NCBI GenBank assembly: GCA_026770705.1
Contig: JANJGN010000034.1
Location: forward strand, 2,914,001 to 2,978,000
Reading direction: 5' to 3'
Origin: Isurus oxyrinchus
Lineage: Eukaryota
Length of the DNA: 64,000 bases
Shown here: piece after piece, positions 1 through 64,000 of the stretch
Numbering within the stretch: position 1 is the first letter of the stretch
Layout of the letters: every line of letters begins with the position of its first letter
The notes under the pieces: generated by a model
Seen by the model: only the letters and a program-made list of their open reading frames with translations
What the model was told of the DNA's origin: nothing
Database searches by the model: none
Program-made: the position numbers and the translations under genes

Positions 1-350
1 GCCCAGGAGAAGATTGGTATAATCAATTTCCTGGAGAGCAAAGACATTAAATGGATGAGGGTTTCATCAGAATGAGTTGAGGCAGGAGCACAGGAGAGTG
101 GTGTCACAAAGGGGAGAGGCTGCATCAATACTCTGGGTGAAGACAGTTATGGAGTCGAAGCTGAGCTCCTGGTCAAACCTGACGCCTAGTTTTCAAAAGG
201 CCCCGTGCAAGTGCATGAAGTTTTTCGGGAAAGGGATTGAATCCGGGACGAGGATGTGGGGAATGTTGAAAAGCAGAGCAAGTAACTTCAGTGGTCCGAA
301 TAATTAGGCAGAGAAAATTTCTCATTGTCGGCAGAGTTGGTTGAATGACA
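1..350 (-). mobile_element. Decayed L2-type LINE fragment
   Basis: Resembles by eye the antisense L2 copy around 42700-43000 in this window; heavily decayed. Confidence 0.45.
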
Positions 351-810
351 ATGCAAAGGCAGTTACCTAATTTTATTAATTTAGTTTAATTGTTTAAACT
401 CTAAAAGAGTTATAAAGGCAGTTATATTCGGAGTTCATCGTCCACCGGAGCTGGTTCCGGTTCAAACTCTTGATGCAACTGATTCTGTGTCACTAGGGGG
501 CAGATTGCAGATGATTCTTGGGGAACTTCCTTAGTTACTGGGCTAGCACAGGAAGAGAAGCTGTTGAAGAAGATTTCAATGTGGGGAGGTCGAGATTCGC
601 TTCTTGTCAATTTATTGAACTGAAGAAAATGTTACTATTTTCTCTCCCTTCTGCTTGCAACAGGATCACAATACACAGAGGAAAAGGCCAATAGAACTAC
701 AGGGACCATAGCTATGTTATTTCCCGTATTGAAATACGTAATCAAGTTTTTCCACTGACCTGCATCCTTAAGGACGAGTTTTAGATTTTCCAGCTCTGAA
801 AAATCAAGGA

Positions 811-1212
811 GTGGTCAGTTTGGTACTACCCTTGCCTCTGGGACAGTGCGTAATCGTTTCGATACCAAGTGAGAGACACAGATAGATATCTCTGTTCAAG
901 CAATCAGAATTGATAGAGTGATGCATTAATGACGGTGCCTTCTTTCAGATGAAAGGCTGAACAATGTTTCTGACTCAGATGGATACAAAAGGAGCACAGC
1001 CAGGAATTTAAAGCAAAGAGATCAATTGATGTACTGGGACAATCTATTACAAAAAAAAACAGTGAAACAAAGTAATTAATTCGTCCATTGTAGCTCATTC
1101 CTGCCTATGGAATGATGCTGTGCGCCAATTGGCTACTGCCACTCTGACTAAACTTCAACAACATTTATTTCGACATTTAATGACGTATTTGGCTCTTTAA
1201 AGTCGCTGCATA
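811..1212 (+). mobile_element. SacSINE1/DeuSINE-like SINE, decayed
   Basis: Head (ggtactacccttgcctctg), Deu-domain-like core (ggtgccttctttcagatga...tgctgtgcgccaattggct) and tail (ttggctctttaaagtcgct); similar to the copies at 3496-4570 and 6600-7010; family name from recalled consensus. Confidence 0.7.
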
Positions 1213-3196
1213 ACTACAAGTGCTTTAGTTATATGTAGAAATTCCAACATTTGGGTGTGGGGTGGGGCAGGATGCGGTGGTGGTGAGGAGGGTGTGAAGT
1301 TCTGGCTCGGGGAGACTGGGTATTTTGACAACAACTGATGAAAGAAAACAAGTTCTATGAATGTAAAACGACAGGCATATGAAGAAAAGTTTGCAACTTG
1401 CGGGACAGGCCAATTGCAGTTGCAATCAGGTGGTTGTTGCACAATCTGATTAATGCATCTCCTAGTGGGCCTTAATAAGACAAATGTTTCAACTAAAACT
1501 TATATTGTTTGTGGTTAATTAATAACTGAAATCAAAATGACAATGAAGACAATATTGTCAAGGATGAGCAAGGAAATGAACTATTTAGCCTAATGAATTG
1601 CTGTCAGGCTGTGCTACACAAGAGACAATCCAACACTCCACCATTTAGCTCTGTAGGTTTACTCTTATTTATCCTCTGTGTTCCTTTGGAGTGTCTCCAG
1701 AAATGCTACAATCGTTCCAGTGGTAGGACTTTAGATATTGTAACACCTGATTCGGTTAATAAGCCTCAGCTCATTACTTGATTAACTTATTGCATTCATT
1801 GATGACTTTTTTATCCGGGGGGCGGGGGGAGATGGTGGTGGGGGCTAGAGGGTAGGGGTTGGGGTGTAGTGGGGGGGGGAGGGGGTGAGGGGGTGCGATA
1901 AGCCTTGTTTTCAAACAGCCAGCAAGCAAATGCTTCTCTAGATAACCCCTGCCAAATGCTTTCATAACAAAAAGTGCTCTATTCCATTGACGCTCTGCCT
2001 TATTTCATCTGAGGAAGGAAGCCCTTTCCTGTTGAGACTTGCCTGATATATAATCACTTTCAGGTCTGGTGTTATGCTTTTATCAATGATGTACCACAGT
2101 GACCTTTTTCAAAGCCTTTGTTAATCTCCTTTCGGCCTATTCATTATTTGTGAATCTGAGGCAGAGTTTAATTTACACAATGCTGGGGAACGACTGATGG
2201 ACCTTCCTTTTCGCTCTGCATTTTCTGTCTTCTGTTCTACTGTATTGCTTGAAGTTTCCTAAAGCGAATTGACGTGAACACAGGTCACCTGTGTAGAGAT
2301 GGGAATGTGGCATCTGTGTGGAGATGGGGAGGTGGCCTCAATGTAGAGATGAGGGGGGCGGGGTGTTGGAATGTAACTTCTGTTCATCACAACAACTACC
2401 AGTTGAGGATAAGCAATCGATTATAAACTTCCCTTGACTTTGTTTCTCATTGGCCAAGGTAAATGAAAGGTGTATCATACGTCAGAAACGCAACGGGCTC
2501 CAGATTTTTCACTATTAGAATTTTACCTGTGATCTCCACTTTCAAAGGAGGTAGAAATCCCACTTGGATGGCAGTTCAAATATTTGTGATATCTTCCGCC
2601 TGAGATCCACTTTGTTTGACTTTGAACTGTCACACAATGCATGATGAACGTTGGAAGGCACACAGTAAATGGAATGTCCACTGACTGAGTTTAATGGATA
2701 ATTGGCTGCAGCTGAGAAGTAGAACCTCAGGCAATTCATAATTTTCTATTGGCAGCGGTAAAAAAAAACGGAATTATATTCTGGAATTCCCAGTTGTCTG
2801 TCTGTATGAAGGTTTACGGCCCTTTGACGAATGCAGAAATAAAGTAGACTTCTGTATACACATGGGCTAAATTAGGGGGGAATTGGGCAGGATGTGCAAT
2901 GCGCAGTTTTGTTTAATACCATCATTACCGCCAGGATATCCAAAACTACAGGAAAGAAAGTGTTTCCTCAGTTAAGAATAAATGCAGGTCTATATTTATC
3001 GAGCTTGAAAGTGGTTCTGGCCTGGAGACGATATCGCTACTGTCTCCCATTATACGTTAGGACTGAAGTTCAGCTCCATTATCGCCAATGGGAATAAAAC
3101 TGTGCGTATTATATAACTGATGCCGATATCATTATTGTTTGTCTCGCATTTCCCACCAATGTCCAATGTGACGATCAAACCTATACAAATTGTTAC

Positions 3197-3223
3197 CTTT
3201 CTCTTTCCTGATAAACTTTTGTT
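3197..3223 (-). CDS. Micro-exon B7 (27 nt): EQKFIRKEK
   Basis: attttcgtctccttccag|AACAAAAGTTTATCAGGAAAGAGAAAG|gtaaca. Confidence 0.9.
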
Positions 3224-6200
3224 CTGGAAGGAGACGAAAATTTAAGATTTATTGTTCAGAGCAGAAGCTGAAGATCAGTTTCAACGAGGAGCATGGACGA
3301 ATGATTTGCACCAGTTCAGCATAACTGGAAATGCATTGAATGCTCAAATGCTTTGTCGTTCCATGTGTGCATTATAAAGAAAGCACCATTTATTTCATGC
3401 GGTTTCGAAGAAAATAAAAGACCCAGTGGAAGGAATATTTAAATGAACCGTCGGATTTTAGCATTTGTGACACTACTGCCGATTTTTCTTCCTATCAGTA
3501 GGGGGCACTACCGACTCTGAACCAGGAGATAAAAACTTTAGGTCGTGAGCTCCCTCCCCCATCCCCACCCACTTTCTGTTTCCCCCTTTTTTCCCCCAAT
3601 AAATTATATAGATTTTTCTTTTCCCACCTATTTCCATTATTTTTAAATATTTTAAAATCTTTTATGCTCCCTCCACCCCCACTAGAGCTGTACCTTGAGT
3701 GCCCTACCATCCATTCTTAATTAACACATTCGTTTAGATAATATCTCCAACTTTAACTTTAACACCGAGTTAAAGACAAAGAAAACTGCGGATGCTGGAA
3801 ATCCAAAACAAAAACAGAATTACCTGGAAAAACTCAGCAGGTCTGGCAGCATCGGCGGAGAAGAAAAGAGTTGACATTTTGAGTCCTCATGACCCTTCGA
3901 CAGAATTTTAACACCTATGTGTTCTATTGTACCATTGTCGCTGACATCTTTTGATGATCTGCTTCTATCACTGCTTGTTTGTCCACACAACCACACCCCC
4001 CCCTCTCTCTATCTCTCTGCCCCCCACACACACACACCTTAAACCAACGTATATTTCAACTCTTTCTTGGACTCAAAATCAAGTTCTGTCGAAGGGTCAT
4101 GAGGACTCGAAACGTCAACTCTTTTCTTCTCTGCCGATGCTGCCAGACCTGCTGAGTTTTTCCAGGTAATTCTGTTTTTGTTCTGAACCAGGAGATGTTG
4201 GTTATCACTCCTATTCCACAGAACTTCAGGACATAATACAAATTGACGTCCCTGGCATCAGTAATTAATTATGGAAGCTCTGACTTTTCAGTGAGATATC
4301 AAACGAGGTCCTGTCGGCCTTCTCAGCAGGAAGTGAATGACCCCATAACAATATTAGAAAATTCATGGCACATCCCCTTTCTGTCGTGGTTAACACTTAT
4401 CGCTCGACAAATATTAGCATTGAAACAGATTAACACCGCTAAGAATCTTATTGCTTTTATAGGCCATTGTTGTGTATTTCAATAGAGAATGCAGCTCAAA
4501 CTTACGCAGTTGACTCTGAAGCATTTTGGACGTCCGGAAAGATGCACCGTCAATGTAAGAGCGTTATTTATTTAAGCTGTTATCTTTAGATTTTGTCATT
4601 TTCAGTGCGGATTGTTATGGCAATTTAAAGTAATGACCATTCAGTACGCACTTAGAATACGGTGCGGTGCATGAGGGCCCGTTTTGTTCGGCGAATTTTA
4701 ATTACCATGTAACATTTTCTGCAGAAATAGATATCTCAAGGACCATCCTTCTTTTGAAAGCATAATATGGTTATGCAATTGTGCAGACTTAAAATTAGCA
4801 TACAAAATTTCCACTGTCTTCGTGAAAGCCTTAATTCTTCAGTTCAGTGACCACTGATTGTATGGACAGATAAATGCATTACTATCACAAAATTAACATA
4901 ATATAAAGTCGTGCTAGATCCAGTGTTGACCCAACATTCTGTCCATTACCAAAAGTAACTACCAACCATATGCTATATCGCATCTCTATTCTTCGGGTAC
5001 AGAAAATGCTTCTCAATGTGTTACCTGCTTTTTCCTGATTATCATGCGTTATGACCCAACTTTTGGTTTAGCCAACATCTGGAAACACATTTTTCTCTGG
5101 CTATACTATCGAATTGGTACATACTTAAAAGAAAAACTCTATCCGGTGACTTAAACAACTCTATCCGGTCACTTGTAATTGTTTGTTCGTGGGTCATATT
5201 ATTTCAGATGAATGGTGTCGACGCCGTTGGTGATTTTGAATTAATTTATTAAAAAGGATTTTAGATATTCTGCATACGCTAAAACACATACGAGCTGTAC
5301 TAGTGAGAGCAGATTATGGGTGCCGGCTGGATGTATTGTTGGGAGAAGCAGTGGAATGCTGATCTCCATGGTTGGCAGTTCACTAGTCCCAGGCCTGACA
5401 AACGGAAGAATGAAACTAATCTTAATAGCTGGACTTCTGAATCTCTTGTGTTTATTTGGTTTTACTGAGATACCCAACATGCTAAGTAGGAGCCAGCATT
5501 GTTACATCTCGAGAGGACATTCCGTGCCCGAGGAGATCTTTTCTCTTCTTGAAAGCCAGTTTGTATACTTGATTTCAGATGGTGTTAAGCCCAGCGCAGA
5601 GTCAAATGTTCAATTAGAAAAGGATAGATATTCAAGGCATCCCCTCCCATTTCTGTTGTCTTGCGGCTCGTCACTTACTAAACATCCAGTTTAATTCTTA
5701 TTCATACGGCTGGTATGGGCCATAGGAACACCCCATTGTGAGGTCTTAGAAAGTCATGTTTTAAACCCTGTGCGACAGCAATAACGGCCGATTTTGTCCT
5801 TTGTTTGTGAACACATGATGTTTTCTTCAGGTATGTGTGTGTGAGAGAGAGAGAAAGAGAGAGAAATAGAGAGAGAGAGAGAGGGAGAAATGCCAACACT
5901 TTCCAATAAGTTTCTTAAGATTTTTAAAAGGCTTACACAATACCCATCCTTCTCTTTCCCAGAAAGCATGCCTTCATCATTTCAGATTGGTATAAGTTTG
6001 CGGTGCTGATATAATCTTTCTGACATTTTAATCCATTCCCACTGCCTCTCACCCTATTTATGCTATGCTGAATATTACATCATACTTGACGTGTCCTCTA
6101 ATAAGGTTTCCTTTCAAATGCAAGATAGATTTTCTATTTTATATCCTCACAAATTCACTCCAGCTCTTTGTTTCCATTGATGTGAAATTTATAATCTGTT

Positions 6201-9200
6201 CTTCTCCTATTAACCGATTTCCGAGTCTGGACAATTGGACGCTTTAGCCGTCGACAACAGGCAGCTTTAAGGGATATTTGGGAAGTGTTTAGTTTCCATC
6301 AAAATGTAACACGTTACATTTAATTATGCTCAGATAAGTTTCAATCTGCCTGTTCAGCAGATGCATTAAGGTCTTCAAATATGTTGTTTCATTCTCCCTC
6401 TGATTAACTGCTCACCAAACTTGCATTCGTCGATAAATTTCGAAGTGGTGCGTCTGTACACGGAGTACGTACTTTTTATGGAAATGCAGAATAATAGTGT
6501 TTGAATTCCCCGACACTTGTGAACACCACTTCTGAATATTTTAAAAATATTTTTCAATAGGTGCTTTTTGATCCATTTGCTTCTCTAATCCACTGATGCA
6601 CTTTAAAGAAAGATTGCATTTCTATAGCACATTTCCTGTCCTCTCGAGATCTCAAAACGCTTTACATTCAAGGAAGTATTTTTGAAGTGAATTCACTTAT
6701 GTAAATTAGGATGCACGGCAGATATTTACACACAGGAAGGCTCATTCTAAAAAGGGTTTGTGTTAAGAATCAGTTAATCTCTTATTGTGATGGTGATTGA
6801 GAGATGGTGATGAATCAAGACACCAGGTACAACTCCACTGCCATTCTTTAAAGTAGTGCCATGAAATAGTTTAACTCCACCTGAGAAGGCAGATGGGGCA
6901 TTGGTTTAAGGTCTTACATAATGCATCACATCGTGCTTGGATCAGCACTCTCTCAGCACCGCATTCTGCTATCACCTTTCGTTTTTTACTGGTTAAATCT
7001 CTGGAATGGAGCCGTTCCTCAATATGCTTTGAGTCAGAGGAAAAAAACATTCTTTCTTGCTGCCAATATATGTCACTTGAGGAATGTAGTTGACTTGACA
7101 CCAGATGGCTACATGATGATGGGAATATTAAATTGAATCTCTCAACATTACCCATCTGCATTATTGACCACCCTCGATGGACCATTCACAGAGGAACGCT
7201 ACCTTTCGGAATGAATGGAAGAGAAAACAAGATGTAAAATTAAATATTCCGATTAACCTGACATCATTAGCAACATCAATCTTAGGCAATGATATTCGAG
7301 GCTTGATAACAAGGCTCTTAGAATAACGTAATATTACACGGTAAAGTCAGCACGGGATTATGGCAGGGAGGCCTTGTTTGACAAATCATTTGGAGTTTTT
7401 GCGATTGCTACGAGTAACTCCGATAAGAGGGTAGCATTGGATTTAGAGTCTTGGAATTAAAAAAAAACAAAGCTTGATAAGGTGCTATTGGATGCTGTTC
7501 ATCAAAGTTGCAGTTAAAGTGATCGACCATACTACATTTGTATCTAGTGAGGGTTCTTAACTTTGAAAAGGGGCAGTGGGTATCATAGGTTATTTCACAG
7601 CTGACAGGGTGTAATTACGAAATATCAAGAGGACCATTGCATGTAAGTTACCTTTTAAAAGCTATATCAAGTATGTCGAATGAAGGACAAGTGTTCAATG
7701 TACTAAGAGTCTCTCAAAGCTTTGCACCAGTACCTAGTCTACCATTCCAAAATAAATCAAATTCCAGATTGAAATCCTGTCTGCAAACTGAGGGATGGAG
7801 AGCCGTCTCACCCCTAGGAGAGATTAGGATCCAAGTTCTGAATTTTTCCTCCACAGATCAATCTTCTTTCGAAGAATGCAAAAAGAGAGAGAGAAAAAAA
7901 AAACTGAGTATAATCAATATGAACACTCCAACGCCAAAAGATGAAACACAATTCTGTCAATGGTACAACATCCATGTCTAGTGTTAGGGAAAATTAAGCA
8001 GCAAAGATAGCTCATGATCTTATGGCGTTGAGACTGCTTGGGTACTTGACTTATCTATTTGCCTAGCCCCTGCCGCTTAACTACAGCAAAAGGTTATAAT
8101 ATTGTATGATATTCATGTGGTTCGGTGTAAGAAGCAGATGTCAGTGTCTAAATGTCAGACACAAAGCAACGCGAGACACTTATGGTTTATGCAGTTTTTC
8201 TCTGCAATATACATACATGACTGACCTAATTGCACAAACTCTATAAATTGCCTATGTCCACTCTTTAGTCCACCCTTGGGTGTTGGAGCAACTCTCAAGT
8301 AACTCCTATGTATATACTGCAATAAGATTTCTGAACGGGAGATGCAGACTCCGTGTGTAGATTCCACTGAACCTCCACAACATCTAGTGATAGAAATATG
8401 TAATATTTTACAGTCATGGGATGTGACCGGTGGTGGAAGGTATTTCCCTGTGAAAGTCGTCTTGAGCTAGCTTCTTGCACCGTTGCAGTCTGTGTTGTGA
8501 AATTAATGCAATTTTGCTGTTGCACCGGTAGTTCCAGGATTTTCCCCCATTGACAGTGAAAGGGGAGCGACATGTTTCCAAGTCAGAATGGAGAGAGACC
8601 TGGTGGGCGAGTTGTAGTTTCATCCCCCCATGCACTTCTTGTCCTTGTCCTTCTGGGTGGTAGATGTCAATGATATAGAAGTCGATGACATCTCTAATAT
8701 TCAAGAAAGCATGGAGATAAAATAAGAATCTATAAGACATCACTTATTGTCTTAGTGCTAAAACATATAGTTAATAATATAACATGTAGCTATGGCTTAT
8801 GTGGCTGGGATAATAGAATAGATTAATAGCAGGAATAGAGAGCCGGAGTAAATTGGTCATTTTCGTGTTTGGCAGCAGGAACTACCAAGAATAAGTGCTT
8901 GGACATCTGTAATTCATAAGCGTTAATGGCTGAAATAATGGACTAAGGACTATTTTTCCACGTTTGTTTATGATACAACGTTAGGTGGAAAAGAGCAGCT
9001 GTGAGGAAGAATGGAATAACATACACGTGATGTGGACAATTGAGTGAAGAACCAAACATGTGAATTATTGGACAGAACAAGGAGAAATGTGACCTAATCC
9101 ACTTAGGGCGGAATAGGAAACAAACCTATTTTTAAATGGTAAGAGACTGCGAAATGTTCATGTTCAATGGATTCTGTGTGTCCACGTACTCAAAGTACAG

Positions 9201-12200
9201 ACAAGTAACATGATGGCACAGAACGTAATTAGAAGAACAAATGTCATGTTAGTATTTAATCTAACAGGTTGGCGTATGTGAGTTAAGATGACCTATTGCA
9301 AATTTATAGGCTCATCATGAGGCACCACCAGGGGCGCTGTGCACACCCGGTTATTTTGCTGAGGATGAAGATATTTGCCTTGCACTGAGTGCAATGGAAG
9401 CTTGAAGGATTGAAAGATTTGATGGTGGGGTTATGTTTTGTGTGATATTAACTTTTTGACGAATAAGTAATGATTGCGTTGAAACACCTAAAATTCTTAA
9501 GGTAGATGCCGGGACAACATTTCTGCAATTCGGAGAGTCTATAATGGCAGATTATGGAATCAGAATAACAGGTAGGTCCTTCAGTTCAGATAAGAAAATG
9601 AACATGTTCCCTTAAATGCTTGCGAATGTTTCAAATTCTGTCCTACACAGATTTGTGAATGCTAAGTCCCAGAACATATTCATGGCTGGGATTAATATAT
9701 TTTTCAATGCTAAACAAAACAAGGGAAATGTGAGCCTTTTCAGAAAAGGTAGCAGTGCTCGCAGATCCGTATTGAGGGGCGGATCAGCTCGTTGGTTCCT
9801 ATTTCCTATGATCTTACGTTATCAAGTTTGTCAATATTCAATTAATTGTCCATCAACATAAATCTTATGCGTTTTGTTAATATCTTATTGCAATTTGCTG
9901 TAACCCTCATACTTTCAGTTTTCAAAACATTGGAATCCAAGAAGGGGATTAGCCTGCTCAGCTCCACATGCAAGTTATGCAGCAGACCGAAGCTAATGTG
10001 TATCCTAACTTTATCTACCCACTTTAATTCTGCAATACAAAATACATTTGACAAACTAATACCCAGAGTTGTCAGTTTTGTCATGTCTTCAACTGCATTT
10101 TCGCCAAGAACTTTGTGAGGGAATGCTTCCTAACATAACAGTTTTACACTCTATCTATAATCTTACGATTCTGTTGCATTGGTGTGGAATCACGCACAAG
10201 AATTTGAGAACATAAGAACAGAAGAAACAGGAACAGGAGTAGACCATTCAGCCACCGAACCTGCTCCGTAATTCATTAAGATCAAGGCTGAGCTTTGTTT
10301 CTTTTTCCACATTGCATCAACATCCGATAAGTTTTGGTTCTCTTGCTTGACAAGAATCTATCTACCTCTGCCTTATAATCTATTCAGTGACCCCGGCTCA
10401 ACGAGCTTCTGAGGCAGAGAGTTCCAAAGTCGCAAAGCCTTCTAAGAGAAAAAAAAATGTCCTCATCTCTGTCCTGAAAGTGCGACACCTAATTTTAAAA
10501 CAGTGCCCCCTAGTTCTGGACTCACCCACAAGAGGAAACAATCTTTTGGCGTCCACCTTGTCAAGGCCATTCAGGGTCTTGTATACGTCAATCAAATCGC
10601 CCCTCATTCCTCTAAACTCCAGCGGACACAAGGCTACTATGTCCAACCTTTCCTCATAAGACAACCCACTCAGTCCAGAAGTCAACCTAGTAAACGTCCT
10701 CTGAAAAGCCTCCAATACACTTACATCCTTCATAAATAAGGGGGCCAAAACAGCAGCCAATATTTGAGATGTGGTCTCAGCAATGCCCTGTATAACTGAA
10801 GCATAATATCCTTAATTTTATGTTAATAATCTTAAATGCCTAAAAGCTATCACTCCAAAATCTTTCATAACGAAGTGAATACAATCCTCATCTATGCTAC
10901 CTGTTGTTCTGATTTAACTCTTATATCCCGGATGCACTGCTGTGAATCGACACTGCTGCTCATGCAGGTGCAATATAATTCCCTGTTGTTCAGTTAAAAT
11001 ACAGTACTCCATGTGCTATCTCACCAGAGTTCTGTAAAGTTCCCTCGTATTTAAGGCTCTTTTATGTTACATTCATTTTTACAAAAAGGCCACTCTCCAA
11101 TTATAATGTCAAATGTGGTGCATACCTGCCCATTACATGTTAGTCATATCTGTACTTGGACGATTAAATCTCTCTGATCGCTCACTATTCCTAACTTCTA
11201 GCCAGTTATAAAGTTATCCAAGTCCTATTCCTTAGACCCAACGAGAATGATAGAATTTCCACAGTGAAACCCATCTCTCTGTTCTGCCCATTATACTTCA
11301 CATTTGACTTTTTCCTTTGCAACTTTTTTCAGGTACATTGTCCACTATGCCACAGAACTGTATCCTGTCAGCAAAGTTATGTTTGCATTTTACAAAACCT
11401 ATGGTTTTCATTGGAGGCTTTGTGGTGCATCAGGTAGAGTCCTTGCCATTGAGTGGGAAGCTTTAGCCCAATGCTGCACTCCAGGTCTTGAGTGGTGAGG
11501 AAAGGCCATTTATAATGTGGCTAAGAGAGGTGAATATCAACTTTTAACTCCTTTCAACACACGCCAATGGCAGATGATTAGAGCGAGAGAGGTTCCTACT
11601 CAGCCATGTGATGGAAAGTAATTAGAGCAGCTACATAGTTCCGGACTGCAACAAGCATGCACAAATGCATGTTGCAAAAGCAACTCTGTGTTATTGGGGT
11701 ACCGCTTTGCCTAGCTGTGAAATAGATTGTTGCGAACATGATTGGATCCATCCACGTTGCGGGCTGGCTCTAACTTTTAGACCTACCTGATGAGGCTTTG
11801 GGGAGGTGGTAACCTCAGGCAGAGAACTCAAGAGGCAGCACAAGGTTTCATCCTTCTAAAGAAGCAGATATGACATCGGCAAAAATCTGTGGCCCCAATA
11901 GTGATTATTAATTGACTTGATGTGTGATACTTTGCTAATATCAGTGCTCTCCTTAGAACTTTCTTCCATCTCCTAGCTGTTAAGTTATTCATTATTCCGT
12001 ATGTTGTCTCCTTAGTTGCCATTAAGTTCAGTAAACAGCATGCATAAATAATAGTCAAAGCAAAAACATGAGACATGATATGAAACATGGATCTCACTTA
12101 GATCACCACTTAGTCATACACGCTGAGGGGATACTACCATAATTTCAAATTTCAAGCCATGAATTGTTTCTGTCTCAAAATTAGCGGCTGCTATACACTT

Positions 12201-15200
12201 GAAATGAATACCAACAAAATATTTTTCCATTGACCTTCATCTTGCAGGGTCCGTTTCAGATTTTCTAGTTCTATGAAAACGAAACAACAAAAAATGACAA
12301 TCGTTCAAATGTTAACATTTGAAAACTTAGAAAAGTGAATGATAGGAGGAAAAACAGAGAGAGGATAAACGAGANNNNNNNNNNNNNNNNNNNNNNNNNN
12401 NNNNNNNNNNNNNNNNNNNNNNNNNNNNNNNNNNNNNNNNNNNNNNNNNNNNNNNNNNNNNNNNNNNNNNNNNNNNNNNNNNNNNNNNNNNNNNNNNNNN
12501 NNNNNNNNNNNNNNNNNNNNNNNAGGCATGGAAGAAAGATGGAAGGAAGGAAGGCCTGTCTTCCTAGCATGAAAAAAAAACCTTTGCTGTGACTGTTGAG
12601 CGATCCATTCCATGCAAACGATTTAAAATAAGTTTAAACAAAACAAGCATGTTTTAAAGTGACCCCGAGCAGCCCGCATGTCTGTTAAGGTGCCCAGTTG
12701 AATCAGAGTCACGTGCAAAGAGGTAATTGAATCCCCTATTTGTTGCTCTGGCCCACGTCAAATATTATCATCAATGCGCATGAAATGAAGGGCAGTTTTG
12801 CCCAATTTCATTAAATCAAGTCCCGTCCTCACCTTTGTCTTTCTTGATGAGCTTTTGGTCTGGTGGGAACATGAATCGGGTGGATAATATTATTCACAAA
12901 AACATCTTCACCTGTCATCATTGTAGTGGCGTCATTTGGCCAATATCGCATTGGCCAGCTCTCATATGCACTTCCCCATTTCCGCTGGCACTGTCTAGAT
13001 TGAAACCACATTTGGAATACCAAAGAATACATGGCTACACTATTGCTACGAAAACCACCCATAGAGATGAGGAGACATTAAGACAAAGCGTTCCAAGTCC
13101 AGCAATTATGCAGAAAATAGATCAGTGAAGCGTCGCCCTCTATATAATGCTCCCAGCTCGATATGCAAATTCATTCACTTCAGCATTACTGAATAATAGG
13201 AAATACCATCCGTTTATCTCAGATAGAAGACAAATTATTAACTCTATATTATTCAGCCTGATGCCTGAGATTTATAAAACATTCAATTGCACATTTAAAT
13301 TAACCATGTTCTGCTGGAGTTCAAATTAGAATGGAGCCAGAACATAAATCATCTTTGGAACCTGTAGTCCTACAAGAACAAGTGTCAGCTATGTTGGCGT
13401 CGCTGAAATTATATTAACACAGCCCTATCATTTTGTAGTTTGGCCCCTGATAATTTAATCTGTGATGCCAGAAAAAAGACTGCCTCCTCTGCTTCCATCT
13501 GTTTGTTTCGAGCATCCGAGGGATAACTCGTGGAGACAGGTCACCTATACACAGGGGAAGCTACTTCCCGGTTTGAATCGATGGTTCCAAATGATTGCTG
13601 TTCAATGTCCTCTGCTCACCCATTTCATTGATGGTGTCTTTTAGTTTTCCTATGGCTAGAACGGAGATAAATAAGTAGATACATAGGTAGTTAAGATATT
13701 TAAAATACATATATTTTTATATTTTAGACATATTGCCAATGAGTTCAAACAGAATTTAGGCCTCAGATCAATTCGTCTGTCTACACCTTTTGTAGACTAT
13801 CAATGACTTAGCGAGGGATCATTAGACAGTCCGCAAGAACGGGACACAGTTCGGCGATCTTCAATTTGCTTGAAACACTGAATAGGCGGGATTTGTCTGC
13901 TTCGAGCGGAGCAGCTTGCGGGGGGAACTTAACAGAGATATTGGCCTGAATCTTCCGATATGAGGAGCGGCGAATTATTTAACTAAAGCTCCTGCAGCTC
14001 CGAGGAAAACACATGCGGGAGGTTTAAACTTGTGACTGACGGTTTCACCCTGCCTGGGCACTGCACAACTGCCCATGGCATTTGGATCAACTTGTTTAAA
14101 CGATGGAGAATTAGATGCATTTACTGTTCTTTCTTCCCCCAATGATTTACCTCGGGCTTTTTCAGGAGCGAAGTAAATCGGCAATACTCCAACCAAAGCA
14201 CTTCTCAACACTGCCCAGTAATGCACCACGTGCTCCCGATGATGTTCACACGTCTTTACAGAATATCAACCCACACCCCACACACCCTCTCCCCCCAGCA
14301 ATGTGCAGGTTCTTCCACTTGACCAGACAATGCTCACCCTCCACCGCTCACCCCGGATAACTCTGAATCTCTTCTCTACATTGAACTGAGTGGCGGCAGA
14401 GCGAGCTGAATAATGTTGCGGGAGGGAGCAGTGGTGGGAGCAGGGAGGTGACCGGCGACCGAGGGTTTCCACCTTGTAGGACGCTGTGAGGGGTTGAAAA
14501 TATCAGCTGGTGAGCAGGAGGTGCACCTTTTTTGGCGGTTAAGTTGGGGGGGTTTGTTGAATGCCGTCGAGGATAAGCACAATGCAATTGGCCGTCGGGT
14601 GATGGAATGGAGAAGGATTTTGTGAGTGAGATTAGTCAGAGGGAGGTTGTTCAGCACTGGGGATGACAGCTCCATTTAGAGACAGTGGAAGGGAATTAAC
14701 GGAGGCCAGGCCTTCAATTGCCTGGTTGGATTATGTCTCGCCACTTGGACTCCTGACTCTGCTCATAGCTGGAACCCTGCTGGATGGAAGATCGGAAGGT
14801 GCCAGGGCTGCAATCCAAAATAGTACGTGAGCAGTTCAACTCGGAAACCCACTCCTCTGCCGATGGGATCATATTTGCCATTGAAAATCATAAAACGTTA
14901 TGATAGAGTATTTAAATATTTTTCCCCCCACTTGCACAATGTATTATAACCAGTAGAGAGAAACTGATGGCCACAAGATATGTGGGGAGATTTTTTTTAT
15001 GCAGCGACTTATTTTGATCTTGGATTCACCGCTAATACGGCTGGTGAAATAAATGCAACTCAACTTTCAAAATTGAATCCCTTAAAACTTGAAGGTGAGA
15101 ATAATTGCAGAGCTCCAGGAAAGGCCCGGTAATGGGGTTAATGTGATAAATCTTAGAATGACCTGGCACGCCATTATATGTCAAAAGGCTCCCTTCTCTC

Positions 15201-18200
15201 TTGTGAGATACCATTGTACGATGACTAAAAGAAGGGATTGCCGGGAATGATGCTCTTCACACAGTAGCTGAAGACCCTGGGTTAATGTTATTTCAATTTC
15301 AAAGCGGCCCGATTAAAGCAATAAAACACTGCGGGGGACTCAAAATGAAAATCAAATCCTTTTACATGTCTTAATATTACTTTTGCTTTTCTTTATGGAT
15401 TTGCGCATTTCAAGAAAGTGCAGAGCATGACATGAGGCGTCGGGCATGTCAGTAATTCATTTCGAATTTAAAAGCTAATTGAGGCAAGGAATTGTTAAAA
15501 AAACGGAACTGCCCAGTTGTTGCAAATGATTTGATGGTCCATGGTGCATATTTCAGCCTATGATGTCCAAATGTTTAAGGTGGCAAAATGTATGAGAAAA
15601 GACACTGATGATTCTGCTACAAATTCCCCTCAATAAGGGATAAACGGTGGCAACCTGTTAGCTGACCCACATGAGTCCTCCCCAATAACTGTGCCCATCC
15701 AAGTTAATGGCACTGGGTATTAGCTGGAAATATAAGGAGCCAACATTGGGATATCTCTTCACTTGCACTGCCACCGAAGGCAGATTTGAACTTTATTACA
15801 TCTTTGAACGGCGTCCTCAAGGCCCTACACCATGCACTCTAGCCCACAACGGCAACAACCCGTGCAAGGAGCCCATGGACTTGTTTGCCATCAAGACCAA
15901 GACACTGTGATTCCTCAGCAGCAACTATGTTCCTCCATTCCGCGGGTCCACTTTTCCTAGATTCCATTAATGCTCCTCTGCTCTACCCCTGAACTCACAT
16001 AATTTTCTAGCTTCTTTCCTGTATCCCATCATGCTATCTTTGCGCTTATCTTTTCTGTAGGCCCTGCCTCCTTTTCCCTCGATTCTCGTTCCACTAAACT
16101 GCTGTCATTAAACCTGGCCCTCATGCTAACTGTATTTCTAAACATTTCTGCCTCTTCAAGTGTCATCCCACTTTCCTTCGGATTTGCTCTCAATATCGTT
16201 TCTCTGAAAAAAAATCCTTGACCTCCATGATTGGCTCAAACTTGTGCCCCAACTCCAACCTTCCTTTTTATACCGAAAGACCTTAAATGTCTCGCCTCAC
16301 AAATCGGTTCCCACCATTCCTGCAGTTCTATGTTCGTTTCTCTACAATGAGATTCCACTGTCAAAGGAGCAATAAACATATCCTTCTGAAACTCACAAAT
16401 GACATGTTATGCATTTGCGGCAAAGCTAAAACTAGCCTCGTTGTACTTCTCTCCTTGCCTGGAGCCTTTTCCACAGTTGACCATGACAATCCCTTTCAGC
16501 AACTCTCCACTTTTATACATCAGGATGTGCTGACACTCACGCGGTTCCACTCTTATCTATCTACTTGTAGCCAGGAAGTCACTTGCAATGGCATGGCTTT
16601 GTGCTCCAGCATGATTACCTCTGCTATCGCCAAATGACCTATCCATGACCACGGCCTATTTGTTCATCTTAACCTATTTGCTACTGATCAGTGAAACCAA
16701 TTGTAAGCACAGCGCTGGTTTCCATATTTTTGGCGAAACACTTTGGTTAACTCACTCCTCCCTCTGTCGCTTCTTCCATTGGTATAAAATCATCACACTG
16801 CTTTTCTGACAACCAGTGGCAGGAGTTAAGCCATTGGATCGGTTCCTGGTCCAATCTAGATTTCCTACATAACGCATCCACCCCTTACCGTGGAAACAGC
16901 CTGAGATTAAGTCTGGCCCTTGAAAACCTTCGTGTCACATTATTTTCTGAGGTGGCCTTCCGACCTCGTATTTATCCCATCACTAATACCACATATTTCA
17001 CTCGCCATGTCACCCAACTTCACTCCAGTTCAGTTCACCTGCTCCATTTGCCCCATAAGGCATCACTGTTGTCTGTTGACTCGGCTCTCCCAGCACACTG
17101 ATGCCTGGCCTTCCACATCCTAACATCCATAAACTTGAAGTCATCGAAAACTCCGATTACCACATTTTAACTCACATTAAGCAAAGTCCGCTCATCACCC
17201 CTGTGCTTACTGATGTACGTTCCCCCCGCGTCCAAATGCTCATTTATTTGTTCGAGTCTCTTTATGGACTCCGATCTCCCCATCTCTGTAATCGCCTCTA
17301 GCTCCGCAGCCCTCTTAGATATCTAATTCTGGCTTGTTATGCTTCCTCAAGTTTAATCTCTCTCTCATTGCAGGCAGTGCCTTATGGTTTGCCGCCCTCA
17401 AGCTCTGGAATAAGGTCTTACACCCCTCCGCATCACTAATTCACTATCATTATTTAAGGCGCTCTTTAAAACCCATCTTTTTTGATGAAGCTTTTTCTCA
17501 CCTGACCTAATCTCTCCTTATGTTGTTCAGCATAATGTCTCATTTAATAATGCTCCTGCAAAGCGCCTTAATAAGATGCCCAGCGTTAAAAACACTATAT
17601 AATGTTTAGTTGCCACTGTTGTTGTTCGCTTTTCCAATGGATCACAAGGCGAAGTAATGTCTGTCAGAATAGTCAAGATCAAATGATAGCTACAGCATAT
17701 TTAGCTCTTGAAACGTAAACATGCGTATGCATTTGGAAAGGAGGTGGGAGGCACATCTTGAGGTCACCAACGTTATACTGAGTCGGTCAGTGAACAGGGG
17801 GCGTTTCAGAACTTGGGGGTCATTTTGCTTCCCGCCCCCAACCGCCAACTGATTTTATACTCTTTTTGGGCTGTGATGCCCCATTACACTGAGGCCTCTC
17901 GACCTTATAATCCAATGAAAGAGACGGTGGCTGTCGTGCTTCTGTGACAACCACACACATTTGGTTTGCGGTTCGAATATTAAACAGATCCTGTTGAGTA
18001 AAAGAAAGATAAAACAAAAACATTTCCGCTCGTCTTACTCCCAGTGAGGCTGTAGATTGCCTTCAGCACGCGAAACAATTTTATATGGATCGAATTATTC
18101 AAAATGGAAAGCAAGAAACAGAAAAAAATATGTCTTGCATGTGGAAGACATCGTTCAGAGTCTCACTCCGTCCCTCAATCAATGATTTTCCTTCCGAGTT

Positions 18201-21200
18201 CGGTCATTGCTTTCCTCTAAAAAATGCAACATTCACGTCTCATGGATCGCTTTTTACCACACAGCCTCCCTCCTCCATAATCGAACCTCCAGGAAAATAA
18301 AAGGAACTATACATAAAAATCTACATCTTGCTGAGGTGGCTGAACGGAAAATATTGAGCAAAACGCTTGTGGGAAGACTCCCATTCTTTTAAATGTTGCC
18401 CAGAACGAGCTTTGCAGGCCCAGCTCTGGTGACCGAACGGGAAGCGATTTAAAGTCTCAAAATCGCGTTAAGACATTACCACACTGGGAAGGTTAGGGAA
18501 GATTTTGCACTCAACACTTTGCAGTGAGAAATAACACACTGTGGTGGGGTTCAGACGGAATGTTGGCACGATCGAGCCACCAAGGTATAGATGGGTGCAT
18601 AATGTATCTTTCTTAGTTACTACACAAGTGGACGCGTCTCACCCAGCTGTTACACCACCCACCTTGTTTTTTCCAGCGGCCTCAGTCTAACAGGACATTA
18701 TAGCCCAATATTGTTTTCCCTCAGTCTGCTGAGTCCTACCCTCAGTTAGATTCTTATCACTTACCTGTGTCCTTTTTCGCCAATTTTTGCTCTAAGAGAA
18801 TTAAAGTAAACGTTATTTGAAAAGGACGGGAAGGTTTTACAGCAGAGAAAATAAATAGTAGAGTGGCATTTTACGTGATTTCTCTGTTCCCCCAATCAAC
18901 AGCATCACTGATTTCGACAGAAATGAATAACACTTCCGGCGTAAAATGGCGACCAGAACACCAGCCACGGACAGTTTCTGTTGCATTTCCAAACCCTTGA
19001 GTTTTATATCATGTTATAATATGGCAGGTAGTAAGTACTGGCCTGACCAAATCCCTAAGGGGAACTTGGCAAAAAGATTAGCAAATTGTAATTTTTTTAC
19101 GAGACGTTATGTGCAATGAATTCGGGAGCAAAGAGTCCACCATCTCTCCTGGAGATTTTTAATATTAAATTAAAGCATTTATTAATAAAAGAAAAGAAAG
19201 CATAAACACATGAGTATACGGTTACACAGTTAAATTTAGTCTTACAATATTTCCCAAAATATTTCTACTTAACTTGATTCCCAAGTAAACAACCTTTTCC
19301 AGGAAACAGTCCAAATAGCGTCTAAATCTATAAACATTGACAAGGTAACCACTGTTGCTGTAAGGGAAGTATTTCACCACTTCCATCTTCCCTTCATTTG
19401 ACAATGGAATTCGAAGGCTATTAAGAAAACCTTGCTTCTTGGAGCAAGCAAGCACTTCTCCAGGTTGGCGGAAGCTGCAACTTCACAGTGCACTCATCAA
19501 GATCTCACATGGCCACTCACAATACAGCAGTCAATAATTTCTTAAATATATTTTTTCCCTTGTGATCTTTAAAACCCATTGTTTTAAACTTTCTCCTGAA
19601 GCTATATTTCCCAAAGCATAACAAAAATATTTCTTGTTGTCATTAGGACTAGCAGTTGCAGGAAAAATAAACTGAATGACTTTTTCCTAATTACTTCCAA
19701 TTTTGATTGTTGCCAAATGTCTGGTCACGTACTTTTGAAATTCAAACAACTAACATTTCACTCTCCACTTACCTCCTAATGCAAATTCCTATTTATATTA
19801 ATGGGATCTCATCTTAACTTGACCATTATCATTTGAAAATGTGTGCTTTCACTCCTAATTCCTTTGATGATTTAAACCTTGGTGCCTAGCTGTCTTCAGT
19901 TTAATCAAGTTAGTCACACTCACAACGCACACAACACACACACACAGCTCGCACAAGCCTGCTTCAGTATCACACAATTATATTGGGGAAAATAACTTGA
20001 AATTTACCGTACAATGATTTTTCTTTTGCTGGAATGTCAACTGCAGCAATTAATTACTGCTCACATTCTGAGATCAGCATAAAGAAAGATAATTCTGGGG
20101 ATATTCATGGGTTTATTTATGTGCAGTGGAGAGAGAAAGTAGGTTTAACTTTTTTATCTGAAATACAGTACAGCACTCCTTCAGTAGTGCTCTAGAGTGT
20201 CAACCTAGGATTGCTTCATTGAAGCTCCGGAGTGCAACTTGAATCCATGACCAAGTCATTGCAGATTCAAATTACGAATTGAACCATGGCTGTCGGTTTA
20301 TATTCTAAATTCATTGTATTAAATATAATTACTTAGCTGCGTTGTTCGGATGCAAACTAGAATCTCTGGGCCATTCGTCCAGTCAGATAACTGCTATGGT
20401 ATTATACCCTAACAAGTTTGAGGAATTTCTTGCACCACTGAGAACGTGAGGCTGAGATGTCTCAGCAGACAGGGCGTGAGTGGAAAGGACCAATGTTCAA
20501 TTGCAGGTTTTTCCAGTTCTCTTCCTAAATCTGTTTTCTATTTGTTCGATTCTCACAGTGCAGGAGAACACGGTATTTTTGCAATAGCGTGACAACTTTC
20601 CACGATTCATGTTCCAGTCCCTTCGCGGTACATGGTCAAATTATACTGCTTCCATCATTTGCAATACAGGTTTCAGATAAGAATATTGATGTTACTTGGT
20701 GTGTGATGGAGAGATCTAAACTAACACTCCCGAGATCGGTGTCCAAATTTCATTAAAGATCTGGGGAACTTAAATTCAATTGATTAAATATATATAGAAT
20801 AAAAAACTAGCATCAATAATAATGACAGTAAAATTAAGGTTTAAATTAACAAGAATTGCTGCCCGAGAGAATATTGCTTCTGTGGAGCACTTAGCTTAAG
20901 GAATGAAGTGGGTGAAGGTGTTCAGGGTACTGAGGGAAAAGGGACAGTGCTCTGACCTTTTACAAAGCAAAGTGTAGTCTGAATGAGGGAGGAGGAGACA
21001 GTGAGGCCTAAGTGTGGAAGCCCATTGAATACGGATGGTTAACAATTGGACATTCCTCTTCAGGTTGTCACTGACAGGATTGTGAAATGCGATCCTGATT
21101 TGATACAAAGCCTGGTGAACATAATCATAAAGCGAGAAAGCGAGCTTTCAGGGAAATCTCCAACAACAGCAAAGGAAAAAAAAGAAACAATATCTGTAAA

Positions 21201-24200
21201 ACCCCTCAACGAGGGATGGAGCCGAATGGTGAGCAGCCAGTAACTGTTTCTAGTTAATTGTTTGGAGGTTAAAGAAAAGGAAGGGCACCTAAATCCCGCA
21301 CAATGCACATTCTTCACCACATGGGAAATCCTGAGAAGTACTCCTTGCTGGACGGAAACAAGTGGAGGAAGTGTTGCTAGCAAGAGCAGCTCATGCTCCT
21401 GTTTTTGGACCTTGAGAGAAGGCTACAGCTGTTACATTCATGAAGCTTACAGGTTTGTAGAAGACAAATTTCCGGAAGTGGTCACTGCACACTTCTGAAA
21501 TTGGCTGGCAGAGGCAGAATAATTGACTTCCAGAAGGCCAGGCAGGTTGGGAAGGGACCTGAGATGTGTATGTCCAGCAGGTGTTTGTTTCTAAATACTG
21601 GTGAACGGAGGGATGCAGGCACAGCCAGGTCCAATGTAACATTGTTGACTCAGCTGCAAGGGGACTGGGTGGATGGAAGGAAGCAGATTGGAAGAACAAC
21701 AGTTGTAATTGATTCTGTAGTAAGTGGATTAGATAGACGCTTCTGCGGCCAAAGATGTGATTCCAAGATTCTAGGTTTCCTCCCTGGTGCAGGCTCAGTG
21801 ATATTCCTTAACATCTTCAGTACATTTTCAGGGGGTAGAGTGAACCGTTTTAAAGTTGATCTGTAAAGACAGAGGGGAATACAAGAGCGACAAATGTGGT
21901 TCGAAAATGAGAGTTCAGTAAGCGACCAGGCACACCGAAATACTGGGCCCCAAAGTTGGTGATGATGGGATGACTGCCGGTGTCAAATGCTTGTGGATAC
22001 CGAAATACGATGACTGAGCTACTGAACACTTGGCAGGGCAGATGGTGCTGGAGAGAGGCCATTAGGTTGTTGATGCACTGCAACTGCTTCTGGGGGAGTT
22101 AGGCCCTCTAGAAAATGGATGTGAGGCACTTCAAAAGGCTGGCACCATTATCTTGGAAGGTTTCATTGCTAGTGCAACTGGCAAGGGTTCAAATAAGCTC
22201 GAACGGAGCAGGTCATGAGGAAGACCTTTTTTGCACGGAAGGCAGTGGGTGTATGGAATTCGCTGCCCAAGTTGGTCATAGAGGCAGAAATTTTAATCTC
22301 CTCTAAAAAGTACCTGGATCTGCACCTAAAGTGTTGTAAGCTGTAGGGCTATGGGCCGGGTACAGGAGGGTGGGATTAGAAAGGGCACCTGGGAGTCCTC
22401 GGGCTGGCATGGACAAGATGGGCCAAATGGCCTCATTCTATGCTGTAACTTTTCGATGGTTCTATGGTTCTTTGGCAATAGCACAATAGAATGTGAAGAG
22501 AATAAAAAAACGTTGAAAAAGAGGGCAGCAAATTAGGAAACTTACTTGAAAGGCAGAGGAAACAAATGTTCGATAATAGATAACAAAGGTATATGGGAAT
22601 GGTAAATGAGGTACATTTCAATGCACGAAACCTAGAGGATCGGGCAGGTGTGCTGAGAGAAGAGGTTAGAGCGTGCAAGTACGATTTTATAGCTAAAACT
22701 GAGTCATGCATGAAAGGAGTCCAGTAGTGACAGCTGTGCCTCCCTGGTACCTCGGCTTACAGGTGGGAAACCGAACAACAACTACAACAAAAACAACAAA
22801 CAAAAACAAACAACTGTGCAGCACCACTGGGGGATTTGCACGACCCTGATATTGACTTGGATAAAAGCAGCGTGAACAAATTACAGTGAGTAACATTCTT
22901 AAACTGTGCTAAGGATTTTGGCTTGTTTGTTTAGCCATAAGGCACAAAGTCAGCAAGAGAGAAGGAGTTTCTGGCCTTTTAACAACTAATATGTCAGTAT
23001 TCCATATCATAATTCCAGTTTGTACGTCTCTTTAATAGCGATTATGTTGATGTAACCTTCTACATCAGCAGTTCTGATGTATCTTCCTGTTCCCTCAACC
23101 GAGGGTTCTCTCTCAGCATGATTCGCAAGGCCCTTCGCCATGTCCAGATTGTCACACGTATTTCTGATTTCACCCCTTCCTCTGCCCTCTCAGAGCGATG
23201 TTCGGGTGTCCCTTGTCACCTTTGTTCACCCCATCAGCCTCCGTATTCATTGGGCTATCCATTCCATTTCCTCCAGATCGAGCGTGAAAGCTCCACCAAA
23301 CACATTCCCAACTGTAACTTCCCTTTCAGCAATCCAAAGGAACCTTTCCTTCCACGGCATACAAGGTCACTTACCAGTCATGCCTTATAGCTCCTCCCTT
23401 CTCTATGGCACATTTCCATGCAAGAACAGGAGATGCAACACCTGTCCTATTACCTGCCCAATTCACGCCATCCACTTCCCCAAACACATACCACAAGTGG
23501 CTAGTTATTTACGTTTACCTCCTTCGATGTGATTGTTCAGTATTCACTGTTCGCAAGTACCCTCCTCTTCTTTTGGATGCAAAACACAGACTGAGTGATG
23601 GCTTTGGACTCCAGATCTATTCCGTCCACAAGCATGAGCCCGAGATTCCAGTTGCTTGTCATTTTATTTCGCCGCTCCCCAGTCGTGACTTTTCTCTCCA
23701 TGCCCTATAGCTTTCCAGTGGAGGTCAAGACAACTGGATGAAATGCAACTTATCCTTTGACTCGGAACACTACAGCCTTACCGATTGAACATATAGGTAA
23801 ACAACTTTAGGTCATAAAATCTGCCTTCATATTGTTGGCAGTGTTCTTTTTTCCTTTTTTTTTTCTCCACCTATTCTGGGCTGCCTTCCTTCTTATTTCT
23901 TGATCCATTAATGTTTCATCCAAATGCGTTTAAATGTCGCCATTGACGCCCCAATTGGACACATCTTTTGTTGATTTACTATACCCACCAGCACTCTTTA
24001 TGTCCAATGCATGATGAAATATTTTGTTATTTCACTTCCCCATGCCTTCCTCCCAAACACTAATCCCCTTTTGTTATTCTTGCGACCTCTCCCTCGAATT
24101 GACTTTAAAACTCTTGCATTCTATCTTTCTGCAATTCTGATGATAGGTCGCCTGATAATTAAATATTGTTTCTCTGTACACATGCTGCCTGGCCTACTGA

Positions 24201-27200
24201 GTGTTTTTAATATCTTTTGTTGTTGTTGTTTTTAACCTCAGGATATTCAACACAGTTTTAAAATAAACAGCCACGGAGAAACCAACGCATGAGACCATTC
24301 TTTGAACTTATAAGAAGTGGAAGGAATTTATTGTACTCACCACACTCAAATACAAGATTTTGTTGATTTTCCACTTCTGTAGAAAAAAAATGATGAATTG
24401 TTGAAAGCCTCATGTTGAGATTGCACGAGTACCCTTACAATTAAACTATCAAAACAAAATATTGGTAATTATGGCTTTAAAAATCAGTAAGTATTGATAT
24501 TGGATCAAGTATGTTCTATACAAGATATATAGTTCCATTAATTGACTTCAGTGTCCATTCAGCAACATTTCTATGGTTGGTTAGTTGCCTCATCTGCTGG
24601 ACTGACATTGCCTTAAACTATGTTCCATTAGGGCGTTCCCTAAAGAAAAACTACTTCGTTGAACAATATATTGGGCCTATTATCTAATAGATATTACATG
24701 TCAAAATTTGGAGAACAGCTGCGTGTGTGTGCAATACCTTAATGTGCTATTTCAGTAAGATTTTGCTGTTTTCGCCCAGTGCCATGATATTATAACCCTA
24801 CGATGGAGCACCCATTTCGCACACCACCTAATTTCATCTTAATTTCATGCTGGGAATTGTAGCAAAATTTTGAAAATATATTGGCGAGCCGTTAAGCATT
24901 TATGAAAATTGAAGGAGCATCCGACTGAATCACATTGCATGTTTGGCGTTGCAGAACGTGCCTGCTTGGAGAGCGAAATCAGGACATACTTTTAAAAGAT
25001 GCCTGACCTGAATGCAGGTCACCGATCTAGATAGGTTACGACTGCTAGCAAGTTATTTAGCGTGAGGATGCCTACCTTTGGTGGGCTGTACTAGGAGACA
25101 ATCATTGAGACGTATTGGATGGCAGCTAGTAGGTCCATTTTGCCTCTGCCTCTTCTTATAATCAGCTAATCAACAAGCCCCACTGCCGACCCCCACGTCC
25201 TCAAGCTCTTTGCCAATCACCCTACAGATTTAAAAATTCTTTTTCAATGATTATCCAAATTCCTTTTTGCACATTGTTGTGAAGCTAGTTCCACCTTGAT
25301 TTGTTGGAGACCATTGCACATCTTTGAGCATGGCGTACAATATAAATTCTGCTGATCAAGATTCTTTCCCCCAAAATTAGATTCCATCCATATTTTCTCG
25401 TCACCAGCAAACTTCCAAAGGGAACGTCCAATTGTCATGTCAACTACGAAAAAGAAATAATTTTCAGCAGCTGTAAAATTTCCGTTGAACCACTTCTGAT
25501 CCAAGCAGACCTCTTTTCCTTGTCTTTACACTTATCAGAAGTGTCTCCTTCATGGTACCAGTCTCATTAATGTTTTCTAACCCCTTAAAGAGAATTGTCA
25601 TACTGCTAAAATGAGGGTCCCACAATACTCACGCCGAAACCTAACCAGTAATTACAATACAATTAACATAAATTTCTTCCTTTGGACTCTATATCCCAAA
25701 AGTTAAGTTAAAAAAGAACTAAGGATCACGGGTTACACTTTGGAAGCATCATCAAATCACCTTGAAATGTTCTAATATTTAAGGCAGCACACCTTAATTT
25801 ATCAGTCATCTCAATTTCTTTGCGCCTTTTATCCACTCTAAACTGTCTCTTTCTGAGCTTTCTGCACTCTGCTCTCTCAGGACCAACCATAAATTTGTCA
25901 TCACACCTGCTGGCAAGGGTGGTGCTGTTGTTGTCTGGCGCATGGACCTCTACCTCATAGAGGCTGAGCTTCAACTCGCAGACATTTCCTCCTACCTCCC
26001 CCTGGACCATGACACCATCACTGAACATCAAGCCACTGTTTCCAGGAGCTTCACTGACCTCATCTCCTCTGAAGCTCTTCCCTCCACAACTTCTAACCTC
26101 ATAGTCTCCCAACCTTGGACGGCGTGCTTCTACCTCCTACCCAGAATGCACAAACAGGACTGTCCCGGCAGAACGATTGTGTCAGCCTTTTCCTGCCCCA
26201 TGGAACTCATTTCTTGCTATCTTAACTTCTCTCTCCCTTTGTCCAGTCTCTTCCCACTTACATCCACAACTCCTCTGGCACCCTACATCACATCAACAAT
26301 TTCCAGTTCCCTGGCCCCAACCGCCTCCTCTCCACAATGAACCTCCAATCTCGCTATGCCTCCATCCCCCACCATGATGGTCTGAGGGCTCTCCACTTCT
26401 TCCTCGAACAGAGGCCCGAAAAATTCCCATCCTCCACTAATCTGCTCCATCTGGTTGAACTTCTCTCACTGAACAATTTCTCCTTAAACTCGTCTCACTT
26501 CCTCCAAATTAAAGCTGTGGCTATGGTACCCATATGGGCCCCAGTTATGCTTGCCTCTTTACGGAGTATATGGAACTTTCCTTGTTCCAATCCGACTCAG
26601 ATCCCCTCCCACTTCTTTTTCTCCGATGCATCAATGACTGTTTCAATGCTGCTTCATGCCCTCGGCTGGACCAGGAAAAATGTATTAATTTTCCTTCCAA
26701 TTTCCACCCCTCCATCATTTTCACATGATCCATCCCTGACACTTCCCTCCCCTTCCTTCACCCCTCTGGCTCAATTTCTGGTGATAGACTGTCCACCAAT
26801 CATCATTACAATCCTACCGACTCCCATAGCTACCTCGACTACAGCTCCTCCTACCCTGCTTCCTGTAAGGACTCCATCTCATTCTCTCAGTTCCTTTGCC
26901 TCCATTCCTTCTGTTCTGATGATGCCTCATTCCTAAACGGTTCCTCTGGCATGTTTTCCTTCTTCCTTAACCAAAGTTTTCCACCCACAGTCGTTGACAG
27001 GGCCCTCAACAATGTCCAGCCCATCTCCTGTGCATCCGCACTCACTCCTTCCTCTCCCTCCCAGATCCATGACAGGGTCCTGCTTGTCCTCACTTATCAC
27101 CCCACCAGCCTCAGCATTCAAAGGTTCATACTGTGCCATTTCCACCAAATCCAGCATGATGCCACTGTGAAACACATCTTCCCTTCACCCCCCACCTATG

Positions 27201-30200
27201 CCGAACGGATTCCGTAGGGATCGTTGCCGTGGGACACCGTAACCCACTCTTCCATCACCTCCTACACCTCAACGCCTTCCCACAGCACCTTCCCATTCAA
27301 CCGCAGAAGGTTTTATGCCTGCCCCTTTGCTTCCACCCTCCTAATTGTCCAACGGCCCAAATACTTCTTTCAAGTGAAGCAGCATCTTGCTTGCACTTTC
27401 CTCAATTTAGTCTACTGCATTCGTTGCTCCCAATGTGGTCTCCTCTACATTGGAGAGACCAATTGCAGACTGAGTGATCACTTTGTGGAACGCCTTTGGA
27501 CTGTTTGCAAGCTTGACACTGACCTCCCTGTCGCTTGCAATTTCAACACACCACCATGCTCTGAAACCCACATGCCCATCCTTGGGCTGCTACAATATTC
27601 CAGTGAAGCTCAAAGCAAACTGGAGGAAAAGAACCTCATCTTCCGACTAGACACTCTACAGCCTTCCGGCCTTAACATTGAGTTCAACAACTTCAGATCA
27701 TGAACTCTCTTCTCTATCCACACCCACTTTCCGATCCCACTTTTTCCAATAATTTTTAATTTTAAAATACATTTTTCTTTTCCTACCTATTTTTAAATCT
27801 ATAATTTTATCTCCACCTTTTAGCTCATTTCGATCCCTTCTCCCTACACCACCCGACTAGGGCCATCTGACACTTGTTTGTCCTGCTTTCTACCCTTAAT
27901 GTTACCATTGGCACTTTCCTTAGATAATATTAGCACCATCAATCCTACTTTGTCCTTTTGTCTACGACATTGTTTACAATCTCCTCTTTGCCTCCATCTA
28001 TCCCAGGCCCTCTATCGTGCTCTACCTGTCTCACCTCCCTCTACCAGCTTATATTTCACCTGTTTTCTATATTCCTTTAGTTATGATGAAGGGTCATCCA
28101 GACTGGAAACGTTAACTTTGACCCTCTCCGCAGTTGCTGACAGATCTGCTGAGCTTTTGCAGCTATTTTTGTTTTGGTGCTGAAGGTCTCTTTGTTTCCC
28201 ATTACATTCTAAGATGATGAAATTACTTCCTGCTGCATTTTATCATTCTTCTTTGAAAAGGTAGCACTGTCCCTCGTTATATTTACTCGTGAAATGGTTA
28301 TCATTTCATCAACCTGACTAATCTCCTGACTTCTGCTACCTTAAATTCATAGCAACCCGCATCATTATATCTCCAGATCATCAAAGGACCAGCGTACCAC
28401 CACCAGCCCCCACGCAGCCGTCCACAAACCCCCAATAGGATGCTGTTTGAGATCCTGAGGAAGTCCTAAGAAAATGACTCCTTGTGAATTGCAAATGAGG
28501 AATTTCATAAAGATCATTCCCCAGTTCCCCCTGACCCTCATAAAAAGTTTCTGATTCTGAGTTGGAGACTTTGGACAGCTCCAGCTTACCTACTTGTATA
28601 TGTACCCAGGCTATGATAGACAAGAACGCCATAGCAGTTTTTCTCCTAGGTAAGCATGCAACTGAATGCATGCAACTCCCTTCTCGAGCCCCATCAACCC
28701 CTTGACCTATAGACTCATTGCCCTTATCCCTCAAAATCCTTCGATCTAACCAGGGACTCCTTAGAACTCCAGAATCTCGCTGACCATTTCTGATTAGCCC
28801 CAATCACACAACATCTCCTGACTAATTGACCCAATCTCAATAAGACTCTATTAGCACCCAAATCTGATAATACCTCCTAACCCGTCCTGACTGCCCCTGA
28901 CCCATCAACTAGCCTCTCATCCACCCTGTCAACCTCCAACCCCTCAGCCAGCTACCAGGCTATCTAGCTGCCAAATACTCATTTGCCATCCTCCCACTCA
29001 GCTTTCTACCCAGTTGCCACCATATGGTTCTACCAACCGACTCAGTCTCCACCATAATGACTGCCACTATGCCCTGAATACACTAGCCAGCTGCCAGAAC
29101 ACTCAGCTGTCATTCTACCCACCTATCACTCTACACCACTTCCACCTTACCAGCGTTCACATTGTGACATACAACTCAATGCCCAACTGCACTTCTGACA
29201 CCCAAGCAGCATCCACGTCACTCAACTACAACACTGCCCAAGCAGATTCCACCTTACCTATATGTCCCCAAATCCACATATCAACTTACCTCACCTACCT
29301 AACTACTTTCGCAGCTACAAATTCAGCCATTCACTCAACAATTCACTCACAGATTTAGTCACGCATTCATTCGTAAGCACACTAGGAAGCTTGGGGAGCT
29401 TTAAACACCAAGATACGGCAGGACAGTGGGTAAATTTCTGTCTGAAGAGAAGATTGCCTCTCTGATGTGAAGTTTTCGGTCAGCATTTCTAAGCTTCGTG
29501 CAATCTGGGGCCGTTGAAATGCTATTCATTGGGCACAAGTATGGATAATTGAAACATGTCAAATGTTGCAATGAACTAAAGTCCTGTTATGCTGTTTGAG
29601 AACTTCTATTTGCCGCTGTGTTGAATGAAAGCAAATACCCTTTTCCATTTAAAAGTATTGCCCCGGTAATGAGTGATTTGCAGAGAAAAGAAGACTAGGC
29701 ACTTGGTTGAAAACTTGTTTAACGTAATGAACGTGCACATTCTAGCAATAAACAAAATTCACATGTACAGAAAGAATGACAAAATACACAAACTAATTAT
29801 GCTCTGAATTGACCTGATTTTCTTGAGGAAGAAGTCATGAACACATATGAGCCACATGGACATTGAGAGCTTCTGAACACGGATGAAGAATAATTCCTAT
29901 AGATTTCCAAAAGTTAAGAATGCCAAGGAACGTGATAACAAAGTGAAGAATCACGACATGTGAGCTAAACATAAGCACTAAATAGCCTGTAATGGATCAG
30001 CGGAGGAAACAGTGACAATTCCTTGAGATCCTCGCACCTGTTCCACCATTCACTGAGATGGTGACTGATGCTCGACTTTACTCTATATACCCAATTTTGA
30101 ACAATATCACTTAAAGCCCTTGTTTAAAATAAAGCTACCAATCTGTTTTTAAAATAGCAATTGACCTAGAATCAATTACCAATTTTGAAAGGGAAGGCAA

Positions 30201-33200
30201 AACATTGAGCACAGTTTGAGTTTACAAATATTTTCAGAGTTAACTCCTGAAAGGTTTTGGTCTTAGTTTGCGATTATGCACCTGCGTTCTGGACTCGGCA
30301 CCATCAAAACAGACTGTGCTCCTTATTACCTTGTAAAATTCCTGCAACTTGCACTCTTAGTTTCTAAATTCCAGAGATTATTACCATAATTGGTGTCATC
30401 GCTCTCCCAATTTAAAACTGGAATCTCGGTGTCAGGGAAGTAAATAAACCCTGCACTCGCTCCAATACCAACCCATCACTCCTTATTTTACTGATAACCA
30501 GAATGAATCACTTTGCTCCAGTTGTTGTCCAGGCTTTTCATTCAGAACCATGGCTTCTACTCATTTTAGTATTTAAGTCCTCTAGATTTATAAATACCAC
30601 AATTATAACAGTGTTTTGGGTTCTATTCTCTAACTTTCCATGTGATTTTAATGATCTCTGTACGTAGATTCCCAAGTCTCTTTGGACCTCTGCCTTCTAT
30701 AAATCTGAAATCCACTGTCAGGTTTGATGGGCGTGACAACGACCAGCATCCCATTCAATCTTCTGACAAAGGTAACATTCATTTCCAGTTTCATTTGGAA
30801 AAAACACTGAATTATCTTCCCCATTCCTCACCTTTGATTTTTTCGCTGAACTTTGTTTCTAGGGAAACATAAGTTAGAATAACTAGCAAAAGGAATAAAG
30901 CTAAAAATGCATAGAAAGATCAGGCCTCCAGCTCAAGGAAAATATACTGTTTTTTCACCGAATGTCAATGAGCCAGCTCCTTCCTATGATAATAGGCAGT
31001 GAATGCACAGTAGCTCATGCTAATACAATGACATAAACCTACAGCACAATAAAATCAACGTATTCCTCCTTCCCTTGCATATCCCCTCTACCCCCTGCCT
31101 TATTGGTCAACGATATTTGCAATTACCCATTGAAAGTCTGGAGTGATTCTAATTCCACTACTAGTGGTAGCTGAACCCAATTACGCCCATCATTAAGTTT
31201 ACATTCACAGATAACTTTGAGAATCTCTATTTAATGATGAAACGTTTAAATGCATGTGAACGCAGATTCTATTTCCAACAATCCAATAATAATGCTCCAC
31301 GTCAGTGCCATTCCCAACCAGACTAATGTTTCCACATCATTTAAAAAAAAAATAATTCTTTTCCAAGACATGATCTTCTCAAGCATGGGCTGCATTTTTG
31401 ACCCTGTCATGTTGCCACAGGAGATGGGTATGGATCTTCCTCTTGAACCCTGCAGTGATTTTAATTATTGGATTGATAGAATTTATATATCAACGATGAA
31501 AGTATTGCTATAAAATAGAATGCGTTGGGGTGGCGGGGTGGGGGGGGGTGGGGAGGTGGTGTGGGTGGTGGTGTGGGTGGGGCGGGGTGAGGCGGGCGTG
31601 GCTTTGGATGTACTTGCGTTTCCATGCCCCCATGCCATCTTGTTGTTATAACCACTACACAGCAAGGGACTGATAAGGGGCTATAGTATAGACTTTGGGG
31701 AGTTACAGCATTGCATCCTTTACTTACTAAACATGGCAGTTACCATGTGCCAATGTTCGATTTTTACGGCATTTTGCGAACTGTTAATTTAGCGTAGATT
31801 CCATTGAACGTCTTGAGGTCTGGTGCAGCTGTACCCATCCACACAACATCAGTGTATTCCATGAACTTCATTACTTGTAACTTACAGGTCGTGCTTTCGG
31901 AGAAAGGAAGTGAGGCACTTGCAAAAATGGCTCCTTCTGTATCCTGTATATTAAGCACTGCATATTTCTGATCAAATTGATTTTCTGGTCAAATTCAACA
32001 TGTAATTGTGATAGTGAGTAGTATGTTGGCAATGCCTTTCGATGTCTTGCATATGTTCTCTCTTGATGGTGATTTCCCAGTGCACTCTGAATATTATTGG
32101 CTCCTTCTAAATATTATTCTGGATGATAAAGAAAAATAAGTCACAGCGACATTTTCTGGAATTATTCCAGCAACAGTACAAAGGGAACTTGCATGAAAGG
32201 AATAACCCTAGAAATATCAGCATATAATTGATTTGATAGCTTATATTCAAAGGAAAGTTAAGCCAAGGCAATACTCACCAAGATCAGCAATATCGCTTTT
32301 CGCTTTTTCTAGTACTGTAGGAAAATAATAATTCAACCCAGGATGAATTTAGCTTTGGGGTTAGGCGATTTTGCGTTAGAGTGAACATGCACAAATCATT
32401 TCTTGAGCTCTTTAGTCTTTCACAGATCGGGAAAATGACTCAATGAATAGCATCCATTGACCATCTCAAATTCCAATAGAGGTTGTGTCGTTGAGTCTTA
32501 TTCCTGAACAGGCATGGTAACTGTAGTGTACAATTGAGTGGATTGGTGGGCCAGATGCAACCATTTTATTTGGGTCCGGTGACAAGTACAGATGGGCCGG
32601 GTTTACTGGCAGATTCCATTTTAAAAAGAAATTACTGAATGCAGGCTCTGTCTTTCGAAGCCCTAATTGCTACTAGATTATTCTAGATTTATTGAAATGA
32701 TTGCATTTAATTTATCCGGCTACCGTTGTGGGAATTCAATTCGAGTACTCAGGACCGTTAGTTAATCTCTCTGGAGTCTGGGCGCAATAACATGACGACT
32801 CTCTGTGATCCAAGCCTTGCAAAACGTTTATTTCCCCGAAGGTCAGTGAGTGCACGAGTTTATTTTAGATGTTGATGCTAATGTATAAATGGACGATATT
32901 GCCTTAATGGTTCACTATCCAGCTCTTCCGTTTTCCCTAATCTCTTGGCATCAATACGTGTAGCAATTAGAAGAGACGCATAACAGATTTTCAAATTGCC
33001 ATCAACTGCTTTACGCTTCACCCACTCAACAAATTTGCCATTTTACAGCAAAATCACCGATGAAGGAATCTGGAACAGGAAAAGTGGGGCAGAATTCTCC
33101 TTGGGTGGCTGCGTATAATGGGACAAAAGAATGAACTGATCAATATCAATCATGCTTTCGAAGTACAGTTTCTGAAGACTTCAAAAGTGTGTAATTTAAA

Positions 33201-36200
33201 ATAGTTCATTTACAGAACCTTACTGCTGCACTGTTTTCCCCAAATTATTGTTCTGATATGAGTGTAAAGTTCAAGGGCAAATACTAATTCTCCTTTTTAG
33301 CGGAACAGAGACACTCACCAGCTTGTTCAAAGTACCATAGGTGCTTTAATTATTAGAGGGGATCTTCTGCTCCCTCGGACGCATTCTGCCATTCACTTAG
33401 AACATGCATGAATACCACCATTACATGGTTGACTCGCCTTTGCTTCCTGATCTTCGATTCACTTATGCAACACATATCTGTAGATGTCAATATTCGTGAA
33501 GAAAGCTTACGATGGAAGAAAAGCTAAATCATCTTTACTCCAACAGAGAAGTGAGTGGTCTACCGGTCCAGTGAGAGAGAGAGCCGGATACAAATTTATC
33601 AGTGAGAGCTCCAGACTCTCCACAATAAGTGTTCCCAATTCTCTCCCAGAAGTGCTGCTATCCACATAATTGTTCATAGGATTCTATGCAATGTCATCAC
33701 AAAAATACACCACACATTTTAAAGTGATTGAATGACTTGTATTTGTCCCGCCCCTTTGACAATCTTAGGGCATTTCGAGTCAATAAAATCATCGTGAAGT
33801 AAGGAACACCTGGCTTTCTGACTCATTAACAGATTGACATTCCAAACATAGAGAGATAAAAAGAATATCGAATTTCTATGCAATGATCATTTTGTAATTG
33901 TCAAGATGGAGAAAACCTACCACGTATGTTAGAACGTCATTTAGGCTGAACCATATTCATGACCTCACCTTTTCCTTTGTGGTACACGTTTTGTTCTAAT
34001 TACAACATGAATTACAAAACAATATTAAGATAAAACACATTTTTGCAGTTACTGATATCACCATCTTTTTGAATGCATTTGTATTTTTACCAGTAGTATT
34101 TCACGCTGTGTTATTTTATAAAATTAAATGTTTGAAGATCCTAATCATAATCAATATTTGGTCGCAATACATCAGGAAGGGATGCATGGCCAGGAGACTA
34201 TGCCTGAGTGAGGCAGAGGTCGAACGAGGAAACCATTAGTTTTATGTGATAACCCCTGGTCAGTCGTTTTCAGGCTTAAATATGGATTAAGAATCAATAT
34301 CTGTCATAGAGCTAAGAAACTTTCAAATAATGTAGGTTACTTTGTTAACTAGTTACTGACTGGTAGTGGCGGTTGTCTGTCAATCAGCTGAAATTATTTG
34401 GTGCCATTGGTCGCAATTACTATTACAGGAAGCAAAAATAGCTTGTGACTCATCAAACTGCCTATATAAGAGTCAGACCTTTCAAACCACATCGTCAGTA
34501 TGGGCACGTGGTCAGGAGGCTATGCGTGAGTGAGATGGAGGCCGAGTGAAAATCAAATTACGTTCACCTGGGATTTCGGTGCACGGAGGGAAGAGGTGCT
34601 TTAAATTAGGTCTGTTGCATCCCTTGAAGTGTGTTAAATATCAGTCAGATTTATAAGTACTAGAAAGGTCTATAAACAGTTGTAATGTTTGTTAAGTTAA
34701 AGCCAAATAAAGTTAAGATAATTAAACCAAAGTGAAAGAACATCTGCATAAGTGAATGAAATTCAAGACGTGGCAGGGCAGTTTGGTCATGTCAAATGCA
34801 CGTCCTGTAGTCTGTGGGACGTCGTAGCCACTGCCGGGAATTTAGAGGAAAACATATGCAGGAAGTATCAACAGCTGCAGAGACCTTAATTCTGGGTTCC
34901 TGAGATCAAGCTGTGGCTGGGGTCACTGTGGCACATTGGCGAGAGTCAGTGCTACATGGACAATAGGTTCAGAGAAATGGTCACGTGACAGTATAGGAAT
35001 ATTGAGGCAAAAATCGAATAAGTGACCACCAGGCAGTCGAAGAGAACCAGGTAGGTAGTGCAACAGTCTACAAAGGGCCTCACTCGCTAATTGGCTTTCC
35101 GTTTTGTATGCTGTTGAGGGCGTTGGTGCCTGGGAGGTTTGTATCCAGAAGCAAGTTCATGGCACCACTGGGTGTTCAGCTGGACAGGAGGAGAGGAAGA
35201 CGAGGGGAAGAGTAGTATTATTAGGAGACTCGTTAGTTAGAGGAACAGAGGTTTCTGAAGCCGTGGATGCGACTCCAAGATGATATGATGCTTTCCTGAT
35301 TCCAGGGTGAATGCTGTCCAGAGCAGCTGCTGACATTCTTCCGTGGCAGGGGGAACACACAGAAGCCGTGGTTCACATCGCTACCGATGACTTAGGGAGG
35401 AAGCGGGATGACGTCCTGAAAGCAGATTTCTGGGAGTTCTGGAGAAGATTGAAAAGCAAAACCTTTAAATGAGTATTCTATGGATTTCTTTCAATCCCAC
35501 ATGCTGATGAGTATAGCAATGGGTGAACTTACAATTGAACATGTGACTGGAGAACTGCTGTAGAAGGGAGGTTATCTGGTTTCTGAGGACTGTTTCTGGG
35601 GCACGTGGGACCTGAACAAGAATGATGAGCTTCCTGTTAGTAGGACAGAGACTAACATCATCAAAGCCTGATTCGCTAGTGCTATTGTGGAGGGTTTAAA
35701 TTAATTTGGCAGGTGGTTAGGCACCTGAGAGGGAGCTCAGATTAGAGGGAAGCAAGCTGCTGTATGGACCTATTAAAGTAGAGAGCATAAATAGAAGACA
35801 GACAAAGCACAGACAAGCATGAACTAGGATCAAAATAGACAATAGTTATTAAAAGCTGTATTATAGGTAGTTTATCTGAATGCACGTGGAATTCGTACAA
35901 AAAAGGTGAATACACAAATTGAGATGAATGGGGATGATTTAACTGCCATTTTATATCCAAGCATATTCAGCATTAAAGAGGGATGTGCAAATTGGAAAAT
36001 GGGGACGTGGCATAGCACTCTTAAGAAGGAAGGAGCTCAGAATATTAGAAAGAGGGGATCTTAAGTCGAAGGGTCAGGATCTGGAATCGATTTGGGTGGA
36101 GCTAAGAAACAGCACCAGGCAGCAAACACTGGTGGGCGCTATTTATGGGCCAACAAACTGCATTGCTAATAGAGAGCACGGTATAAGTAAGGAAATTAGA

Positions 36201-39200
36201 GATGGATGTAACGTGGGTGCTACATTAATTTTGGGCAACTTCAATTTACACATAACCTGGGTTAATCAAATCAGCACTAATGTTGTGCAGGAGGGATTCC
36301 TGGAATGTGTCCGACTTGGGTTTCTGGAGCAGTTATTGAGGAGACAACTGGGCATCGAGCTATATTATATTTATGTAATGAGAAAGGGCGAATTAATAAT
36401 CTTGCTGCAAAGGAGACTTTGGGAGATTGTAGTTATAATGTACTATACATTTGCATTAAGCATGAATGTGTTTTAGGTCATTCCGAAACTAGGCTCTTAA
36501 ACCTGAAGAAAGGAAATTGGTACGAGGGGAAAGTTGCCTGCGGCAGGTTAGGAAAAAAACACAAAAATACTTGCAGGTAGACAGGTAATGGCTAGTATTT
36601 AAAGACATAATACATGGACTACAAAATATATACATTCCTCTTAGGCATGAACACCCTCAGGGAAAGGAAAACCTACCACAGTTAATGAAATAACGTAAAT
36701 ATTGCGTTAAATCAAAAGGAGTGGCTTATAGGGATGAGAGAAAAGGGGGCAAACCTGATGATTGAGAGCAGGTTAGAACCCAACAAAGGAAGACGAAGAA
36801 ACAGATTATCAAAGGAAAGATGAAATATGAGTTCAATCCATCCGTTAACATAATGCCAGACTGCTAAAGCTTCTTTAGATAGGTGAAAAGGAAAAGATTA
36901 GCTCGGATAAATTTGGGCCCATTACAGGTGGGGACAAGATAATTCATAGCGGATGACAGGGAAATTATGGAAAAACTAAGATTTACTTTTCATCTATCTT
37001 CACGACAGAAGATCCAGAAAAGCTTCCAGAAGCATGAGGCAACCAAGAGACTTGTGAAATTGAAGAACTTGGAACTAAGAAATTAATATAAGTACTGAGA
37101 TAGTACGTGAAAAGTTAACTGGATTGAAGTTTGATAAAGCCCCTTGACCAGATAAGCTTCATCCTACAATGTTGAAGGAGGTGTGTACAGAGATAATGCA
37201 TGCACTAGTGGTCATCTTTACAAATGCTATAGATTCTGGAAAGTTTACTGTGAACTAAGACGTAGCAAATCTTATCCTACTATTTAAGGAGGAAGGAAGA
37301 GATAGAGAGGGGCGAACTACAGACCTCATTGTTTTACATCAATAGGAGATACAATGTTAGTTTGTATTATAAAGGATGTGGTAAGTGGACATTTCAGAAA
37401 CAATGGCAAAATTGCGTAGAATCATTATGCAATTGTAAAAGAGAAATCATGTTTGATAAAATTCTTTCAGTTTTGTTTTGAGAATATTGCTTGTAGCATT
37501 GATAAATGTAAACAAGTGGATATGGTGCATTTGAAATTTCAAAAGCTGTTGATAAGTTCCCGCTTAGAGATTAGAAAATAAAGTCAGAGCACATGGGGCT
37601 GGAGGAGAAATATTAGTACGGATTGATAATTGGCTAACAGAAAGAAAGCAGCTAGCAGGGATAAATGGATAATTTTCAGGATGGTAGACTGTTACTAGGG
37701 ATAATAAAAACATCAGCTCTATCAGCGATTGTCCACAATCTATACAAATGACTTGGAATTAGACTCAATTGTAACATTTCCAATTTTGCTAATGACACCA
37801 AATTCAATGGGGACATATGTTGCGAAGAGGATGCAGTGAGACTTCAGCAGGACTTCGGCAGGCTAAGTGAATGAGTTGGAACATGACACATGGAATTTAA
37901 TGTGAATAAGTGTGAATTTGTTCTTTAGGCAGAGAAAAAGAAACGCAGACTGAAGGAAATAAAGAAGAAATTCAAAATACCAGTTCGACATTATGCAGAT
38001 GTAACGGCGAGAGAGCCGAAACAAAGAGATTCCAAGAATAGGAAGTTAAGGAACCAGAAGGCAGCGTCACAAGATAATTAGGAAAAATAATCAGTGACAA
38101 TGAAGAGATATGTTCGGATTGCTATGATCCTCAATATGCTTCGTGAAATATTGTTGACATACGTTCAACAGTGATTTCCTAAGATAATTTGTTCTAGGGA
38201 GGAAACAGTTGCTGGTCTGTTTGGAACAGACAGAGGGAAGTGTTGATTATTGGATATTCCAAAGGCTCTGGTGACGGTCACAATGAACTGCATTGGTGCT
38301 ACATGATTCTGCTGGCAATTCTTCCCAAAACAATGCACCAGAAATATATCACGGAAACAGACAGTGACCAAGTTAGTTACCAATGTTCAAAAAGGACAAT
38401 TAACTCAAAATTTCTCACTCACCACAATCCAGGAGGTTATTTCGATTTTTTTCTATTTCTTTAGTGATGAGGTGGCAAAAAACACATTAATTTAAAATGT
38501 TAAGTCGGGGAAACCAGGCCTCAGTTCAGTCAAAGCAACTAAGCAGTGTGAGGTCGATGGCACGAAATGGGCAGTTTAACATTTAAAGTGAGGAAAGTTT
38601 GCAATATCGATCAGGAATCAGTTTTGTGAACTGGGAGGAACTGAATACTGAAGCAGCGTAAAAGGGTAGCGAGTAAACAAAAATGAAAATGCTTCCCGTG
38701 GTTGGTGGGCGATGGTAATTCTCGACCATTTATATTCCCAAGTCATTTGCGCAGGTTATTCTGATTCTATTTGATCTGAATTGGTATAAGCAGCAAAAGG
38801 TCGTGTCTACGTTAATTAACCTGAAATTTCATCAGCATGTTGCTAACATATTTAAGCACAAGGAAGATTGATCCGAGTGAAGTAAGAGTTCCTTTTTGAA
38901 ACCGTCTAATTGGCTTGACAAGTCCAATCCTCTCGTACCTCTTAACACTTCTGTGATTGCGGCACTCAGTTACAGACTATGACCTGTTCTTTCTTATATG
39001 ATTGGAACTCAAAGATAAAAGCAAAATAGTCCGGATGCTGGAATCCTGAAACAAAACCAGAAAATGCTGGAAAAACTCAGCATGCCTGGCAACATTTGTT
39101 GAGAGAGAAACAGAGTTCTCGTTCCAAGTCCGTATGCCTCTTCTTCAGAGACTGGGTTTTTCCAGCATTTTCTGTTTTTGTTTGAAACACATGCAGTTTT

Positions 39201-42200
39201 GTTCCCATTGTTCTTACGCAAATTAAAAGTTACATTAATCAATGAATGGTGGCAATTCATATTGGCTTTCAGTGCAGTGTTAAACATCGTTCTGATGAAA
39301 TTGATCAATTATTGTTGATGACATTCACGATTATTGGAAAAAAGTTGGGAATATTCCATCACACTCCTGACATGTGCCTTGTATGTGGTGGAAAGGCTTT
39401 GGGGTCTCAGCAGATGAGTTACCCGCCGCAGGATTCCTGGCCTCTGAACTAATTTAGTAGCCACATAATTTATACAAAGGCTAGTTACGTTCAGATTCTG
39501 GGCAATGCCATAGTTACCCAATAAAACGTAGTAGAATTAAAACAACATCTAACTTTTGGTTAGCGGTTGTACTGACCTCTCCTGACCCGCCACAGGACGT
39601 TGCATATCCACTCAAACCCCCACAGAACTCAGCGCAACGTGCTGGCCCCTGCCATGGGACCACACCTCATGCCTATGGCCCCCCACCATCAAGCCAGATA
39701 CCCCCACACTCGCCCACTGCACTTGGCTATCCCTCAGACACCCCACAGCACACCCCACAGAGCCCCTCATGGAACGACGCCAGCCCCGTCCTCAATCCAA
39801 AACAAAAATATATTTATCAGGTCCGACACCACACAAAATCCATTCCGAATTGATCTGTATCTTATCCCACCCAGGCTCGACCTGATTCAACTCGACCCCT
39901 CCCCGCACGCCGACATGAACCAACCTCACCCGCCACCATCAACACATTCCCCTCCACACACCCCCTCGCCCAGGCAGACCCGAACGGGCACGACACCCCC
40001 CGCTCTCCTCCCCAATACCCCCACACCCAGTATGGCTCAACTCATCCAGAAACGCCCTCCATACTGCCGACTTATCGCATGCATGTAACTTCTTCCTGGC
40101 TTGTCAAAGTGGCTGGTCCATTAAACCTACGTGACTTATGGCAGCCAGAGCCGCACAAAAAGGCCGGATGCCTTACTTCACTTCAATGGAGCAACCCTTT
40201 CCTGTAGCCCTGGGGAACCCGCTTTACTACAAAGAACTTGCCTAGCCTGAGTTGGAACATCCGTTGAGGTTGGAGTGGCTTCATTTTACCTATAAAACTA
40301 GGAGCTGAGTGGCAATCCAACTCACTGGTCATTACGGCCTGTATGACAACCATGACATTCCCCACCCTTTCTATGTTCCTCTCTAATTAATGAGAGTTTT
40401 TCTTTTGATTTGTTTTTAGCCTTGACGCAGATGCCAAGCCACCTGGCTGGATCCATTTTTGCTGCTGCAGGGAATGCTTTCCGCTTCCCGAATTATTGCC
40501 TGTCATCTAACTACAATATTGGTAAGGCTTGTAACAGAGTTATACGGATTCGAAATGGTAACTTCCAGAGAAGCTGTCAGACCTGCTGAGATTTTCCAGC
40601 AATATATATATTCATTTCGTATTTCCGGCATCTGCAGTATTTTGCCTTTATTGCAACATTTGTTCCTGTGTCTCAGCCAAATGAATATTTTAGTGTTGCC
40701 ATTAGAATTCTGGTCATTCCCAGCCTAAGGCTGCTTGCATCTTTTTTCTCACAAGTAGCAAATGCACTGGAAGAGCTGTTAATATTTGTTGATTGAGCTT
40801 GTACATGTTTTTTAAAGTTATTGTCTATACTGAAAATTGTTTGAGGAAACTGTTTGCTTCACCCAGGCCACATCAGAGGCAAGTTAAGAGTTAATCAGAT
40901 CGCTGTGGGTTTGGGGCGCGTAGTGCTCAGAGCAGATTAGGAAGAAAGTTTTGCAATATTTTTTTTCCCTTTGCCGTATCAGATAAATCCATCGATAAAA
41001 TTAATGATTCACAATGTTATTCCTTATTTGCTTAATAACCTGAAGTTAAATACCCAAGAAATGTGGTGGGATTTGTATTTCTTTCTCGTGATCTTAGCTA
41101 AAGCTTATAGATTAATAGTTCAGCAGCTTAACTCACCACCATTACTGCTAGGGAGATAAATGAGTTTACAATACTCATTTACTCATGCAATACACAATGC
41201 TCTCCCCGCTTCTAAGCCTCATTCTGACAAAGAAGTTACGCTTTACAGCACCTGTGCTTGATTTGGCACATGTCTGTGCTCGATTGAAAAAAAAAATCAC
41301 ACATTCTTCCATTAGGTGTGTGATGGAATGGCTTAGGGCAGAATTTTTTTTTGAAGAAGTGTCGCACCTAAATAGTTCAATCCAGACAGAGAGTAGACAG
41401 ATAGGCAAACAGAGAGTAGATGGATTGATGAATAGGCAGTTAGATAGATGGATAGATAGATAGACAGATAGATAGATAGATAGAGAGATTGATATATAGA
41501 TAGATAGATAGATAATTAAATAGAAAGAGAGAGAGATGGATAGAGAGATAGATCGATAGATAAATATACAGACAGATAGGTAGAAAGACAGACAGACAGA
41601 GAGCTAGATAGAGAGATAGACAGGTAGATAGACAGCTAAAACAAAAACAGAATTACCTGGAAAAACTCAGTAGGTCTGGCAGCATCGGCGGAGAAGAAAA
41701 GAGTTGACGTTTCGAGTCCTCATGACCCTTCGACAGACCCTTCGATAGACAGCTAATTCATTTGTCTGACACATGAGTCAGTGGAAGCTTGACAGGTAGT
41801 TAGGTATCATATTAGCCTTCTGATGTGAGCCACAGCCATTAGAGCTGATATCAGTTGGAGAGTACCCATTGCACAATGTCCTGTTTTGTGAAACCACGAA
41901 AGATGATTTTCTAGCAACTGAGAATGTAAACGAGATGCACATTTATTGGAAAAAAGAAGCACGAAGCACAACATCAACCCGTCTCTTAGCAAATGAAGCC
42001 TTACCTTTGTCCTTGTTGTTCAACCTTATGTCTAATAGCAATGCAGAACCGAGTAATTCAAAACTAGGCGGTAATATTAAGGAATAATCTTTTACCTTAC
42101 TGTTAAAATTCGGCATTCTTTTTATGTAAACATCGATTATGTGTCATGCATGCATGGCACGATAATGAGCAAGCAGCATCACTATGTGTGAAAAATAAAT

Positions 42201-45200
42201 CAAGATTTCTTGAATATGTCAATCATTGCAGAGGAATTAACTTCTACCAAACCCTTTAACAAGGATGGATGGTTCCCAAAACAATGACAACAAACACATT
42301 TTATTTACATAGACCCTTTAATGCAATGACACGTCCGTTTGCGCTTCACAGGAACATTATAGAGCGAAGTATGTCGCCGAGCCTCATAAGGAAATATTAG
42401 GTCTGATGACCGAAACCTTGCACTGAGAGGCATTTTTAGAAATGCCTTAAAAGTCGGAGAGGGAGTTCGATAGTTTGCGAGATGTAGGTTGGAGATTTCA
42501 GAGCTTGGGTCCTAGGCAGCTTAAGACCCTAACAGAAATGCCAAAGCAATCTGGAATCCAGAGTAATGTTGAATTAGCAGATAGCACGCATTTTGAGCCA
42601 GTTGAGTGAGCGGAGGTTAAACAAAGGTTAAACGGTGGTGGTGAACTAAGACAAGGCAACAGAGTTTTGAATGACGTCAATTTTACAGAGGGTAGAATGA
42701 GGGAGATGAGCCAGGTGTCTTTCGGAAGCGTCCAGACCAGAGGATGTTAAGGCATGGGCGAGCTGAGACACGTGTAAGGTCCAGTGATATCAGGGGGACA
42801 GAAATAAACAGTCCATGTGATGCTGGGAACATGCGTTTGGACTCTCATCCGGGGGTCAAATGTGACACCAAGTTTTCAAACATAATGACTTAATCTCTGA
42901 CTGCTACCAGGGAGAGGTTTAAAGGAAATTCCAGTGGAATGGCATTTAGAGTGGAGACCAGAAACCAATATTCAATTGGAAGATATCTCTGTTCATTTGG
43001 TGCTGGATTTTGGATAGGATTCCGATAGCTTTTCAACAGTGGAGGATTGACCAGGGGTTGGGGTCACTGCATGCTGGTGTTGGGTGAGGTAGAGCTGGCA
43101 TCAGTGTCCACCTTTGGATGAAGTGGGGAAGGCATTGTAGGAGGATGCTGTGGCCTATTGTGAAAAAGGCTACAGACAAGTCTGGGAAGACAATGGAAGA
43201 AGATTTATCTTTCCAACTGTCACATAGGATGTCATTTGCGACTTTGATCAGGGCTGTTTCAGTATAGCGGCAGAGGCGCACACATGAATTGAGGGATTAA
43301 AACATCGAGTTCCCACAAAAGATGAAAAATGATTTGGAAAGCGAGAGCACCTACAAGACTGTTGAGGAGAACGGAGTGTTTGTAGATGTTGGGGTAATTT
43401 GGAAATGGCGGTGGCATTAGGCGTTTCTTTTATGAGTGGGGGTGATGATGACAGATTTAAAGACAAGAGTGACAACACACAAAGGGAGAAAAAACTCATT
43501 TATAATATCAGCTAACATGGGTACAGATCGGAAAAAAATTAGCGATGAAAAGTTGAGAGAGAATACAATCGATGGAAAAGGAGGTGTGCCTTATGGACAA
43601 GGTGCGAAAGGCATCAGGGCAGATGGGAGAGGAATTAGGCAAAGAGGTGACTTCAAGGCTAGGGCAGGGAGAAGTATTAAATTGCCTGTCAACATCTATG
43701 TATGGTGTCATTTATTTTGTAATACGGAGAATTGATTACCGAGAAAGCAATGTTAGCAAAGCCCTGGTAATTTGGTGAAGCGAGCACTTTCCACAGGTAT
43801 GAGCTGGATAGTGGCAGTTGAGTGTAAATTCTGAATTGTATCATCCCAGATGTCATTATAGGCAGCTGCTGAATGGCAGAAAATGTGATGTAAAGAGGAA
43901 TGAATTCAGGGCGAGGAGTAACGGGGAAGGTGATTCGATAACACCTGAGCAAAATGAGTGCTATTACCTTTAGGCAAGGGTAATTAGGGATGAGCATTTA
44001 ATGCTGGCCTAGCCAGCAACGCCACATCCCAAGAACGAACAAAAAAAAAACGAATGGACAGCTCATTACATTTCTAAAATGGGAATCTTCAGTATATACA
44101 CTTACCACATTCTTGGAGATTGACTTGCAGTTTTTGAAGTTCTGGTAACAAACACAAAAACAACAAAATTGATTCTGCGCGGTCTTTGAACAATAAAATC
44201 ACTGTAACTCAGCTGAAAGATAAACCTAAGCCAATCCATGGAATTATAGCGAGGAGGAAGTTCAAATTCATTTGATGCCAATCTAACCTATTCATGGAAG
44301 TGATGCTTCAAACTGAAACAACAGCTATATCCTTTTAGCAGCCAGGCAACAGCACTGAAGAAAACTGTTTGATAGTTGGCGGAAAATGAGTAGGCTGGAA
44401 ATGCTGAATGATTTACACCCAACGAGAAGTAAATTGCATTTATTTCGGTCTGCATTTTATAGTGATGCTCGTAGATGCTGCTACTGCCCTCTAATCAAAA
44501 AGGAACCTGTGTACCGTGATCCCCACAGCAAGGAATTCGGTTGACCGAGGGATGATTCTGTTCTGTCAGTGTCTTCGTTGATACAGAGACACTCTACATA
44601 CAATGCGTGCAATCACTGCTGTGATTCTGTCTTCCAGTCACTGCACGACAAAACATCTATAAGCCAGATTGTTTCAGCAAAAAAAATTCGAAAACAGGAC
44701 TAGATCAGGTTTATTTATCAAGAAAAATGTGATAAAAATGAAACGTATTCAATTTTTAAAAAGAAATAATTTTGATCAAAATAAGTTTTCCACATACGGT
44801 TTGAGAACGTCAGGTAAACCATTCAAATATTAATCAGCATTAACACATTCACGTTTAAATGGTATACATTTCAATACTGGACGAGATAAGCCAGATTTCA
44901 ATGTAGATAACCTATGAAAAATATTTCTCAGAAATTTTAAAATGCTTTGAGATTGACCGTTAAAAAATTCGATTTCTTGATATATGCACTTATAGTATTA
45001 TGTTAAACTTTTGCAGAGTTTTAAAATTCACTTGGGGAATTGGACATCAAATTCTCCTGTAAACGCCATCCATGATAAATAGTCGAAAATATTTAGAATT
45101 CTTATTTTAACGGTTATTTATTTAAATTCAATGAAAACGACTGGTAAGGCTTCTTTACATCTCAATAAAACAGAAAAAAAGCATCTCCTCAATTTTGCTT

Positions 45201-48200
45201 ACTTATGATCTCACAGAGTAAATAACACAGAAGCCGGAAATTGAGTCGATCTCTCCATGACAGCTTTTACGTTCCACGCCTTACTTCTACCGTCATTCCT
45301 CATCCAGCTCTAACGGGAGAATTCTCTATTCCATTCGGCATCGCAGGCTTTTCTTTTCTCGCGTTAATGGTGACAATAAAGTTTGTTCAAACATCTCATA
45401 ACTACAGCAGGAGCGAGTTCTATATTCTCAGCATTTTCTGTGTAAAGCCGTTTTTTTCAAAGTTCCTTCTTTGGTCTATTCGTGATCACACCGATATTCA
45501 TGGCCTCTCGTGTTACTTTGTTCCCACGCTGTGTCTGCTCGATCAAAACTTTTCAGAAGTTGAATAACTTTTATTAATTGATTACCCAACCTTTGAATTT
45601 TCAAGAGAAATTAAAGGCCCAGCTTAGTAAGCGAAACCTGAGGTCTCTGCCCCTGGGATCAATCTTGTAAATATTTTATATTGTATGGTGACCATAATTT
45701 TATGCATCAGTCCAAGTTTGATAAAAATAATGATACATACAATGTGCGCATAACTCCTTCCTATTTTAGTTTCATGCCTCTGGATCTCAGTGCTTGTCCT
45801 TAGTTAGCTTTTGTGTGGCCGTGTTAAGCTGTTTACCTCTCTGTGTTGACTTGTACATTTGTGCTGCCAGGCCATTTGCTCCTGCATCCCACTTAGATAC
45901 TTGTTTCCTCAGTAAGATGCTTATCATTACTTTTCTCAGTGATGTCGTTATTAATCTTGCCGAAATGTCATGCCTCATATTGATCTATGTTGGAATTAAT
46001 TTGCGGATTCTCAATTCTGGATTTTCTGAAAATGTTGTATGTTTTTGCAAATTGCTGGAGCTCTCCTCTATGTTGGCTATCATTTGCCCGTCCAGATTAG
46101 GTGTCATGTGCAATTTTTATAAAAAAGTGTTTTTTTGGATTATTCAGATCTTTAAACTGACCTGCAAACAAATGTCGCTCAAGCTGTTCTCCTTGTGAAC
46201 CACTGCTTCCCACCTTTTGTTTCTCTGAATAACTATCATTACTGCTGTCTGTTTTATGACTTAAAGTCAGAAAAATATCCATTGTTCAATTTCCCGCCCA
46301 CTCCGCCTTTCACAGCTTGTTCATCAATCTATGATGTGGCACCTTATCAAAGACCTTGCCAGCTTTTATTACCCTTGTTTGATTTCGGTTCAATAAATTA
46401 AACAATTCAATGCAAATCGTCAGGCAACATTTTCACTTCCAAAATACAGGCCAACGGTTCATTGTTACATTTTGATTTCTAAATGTTCCCCTAGTTTCGC
46501 TTTTCGGAGGGATTCGACGATTTGTTGCTACCATCAATGTTAAGTTGACTGTACACCAGACCAGTCGATATGTTCCCTCTGCCTCCTTTTTTAAAAAAAG
46601 TAGAAGTTTAACTACCTCCCAGCCTTCTGGCTCTACGTCCATCTCTATCGAATTTTGAAATAAAAGTGTGGTAATGGGTCTGCTTTCTCTTCCCTAGATT
46701 ATTTTAAAAATCGCTGATGCAATTGGTCCAGACCGCGGCTTTGTTGTTCTTTATGTTTAATTATTCTGTTTCAGTTTTTTATATTTTAAATTATGTTTTA
46801 CATCTTTTTCATTTAGTTATTTTTTTTCACTGCATCGCCCGATATCATCTCCAGCTTCCAAACAGCACTGGTAAAAACTGAAACATTGTAATTGTTTAAT
46901 ATTCCCCCTCATCCTCGATCATTGCTTGTGATATGACACCATCCTTTAATCAACAGCCATATTCTATTCGAGATTTCCCTTTCGCATTGATGTACCTCTA
47001 ATCTGTTTTTCTGTTTCGTTTCATGTGCACTGATCCGTTCAAACCTGAGCATGCATGAAGTGTTTTGGGCGAAAGACAACAACAAAATTGTTTCCACTAC
47101 AATCCGCAAGCTCCTGGCTCTATATATATATTTAACATTTACGAGCCAGCCAGGTACCAGCAATGGCTCAATGAGCATCGTAGAGGAGCATGCCAAGAGT
47201 AGTAGCAGGCATAACATCAATGTTGGTGTTAAACTGTTGAACCAATAACATTTGAATGCTATGCAGCGGGAATAGGATGTGTTAAACAAAGCTGAGAAAC
47301 CCTACACCTAATGGATAAAATCAAAACTCTGCAACCCATTCGTGAAGGGTATTCGACAATCAAACAACTAACAAGAAGTGAATGCTATACGAACATGCAT
47401 CCCACCACCCTCCGCCGCACCCTCTCAGCGATGGTAGAGTCCATTAATTAAGTGAACAACACAAAACGAAGGCCTTTGAAAACATTATTGTTTTGCCAGA
47501 AGTGCCGAGTGGATGACCATTATCGGCCTCGTCCTGAGATCCTCATTATCACATATGCCATTGTGCAACCAAATGCATTCAGTCCACTTGATATCAAGTC
47601 ATCATTGGATGCAGCAGACGCCCCGAAGATACCACGGCAACATTGACACGCTGGGCTATAAATGGTTGCTCGCCTAGTCAACCTCTCTCTGCGCATGTAC
47701 AACATTGACATCTATCCGAGAAACCGAAAGTTAAAAACCGCCAAGAAACAAACAGTATAATATCGCTTCTTCTCCAGCTAAGCATGCTGGAATATGTCAT
47801 CATGTTTGCTTTCAATCAACACTTACTCATCAGTTTGTGCTCCCGCAGATAAACTCTGCTTCACGCCTTACTGGAGCTGAATATAATAAATAGACTGCAT
47901 TCCATTCCTAAGGTGAAAGTTTAATTATTTGACGCACACTGTGTGGTCACAGCGTCCGAGCTAAATTGAATTAAATCGGCCTTTGTGGATAGTTTTCTGC
48001 GGGCTGCAGTCATATGAAAGTGCTTCAGCTTGTTCAGTGTCAGTCGTCTTCACCTCAGGACATGACTGATGGAGTTAGTGTTCTAAGCCAAACTATTGGC
48101 AGCTCCTTGACCAATGCCGGGGTTTTCGAGTCAGAAAAGGAAATGCTGTCGATAATTTCACTGTATCCAGTTCGAGTCACAACACCTCAGACAACTAAAC

Positions 48201-51200
48201 GTTTTTTCAGGCTATTTTTCAGGTTGAACTGGTAAGGAACAAGACAAAATTGTGAAGCACAAGCCTTGGGAATTACCCATACCCAACAACAGATTTTAAC
48301 CACCTACTCTCTGCACTAAACGACATTAATTTCTTCGATTTCCACACCATCAACATCCTAAGGGTTCTCTCTTTCTAGGGTCAGCCACGTAAATAATGTA
48401 CCTGCCTTCGCAGGTCAGTGGACTGATATTCTGCTGCAGGTAACTCACCTCTGAACTCCAAAAAGCCTTTCGACAATCTAGGGTGCACAAGCCAGCAGTG
48501 CGATGGATGACTGCTAGCTGTGTGGATAAGTGCAGGCACAACAACACTCATAAAGCTCGGTGTAATAAAAAAAAACAGAGTAATAGCGGTAGAGAATTCC
48601 ATAGTGCAGAGCCATTGCTGGCAATTTTCCTGGCGCAGACCTGACTTCAGGGTGTTGTATTGTGTCCCTTGTTCTATGAACTAATGTGTCATTAGGAAGT
48701 TGCAGAACACTCTGAGATGGGGGTGGGGTTTGGCGGAGATGGTTGGCGGTAAGGGATGTGGTGGGAGGGGTGGAGGTGTGCTGGTGGATGGGTGGGTATT
48801 GTGAATAGCCAGAGATCGTGGTCCATGTCAGCATCAATGTTGTAGGCAGAACGTGGCATTAAGATTGACAGGCAGATGTGAGGTGGATGGATAGAGAGAG
48901 AAGAAATAATTAAGTCACCAGTTTATTCCAGATGTCACGTGACAGTGACTATAGGAAGGTGAATGTAGAGTTGATGAATCCGTAGCTTGCAAGATGATGG
49001 ACAAGAGAGTGGGTTAGATATTTAAAGCTTTGGAACAGTTTCTGAAGGAGTTGGGACCTATACAAGCTAGTCAGGTTGCTACTGAGCATGGCGGGGACCA
49101 ACATTGATGTAAATTATTATTTTTAACGTGCGATAGAAACCCGAGGGTAGATATGAAAGGGGGTAGAAAAACAAATAATCGTTTGGCAGTACAGCATTTA
49201 GGTATTGCTAACACATTGGCCTGGAAAGAAAATGATGTAACATGAATTGGGTGTTGGCATAATGAGTCATTGTCTGGCAGGATGTGATGAGTGGGTGCCA
49301 CAGGGTAAGTTGTAGGCCCTCGCCAATTTACATTTTTTGTAAATAATTTGGATGCAGCGGCTGAAGGAACCTTGCTAAATATGCTAATGTCACATTGATA
49401 GGTAAGAAAATAAATCGTGAAGCAAACATAATGAGTCTACAAACGGACATGAATAGGTTAAGTGAGGCGGCAAAGATTTTGAAAATTGAGTATAATGTGT
49501 ACAAATGTGAAATTGTTCATTTTGGCAGGAAAAAAACAAAATTATCTTATTGTCTAAATGGCGGGAGACTGCAGTACTCTGAGATTCAGAGGAAGATTGG
49601 TGTCTGAGTACATGAATCACAAAAGGCTAGTAGCAGGTACACCAAGTATGTAGGAAAACTAATAGAATGTTGTCATTAATTGTGAGGGGAATTCATTAAA
49701 AAAGTACGGAGTGGCTTCAGTTATACAAGGCACAGGTGCACCGCCTTTGGAGTATTGTAGACGGTACTAGCGTCCTATTGAAGGAAAGATGTAAATGTGT
49801 TAGAAGCAGTTCAGGAAAGGTTTGCTAGACTAATACCAGGAATGGACGGGTTGACTTATGAGGAAAGGTTTACAGGTTAGGCTTGTATGCACTGGAAGCT
49901 AGAAAAGGGGCGATCTAATTGAAACCTTAAAGATCCTGAAGGTTCTTGACAGGATGTATGGTGTTTGTAGAGAGCATGTTTCCTCTTACGGGAGAATCTA
50001 GTACTAGGGGTCACTGTTTAAAAATAACAGGTCGCTGATTTATGATAGACAGGGGGAGATTTTTTCTCTCTTCAAGGGTGGTGAGTCTTTGGAACTGTCT
50101 GCATTAAAAGCGGGTAGAAACACAGTCATTGATTATTTTTTAAGCCAGAACTCGATTGATTCTTGATTGGCAAGGGCATGAAAGGTTACCAGTGGTAGGC
50201 AGGAATGTGGAGTTGATGTTACAATCAGATCAGCCATAACCTTAATGAATGGTGGAGCAGGCTCGTGGGGCAGAGTGGCCTTCTCCCGCTCCAAATTCGC
50301 ATGTTCTCATGTAGGTTCGTATGAAAAAAGAGGCATGCCGAAGCTTTTCACCTTTCACTCATCAGGACACTTACCAAAAATACCAATGTAAGGAGGAACC
50401 ATAATTTATACAACATGTGAAGAGAGTACTGATTGGCTTGCAATTGGACTTTGATTATTAGAGGCTTTGCTCCATGGAGAATGCACTAGTGATGCATTCA
50501 GTGATGATGACAGTAAACTGCGAAGCATTGTTTGAAATTTAAACCAGAGAGCTTGACCCTGATTGGTCGAGACATTGCCCTGTGGAATGAATCAACGAAT
50601 GGCTGTCAGTTATATTGTTTAGCAGAAACAGGTGCAATGTGTCTACATATTCTTTTTGTATGCAAAGAGTAGTGCCCTTGTATTAATATGTGTCGCTTTC
50701 AGTCCCCGCAAATATGCCAGACTGGGAGCCCGAGTCACAATCTTAAAATGGTGGTCAGCGTAATTCTTAGTACGTTATTTTATTCAGCAAATGTTGTCCA
50801 ATTGCGAAATCACACCTGATGTTGAGCACAGTGTGTTGAGTTTTGCAAGCACGGGCTGGTTGTGTATGCTATGTGCCTTGTCCCTTATGAACAGCGGCTG
50901 GGACACATTGTTTGTCACATCCACCAGACTTTGGGGCATCTGCCCTACATTCCTAGGATCACACTGGCGCTTAAATTAATATGTCACAGTGAACTGGCTG
51001 CTTATGAGTGTAGTGGAAGTGAACTCATCAGGGATTTCAAAAGAAATTTGGATAGCCACTGGTAATAAATAAATCTTCACCGCTGCGGAGAAGGAGAGTG
51101 GGACTGATTACATTGTACTGCAGAAAGCCGGCCTATCAGAAGTAGGGAAGGGGGTGTGGTTGGACAGATTTTGAAAACGAAATGCAAAAATTAGATACAA

Positions 51201-54200
51201 TGTTTGAAAGGCTGTTTAAAGAACGAATGAAAATGCAAATCCTAAATGTAATTCAACGGACAGAATGGTCCCCTTCTGTGACGGAAATGACTCCATGGCT
51301 ATCAGAAGACCATTACATCCATTACATATCAAAGCTAACAATAGGTTCTGGGCTTCTTGTTCGAATCACGTGGAAAATCCATAGTTTGGTTGCACACTTT
51401 CGTGGAAGTCATCATAACTGAGCTAGATTCGGGTTACTTATGGAACATTAGAGAGATAGACTGGGAATAAATCTCAACAATTGGGTAAAGTTTGTTTTTG
51501 CTGAGATATCGTTTAATTCCTGCAGAATGGAAACATGTACTTGGAAACAAACAACATCCGGATCCGTAGTAGGCTTTCAAGCAAGGAATGCTCAGAGTTC
51601 GTAGCAAGCCTTTTCTCTCAAGGAAAAAAAAAAGCAAGGTACGGCTCACAAGCCCAGGGACCTTGTATGTCAAGGAGATAAAAGAGAGAATTAAGGAAAT
51701 AAAGAAGGGACCTTACACTTCTTGCGAAAGGCTAAATATAGTGCAAAACTTGGAAGGATATAGAAAAAAAAAACAGAAGGAAGTTAGGACGGGAAAATCA
51801 CGCAAGTAAAAGTATTGTGAAGCAAACTTAAGGTAAATCAACAGTTTTTTTTTACTTAATAAAGCAAGGTGATAACGAATAAGGCGCTCCTCGGCACCAT
51901 ATCGGTGTGTGGAGGTGGGGAATGTTGGAATAATTCTTACTGAATGGTTTGCTTGTGCTCTCTTGACGAAAGAGAGGCTCAATGCTGACAATGCAATCCA
52001 GGAGGAGCATTGTGAAGTATTTGATGAAATTAACATAGCGAGGTAGGAAGTTTTAAACATGTTGACATCTTTCAATGTGGATAACTAACCAAGCTAGAAA
52101 GAAATGCATCCGAGGCAGTTAAGGTACGCAAGCTAACGAATGTTGAAGTTTCTTATCATCGTTTTCCAAACGTCTCTAACTACAGACGTGTTGCCAGAGT
52201 GCAGCAGGACAGATACATGTTTACCATTGTTTGAAATGGGATAAAAAGGATAAGTCAATTAATTGCAGGCCGGCTAGCTTACTATCGGTGGTGCGGCAAT
52301 TATTGGAATGAGTTCTTGTGTCAGGGTAACCCTTCATTCAAAGAAACACGGACCAATCAAAGACAATAAGGACGAACTTGTTAAGGGATTTAATGCTGAC
52401 TGACTTGCATATCTCTTGTGAGAATGATGAGGGAAACCACTTTGAAGTACTCAGCATGGGTTTTAGATAGGGCCTCGATCAGGCACCACATAGTAAAACG
52501 TTTACAAAGTGTGATTTGGATTCAAATTTGGCTTAAAGGCGGAAGGGGAAAGTTAATGTTTGAGGATCTTTATTCATTTCATTTTTGACTGTGCGGCTGT
52601 GTACAGTGGGGTTCTGCAAGTTACGGCCCTAGGTCACTTGTTCTTTGTAACATATTTCTATGATCTGTGCTAGAATTTATTGGAGGTGATTAAGCAGGTT
52701 GCCTTCGTTAAAACAAATTGTCATGCTGTTGATAGTGGAAGAAAAGTGCTTTAGACAGTGATAAGTGGACTGATCAGATGGACAGAAGACTGGCTAGTGT
52801 AGTTCAATATGTCATTAGGTAAGTTTGCAGTAATGCATTTGCAAAAGGCTAACGAGGTAAGTGAAGATAGAATTAATTGTTGCACCCGAGGTTGCCAACC
52901 CAATTCAGTTACTTGAAGGGACTGCTCCTTAATTTTTGTTTGCATGTCAGCCCAACAGTCCGGATTATCTGCCAGCCGTTGCAGAGGTGGTGGTAATTGG
53001 GCGGGAGGGTGGTGGCTGGGAGGGAGGATGACCTCCTCATAAGCCTCGTCCTGGGCCTGGCCGAGTGGCCATCAACAATTACAGGCAGAGAACGAACACC
53101 GAGATTTTCTGACCTTACTGTCTCCCTCTCAACTGCAGCATTGTTCACGGCCAGGTGACTCTGGAGTGGGAGCACGCAATGACTACCAGGACGCTTGAGG
53201 CCTTACATGGCCAATGGGCAGCACGGAGGCTGGGGCACATCATCACTCCCGGGAATCTATTTTTGGTTTAGTTAATTAATTTTTTTTTGATGCTTTGATT
53301 TCAGTTGCTGTGGCGCACTTGGGGCTGTCATTCCCTCTGATTTATTGGTTTTTCATTAATTTATTGATTTTTGTTTTACTGAAACACTAGTGTGATTGAT
53401 TGGATACTGTATTGCAGAACAACAGTGGGACCTTCGAGTGTGGACAGGTGGGTAAGCTGGTCAAAAAAGCATCGGAAATATTGGACTGTGTTCACCAAAA
53501 TAATATAAGGCTGTCAGGTTATGCTGAAATGCCTGAAACACTAATTTAAGCAGCGGTGATGTACTGTATGCTGTTCTCCTTTCCACACTGTGGGAAAGCT
53601 GTGGTTGCACTATAGGTGGACTGGCCGAGATTTAATTGGATTTTGCATGAAATAGAGAATTTTAGCCATGGCGAAGGGGTGGCTAGGCTGGGGTTGTCTA
53701 CTTTGGGGTACATGAGGCTGAGCCTAACTGAATTGCATGAATTTATGAAGAGTGTTGAAAGAGAATTCATAGATGTGTAGTAATAAGTAAGAGTTTAAGC
53801 TGCGATTTAAGGACCCATTTCACCCAAGTGGCAATCTGGAATGAAGATTTAAATCCGCATAACGTTAAGCAATACTCGTATATACGCTTTAATTCCCCCA
53901 ACCTACGGACAAAGAGTTGGAAAGTAGGTGTAGGCTGAATGGTTACTTGTCAACCAATGCAGATACGATAGATTGAACGGCATCCTTCCACATTGCGAAC
54001 TTCCATAATTCTATGATTACATAAACCATTTGATTGGCATCCCAACTAGCACCTCATGCCTGCTATCCATCCATCATATTCACAGTTTGCGTAAAGTATG
54101 TGTCATCTTCAAGATGTACTGCAGTGCTTCACCATTCCTACATTGATGACATCGTATAATTTTTTGACACTTGCTGCCGAGGTAAAATAAAGGACATCTG

Positions 54201-57200
54201 ATGCATAGCAATGACACTAATTCCTGGCCATGAAGGCTAGGGAGTTGCTAATATATAACCGTTCTGTCATTGTCACTATGTCAATATGTGGGAGCTCCCT
54301 TCCAAGCAGCACTCTGGAATTACCTTCACTATTCAGACTGTAGTCGTTCAAAAATACATCATTCACACTCCAGAGTCACGAAAGGTTGACAAAGCCTAAT
54401 TAATTTGGCTGCAGCGTAAATGTCAGATGACCCTCGAAATGTAATTAAACGTTTTATACCAGTTTCTGTTCAATCTAAATTGGGTTCATGAGCGACACCG
54501 TCCTCCTATTGTCTGGTCATACTCTCTGATAACGTTCCATTCCATTCATTTGTAGGTACATATCTGCATTCCCCTTACAATGAAATCCGTCTCAACCTCT
54601 CAGCATGGCCTTGCATTCAAGAGTCTAACCAACAATGGAATGTGAGCAATTATTAGTTCCATGGAAGCTGCATTGTTCCATCGAGTTACAGGGGCTGATT
54701 GTGATAATCAATCGACTGCTCAGTTATCCTTGCTGGATCGGAATACAATAATGCCATGTGACAATTGATCCTTTTCACCTAGGAACTCCTATAGTATCAA
54801 TACTGTAAAATTGCACAACCCTCTTTACTCGTTTACTCATGCGCAGAGGGTGAAGTTAGTCACAGATTACATACCAGCGTATTTTACGGTATCAACATGT
54901 TATCAATCATACCTTTATCTTTGTCGGCCAAGTTGATTTCTAATAGAAACAAAAATGAGAACAATTAATCCCTTTAATCACGGGGCAATTAGTAACACAA
55001 AAACAGAAGAAATTGGAGAAGGGTGGAACATATGGCTGGTCGAGACTGCTCAGTCATTCAATAAGATCATGGCTGATATTGGGCCTCAACTGTATTTTAA
55101 TGCCCGCTCTCCATATTCCTCAATTCACTGAAAGACCAAAACTCCATCTCTCCTAGCCTCAAATTCATGCAACGATGGTTCATCTACAACCCTCTGGGGT
55201 AAAGAATTCCAAAGATTCACAAGGCTTCGATTGAAGTAATTTCTCCTAATCTCCGCACTATTGAACTGCCCTTCGTCCTGAGGTTGTGCCCCCTTGTCTT
55301 AAGTTCCGCAACCAGAGGAAACAATTTCTCAGCATCTCCCATATAAAGTCCCTGCAGAATTTTTGCAGTTTTCACTGAGATCGTCTCTCATTCTTCTAAA
55401 CTTCAGAGAGCAGAGGAATAATTTTCTCAGCCTCTCATCATGGGGTAAGCTACTCGTCCTGGAGGCTAATTTAGCGACCCTTCACTTTACCAGCTGCATT
55501 TCAGGCCTGTCATTAGTTGAATATAGAGACCTGATAGGCACACAGCACTCCAGAAGTGGTCTCTCGAAAATGCTTTACAATTGTAGCAAGACTTTTTCAT
55601 TATTTTACTCCAGTCACCTGCAATGAAGTTCAGTATGCCATATGCATTCCGACTTGCTTGGTGTACCTGCATGCTAACTTCTTGCATTTCTTTTAGGAGC
55701 AGAGCCAAGATTTTTTGAACATCAGGACTTACATGTTTCACGCCATTGAAGCAAAATACGGCTTTTATAATCTTACGGTCAAAGTGAATAGCTTCACACT
55801 TCCATACATTGTACTTCGTCTGCCATCTTGTTGTCCAAATCACGTACCTGTCGATATCTCTTTTCAGCCGCTCATTGCCCTTCCTGCAGTTTACCATAAC
55901 ACATAGCTTGACATCACCAAAAAACTTAGATATGTTACTTTCTGTCTCTGTATCTAACTAATTAATATAAATTGTAAATATTTCAGGCCGTAGGACTGAT
56001 TCTTGACCAATCGACTATTCACTACCTGAAACTTGAAAAGCCACAATCATACCCATGCTCTGCTATGTCCGATGTCTTTCTTTCTGATATTGTGTTTTTC
56101 AATAGAATATATTTTAGTTGAACTTTTAACTAATGTAAACAGGTGTCATTAATCTAATCTTGATTACCTATTAGTCCGAATTCCACGAACCCCTATCTTG
56201 CCTATTAACCATTGGTGTTGCACCTTATCAATACCTTTTGGAAATCGACCTTCACAACTTCAACTTGTTCCCTTCATCCATCTTACTAGTTTCATGCTAA
56301 AAACATTCTATTACATTTTTCCAAACAGATTTTCCTGAATAAAACCACGTTGTCTTACTCTAAACATATTATGATCTCCTACGTGCATTTTGAAGACTTC
56401 CTTCATGATAAATTCCAGCATTTTCCGAAGAACTGATTTTTGGCTCAGCAGTCTGTAATTTATCGATTTTCACTTCCCCTTTATTTAAAGATGTGCAACA
56501 ACTTCCAAATTCCAAATTAAACAAGCCATTCCCGAATCAAAGGAATTTTGTAAAATCATGGTTAACACATTCATAATCTCTGCAACCATCTCTTTTAGGA
56601 GCCTAAGGCATAGGCTATAGGATCACTAGGATTTGTCAGATTTTAGTCCCTAAAATTTCTCAGGTACCTTTTATCTATAAACTTTCCTTAATTTCCTAAC
56701 TCTTTTTAGTGCCTTCGCTACTCCCTATTTCTAGCATTAAACACATGACTTTTACTGTGAATACAGATACAAATTATTTGTTCAATTCCCTTGCAATTTC
56801 CTCATCACTCGCCCCGAATCTGCACCTCTTGTTTCTGCTTCTAGGGAACCAACGTTTACTCTAGCTTCTCTTTTCCTTTTTATATGCTTATCAAAACTCT
56901 TTCAATCTGTTTTTATATTTTTGGGCTATTTCCCTCTCCTATTCTACTTTTTCTCTTATTACCAAAATTTTGATGTGTCTTTGCTGGTTTTTGAAACAGT
57001 ACCAATACTCAGACTCACTACTGCTTCTTTTTTGTCTTTATGTTTCCATTGCTAGCTTTCTGATTGAACCACGGACTGGTCTTTCTTTCTGATTTTTTTT
57101 TCAACTGAATATTTTTCAGTTGAATATTTGACTTGTTTATTTCAATGTTTTACGCTCTTCATTATTATCCGTACCATTTAGTCTATTTTCCAATTAAGCA

Positions 57201-60200
57201 AAGTCAGTATTTCTCTCGTACCAATGTAATTGGTGTTGCTAAGTTTATGATTCTCTTTTGTGATTGGAGTACATCACCTGCAATATTCATAAGGAATAGA
57301 AGTGTGTTATGATTGCTATTTCCCAATGGAGCAATTACAATGACAATAATAATCAACCATCCTTCATTACACGATACTCTATCTAAGAAGGCTTTATCCT
57401 GAGTCACTTTCACAGCATTTGTCTCCACGAAGTTGTCATGGGATCATTCTACATCTTCTAGACCATTTTTTCCAATTGAACTGTCTCAGTCAAAATGGAG
57501 ATCAAAGCTGTCTGCAAGTATTAGGCTTCCATTGTAACATGTTCCAAAAAAAAATCTGTCCAAAAGTTATTATGACTGTCAGGGTATTTATAAAATGCTC
57601 CGAACAATGCTTTATGGCTCTTTATAATTCCTAATTTCCACACATACTATTTAGGCCTCATGGTCTTTAGAGGTTGGACCCTTTCTCATGAATGTCCATA
57701 TTTCATCCTTTGCTATCGTGACTATCACTCCTCATTTGCTATTTTCTCTGTCTTTCCAAAATTTGATGTACCTGGAATATTTATTTACCATTTCTGATCA
57801 TCTTGTAACCATGTCTCAAAAAAATGGCATTCATAACCGAAACACTACTCCCATGAATGCTGAAAATAAAGTCACTTGTTGCCGCATTTGACTGAGAGCT
57901 GAATATTGGATTAGCAGAATGTTTTATTAACAGGCTCAACATTGACAACTAGGAACGTAACAACTAGCAGAATGTTTTGTTAACAGGCTCGACATTGACA
58001 ACTAGGCACGTAACAATTTCCGTTTATATATTGTTGTGGTGAAGGGAGGGAAGGCAGATTTGGCATCTTTCTTCCCCGCATTAAACTGCAGCAATCGATA
58101 ATTTGTGAAGAGGTTAAGGGAAATGGTTTTGAAGCTTCCCAGCAATTTTCTCCTAGCAGTCATTTTAGTCCATTTGGAGAGGCAATGATAAGCGAATGGT
58201 ACTTCATTGGACTTATAAGAGCTAATCAGGTGGAGTCAATGTTTCCACATTTAAAATACTAATTCTTTTTCTTAATATTATCATAGTCTTAGGCTTTCAA
58301 GTGAATAATCAATCAGTGTGCTTTGGTACTTTTAGTTATTTTAATCAGAGACTTTCAACAAATAAAGCGCAATAATGCTCTGTCCAATCTTCTAACCTCG
58401 ATGTAAAAAAAGAACCCTTTACATAATAAAAACTAACTTTGTATCCGCAATGCCATTGACACTCAGCACGTCAGAGTTAATGCTTAGACAGAAGTTTCAA
58501 TCTTCTTCTGAAAAGTTCTGTTCTGAAGATGTCATATTCGGCTCAAAACGTTACCTCTGTCTCTCTTTTTACAGTTGCAAACAGACCTATTGGGTATTTT
58601 CAACGCCTTCTGTTTTTACTTCAGATTTGCAGCATCCACGGGATTTCACTACAATTAAAATTAAGTTGTGGTTTAACTTGGATATAAGAGTGTGATGGGC
58701 AATTTAGGGGCTTGTAATCCAAATAATGTAAGATCAATTTCTATACAAACGGCAGTTTGCAATATCCATTTGGATTTGTAAATGCCAAAATGCTCAGCTC
58801 ATAAAAGTAACATGTTACGGGTAAAAGGGTAATGGTGGAAAGACTATACACTCACTAAAGAAGGTGCAAGAATTATTTAAAATAATTACATCATAATGAA
58901 AGCGCACAATTGTGACAGAATACTGAATAGGTGAAGATGGGTAAGGGTGACTTGATAAAGGTTTTTCAGATTATAAATGGATTTGCCATCAAAAGGTAGA
59001 AATTATGCTTCCATTGTCGGAGTGGACAGATTATGGCATAGATGCAAAACAGTTATACATTTATCGAATATGTAATTCAGGAAAACATTCTTTCCCCATA
59101 GGATGATTGAAATTTGAAACAGCTACTGCATGTAGTGAACAGAATACCAAGCAGATAAAGGAACAGGAAATGCAGGTATGGTATATGAAGCAGAATATTG
59201 TTGAATAATCGCCTGGGCAATATCCAACAGCACAGGGAATTTGGACGAAATCACATGTTTTCATCTTATGAATTCTGTGTAATATGAAATGATTTATAAA
59301 ATGGCGGAATAGACTACTTCTATCAGTTGCATTAGATGACCGTGGTAGTTCATTATGCTAAAGGGTTGCCGGGATAGGTATAGTTCGAATGTGGAAAAAG
59401 CTGGACAATTATAGAGTAGAGGCTGATGATTGATTTGGAGAATATAACAATGGTGAATCGTTATTAAGCTCTGTAGTCCCTGGAGGAAGTCAGGTAGGAA
59501 TTTAATCTGGAAGCAGCACAAAAGTGAAAGCATCATAAAGACCGTCCTTTATACTCAATGTTTCATATCAAGTTAACGTCATTTCAGTAAAACAAAGCAT
59601 CAAGCAGATTGTGCAACGTGATGTCGTGTGATTCCCTTGATTTAGCGCAGCCAACCAAAGTGCATTTCTACAGCAGGCAAACATGTTTAATCAAGCCATA
59701 TGAAGCCATCATGGGACAATAGAGAACTTGCAAGCAGATTCATAATGTAGTTGCATAATGTGATGAGATAGGATCAAAAGAATAATTCGAGCTGCTATTT
59801 TTTTGTTTTTTGTTGGAAAAGAGGAGTTCAAAGGGATCTCTTAGGCAAACATTACATTTTGGCAAAAGTCGATGAACGCTGATATGTGAGGCTGTTTCAA
59901 TAATGTGGATGACTGGTACAAGGGATACATTAATAACATCACGTAAGCATATAGTGTATAGTCAACAAGCTAAACGAAATTTGATGAGCTCATGAGGAAA
60001 CTGTACAGAAAGAGGCCATAACTCATTTTGTTTCTCATTAAGGTATATATAGAATTAATCCCTATCACGAGGACATGGAAAGTAAGAGCAAGAATATACC
60101 ATTTGGACCTTCAAAGCTATTGTTATTGGGATCATTGTTGATCTTCGGTGTCAACTTCACCTCCCTGCAATTCTATTGATCTCTGTTTTTAGCGTACAAC

Positions 60201-61298
60201 ACCCATAGGCAGTGATTTACAAAGCTTAACAATCATTGAGTTAAACAAAAGTCTCCTCTTCTCAGCCCTAAATGAGTGACCCCTGGTAGTTAACACATTG
60301 TCCAATAATTATAGACTAGACAGCCTGGCTAAACAGCCTGGATAAACAGCGTACCAGCATTTACCTTGGTGTCCACCATAGGACTTTTATAATTTTGAGA
60401 GATGACCTTTGATTCTGTTCACCTCCCAAGAATTTGGCATTAATCTGCTCAATCCTTTCTCATAGCAAAATCCTCTGATCCCCAAATTAGTCCATTGAGC
60501 CATTGCTGCATTCCTTTTAATGTAAACACATCCTTTCTTTTATAAGTGGATTAAAGAAAACTGTACAAAGTACTCTAGCAGTAGTTGCATCAAAAAATAG
60601 CAACGCATGTAATCTATCCAAAGACCTGTGTCCATTTGGTTTCCCAACGTATATACAAGCTACTTTTGAAAACTAATGTTGAGTATTCTTTCATCACCTT
60701 TTGAAGATCCACTTCCCCTAACCATTTGCTGCGTAGAGAAAAGAAATCCTTGCCAGCGTGCCTTTGCTTTTTTGTAATTAGCTTAACTGTGCATTGCCAA
60801 CTGTCCTTTTATGGGCATCTTTCCTCCTAATCTTTAAGTATCAAAACATTTCCTAATCTTGAACGACTCCATGAAATCTCTGTTTAATCCTTTCTGCTCA
60901 AGAAAGAAAAATATTAACTTCCTTATTCAACTTGCACACGGGGATTAAGGAGAAGATGGTCACTGAAGCGATCATTATGATGACATTTGAGAATAGTTTA
61001 GATAGGTGGCTAACAAAATAAAATGGGTTAAGAGTCTCTTGAGGCATAGTGAATACAAGGAATTAGCCACAGTGCAAATAGCAAAAATGAAAGTGAAATA
61101 AATTGATAAGTCAATGTCTTTTCTCCCTATTTTGGCCTTGACATCATTCAAGATAACATTCCGATTGAGCAAAATGCCTGAAAGTAGCTGACCAGCCTAA
61201 TATGTTTCTAAGGCTAGGAATCAAGCCTACAATAAAACGTGAACTCAAACGTTTACACTTACCTCTTTCTCTGAGAGTATTTTTAAGAGTTTCCATCC
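3197..61298 (-). CDS. Partial multi-exon gene (both ends not found): coiled-coil region encoded by 14 alternating 36-nt and 27-nt phase-1 micro-exons, 7 x 21-aa repeats; possibly a butyrophilin/BG-like or other coiled-coil protein
   Basis: join(complement: 61263-61298, 54913-54939, 44106-44141, 42005-42031, 38423-38458, 33969-33995, 32279-32314, 30832-30858, 24341-24376, 18765-18791, 13620-13655, 12833-12859, 12235-12270, 3197-3223). Every exon is bounded by AG and GT and lengths alternate strictly. The 441-nt join is stop-free and translates to self-similar repeats with heptad periodicity. The family assignment is inference only. Confidence 0.88.
3496..4570 (+). mobile_element. SacSINE1/DeuSINE-like SINE split by a Penelope insertion (SINE parts 3496-3530 and 4197-4570)
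   Basis: SINE head (gggggcactaccgactctgaaccaggaga) resumes after the insert; 15-bp direct repeat tctgaaccaggagat at 3516-3530 and 4182-4196. Confidence 0.75.
3531..4181 (+). mobile_element. Young Penelope-like 3' fragment with a nested inverted pseudo-LTR
   Basis: Similar to the 3' UTR of the Penelope element at 27690-28180; about 100-bp inverted arms at 3807-3906 and 4084-4182; 15-bp TSD. Confidence 0.85.
5831..5888. repeat. (GT)n(GA)n compound microsatellite
   Basis: gtatgtgtgtgtgagagagagagaaagagagagaaatagagagagagaga. Confidence 0.9.
6600..7010 (-). mobile_element. SacSINE1/DeuSINE-like SINE
   Basis: Reverse-complemented tail (aaagaaagattgcatttctatagcac...aaaacgctttaca) and core (tccacctgagaaggcagatgggg...cagcactctctcagcaccgca). 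Confidence 0.75.
7250..7640 (+). mobile_element. Decayed CR1 RT fragment
   Basis: Remnant of the SQHGF..GR.CLTN..EFF motif (agtcagcacgggattatggcagggaggccttgtttgacaaatcatttggagtttttg). Confidence 0.6.
8670..9830 (+). mobile_element. Decayed CR1 LINE, RT region to 3' end
   Basis: Remnants of VD..L.FKKA, D(T)LGG and the CR1 C-terminus; ends in ttcctatttcctatgatctt tail. Confidence 0.65.
10205..10825 (-). mobile_element. CR1 (HER1-like) LINE 3' end
   Basis: ORF 10398-10760 LEAFQRTFTRLTSGLSGLSYEERLD...RGDLIDVYKTLNGLDKVDA..LFPLVGESRTRGH is the CR1 ORF2 C-terminus; gaacataagaac tail repeat. Confidence 0.9.
12235..12270 (-). CDS. Micro-exon A7 (36 nt): ELENLKRTLQDE
   Basis: ttttttgttgtttcgttttcatag|AACTAGAAAATCTGAAACGGACCCTGCAAGATGAAG|gtcaat; strong acceptor, weak donor, close match to the repeat consensus. 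Confidence 0.85.
12375..12523. other. Assembly gap (149 N) in the intron between micro-exons B6 and A7
   Basis: Run of n flanked by purine-rich low-complexity sequence. Confidence 0.99.
12833..12859 (-). CDS. Micro-exon B6 (27 nt): DQKLIKKDK
   Basis: attcatgttcccaccag|ACCAAAAGCTCATCAAGAAAGACAAAG|gtgagg; 22/27 nt identical to exon B7. Confidence 0.9.
13620..13655 (-). CDS. Micro-exon A6 (36 nt): AIGKLKDTINEM
   Basis: cttatttatctccgttctag|CCATAGGAAAACTAAAAGACACCATCAATGAAATGG|gtgagc; the other two frames contain stops. Confidence 0.9.
14930..15215 (+). mobile_element. Decayed CR1 3' end
   Basis: ttttttttatgcagcgacttattttgatcttggattcac followed by a CR1-like 3' UTR. Confidence 0.55.
15900..17630 (+). 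mobile_element. Decayed L2-type LINE, RT to 3' end
   Basis: ORF 16287 LLKLTNDML...LVVLLSLPGAFSTVDHD..FQQL matches the L2 RT motif LLDLSAAFDTVDH; ITPVL motif near 17195; tail ctatataatg...gttgttgtt. Confidence 0.8.
18765..18791 (-). CDS. Micro-exon B5 (27 nt): EQKLAKKDT
   Basis: tttactttaattctcttag|AGCAAAAATTGGCGAAAAAGGACACAG|gtaagt. Confidence 0.92.
20020..20295 (-). mobile_element. SacSINE1/DeuSINE-like fragment
   Basis: acagcactccttcagtagtgctctagagtgtcaacctagg...aagctccggagtgcaacttgaatccatgacc resembles the reverse-complemented SINE 5' half. Confidence 0.6.
21230..22760 (+). mobile_element. CR1 LINE 5' part (ORF1 esterase-like, start of endonuclease) with a nested CR1 3' end at about 22205-22470
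   Basis: VVIDSVVSGLDRRFCGQRCDSKILGFLPGA matches the SGNH-esterase motif of CR1 ORF1; YFNAR and YDFIA.TE endonuclease motifs at 22610-22710; nested tail gatggttctatggttct. Confidence 0.75.
23060..24235 (+). mobile_element. Decayed Penelope-like element (GIY-YIG end, 3' UTR, pseudo-LTR)
   Basis: GTFPCKNRRCNTCP and KHRLSD.F...KHEPEIPVACHF; collinear with 26900-28180. Confidence 0.8.
24341..24376 (-). CDS. Micro-exon A5 (36 nt): EVENQQNLVFEC
   Basis: T-rich tract ending tttttctacag|AAGTGGAAAATCAACAAAATCTTGTATTTGAGTGTG|gtgagt. Confidence 0.9.
25150..25700 (-). mobile_element. Decayed CR1 3' end
   Basis: Reverse-complement remnants (tcccacaatactcacgccgaaacctaacc; ttatccaaattccttttt). Confidence 0.5.
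25870..28182 (+). mobile_element. Penelope-like element, 5'-truncated and frameshifted: RT + GIY-YIG endonuclease + 3' pseudo-LTR
   Basis: FYLLPRMHKQDCPGRTIVS, YASIPH, GPSYACLF and FLRCINDCF (decayed YIDD) RT motifs; NLVYCIRCSQCGLLYIGETNCRLSDHFVE GIY-YIG motif; TLQPSGLNIEF C-terminus. Confidence 0.95.
30010..30700 (-). mobile_element. Decayed CR1 3' end
   Basis: cctcgcacctgttccaccattcactgagatggtgactgat and downstream sequence resemble the copy at 10205-10825. Confidence 0.6.
30832..30858 (-). CDS. Micro-exon B4 (27 nt): ETKFSEKIK
   Basis: ttctaacttatgtttccctag|AAACAAAGTTCAGCGAAAAAATCAAAG|gtgagg; branch-point-like ctaac upstream. Confidence 0.88.
32279..32314 (-). CDS. Micro-exon A4 (36 nt): VLEKAKSDIADL
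   Basis: ttattattttcctacag|TACTAGAAAAAGCGAAAAGCGATATTGCTGATCTTG|gtgagt. Confidence 0.9.
33969..33995 (-). CDS. Micro-exon B3 (27 nt): EQNVYHKGK
   Basis: ttttgtaattcatgttgtaattag|AACAAAACGTGTACCACAAAGGAAAAG|gtgagg. Confidence 0.83.
34130..37950 (+). mobile_element. Long decayed CR1 LINE (5' UTR, ORF1, endonuclease, RT; 3'-truncated)
   Basis: ORF1 C..C..W and VVLLGDSLVRGT remnants; endonuclease ESIWVELRN...TLVGAIYGP...ILGNFN (ORF 35985); RT remnants to FANDTK and FNVNKC; two related 5' UTR segments near 34160 and 34500. Confidence 0.88.
38423..38458 (-). CDS. Micro-exon A3 (36 nt): EIEKNRNNLLDC
   Basis: ttttttgccacctcatcactaaag|AAATAGAAAAAAATCGAAATAACCTCCTGGATTGTG|gtgagt; weaker AAG acceptor, strong donor. 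Confidence 0.85.
39011..39188 (-). mobile_element. Penelope pseudo-LTR fragment with a fold-back end
   Basis: aaacaaaaccagaaaatgctggaaaaactcag ... ctgggtttttccagcattttctgtttttgttt inverted arms. Confidence 0.75.
39335..39520 (-). mobile_element. Non-LTR retrotransposon RT C-terminal fragment
   Basis: LRRVTHLLRPQSLSTTYKAHVRSVMEYS; related fragments near 46980-47290 and 48350-48530. Confidence 0.7.
40520..40660 (+). mobile_element. Penelope pseudo-LTR fragment
   Basis: gctgtcagacctgctgagattttccagca...tttccggcatctgcagtattttgcctttatt. Confidence 0.65.
41380..41635. repeat. Degenerate (GATA/GACA)n tetranucleotide microsatellite
   Basis: gatagatagatagacagatagatagataga... Confidence 0.92.
41640..41743 (-). 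mobile_element. Young Penelope pseudo-LTR insertion with a 13-bp TSD
   Basis: Differs from 3807-3904 at only 3 positions; gatagacagctaa at 41627-41639 and 41744-41756. Confidence 0.88.
42005..42031 (-). CDS. Micro-exon B2 (27 nt): DIRLNNKDK
   Basis: ttctgcattgctattag|ACATAAGGTTGAACAACAAGGACAAAG|gtaagg. Confidence 0.88.
42290..43480 (-). mobile_element. Decayed L2-type LINE, RT to 3' end
   Basis: ORF 43033-43281 TETALIKVANDIL...IVFPDLSVAFFTIGHSILLQCL; reverse-complemented tail acaacaaacacattttatttacatag. Confidence 0.85.
43965..44050 (+). mobile_element. Short retroposon 3' tail with poly(A), 55 nt from micro-exon A2
   Basis: agggtaattagggatgagcatttaatgctggcctagccagcaacgccacatcccaagaacgaac followed by A10. 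Confidence 0.6.
44106..44141 (-). CDS. Micro-exon A2 (36 nt): ELQKLQVNLQEC
   Basis: tttttgtgtttgttaccag|AACTTCAAAAACTGCAAGTCAATCTCCAAGAATGTG|gtaagt. Confidence 0.9.
45200..46960 (-). mobile_element. Decayed CR1 LINE, RT to 3' end
   Basis: ORF 46433-46642 PEGWEVVKLLLFLKK...YRLV..VNLT (decayed P.DW..A.V..LFKK..YRPVSLT); other CR1 remnants. Confidence 0.65.
48990..50323 (+). mobile_element. CR1 LINE, RT to 3' end
   Basis: LQTDMNRLSE...EYNVYKCEIVHFGRK; LEAVQ.RFARLIPGM.GL.YEE; 3' UTR aatggtggagcaggctcgtggggcagagtggccttctcccgctcc and atgttc repeats. Confidence 0.88.
50324..50790 (-). mobile_element. Penelope-like element 3' end (second family) with a hammerhead-like motif
   Basis: Decayed remnant resembling a GIY-YIG C-terminus at 50640-50790; minus strand ends tgtcCTGATGAgtgaaaggtGAAAagctTCggca. 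Confidence 0.7.
50336..50369 (-). ncRNA. Putative minimal type-I hammerhead ribozyme of a Penelope pseudo-LTR
   Basis: UGUC-CUGAUGA-gugaaaggu-GAAA-AGCU-UC-GGCA: intact CUGANGA and GAAA cores, UC cleavage site, stem I UGUC/GGCA, palindromic AAGCUU stem III; stem II is weak. Confidence 0.5.
51480..54020 (+). mobile_element. Decayed CR1 LINE interrupted at about 52870-53380 by an unrelated GC-richer insert
   Basis: RT remnants (PLFE.G...N.RP.SLLSVV; FN...K..VMHL) and 3' tail cttccataattctatgatt. Confidence 0.65.
54913..54939 (-). CDS. Micro-exon B1 (27 nt, phase 1-1): EINLADKDK
   Basis: tctcatttttgtttctattag|AAATCAACTTGGCCGACAAAGATAAAG|gtatga. Confidence 0.88.
54985..57890 (-). mobile_element. 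CR1 LINE (endonuclease-RT-3' end), starting about 45 nt from the acceptor of micro-exon B1
   Basis: ORF 55487-55897 RLKRDIDR...WQTKYNVWKCEAIHF; reverse-complemented 3' UTR (gctcagtcattcaataagatcatggctgat). Confidence 0.85.
57912..58016. repeat. 53-bp tandem duplication (2 copies)
   Basis: tagcagaatgttttattaacaggctcaacattgacaactaggaacgtaacaac then tagcagaatgttttgttaacaggctcgacattgacaactaggcacgtaacaa; 3 mismatches. Confidence 0.92.
58465..58650 (+). mobile_element. Decayed Penelope pseudo-LTR
   Basis: gttctgaagatgtcatattcggctcaaaacgttacctctgtctctc...ttctgtttttacttcagatttgcagcatc. Confidence 0.7.
60060..60600 (-). mobile_element. Decayed CR1 3' end
   Basis: Collinear by eye with 10205-10825 and 54985-55600. 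Confidence 0.6.
61263..61298 (-). CDS. Micro-exon A1 (36 nt, phase 1-1): (G)METLKNTLRER
   Basis: attcctttcatttcaccag|GGATGGAAACTCTTAAAAATACTCTCAGAGAAAGAG|gtaagt; the first residue assumes the preceding exon ends in G, as all others do. Confidence 0.87.
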
Positions 61299-61519
61299 CT
61301 GGTGAAATGAAAGGAATACATGTATCACGGAAATTTATTCTTGAGTGCTGGGTTAGTGAGCTGTGCGGTTGGGGGGAAGTGAAATGTTTTTGTGTAGGGT
61401 ATTATAAAAGAAGGAATAGCAGGATGGACATATGGCTAAACATTTCAATGTGTATGAAACCGAGCAGTAGATCTAAAGGTATATAACACTGAGTCGGGGT
61501 GAAAATACAAGGTCCCTGA

Positions 61520-61800
61520 AAATAGGAAATTACATTTATATAACCTCCCGATTGCAGTGAAACATTCCAAATGGCATCACCCGAGTGTTAGCATTCAAAA
61601 TTTGACAGCGAACCATATCACTTGAAATTAGGATGCAACTCCAAAAGAAGTGGCCAAGATATACGTTTTATGTGTTGTTCTAAAGGAGTGGAGAGCGAAA
61701 GCTAGTTGGGGACTGATGAGTAGTGAGTTCCAGAACTCATGGGTGAGGTGGATGACGGGTGAGGTAAGATGAGAACCGGAGGTGCACACCTGCCCGGAGT
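61520..61800 (-). mobile_element. Decayed L2-type 3' end
   Basis: aggaaattacatttatataacctc...aaacattccaaatggcatcac resembles 42290-42560. Confidence 0.55.
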
Positions 61801-62059
61801 TGGATGATGCAGATGTTTCAAAACAGTGCAATCCAAACCTCCTTGGAAAGTGCAGAAAGCCCTAGACTTTAACTGGAAAACTTAAAAAGAAATTTGAGCA
61901 TGGTAAAACGAATTGATGCTGGGATGCAAGTCTTTAATAATAAACAGTTCGTATTCGCAGGCAGGGAGAAAACATACGTTGGAAATGAAGGAAAAACATC
62001 AGCAAGCTTATTTGGATACACAGGACTCAAAGCCTAGAAATTAATCATCAAGGGAGCTT

Positions 62060-64000
62060 TGCAGTGCTAAGTGTAATGCTGCCAATTTGAAAAGCCTAGG
62101 GAGACAGGCAATTGAGATGCCAGCCCAGATTCCAACTTGGGCACACTTTATTATAGCTATTACTGAGACAGGGCTGAAAGAAGGGAAAATGAAGGTTTCA
62201 GGTTGTCAGACGTGATCGAGAGAGAGATGATCTTGGAGTTTGTCGAAATATTCAATGACAAATCATTTTAGCCTCTAGGAGGGATGATGTGGTGGAATAT
62301 TAAATACATCCACATGGTTTGAAGTGAAGGACAAGGAAGGAGTAATCACAACACTGGGCGGGTGAAAAATATATATAATCCAAACTGGCAAATAGCGCTG
62401 TGGTGGCGACATGTTGTGGTGGCGAACACCGTTGGAAATAAACCGAGCCAACAGGCCTAGCTCGGCAGAAGGAGTGTGAAATATTAAATAAAACTAACGC
62501 AGATATAGATGAAGTCAGAATGGGTTAACATCTTTGAAATTGGATAAATTCTTATGTTGGGTCAAAATGTTTCCCACGTTTTTAATGCAAGCAAAAGGGG
62601 AAACAGAAATCATTTACTATTCCTCCCCGCCTACAGCTGCGGAGCCAGAGTTGTGGAGGACATCTACATTTGTACCACTGGTTAAAGACGACAAAAGGGA
62701 TGAACTGAATAATTAAAGGGCAATCAGACTAACCTTGATTTGCGAAAAATAATGGAAAAAGTAAAGAGCAGGATAAATCTTCGTTTATAAATAGGTGTGT
62801 TAAGCAAATGCAATCAAAGGGGATTTGGTAAGGAATGGTCATGGCTGACTAACATAAGCGATTTGTTTGAGGACATAACATGGAGTGTCACTGAGTCATA
62901 TCGCTAAAGGAACCTGGTATTGTTGCAGATCTTGCCAAATTGAACAAGGCGCAAAAGTATGTCCAGTTCTGCCTGGCATATATTTTGTGTCTTCTATATG
63001 GATTTTATCAAGGCTTTGTAAAAGGTTCCACATAGCTATCCTTGCACAAACCTAAGTGCCCATCTGATCCAAGGTAAAGTTCCATTTGGATGTGGACATG
63101 TTTATGATGCTTTAAAGTAAAAGATCGATAGGTGTTCTTGTGACTGGAAGGTTGTTTCCATTGAGAGCCCGCAGACCTCAATACTTGCTTTTTGTCTTTG
63201 TGCATCAATGAAATTGGCGTAAATATATGGAGTATGATTAAGAGGCTCCCAAGCAATACTAATATGAATTATTATTATTATGATAATAATATCAATAATA
63301 ATAGCAAGAACAATAATAATAATTATTCTAATATGACCAAGTGGTTGACAAAGACATCTTTAGGCAGTGACAAGATTCCAATGGTCTTCTCAGGTAAGTG
63401 AAACAGTGGCAAGTGGAGCTCAGTCCAGAAAAGTGTGGGTAATGCGTTTGAGAAAGTCTACCAAGGCAAGAAAATAGTGACGAAATGCTAGAATATTGAT
63501 AGGTGTCGACGAACAGAGCCACTTTGAGGTGCTTCTTCGCAGACCGCTGAGCTGGCTGGGCAGTCAGATACGGTGATCGGGAAGGAATACTGACAGCTTT
63601 AATCTATCAAGCGAAATAAAGGATAGAAGAACTTGAAGCTTATGCTGGAACTATTTAAAACAGTGCTTAGGGCACAGCTGGAGGACTGCCTGAAATTCTG
63701 TTCATTGAACGATAGAGAAAGTGTGATTGCACAAAGAGGGTGCAGAAGAGGCTGATTGAGATATTACCTGGAATGGGAAATTACCCGCGAGGAAAGATTT
63801 CTTAGCCTGATGTGCTGTTTGTAAAGGATGAGGCTGACTGGAGTTCTAATGAATTTGCATGACGTAGGAATGAAGTTTAAAATGGGACTGGGGAGATGTA
63901 GATTTTACATTAGGTTTAGAGATTGACAACTTTGATCAATTGATATAAGTACATATAATTGTTGAGTGATATGTCCAAACCTACGAAATAAGCAAATATG
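62060..64000 (+). mobile_element. Decayed CR1 ORF2 with an internal (AAT/TAT)n microsatellite at about 63258-63332
   Basis: IIAITET.LK endonuclease motif; VPL.K....NY.AI.L and GF.K..SWLTN RT remnants; WQVELSPEKC; LEDCLKF. Confidence 0.75.

Follow-up and report, generated by a model that had tools for sequence, protein, structure and literature searches.

Alternating 36- and 27-nt micro-exons in Isurus oxyrinchus belong to a giant gene with a predicted coiled-coil rod and a terminal B30.2 exon

The micro-exon array and the gene that contains it

The window, by which we mean the whole 64,000-nt stretch of Isurus oxyrinchus DNA under analysis (contig JANJGN010000034.1, here C34, positions 2,914,001–2,978,000, within a 4.98-Gb genome), lies along its full length (1..64000, minus strand) inside one gene. 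The original prediction had placed in it 14 minus-strand exons with AG/GT ends and lengths alternating between 36 nt (A exons) and 27 nt (B exons), and all 14 were recovered at the claimed positions by a splice-site scan followed by a profile scan. In the order of the minus strand, these are A1 (61263..61298), B1 (54913..54939, which opens a 72-kb block duplicated downstream), A2 (44106..44141, of which a duplicate copy was found), B2 (42005..42031), A3 (38423..38458), B3 (33969..33995), A4 (32279..32314), B4 (30832..30858), A5 (24341..24376), B5 (18765..18791), A6 (13620..13655), B6 (12833..12859), A7 (12235..12270) and B7 (3197..3223). The inventory was correct but incomplete: a 15th exon had been overlooked, the 36-nt A8 at 760..795 (minus strand, profile score 21.4), the duplicate of which is retained at C34:2,840,049. 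All 14 claimed exons are indeed phase 1-1 and end in G; their 441-nt join is open, with no stops in the phase-1 frame versus 8 and 11 in the other two frames; the introns measure 562–10,771 nt; and 0.76% of the span is coding, in agreement with the proposed value of below 1%. That the introns consist mainly of retroelement debris was not confirmed: 16% of the window, as a lower bound, matches elsewhere in the 1.26 Mb compared. Broken ORF fragments (window +25798–26933 and +35943–36473) look by eye like parts of retroelement reverse transcriptase and endonuclease, and similar reverse transcriptase-like fragments recur across the gene cluster.

That these segments are chance AG…GT stretches, or retroelement pieces chosen to look exonic, is so improbable as to be negligible. 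While iterative training of the profile on minus-strand matches could have inflated the scores, leave-one-out scoring, the strand null and the alternation of exon types all reject such a reading, and a profile trained on nothing but the 15 exons of the window recovered the array over 460 kb, its best plus-strand score being 10.5. Within the window, the leave-one-out scores of the 12 seed exons were 14.6–37.5, and the two non-seed exons, B3 and A7, were picked up by the profile at 28.5 and 26.0 bits, respectively. In the null scan of the window's plus strand, called for in the original prediction, neither the 350 candidates of one exon type nor the 381 of the other included any that reached a score of 0. 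Across the whole gene span, none of the 9,592 plus-strand candidates scored 12 or more, as compared to 140 exons reaching this threshold in leave-one-out scoring (65 of 36 nt and 75 of 27 nt) among 9,466 minus-strand candidates. The two types alternate in 121 of the 139 neighbour pairs; 100,000 shuffles gave 69.6 alternating pairs on average and never more than 94.

The array neither begins nor finishes within the window. By profile scan, the repeat exons of the gene run on the minus strand from C34:3,430,467 to C34:2,715,151, and a terminal B30.2/SPRY exon follows at C34:2,709,152–2,708,632 (minus strand), approximately 205 kb beyond the left end of the window, so that the gene spans 721,836 bp. 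The strict 36/27 register is broken by 18 same-type neighbour pairs, and several exons of 18, 24, 27 and 33 nt with good splice sites sit in these same-type gaps. Since such exons of other sizes fill gaps, and since ten more candidates scoring 8–12 were excluded from the count, 140 exons is a lower bound. When joined, the 138 stop-free exons encode 1,433 amino acids with no stops. The remaining two (C34:3,343,771 and C34:2,768,956, minus strand) contain in-frame stops; each adjoins an intact exon of the same type, and both are likely dead duplicates that are skipped.

The terminal exon has a phase-1 acceptor, is located 6 kb past the last repeat exon and encodes a 173-residue B30.2/SPRY domain, matching SPRY in Pfam with an E-value of 6e-15 and, among solved structures, matching the B30.2 domain of BTN3A1 best (E 2e-26). 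An exon of this kind had been among the features to be sought downstream. The gene has two butyrophilin-type features: heptads on short phase-1 exons, and a C-terminal B30.2 domain on a single terminal exon. Further downstream, C34:2,519,000–2,690,000 consists mostly of long simple or minisatellite-like repeats that produce many spurious ORFs. No transcript of the gene was seen, although the RNA searches are uninformative either way: contigs of four same-species runs missed the B30.2 coding exon, yielding only repeat-derived pieces of its 3' flank, contigs of four runs missed the three window exons that were tried, and no RNA record was listed for window positions 12200–13700.

Duplicated blocks and constraint on the exons

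Two tandem duplications are visible within the gene. The first (C34:2,822,000–2,976,000) has a unit of approximately 72 kb with 20 exons and introns that are 11% diverged, and the window makes up most of its upstream copy. The second, further upstream in the gene (C34:3,160,000–3,236,000), has a unit of approximately 34 kb with 8 exons, is 12% diverged and carries an extra partial repeat of one exon pair. In both cases the exons have changed less than the blocks around them: in the first duplication, 37 of 621 exon positions are mismatched (6.0%), as compared to 11.3% over the 63.6 kb aligned (P 4e-6; 20 exon pairs), and in the second the figures are 16 of 243 versus 12.3% (P 0.002; 8 exon pairs). 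Length, frame and splice dinucleotides are kept in all 28 duplicated exon pairs, with no exon indels, in blocks whose overall alignment contains approximately 600 gap openings and twice the substitutions of the exons. An 18-nt exon between two 36-nt exons is also retained in both duplicates (C34:2,903,100 and C34:2,831,845, minus strand), and would shift the heptad register at that point.

These data bear on whether the gene is a decaying pseudogene, or a never-expressed relic whose exons are still recognisable. Stops occur in two exons, no full-length version of the gene was found among database proteins, and the dN/dS ratio of the duplicate exons, 0.60, is not significantly below 1 on synonymous sites alone (P 0.11), all of which fit decay. 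Against this, the 28 duplicated pairs have stayed intact in length, frame and splice dinucleotides despite the gaps and substitutions of their blocks, and the B30.2 exon is intact, with 67–69% identity to its counterparts in two other sharks; we thus regard decay as very improbable. The gene is real, constrained and giant, and it is largely unannotated. As judged by sequence comparison, the exons are conserved and the individual residues appear to be loosely constrained, as those of a spacer would be. At approximately 720 kb and less than 1% coding, such a gene is largely missed by ORF finders and by current annotation.

A family of related genes in cartilaginous fishes

The module is not unique to this gene: it is common to at least six loci in this genome and to a chimaera. 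The B30.2 exons closest to that of our gene (150 of 468 candidates scored) are four on C34, at 3.474, 4.817, 6.396 and 7.496 Mb, bringing the copies of this type on C34 to five, and one on C21; micro-exons precede each of these five closest B30.2 exons, as sampled. Exon sizes vary between the loci. Gene 2 has 36- and 27-nt exons and some of 21 and 30 nt, and lies head to head with gene 3; genes 3 and 5 contain runs of 21-nt, one-heptad exons (C34:4,070,000–4,109,000 and C34:6,459,000–6,466,000, plus strand), the exon size of BG and butyrophilin tails. The C21 paralogue (C21:89,670,000–89,723,000, plus strand) is compact, at approximately 50 kb, with mostly 27-nt exons, and sits in a very large B30.2 cluster (most of the 150 scored matches fall at C21 82–118 Mb). 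Its exons match RefSeq models of catshark and electric ray one by one, with three consecutive exons mapping to residues 238, 247 and 256 of the catshark protein XP_038672306.1.

In database entries from two sharks, the orthologues of our gene's B30.2 domain (69% and 67% identity) are 'hypothetical' proteins that consist of B30.2 alone and lack the rod, and a search for longer proteins (304–2,000 residues) with the B30.2 exon yielded four ordinary TRIM-type proteins. A search of 1.84 billion representatives returned further family members from catshark, electric ray, skate, basking shark and chimaera; with the chimaera rod as the query, only chimaera models were returned. The relatives have been named automatically as 'TRIM39-like', 'TRIM58', 'TRIM69-like', 'A33-like' or 'nuclear-pore anchor-like', although in all seven that we scanned PRY/SPRY was the only significant Pfam family, the architecture was a coiled coil plus B30.2, and no RING, B-box or TRIM_CC was found. 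Family models include XP_042192744.1 ('nuclear-pore anchor-like'), XP_038672306.1, XP_069775384.1, XP_055510696.1, XP_038668997.1, scyTo_0019795 and chiPu_0007872. They share with our gene the B30.2 clade, an architecture of coiled coil plus B30.2 only and blocks of 9 and 12 residues, and are 172–1,722 residues long, while the two orthologues of the gene are lone B30.2 domains. Isoform models in three species differ by 9-residue blocks, and in two chimaera models of approximately 1,700 residues, 8 of 14 rows contain exact indels of 9 or 12 residues. As far as predicted models go, species other than this one thus also combine the 9-/12-residue exon module with B30.2.

A quick, midpoint-rooted tree was built from 66 B30.2 domains (3 genes from this genome, 11 relatives and 52 other selected matches). 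It unites the 14 family rows on a single branch (SH-aLRT 100), separate from all sampled butyrophilin-type and TRIM rows. The clade takes in catsharks, bamboo shark, rays and chimaera, which bears out the proposed cartilaginous-fish origin; the butyrophilin-type and TRIM rows are interleaved and the root is a midpoint, so that the tree points to no particular donor of the B30.2 domain. A separate B30.2 clade and a rod of 9-/12-residue exons are features of a distinct cartilaginous-fish family, and our gene has both. The module had been presented as unrecognised from any described gene. It is already represented by RefSeq models, albeit under misleading names, and to this extent the claim does not stand; as to published accounts it does, since no description of a coiled-coil plus B30.2 micro-exon family was found in the literature searched, subscription papers and supplements lying outside that search. 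The databases searched contain only short or misnamed pieces of the family.

The proposed link to the heptad-exon design of butyrophilins and BG proteins is upheld by the heptad exons and the downstream B30.2 exon. In butyrophilins, the heptads ahead of the B30.2 exon are encoded on short phase-1 exons, 21 or 27 nt in length. The heptad repeats of these proteins are followed by a C-terminal B30.2 (PRY-SPRY) domain (PMC8813856, PMC4046983), and heptad-exon tails are a design of butyrophilins and chicken BG proteins alike (PMC4046983, PMC8813856, PMC12841164). Our gene resembles butyrophilins in having heptads and then B30.2, with BTN3A1 the best solved match of its terminal exon, but it differs in that no IgV or IgC exon was found for it, in having approximately 200 heptads rather than a few, and in a B30.2 clade separate from the 9 Ig-bearing proteins sampled. 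Chicken BG and the BG-derived intestinal zipper protein are characterised by a long coiled-coil tail made of many tiny in-frame exons and by a tandem cluster, with expansion, contraction and alternative splicing of the tail exons (PMC4046983, PMC8813856). The long tail of tiny in-frame exons and the tandem gene cluster are common to both systems; however, BG exons encode 7 (sometimes 8) residues while the unit here is a two-exon module of 12 + 9 residues, and BG proteins have IgV and a transmembrane segment with no B30.2, while in our gene, which spans 722 kb, IgV was not found and B30.2 closes the protein.

In outline our gene resembles the guinea-pig enterophilins, which combine many regular heptads (up to approximately 45) with a C-terminal B30.2 domain and are not known to have an Ig or transmembrane part; they are mammalian and far shorter. 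Enterophilin-1 is reported to bind sorting nexin 1 (PMC13749957). TRIM-B30.2 E3 ligases share the order of coiled coil and then PRY-SPRY, but RING and B-box are absent from the seven relatives and were not found upstream of our gene; moreover, TRIM coiled coils are antiparallel, whereas the charge pattern described below would fit a parallel rod. As no Ig exon, expected of a butyrophilin or BG gene, and no RING or B-box exon, expected of a TRIM gene, was found, we file the gene under neither heading. The combination of heptad exons and B30.2 is a known design; the two-exon 36 + 27 module at this scale is a new form of it. The gene is an extreme case of encoding heptads exon by exon, as butyrophilin and BG tails do, and its family has members in sharks, rays and a chimaera. 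It also bears on the source of the butyrophilins' module of heptads plus B30.2.

The 5' end and the predicted rod

A receptor with an Ig ectodomain, one of the possibilities originally raised, is not borne out by the region upstream of the repeats. None of the 39 minus-strand ORFs of at least 80 residues at C34:3.430–3.474 Mb (border-crossing ORFs being cut) matched Ig, RING or B-box families, while a V-set control in the same scan was detected at E 2e-16, and Ig families were likewise absent from the 41 ORFs in the gap between the head-to-head neighbouring genes. The upstream Ig result comes from this ORF scan and not from the genome-wide V-set search, in which 150 of 3,319 candidates were scored. 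Searches for RING and B-box by tblastn gave weak scattered matches only, a TRIM control going undetected as well, and one weak Ig-type tblastn match at C34:2.726 Mb (E 0.006) sits among retroelement-like ORFs. Since no Ig or RING/B-box exon was found upstream, the gene does not qualify as a canonical member of the butyrophilins or TRIMs.

No clear first exon emerged when the sequence was scanned for ATG-donor exons, for hydrophobic leaders, for CpG peaks and for relatives of a 111-nt exon (see below), and the 44 kb that separate the first repeat exon from the B30.2 exon of the upstream gene held no convincing extra micro-exon. A candidate first coding exon, which would give the protein a Met-Arg-Arg start, ends at a strong donor at C34:3,440,839, 10 kb upstream of the first repeat exon; in frame ahead of this donor are a hydrophobic run of 12 residues and two arginines, and the short hydrophobic run might start the protein instead if there were an exon upstream of the candidate. 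Paralogues 3 and 4 share a conserved exon of 111 nt and phase 1-1 that opens with hydrophobic residues (C34:4,005,537–4,005,647 and C34:4,859,457–4,859,567, plus strand), 70% identical between the two and located upstream of their first repeat exons. A 'D/N-F/W-x-L' leader considered for paralogue 3 was rejected: its score was circular, and it coincides with an internal exon's polypyrimidine tract.

The lack of a clear first exon leaves room for a much larger transcription unit, in which our gene and its same-strand upstream neighbour would be transcribed together over more than 1.2 Mb, the two B30.2 exons serving as alternative last exons and the window being part of the distal rod. Every exon is phase-compatible with such a unit, the 44-kb gap lacks a convincing first exon, and the jump required (48 kb) is near the largest intragenic gap (32 kb). 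However, in the tandem pair on the opposite strand the downstream gene restarts with its own 111-nt, RTIKxKxE-, LxxLxQLNDxK- and DIIxQKEx-type exons; the matching exon sets with which genes 3 and 4 open point to separate genes that arose by whole-gene duplication, and not to one read-through unit. The B30.2 exons of our gene and its neighbour are, furthermore, 44% identical, each with its own orthologue in other sharks. We consider a single unit improbable.

The hydrophobic start of the 111-nt exon in genes 3 and 4 lends some probability to a membrane anchor: the rod and its head could be held by a short N-terminal hydrophobic segment, making an Ig-less butyrophilin- or BG-like protein with a very long cytoplasmic tail. 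A hydrophobic stretch also opens the chimaera and skate models, and the run with two arginines before the strong donor at C34:3,440,839 would suit such a role. These runs are, however, shorter than a usual transmembrane helix, and the region upstream of our gene yielded no counterpart of the 111-nt exon; when the chimaera and skate N-termini served as queries in a non-circular search, the paralogue leader was not among the top five, and electric-ray, catshark and short chimaera models begin with no hydrophobic stretch. On balance, an anchored protein is unlikely, though it is the strongest of the competing readings. That Ig, RING and B-box exons were looked for and not found makes an intracellular protein most likely.

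The predicted three-heptad coiled-coil module, encoded on hidden micro-exons, is supported by the periodicity and by the pattern of a and d residues. Over the whole gene (64 A and 74 B exons), four of the five repeat positions proposed to be hydrophobic are so, with L, I, V, M or F in 97, 86, 92 and 92% of cases at positions 2, 5, 9 and 16; position 12, at 30%, is only weakly so. The hydrophobic positions fit a and d of three heptads. Lysine at position 19, described as invariant, is present in all 7 window repeats, and across the gene this position is K or R in 88%. Both the window and the longest alternating run show a hydrophobicity period of 3.50 (in the run, power 28 versus a shuffle maximum of 7). 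In the whole chain the 3.5 peak is absent, its power (5.7) falling inside the range of the shuffles, since the register is displaced wherever neighbours are of the same type. Opposite charges at g and e' mark a parallel in-register coiled coil, and in 61 units the ratios of attractive to repulsive g–e' pairs are 33:2, 10:6 and 18:2, the g8–e13 pair being weakly complementary. The 3.5-residue period and the complementary charges together suggest a parallel coiled coil, and the repeat chain is predicted to form a parallel dimer. With a coiled-coil rise of approximately 0.148 nm per residue, the rod would be approximately 200–210 nm long.

Our favoured reading, to which we assign a probability of roughly 60%, is that a cytoplasmic parallel coiled-coil rod built from approximately 140 exons presents paired B30.2 heads and acts as a spacer or tether. 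The approximately 140 in-frame 36- and 27-nt exons spread over 722 kb and the B30.2 exon would probably be spliced into a single transcript that encodes a protein of 1,600 residues or more, with each 36 + 27 pair contributing exactly three heptads. Two such chains are predicted to pair as a parallel rod with a B30.2 binding head on each, a dimeric state suggested by the sequence, and the long rod may hold the two heads for avid binding of a partner; such a protein can be likened to a butyrophilin or BG cytoplasmic tail minus the receptor part. As all exons are phase 1-1 and multiples of three, exons and blocks can duplicate or drop out with the frame kept. Rod length could accordingly be altered in evolution by block duplication, of which two instances are visible, and possibly in the cell by in-frame exon skipping, as the relatives' isoform models hint. 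The gene offers a direct test case for the splicing of more than 140 micro-exons (27–36 nt) across multi-kilobase introns, as well as for the control of rod length by exon skipping.

A bolder version, which we hold to be rather doubtful, is that these near-megabase genes, kept in cartilaginous fishes since before the shark–chimaera split, are splice-tunable molecular rulers, with read-through between tandem genes possibly swapping heads. If so, cells would choose rod length and register from hundreds of frame-neutral exons of 7, 9 and 12 residues, yielding a rod of at least 200 nm tipped with a variable B30.2 recognition head. As regards our gene's own head, two positions that we take to be the phosphoantigen-pocket histidines of BTN3A1 (numbering assumed) align to Thr and Ser in its B30.2 domain, and this replacement makes phosphoantigen sensing unlikely.

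Follow-up and report, generated by a model that had tools for sequence, protein, structure and literature searches.

A micro-exon array on contig C34

The stretch of DNA analysed here (the window) comprises 64,000 nucleotides of Isurus oxyrinchus, positions 2914001-2978000 of contig C34 (genome G000); coordinates outside the window are given as the C34 position minus 2,914,000. Exons were detected in the window by scanning for splice signals and for matches to profiles, the profiles being seeded with three exons of 36 nt (type A, 12 residues) and five exons of 27 nt (type B, nine residues). The alternation of 36- and 27-nt exons reported in a preliminary description was recovered: 14 stop-free micro-exons flanked by AG and GT form seven A+B units on the minus strand and, as also claimed, all 14 are symmetric multiples of three in phase 1-1. 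In the direction of transcription, the array enters the window with the A exon at 61263..61298, just upstream of a duplicated block (further upstream, the array runs on to about +516 kb), and the B exon at 54913..54939, the first exon within this 72-kb block. The following A exons lie at 44106..44141, 38423..38458 (with an AAG acceptor), 32279..32314, 24341..24376, 13620..13655, and 12235..12270, and the B exons following each of them at 42005..42031, 33969..33995, 30832..30858, 18765..18791, 12833..12859, and 3197..3223. A fifteenth micro-exon, the eighth A, was found at 760..795, just beyond the limits of the preliminary description; from here, the array goes on downstream to about -201 kb.

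The profile scores of the seven non-seed exons ranged from 20.9 to 33.1, while the next candidates on the minus strand of the window scored at most 5.9 and those of the plus-strand control at most 2.1. The longest run of strict A/B alternation in the gene comprises 24 exons and contains the window; runs of at least 23 were encountered in 0 of 5,000 shuffles of the exon lengths of the gene. An artefact or chance as the source of the alternation is ruled out by the plus-strand, profile, and shuffle controls. The introns of the window harbor a simple repeat of the (TAGA)n type (41409-41632) and decayed retroelement-like frames, judged as such by eye (25726-27703).

The window represents the middle of a predicted gene of ~720 kb (about 722 kb), with the array extending on both sides from the most upstream micro-exon found (516,467) to its downstream end near -201 kb, which is followed by an intact exon encoding a PRY-SPRY (B30.2) domain. 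This terminal exon (-205,368..-204,848, i.e., C34 2,708,632-2,709,152; Pfam SPRY E 6e-15) possesses a phase-1 acceptor matching the phase of the micro-exons, and the best PDB match of its domain is BTN3A1 (E 1.5e-26). Of the 164 candidate micro-exons obtained with the generic exon filter, 91 measure 27 nt, 65 measure 36 nt, three measure 18 nt, and five have other sizes; the plus-strand control gave three matches. Some of the exon calls away from the window are false, and some exons have possibly been missed; with four doubtful candidates removed, the predicted rod amounts to 1,618 residues (about 230 heptads). At a helix rise of 0.1485 nm per residue, it would measure about 240 nm if fully helical; no part of it is encoded as a contiguous reading frame. 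The exon at 214527-214553 is the sole one among 160 with a GC donor. A B-like 27-nt candidate at -145070..-145044 carries an in-frame stop in its last codon and may be either a pseudo-exon or a truncating alternative exon. Downstream of the gene, large minisatellite arrays with long spurious open frames occupy -230,000..-246,700 and -379,000..-390,700. No transcript of the gene was found; around the B30.2 exon, the reads of four presumed-RNA runs fell on repeats, with no depth over most of the exon.

At 560119-560661, a paralogous array is closed by another B30.2 exon, which contains a stop. Since this exon bears a stop, a single gene exceeding 1 Mb was rejected; the exon could nevertheless serve as an alternative last exon of the gene described here. 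The distance between the stop of the next gene and the most upstream exon detected is only 44 kb. The start exon was found neither by ORF listing, Pfam, and tblastn nor by cross-paralogue comparison; none of the strong phase-1 exon candidates in the 44-kb interval is hydrophobic, and short signal or membrane exons could escape such a scan. Pfam matches to Ig, RING, or B-box were absent from 115 ORFs (out of 152 listed) located 5' of the gene and in the interval between two paralogues arranged head to head. Likewise, tblastn of 59 Ig and RING/B-box queries against sampled C34 DNA, with SPRY, not Ig or RING, as the positive control, yielded nothing convincing; one match (E 0.008) was on the opposite strand, about 110 kb beyond the 3' end of the gene.

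Heptad register and coil geometry

The 15 joined exons of the window are free of stops, and the hydrophobic periodicity of their translation peaks at 3.50 residues, with a power matched by one of 2,000 shuffles of the exon order and by none of 2,000 shuffles of the residues. The power of the heptad signal, 3.9 in the intact sequence, falls to 0.1-0.4 upon removal of one central exon but stays at 3.1-3.7 upon removal of an adjacent pair. The arithmetic proposed earlier, i.e., that 12+9=21 residues preserve the register and that single skips shift it by 5 or 2, is correct, as is the statement that these shifts lie outside stutter, stammer, and skip, though the two skips are unlike: loss of B corresponds to +5 and loss of A to +2. 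According to the accessible part of one source (PMC4786415), +5 can be spread as 19/5 and +4 as 18/5, while +2 breaks the helix to form a beta-layer. Hence, single skips are not all equally barred: the loss of an A exon is the strained case, and the loss of a B exon can be absorbed as 19/5.

The core positions are A2, A5, A9, A12, B4, and B7. Hydrophobic residues occupy A2, A5, and A9 in 97, 86, and 98% of 64 A exons, respectively, and B4 in 94% of 69 B exons, and Lys is found at B7 in 56 of the 69. Gene-wide, 103 of the 109 classified junctions were in register, four were stutters (+4), and two showed a +2 shift; upon shuffling, the in-register share averaged 48% and reached at most 67%. This count covers 109 of 159 junctions (50 being unclassified and the four doubtful exons left out), and the in-register figure is partly circular because the A/B profiles were trained on the same exons. 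In 55 units, the g-e' pair A1/A6 was attractive in 30 cases and repulsive in one, and the pair B3/B8 in 18 and two cases, respectively; the third g-e' pair displayed no preference (8 attractive vs 7 repulsive). Such a charge pattern would fit a parallel coiled coil.

The A-to-A spacings (n=62, counted after removal of two doubtful exons) comprised 41 of 21 residues, eight of 30, five of 39, and two of 18. The units of 18, 30, and 39 residues are located outside the window. The off-size units (28, 35, 18, and 39 residues) are often in register or represent stutters, and several 30-residue units resemble true B-B neighbors rather than linkers. Junctions between two 27-nt exons make up 28 of the 163 in the gene.

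Internal duplications, paralogues, and relatives

Most of the window is covered by a tandem intragenic duplication of ~72 kb with ~86% identity between the copies. Copy 1 occupies 1..58807 in the window and ends at -14936; copy 2 spans -15303..-85944. The block contains 20 exons encoding 207 residues, including an 18-nt B-like exon at -10917..-10900, and the duplication thus includes an 18-residue stutter unit, yet retains an A-to-B junction. Both AG and GT are preserved in 20 of 20 exon pairs, neither copy contains a stop, and 0 of 40 exon copies have been lost; under a neutral decay of 11%, the retention of all 80 splice bases has a probability of about 9e-5. The exons of the copies diverge at 37 of 621 bases vs ~11% in the flanks, with pN of 0.052 and pS of 0.097. 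Purifying selection acts on the duplicated exons of this block. The suggestion of the preliminary description that selection acts on the heptad register is supported by the 103 in-register junctions, by the duplicated pairs with preserved splice sites, and by the growth of a neighboring paralogue in steps of 21 residues; what selection preserves is the exons, and its action on the register as such would be a further step.

A second internal duplication, of 34 kb, adds 90 residues. In it, the acceptors of two single 27-nt exon copies (contig C34 near 3,173,921 and 3,230,482) have changed from AG to AA, the next AG being out of frame in each case. One of these exons encodes a Gly/Ser-rich linker, and without it a B-to-A junction is re-established; the other, of type B, has acquired a proline and lies beside a Gly/Pro linker. 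Both losses fall, accordingly, at or beside a Gly/Ser/Pro-rich exon. Four further sequencing runs gave no coverage at a lost-acceptor site. In an intron-homology analysis (four self-overlap links removed), the neighboring units of the window were not each other's best links, and hence they look old.

The same contig carries several paralogues, i.e., the array ending in the B30.2 exon at 560,119-560,661 and three more close ones; rod exons of 36 and 27 nt in phase 1 are present in two neighboring paralogues as well. In one of them (650,000-701,300), a tandem two-exon expansion is visible, with exon flanks still 67-78% alike. Of the 20 intron-homology links there, 14 correspond to multiples of 21 residues, and the remaining six all cross one weak 18-nt candidate, without which they are multiples of 21, too. 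The growth in 63-nt steps expected in the preliminary description therefore holds in this stretch of a neighboring paralogue but fails in the duplications of the gene itself, with their 207 and 90 residues; within the gene, the 63-nt rule is local.

In a third paralogue (contig C34 4,070,498-4,169,900, plus strand), exons of 21 nt, each equivalent to one heptad and many of them encoding Cys, occur in runs bordered by 36/27-nt exons, so that BG-like and 12+9 modules are found in one gene. Two paralogues arranged head to head are separated by a gap of 35 kb, in which an inverted repeat with arms of 281 nt (92%) and 146 nt (87%) sits at about 3,994,000-3,995,750 of C34; this repeat is a possible trace of an inverted duplication centered on a promoter common to both genes. 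On contig C21 of G000, more than 140 B30.2 exons, many of them in tandem, occur at about 82.9-118.2 Mb, and the exon at 89.72 Mb apparently belongs to the same B30.2 subfamily.

The nearest proteins are database models from sharks, rays, and chimaeras, which bear automatic TRIM-like names and lack RING and Ig. Six of these models (XP_055510696, XP_038668997, XP_038672306, XP_069775384, XP_042191566, and XP_078422387, named "TRIM39/58/69-like" or "A33-like") share 34-48% identity with the B30.2 domain of the gene in the aligned rows, and the subfamily motif [ML]-[LM]-W-[NT] is present. The models belong to the same B30.2 subfamily, and several of them possess the same A-like and B-like segments; in contrast to the gene, they are only 175-460 residues long, lack the long array, and carry TRIM names without RING or B-box. 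The gene belongs to an unnamed chondrichthyan family combining a micro-exon coiled coil with B30.2. Word-index protein searches, a weak method whose limit of 2,000 residues the predicted protein approaches, returned no long relatives. Atlas clusters of 1,277 and 1,579 residues, obtained with homologue queries after clusters with Ig or RING had been filtered out, list SPRY/PRY and are to be taken as leads only. A literature search, with most subscription journals outside its coverage, found no description of shark B30.2 coiled-coil microexon genes, the papers retrieved being confined to BG, butyrophilins, TRIM, and domain shuffling, and such genes are not mentioned in the accessible part of a 2026 survey of butyrophilins that includes cartilaginous fish (PMC12841164).

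Candidate readings and known systems

The preliminary description saw in the array a splice-tuned ruler, with regulated isoforms skipping A+B or B+A together to shorten the rod in 3-nm steps. The symmetry of all exons and the contrasting effects of pair and single removal on the heptad signal speak for such a ruler, as does the length of the chicken BG tail, which is varied by splicing, though through intron read-through (PMC5938342, in its accessible part). However, among 12 isoform models from three homologous genes, none shows a difference of 21 residues; the internal differences amount to 9, 9, 9, 7+9, and 6 residues, i.e., single pieces of 6, 7, or 9, and the pieces of 6-9 residues probably correspond to exons. 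In a catshark model, the missing nine-residue piece sits between B-like and A-like segments; in one ray model, it is charged and not an obvious linker. Database isoform models of this kind rest on RNA reads. Moreover, shorter length does not distinguish the introns within pairs (A to B, median 3,387, n=55) from those between pairs (B to A, 4,089, n=53; p=0.14), hence the pairs are not physically grouped, and one A+B pair makes up only about 1.3% of the rod. Single skips and same-length adjacencies, which the preliminary description had named as evidence against its proposal, do occur in the homologues and in parts of the gene outside the window. Paired skipping as a ruler is therefore improbable; it is unsupported rather than excluded, since the three genes are short family members, homologues and not orthologues of the strict run. 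No literature on alternative splicing of a heptad register or on microexon coiled-coil rulers was found in a search with most subscription journals outside its coverage. If true, a splice-tuned ruler would be the more surprising finding, but it is without support here.

About as improbable is the view that the alternation only reflects a two-exon block having been duplicated again and again, the register being free of selection. The tandem expansion at 650-701 kb shows that such growth takes place, and 21 of the 62 A-to-A intervals of the gene differ from 21 residues; against this, the units of the window look old, yet 24 consecutive exons are in register, no exon copy was lost from the 72-kb duplication, and the off-size units are often accommodated by the register or as stutters. 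Slightly more room, though still little, is left for an array that encodes the cytoplasmic tail of a butyrophilin/BG-like membrane protein, or a TRIM coiled coil, whose Ig, transmembrane, or RING exons were missed. The butyrophilins as the best solved relatives of the B30.2 domain, the BG-like runs of 21-nt exons in a paralogue, and the start exon missing from the 5' searches favor this possibility, which is opposed by the Pfam and tblastn results for Ig, RING, and B-box, by the mere 44 kb upstream of the first exon, and, as leads, by the long SPRY/PRY clusters of the Atlas. Least probable of all is an array broken into several shorter transcription units or belonging to a partly decayed gene: it would account for the short database models of the relatives, the 27-nt candidate with a stop, and the two lost acceptors, but strand and phase stay the same across 720 kb, with a single B30.2 exon, the block in the window is under purifying selection, and long SPRY clusters exist in the Atlas.

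Building on the exons, their heptad register, the phase-matched B30.2 exon, the two internal duplications, and the purifying selection on the duplicates, the reading preferred here (with a probability of about 0.62) is that of a ~720-kb gene whose ~160 phase-1 micro-exons are spliced mostly constitutively to encode a parallel coiled-coil rod of ~1,600 residues with PRY-SPRY, the pairs being its unit of growth, the breaks tolerated variation, and its role that of a tether. The ~160 micro-exons would thus mostly be joined constitutively into one parallel rod with B30.2 at its end. The 12+9 pair would be the unit by which this rod has grown over evolutionary time, held in register by selection and involving no splicing switch, and the rod would be divided by 18-residue stutters and linker-like 27-nt exons. 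Loss or skipping of single exons would be tolerated mainly at these breaks, altering flexibility more than length. A constitutive rod with optional hinges is likely because the observed variation falls mostly at linker-like exons; the hinge rule draws on two genomic losses and five isoform differences. The protein itself may serve as an extended tether or spacer that associates with itself and carries its B30.2 binding heads in pairs, resembling the heptad tail of a butyrophilin or BG enlarged into a free-standing protein.

A tentative extension, doubtful in its joint form, is a two-level exon code in an undescribed cartilaginous-fish family of giant genes with rods of at least 1,600 residues tipped with B30.2. 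In it, constitutive 12+9 pairs would lock the register and set the length over evolution, and optional linker exons would switch hinges by splicing, one skip fusing two segments in register. Should the gene model of the preferred reading, the largely constitutive rod, prove correct, the genomes of sharks and rays would contain a cluster of genes of very large size present in databases only as short misnamed fragments, and an immune-type B30.2 head would sit on a rod of about 240 nm. With pairs, stutters, linkers, and dated duplicates in one gene, the locus would offer a natural series for studying the mutual constraints among exon structure, duplication, and coiled-coil register.

Among the known systems, TRIM E3 ligases with PRY-SPRY share with the gene a coiled coil followed by a C-terminal PRY-SPRY. 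However, with neither the N-terminal RING nor the B-box typical of TRIM found, the gene does not qualify as a TRIM; its rod, encoded by micro-exons, has about ten times the length of a TRIM coil, and the charges fit a parallel coil, whereas TRIM coiled coils are antiparallel. The enterophilins of guinea pig are soluble leucine-zipper and B30.2 proteins without Ig domains and far shorter; they are likened to the gene by architecture. For an enterophilin, an interaction with SNX1 is described in the accessible part of one source (PMC13749957).

Butyrophilins (BTN/BTNL, e.g., BTN3A1) combine heptad exons with a single terminal B30.2 exon, and both traits, the one-exon terminal B30.2 and the small symmetric heptad exons, were found in the gene. 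Unlike in butyrophilins, no IgV or IgC exon was found, the sensitivity being moderate and without an Ig positive control, and the heptads number about 230 vs a few; with no Ig found, the gene does not qualify as a butyrophilin. As to a transmembrane segment, the strong phase-1 candidates of the 44-kb 5' interval included no hydrophobic exon.

A parallel in exon design is provided by chicken BG and the soluble "zipper protein", in which, according to the accessible parts of three sources (PMC4046983, PMC5938342, PMC8813856), a long coiled coil likewise arises from numerous short symmetric exons whose first codon is split, the genes differ in their number of exons, and they form a multigene cluster. 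The same sources assign to BG an IgV domain, a transmembrane segment, and 13-36 exons of 21 (sometimes 24) nt, with no B30.2, whereas the gene possesses ~160 exons, mostly of 36 and 27 nt, and a B30.2 exon, and no Ig was found. With B30.2 present, Ig not found, and exon sizes different, it does not belong to BG; the 21-nt one-heptad exons typical of BG account for one of its 164 candidates, although they occur in runs in a paralogue. The "zipper protein" of the BG tail acts on actin-myosin in the gut brush border (PMC4046983, accessible part), and by this analogy a cytoskeleton-linked role of the predicted shark protein would be plausible. In the accessible parts of two sources (PMC5938342, PMC8813856), "orphan B30.2" proteins are proposed as partners of BG tails, and the proteins of this family may be candidates for such partners.
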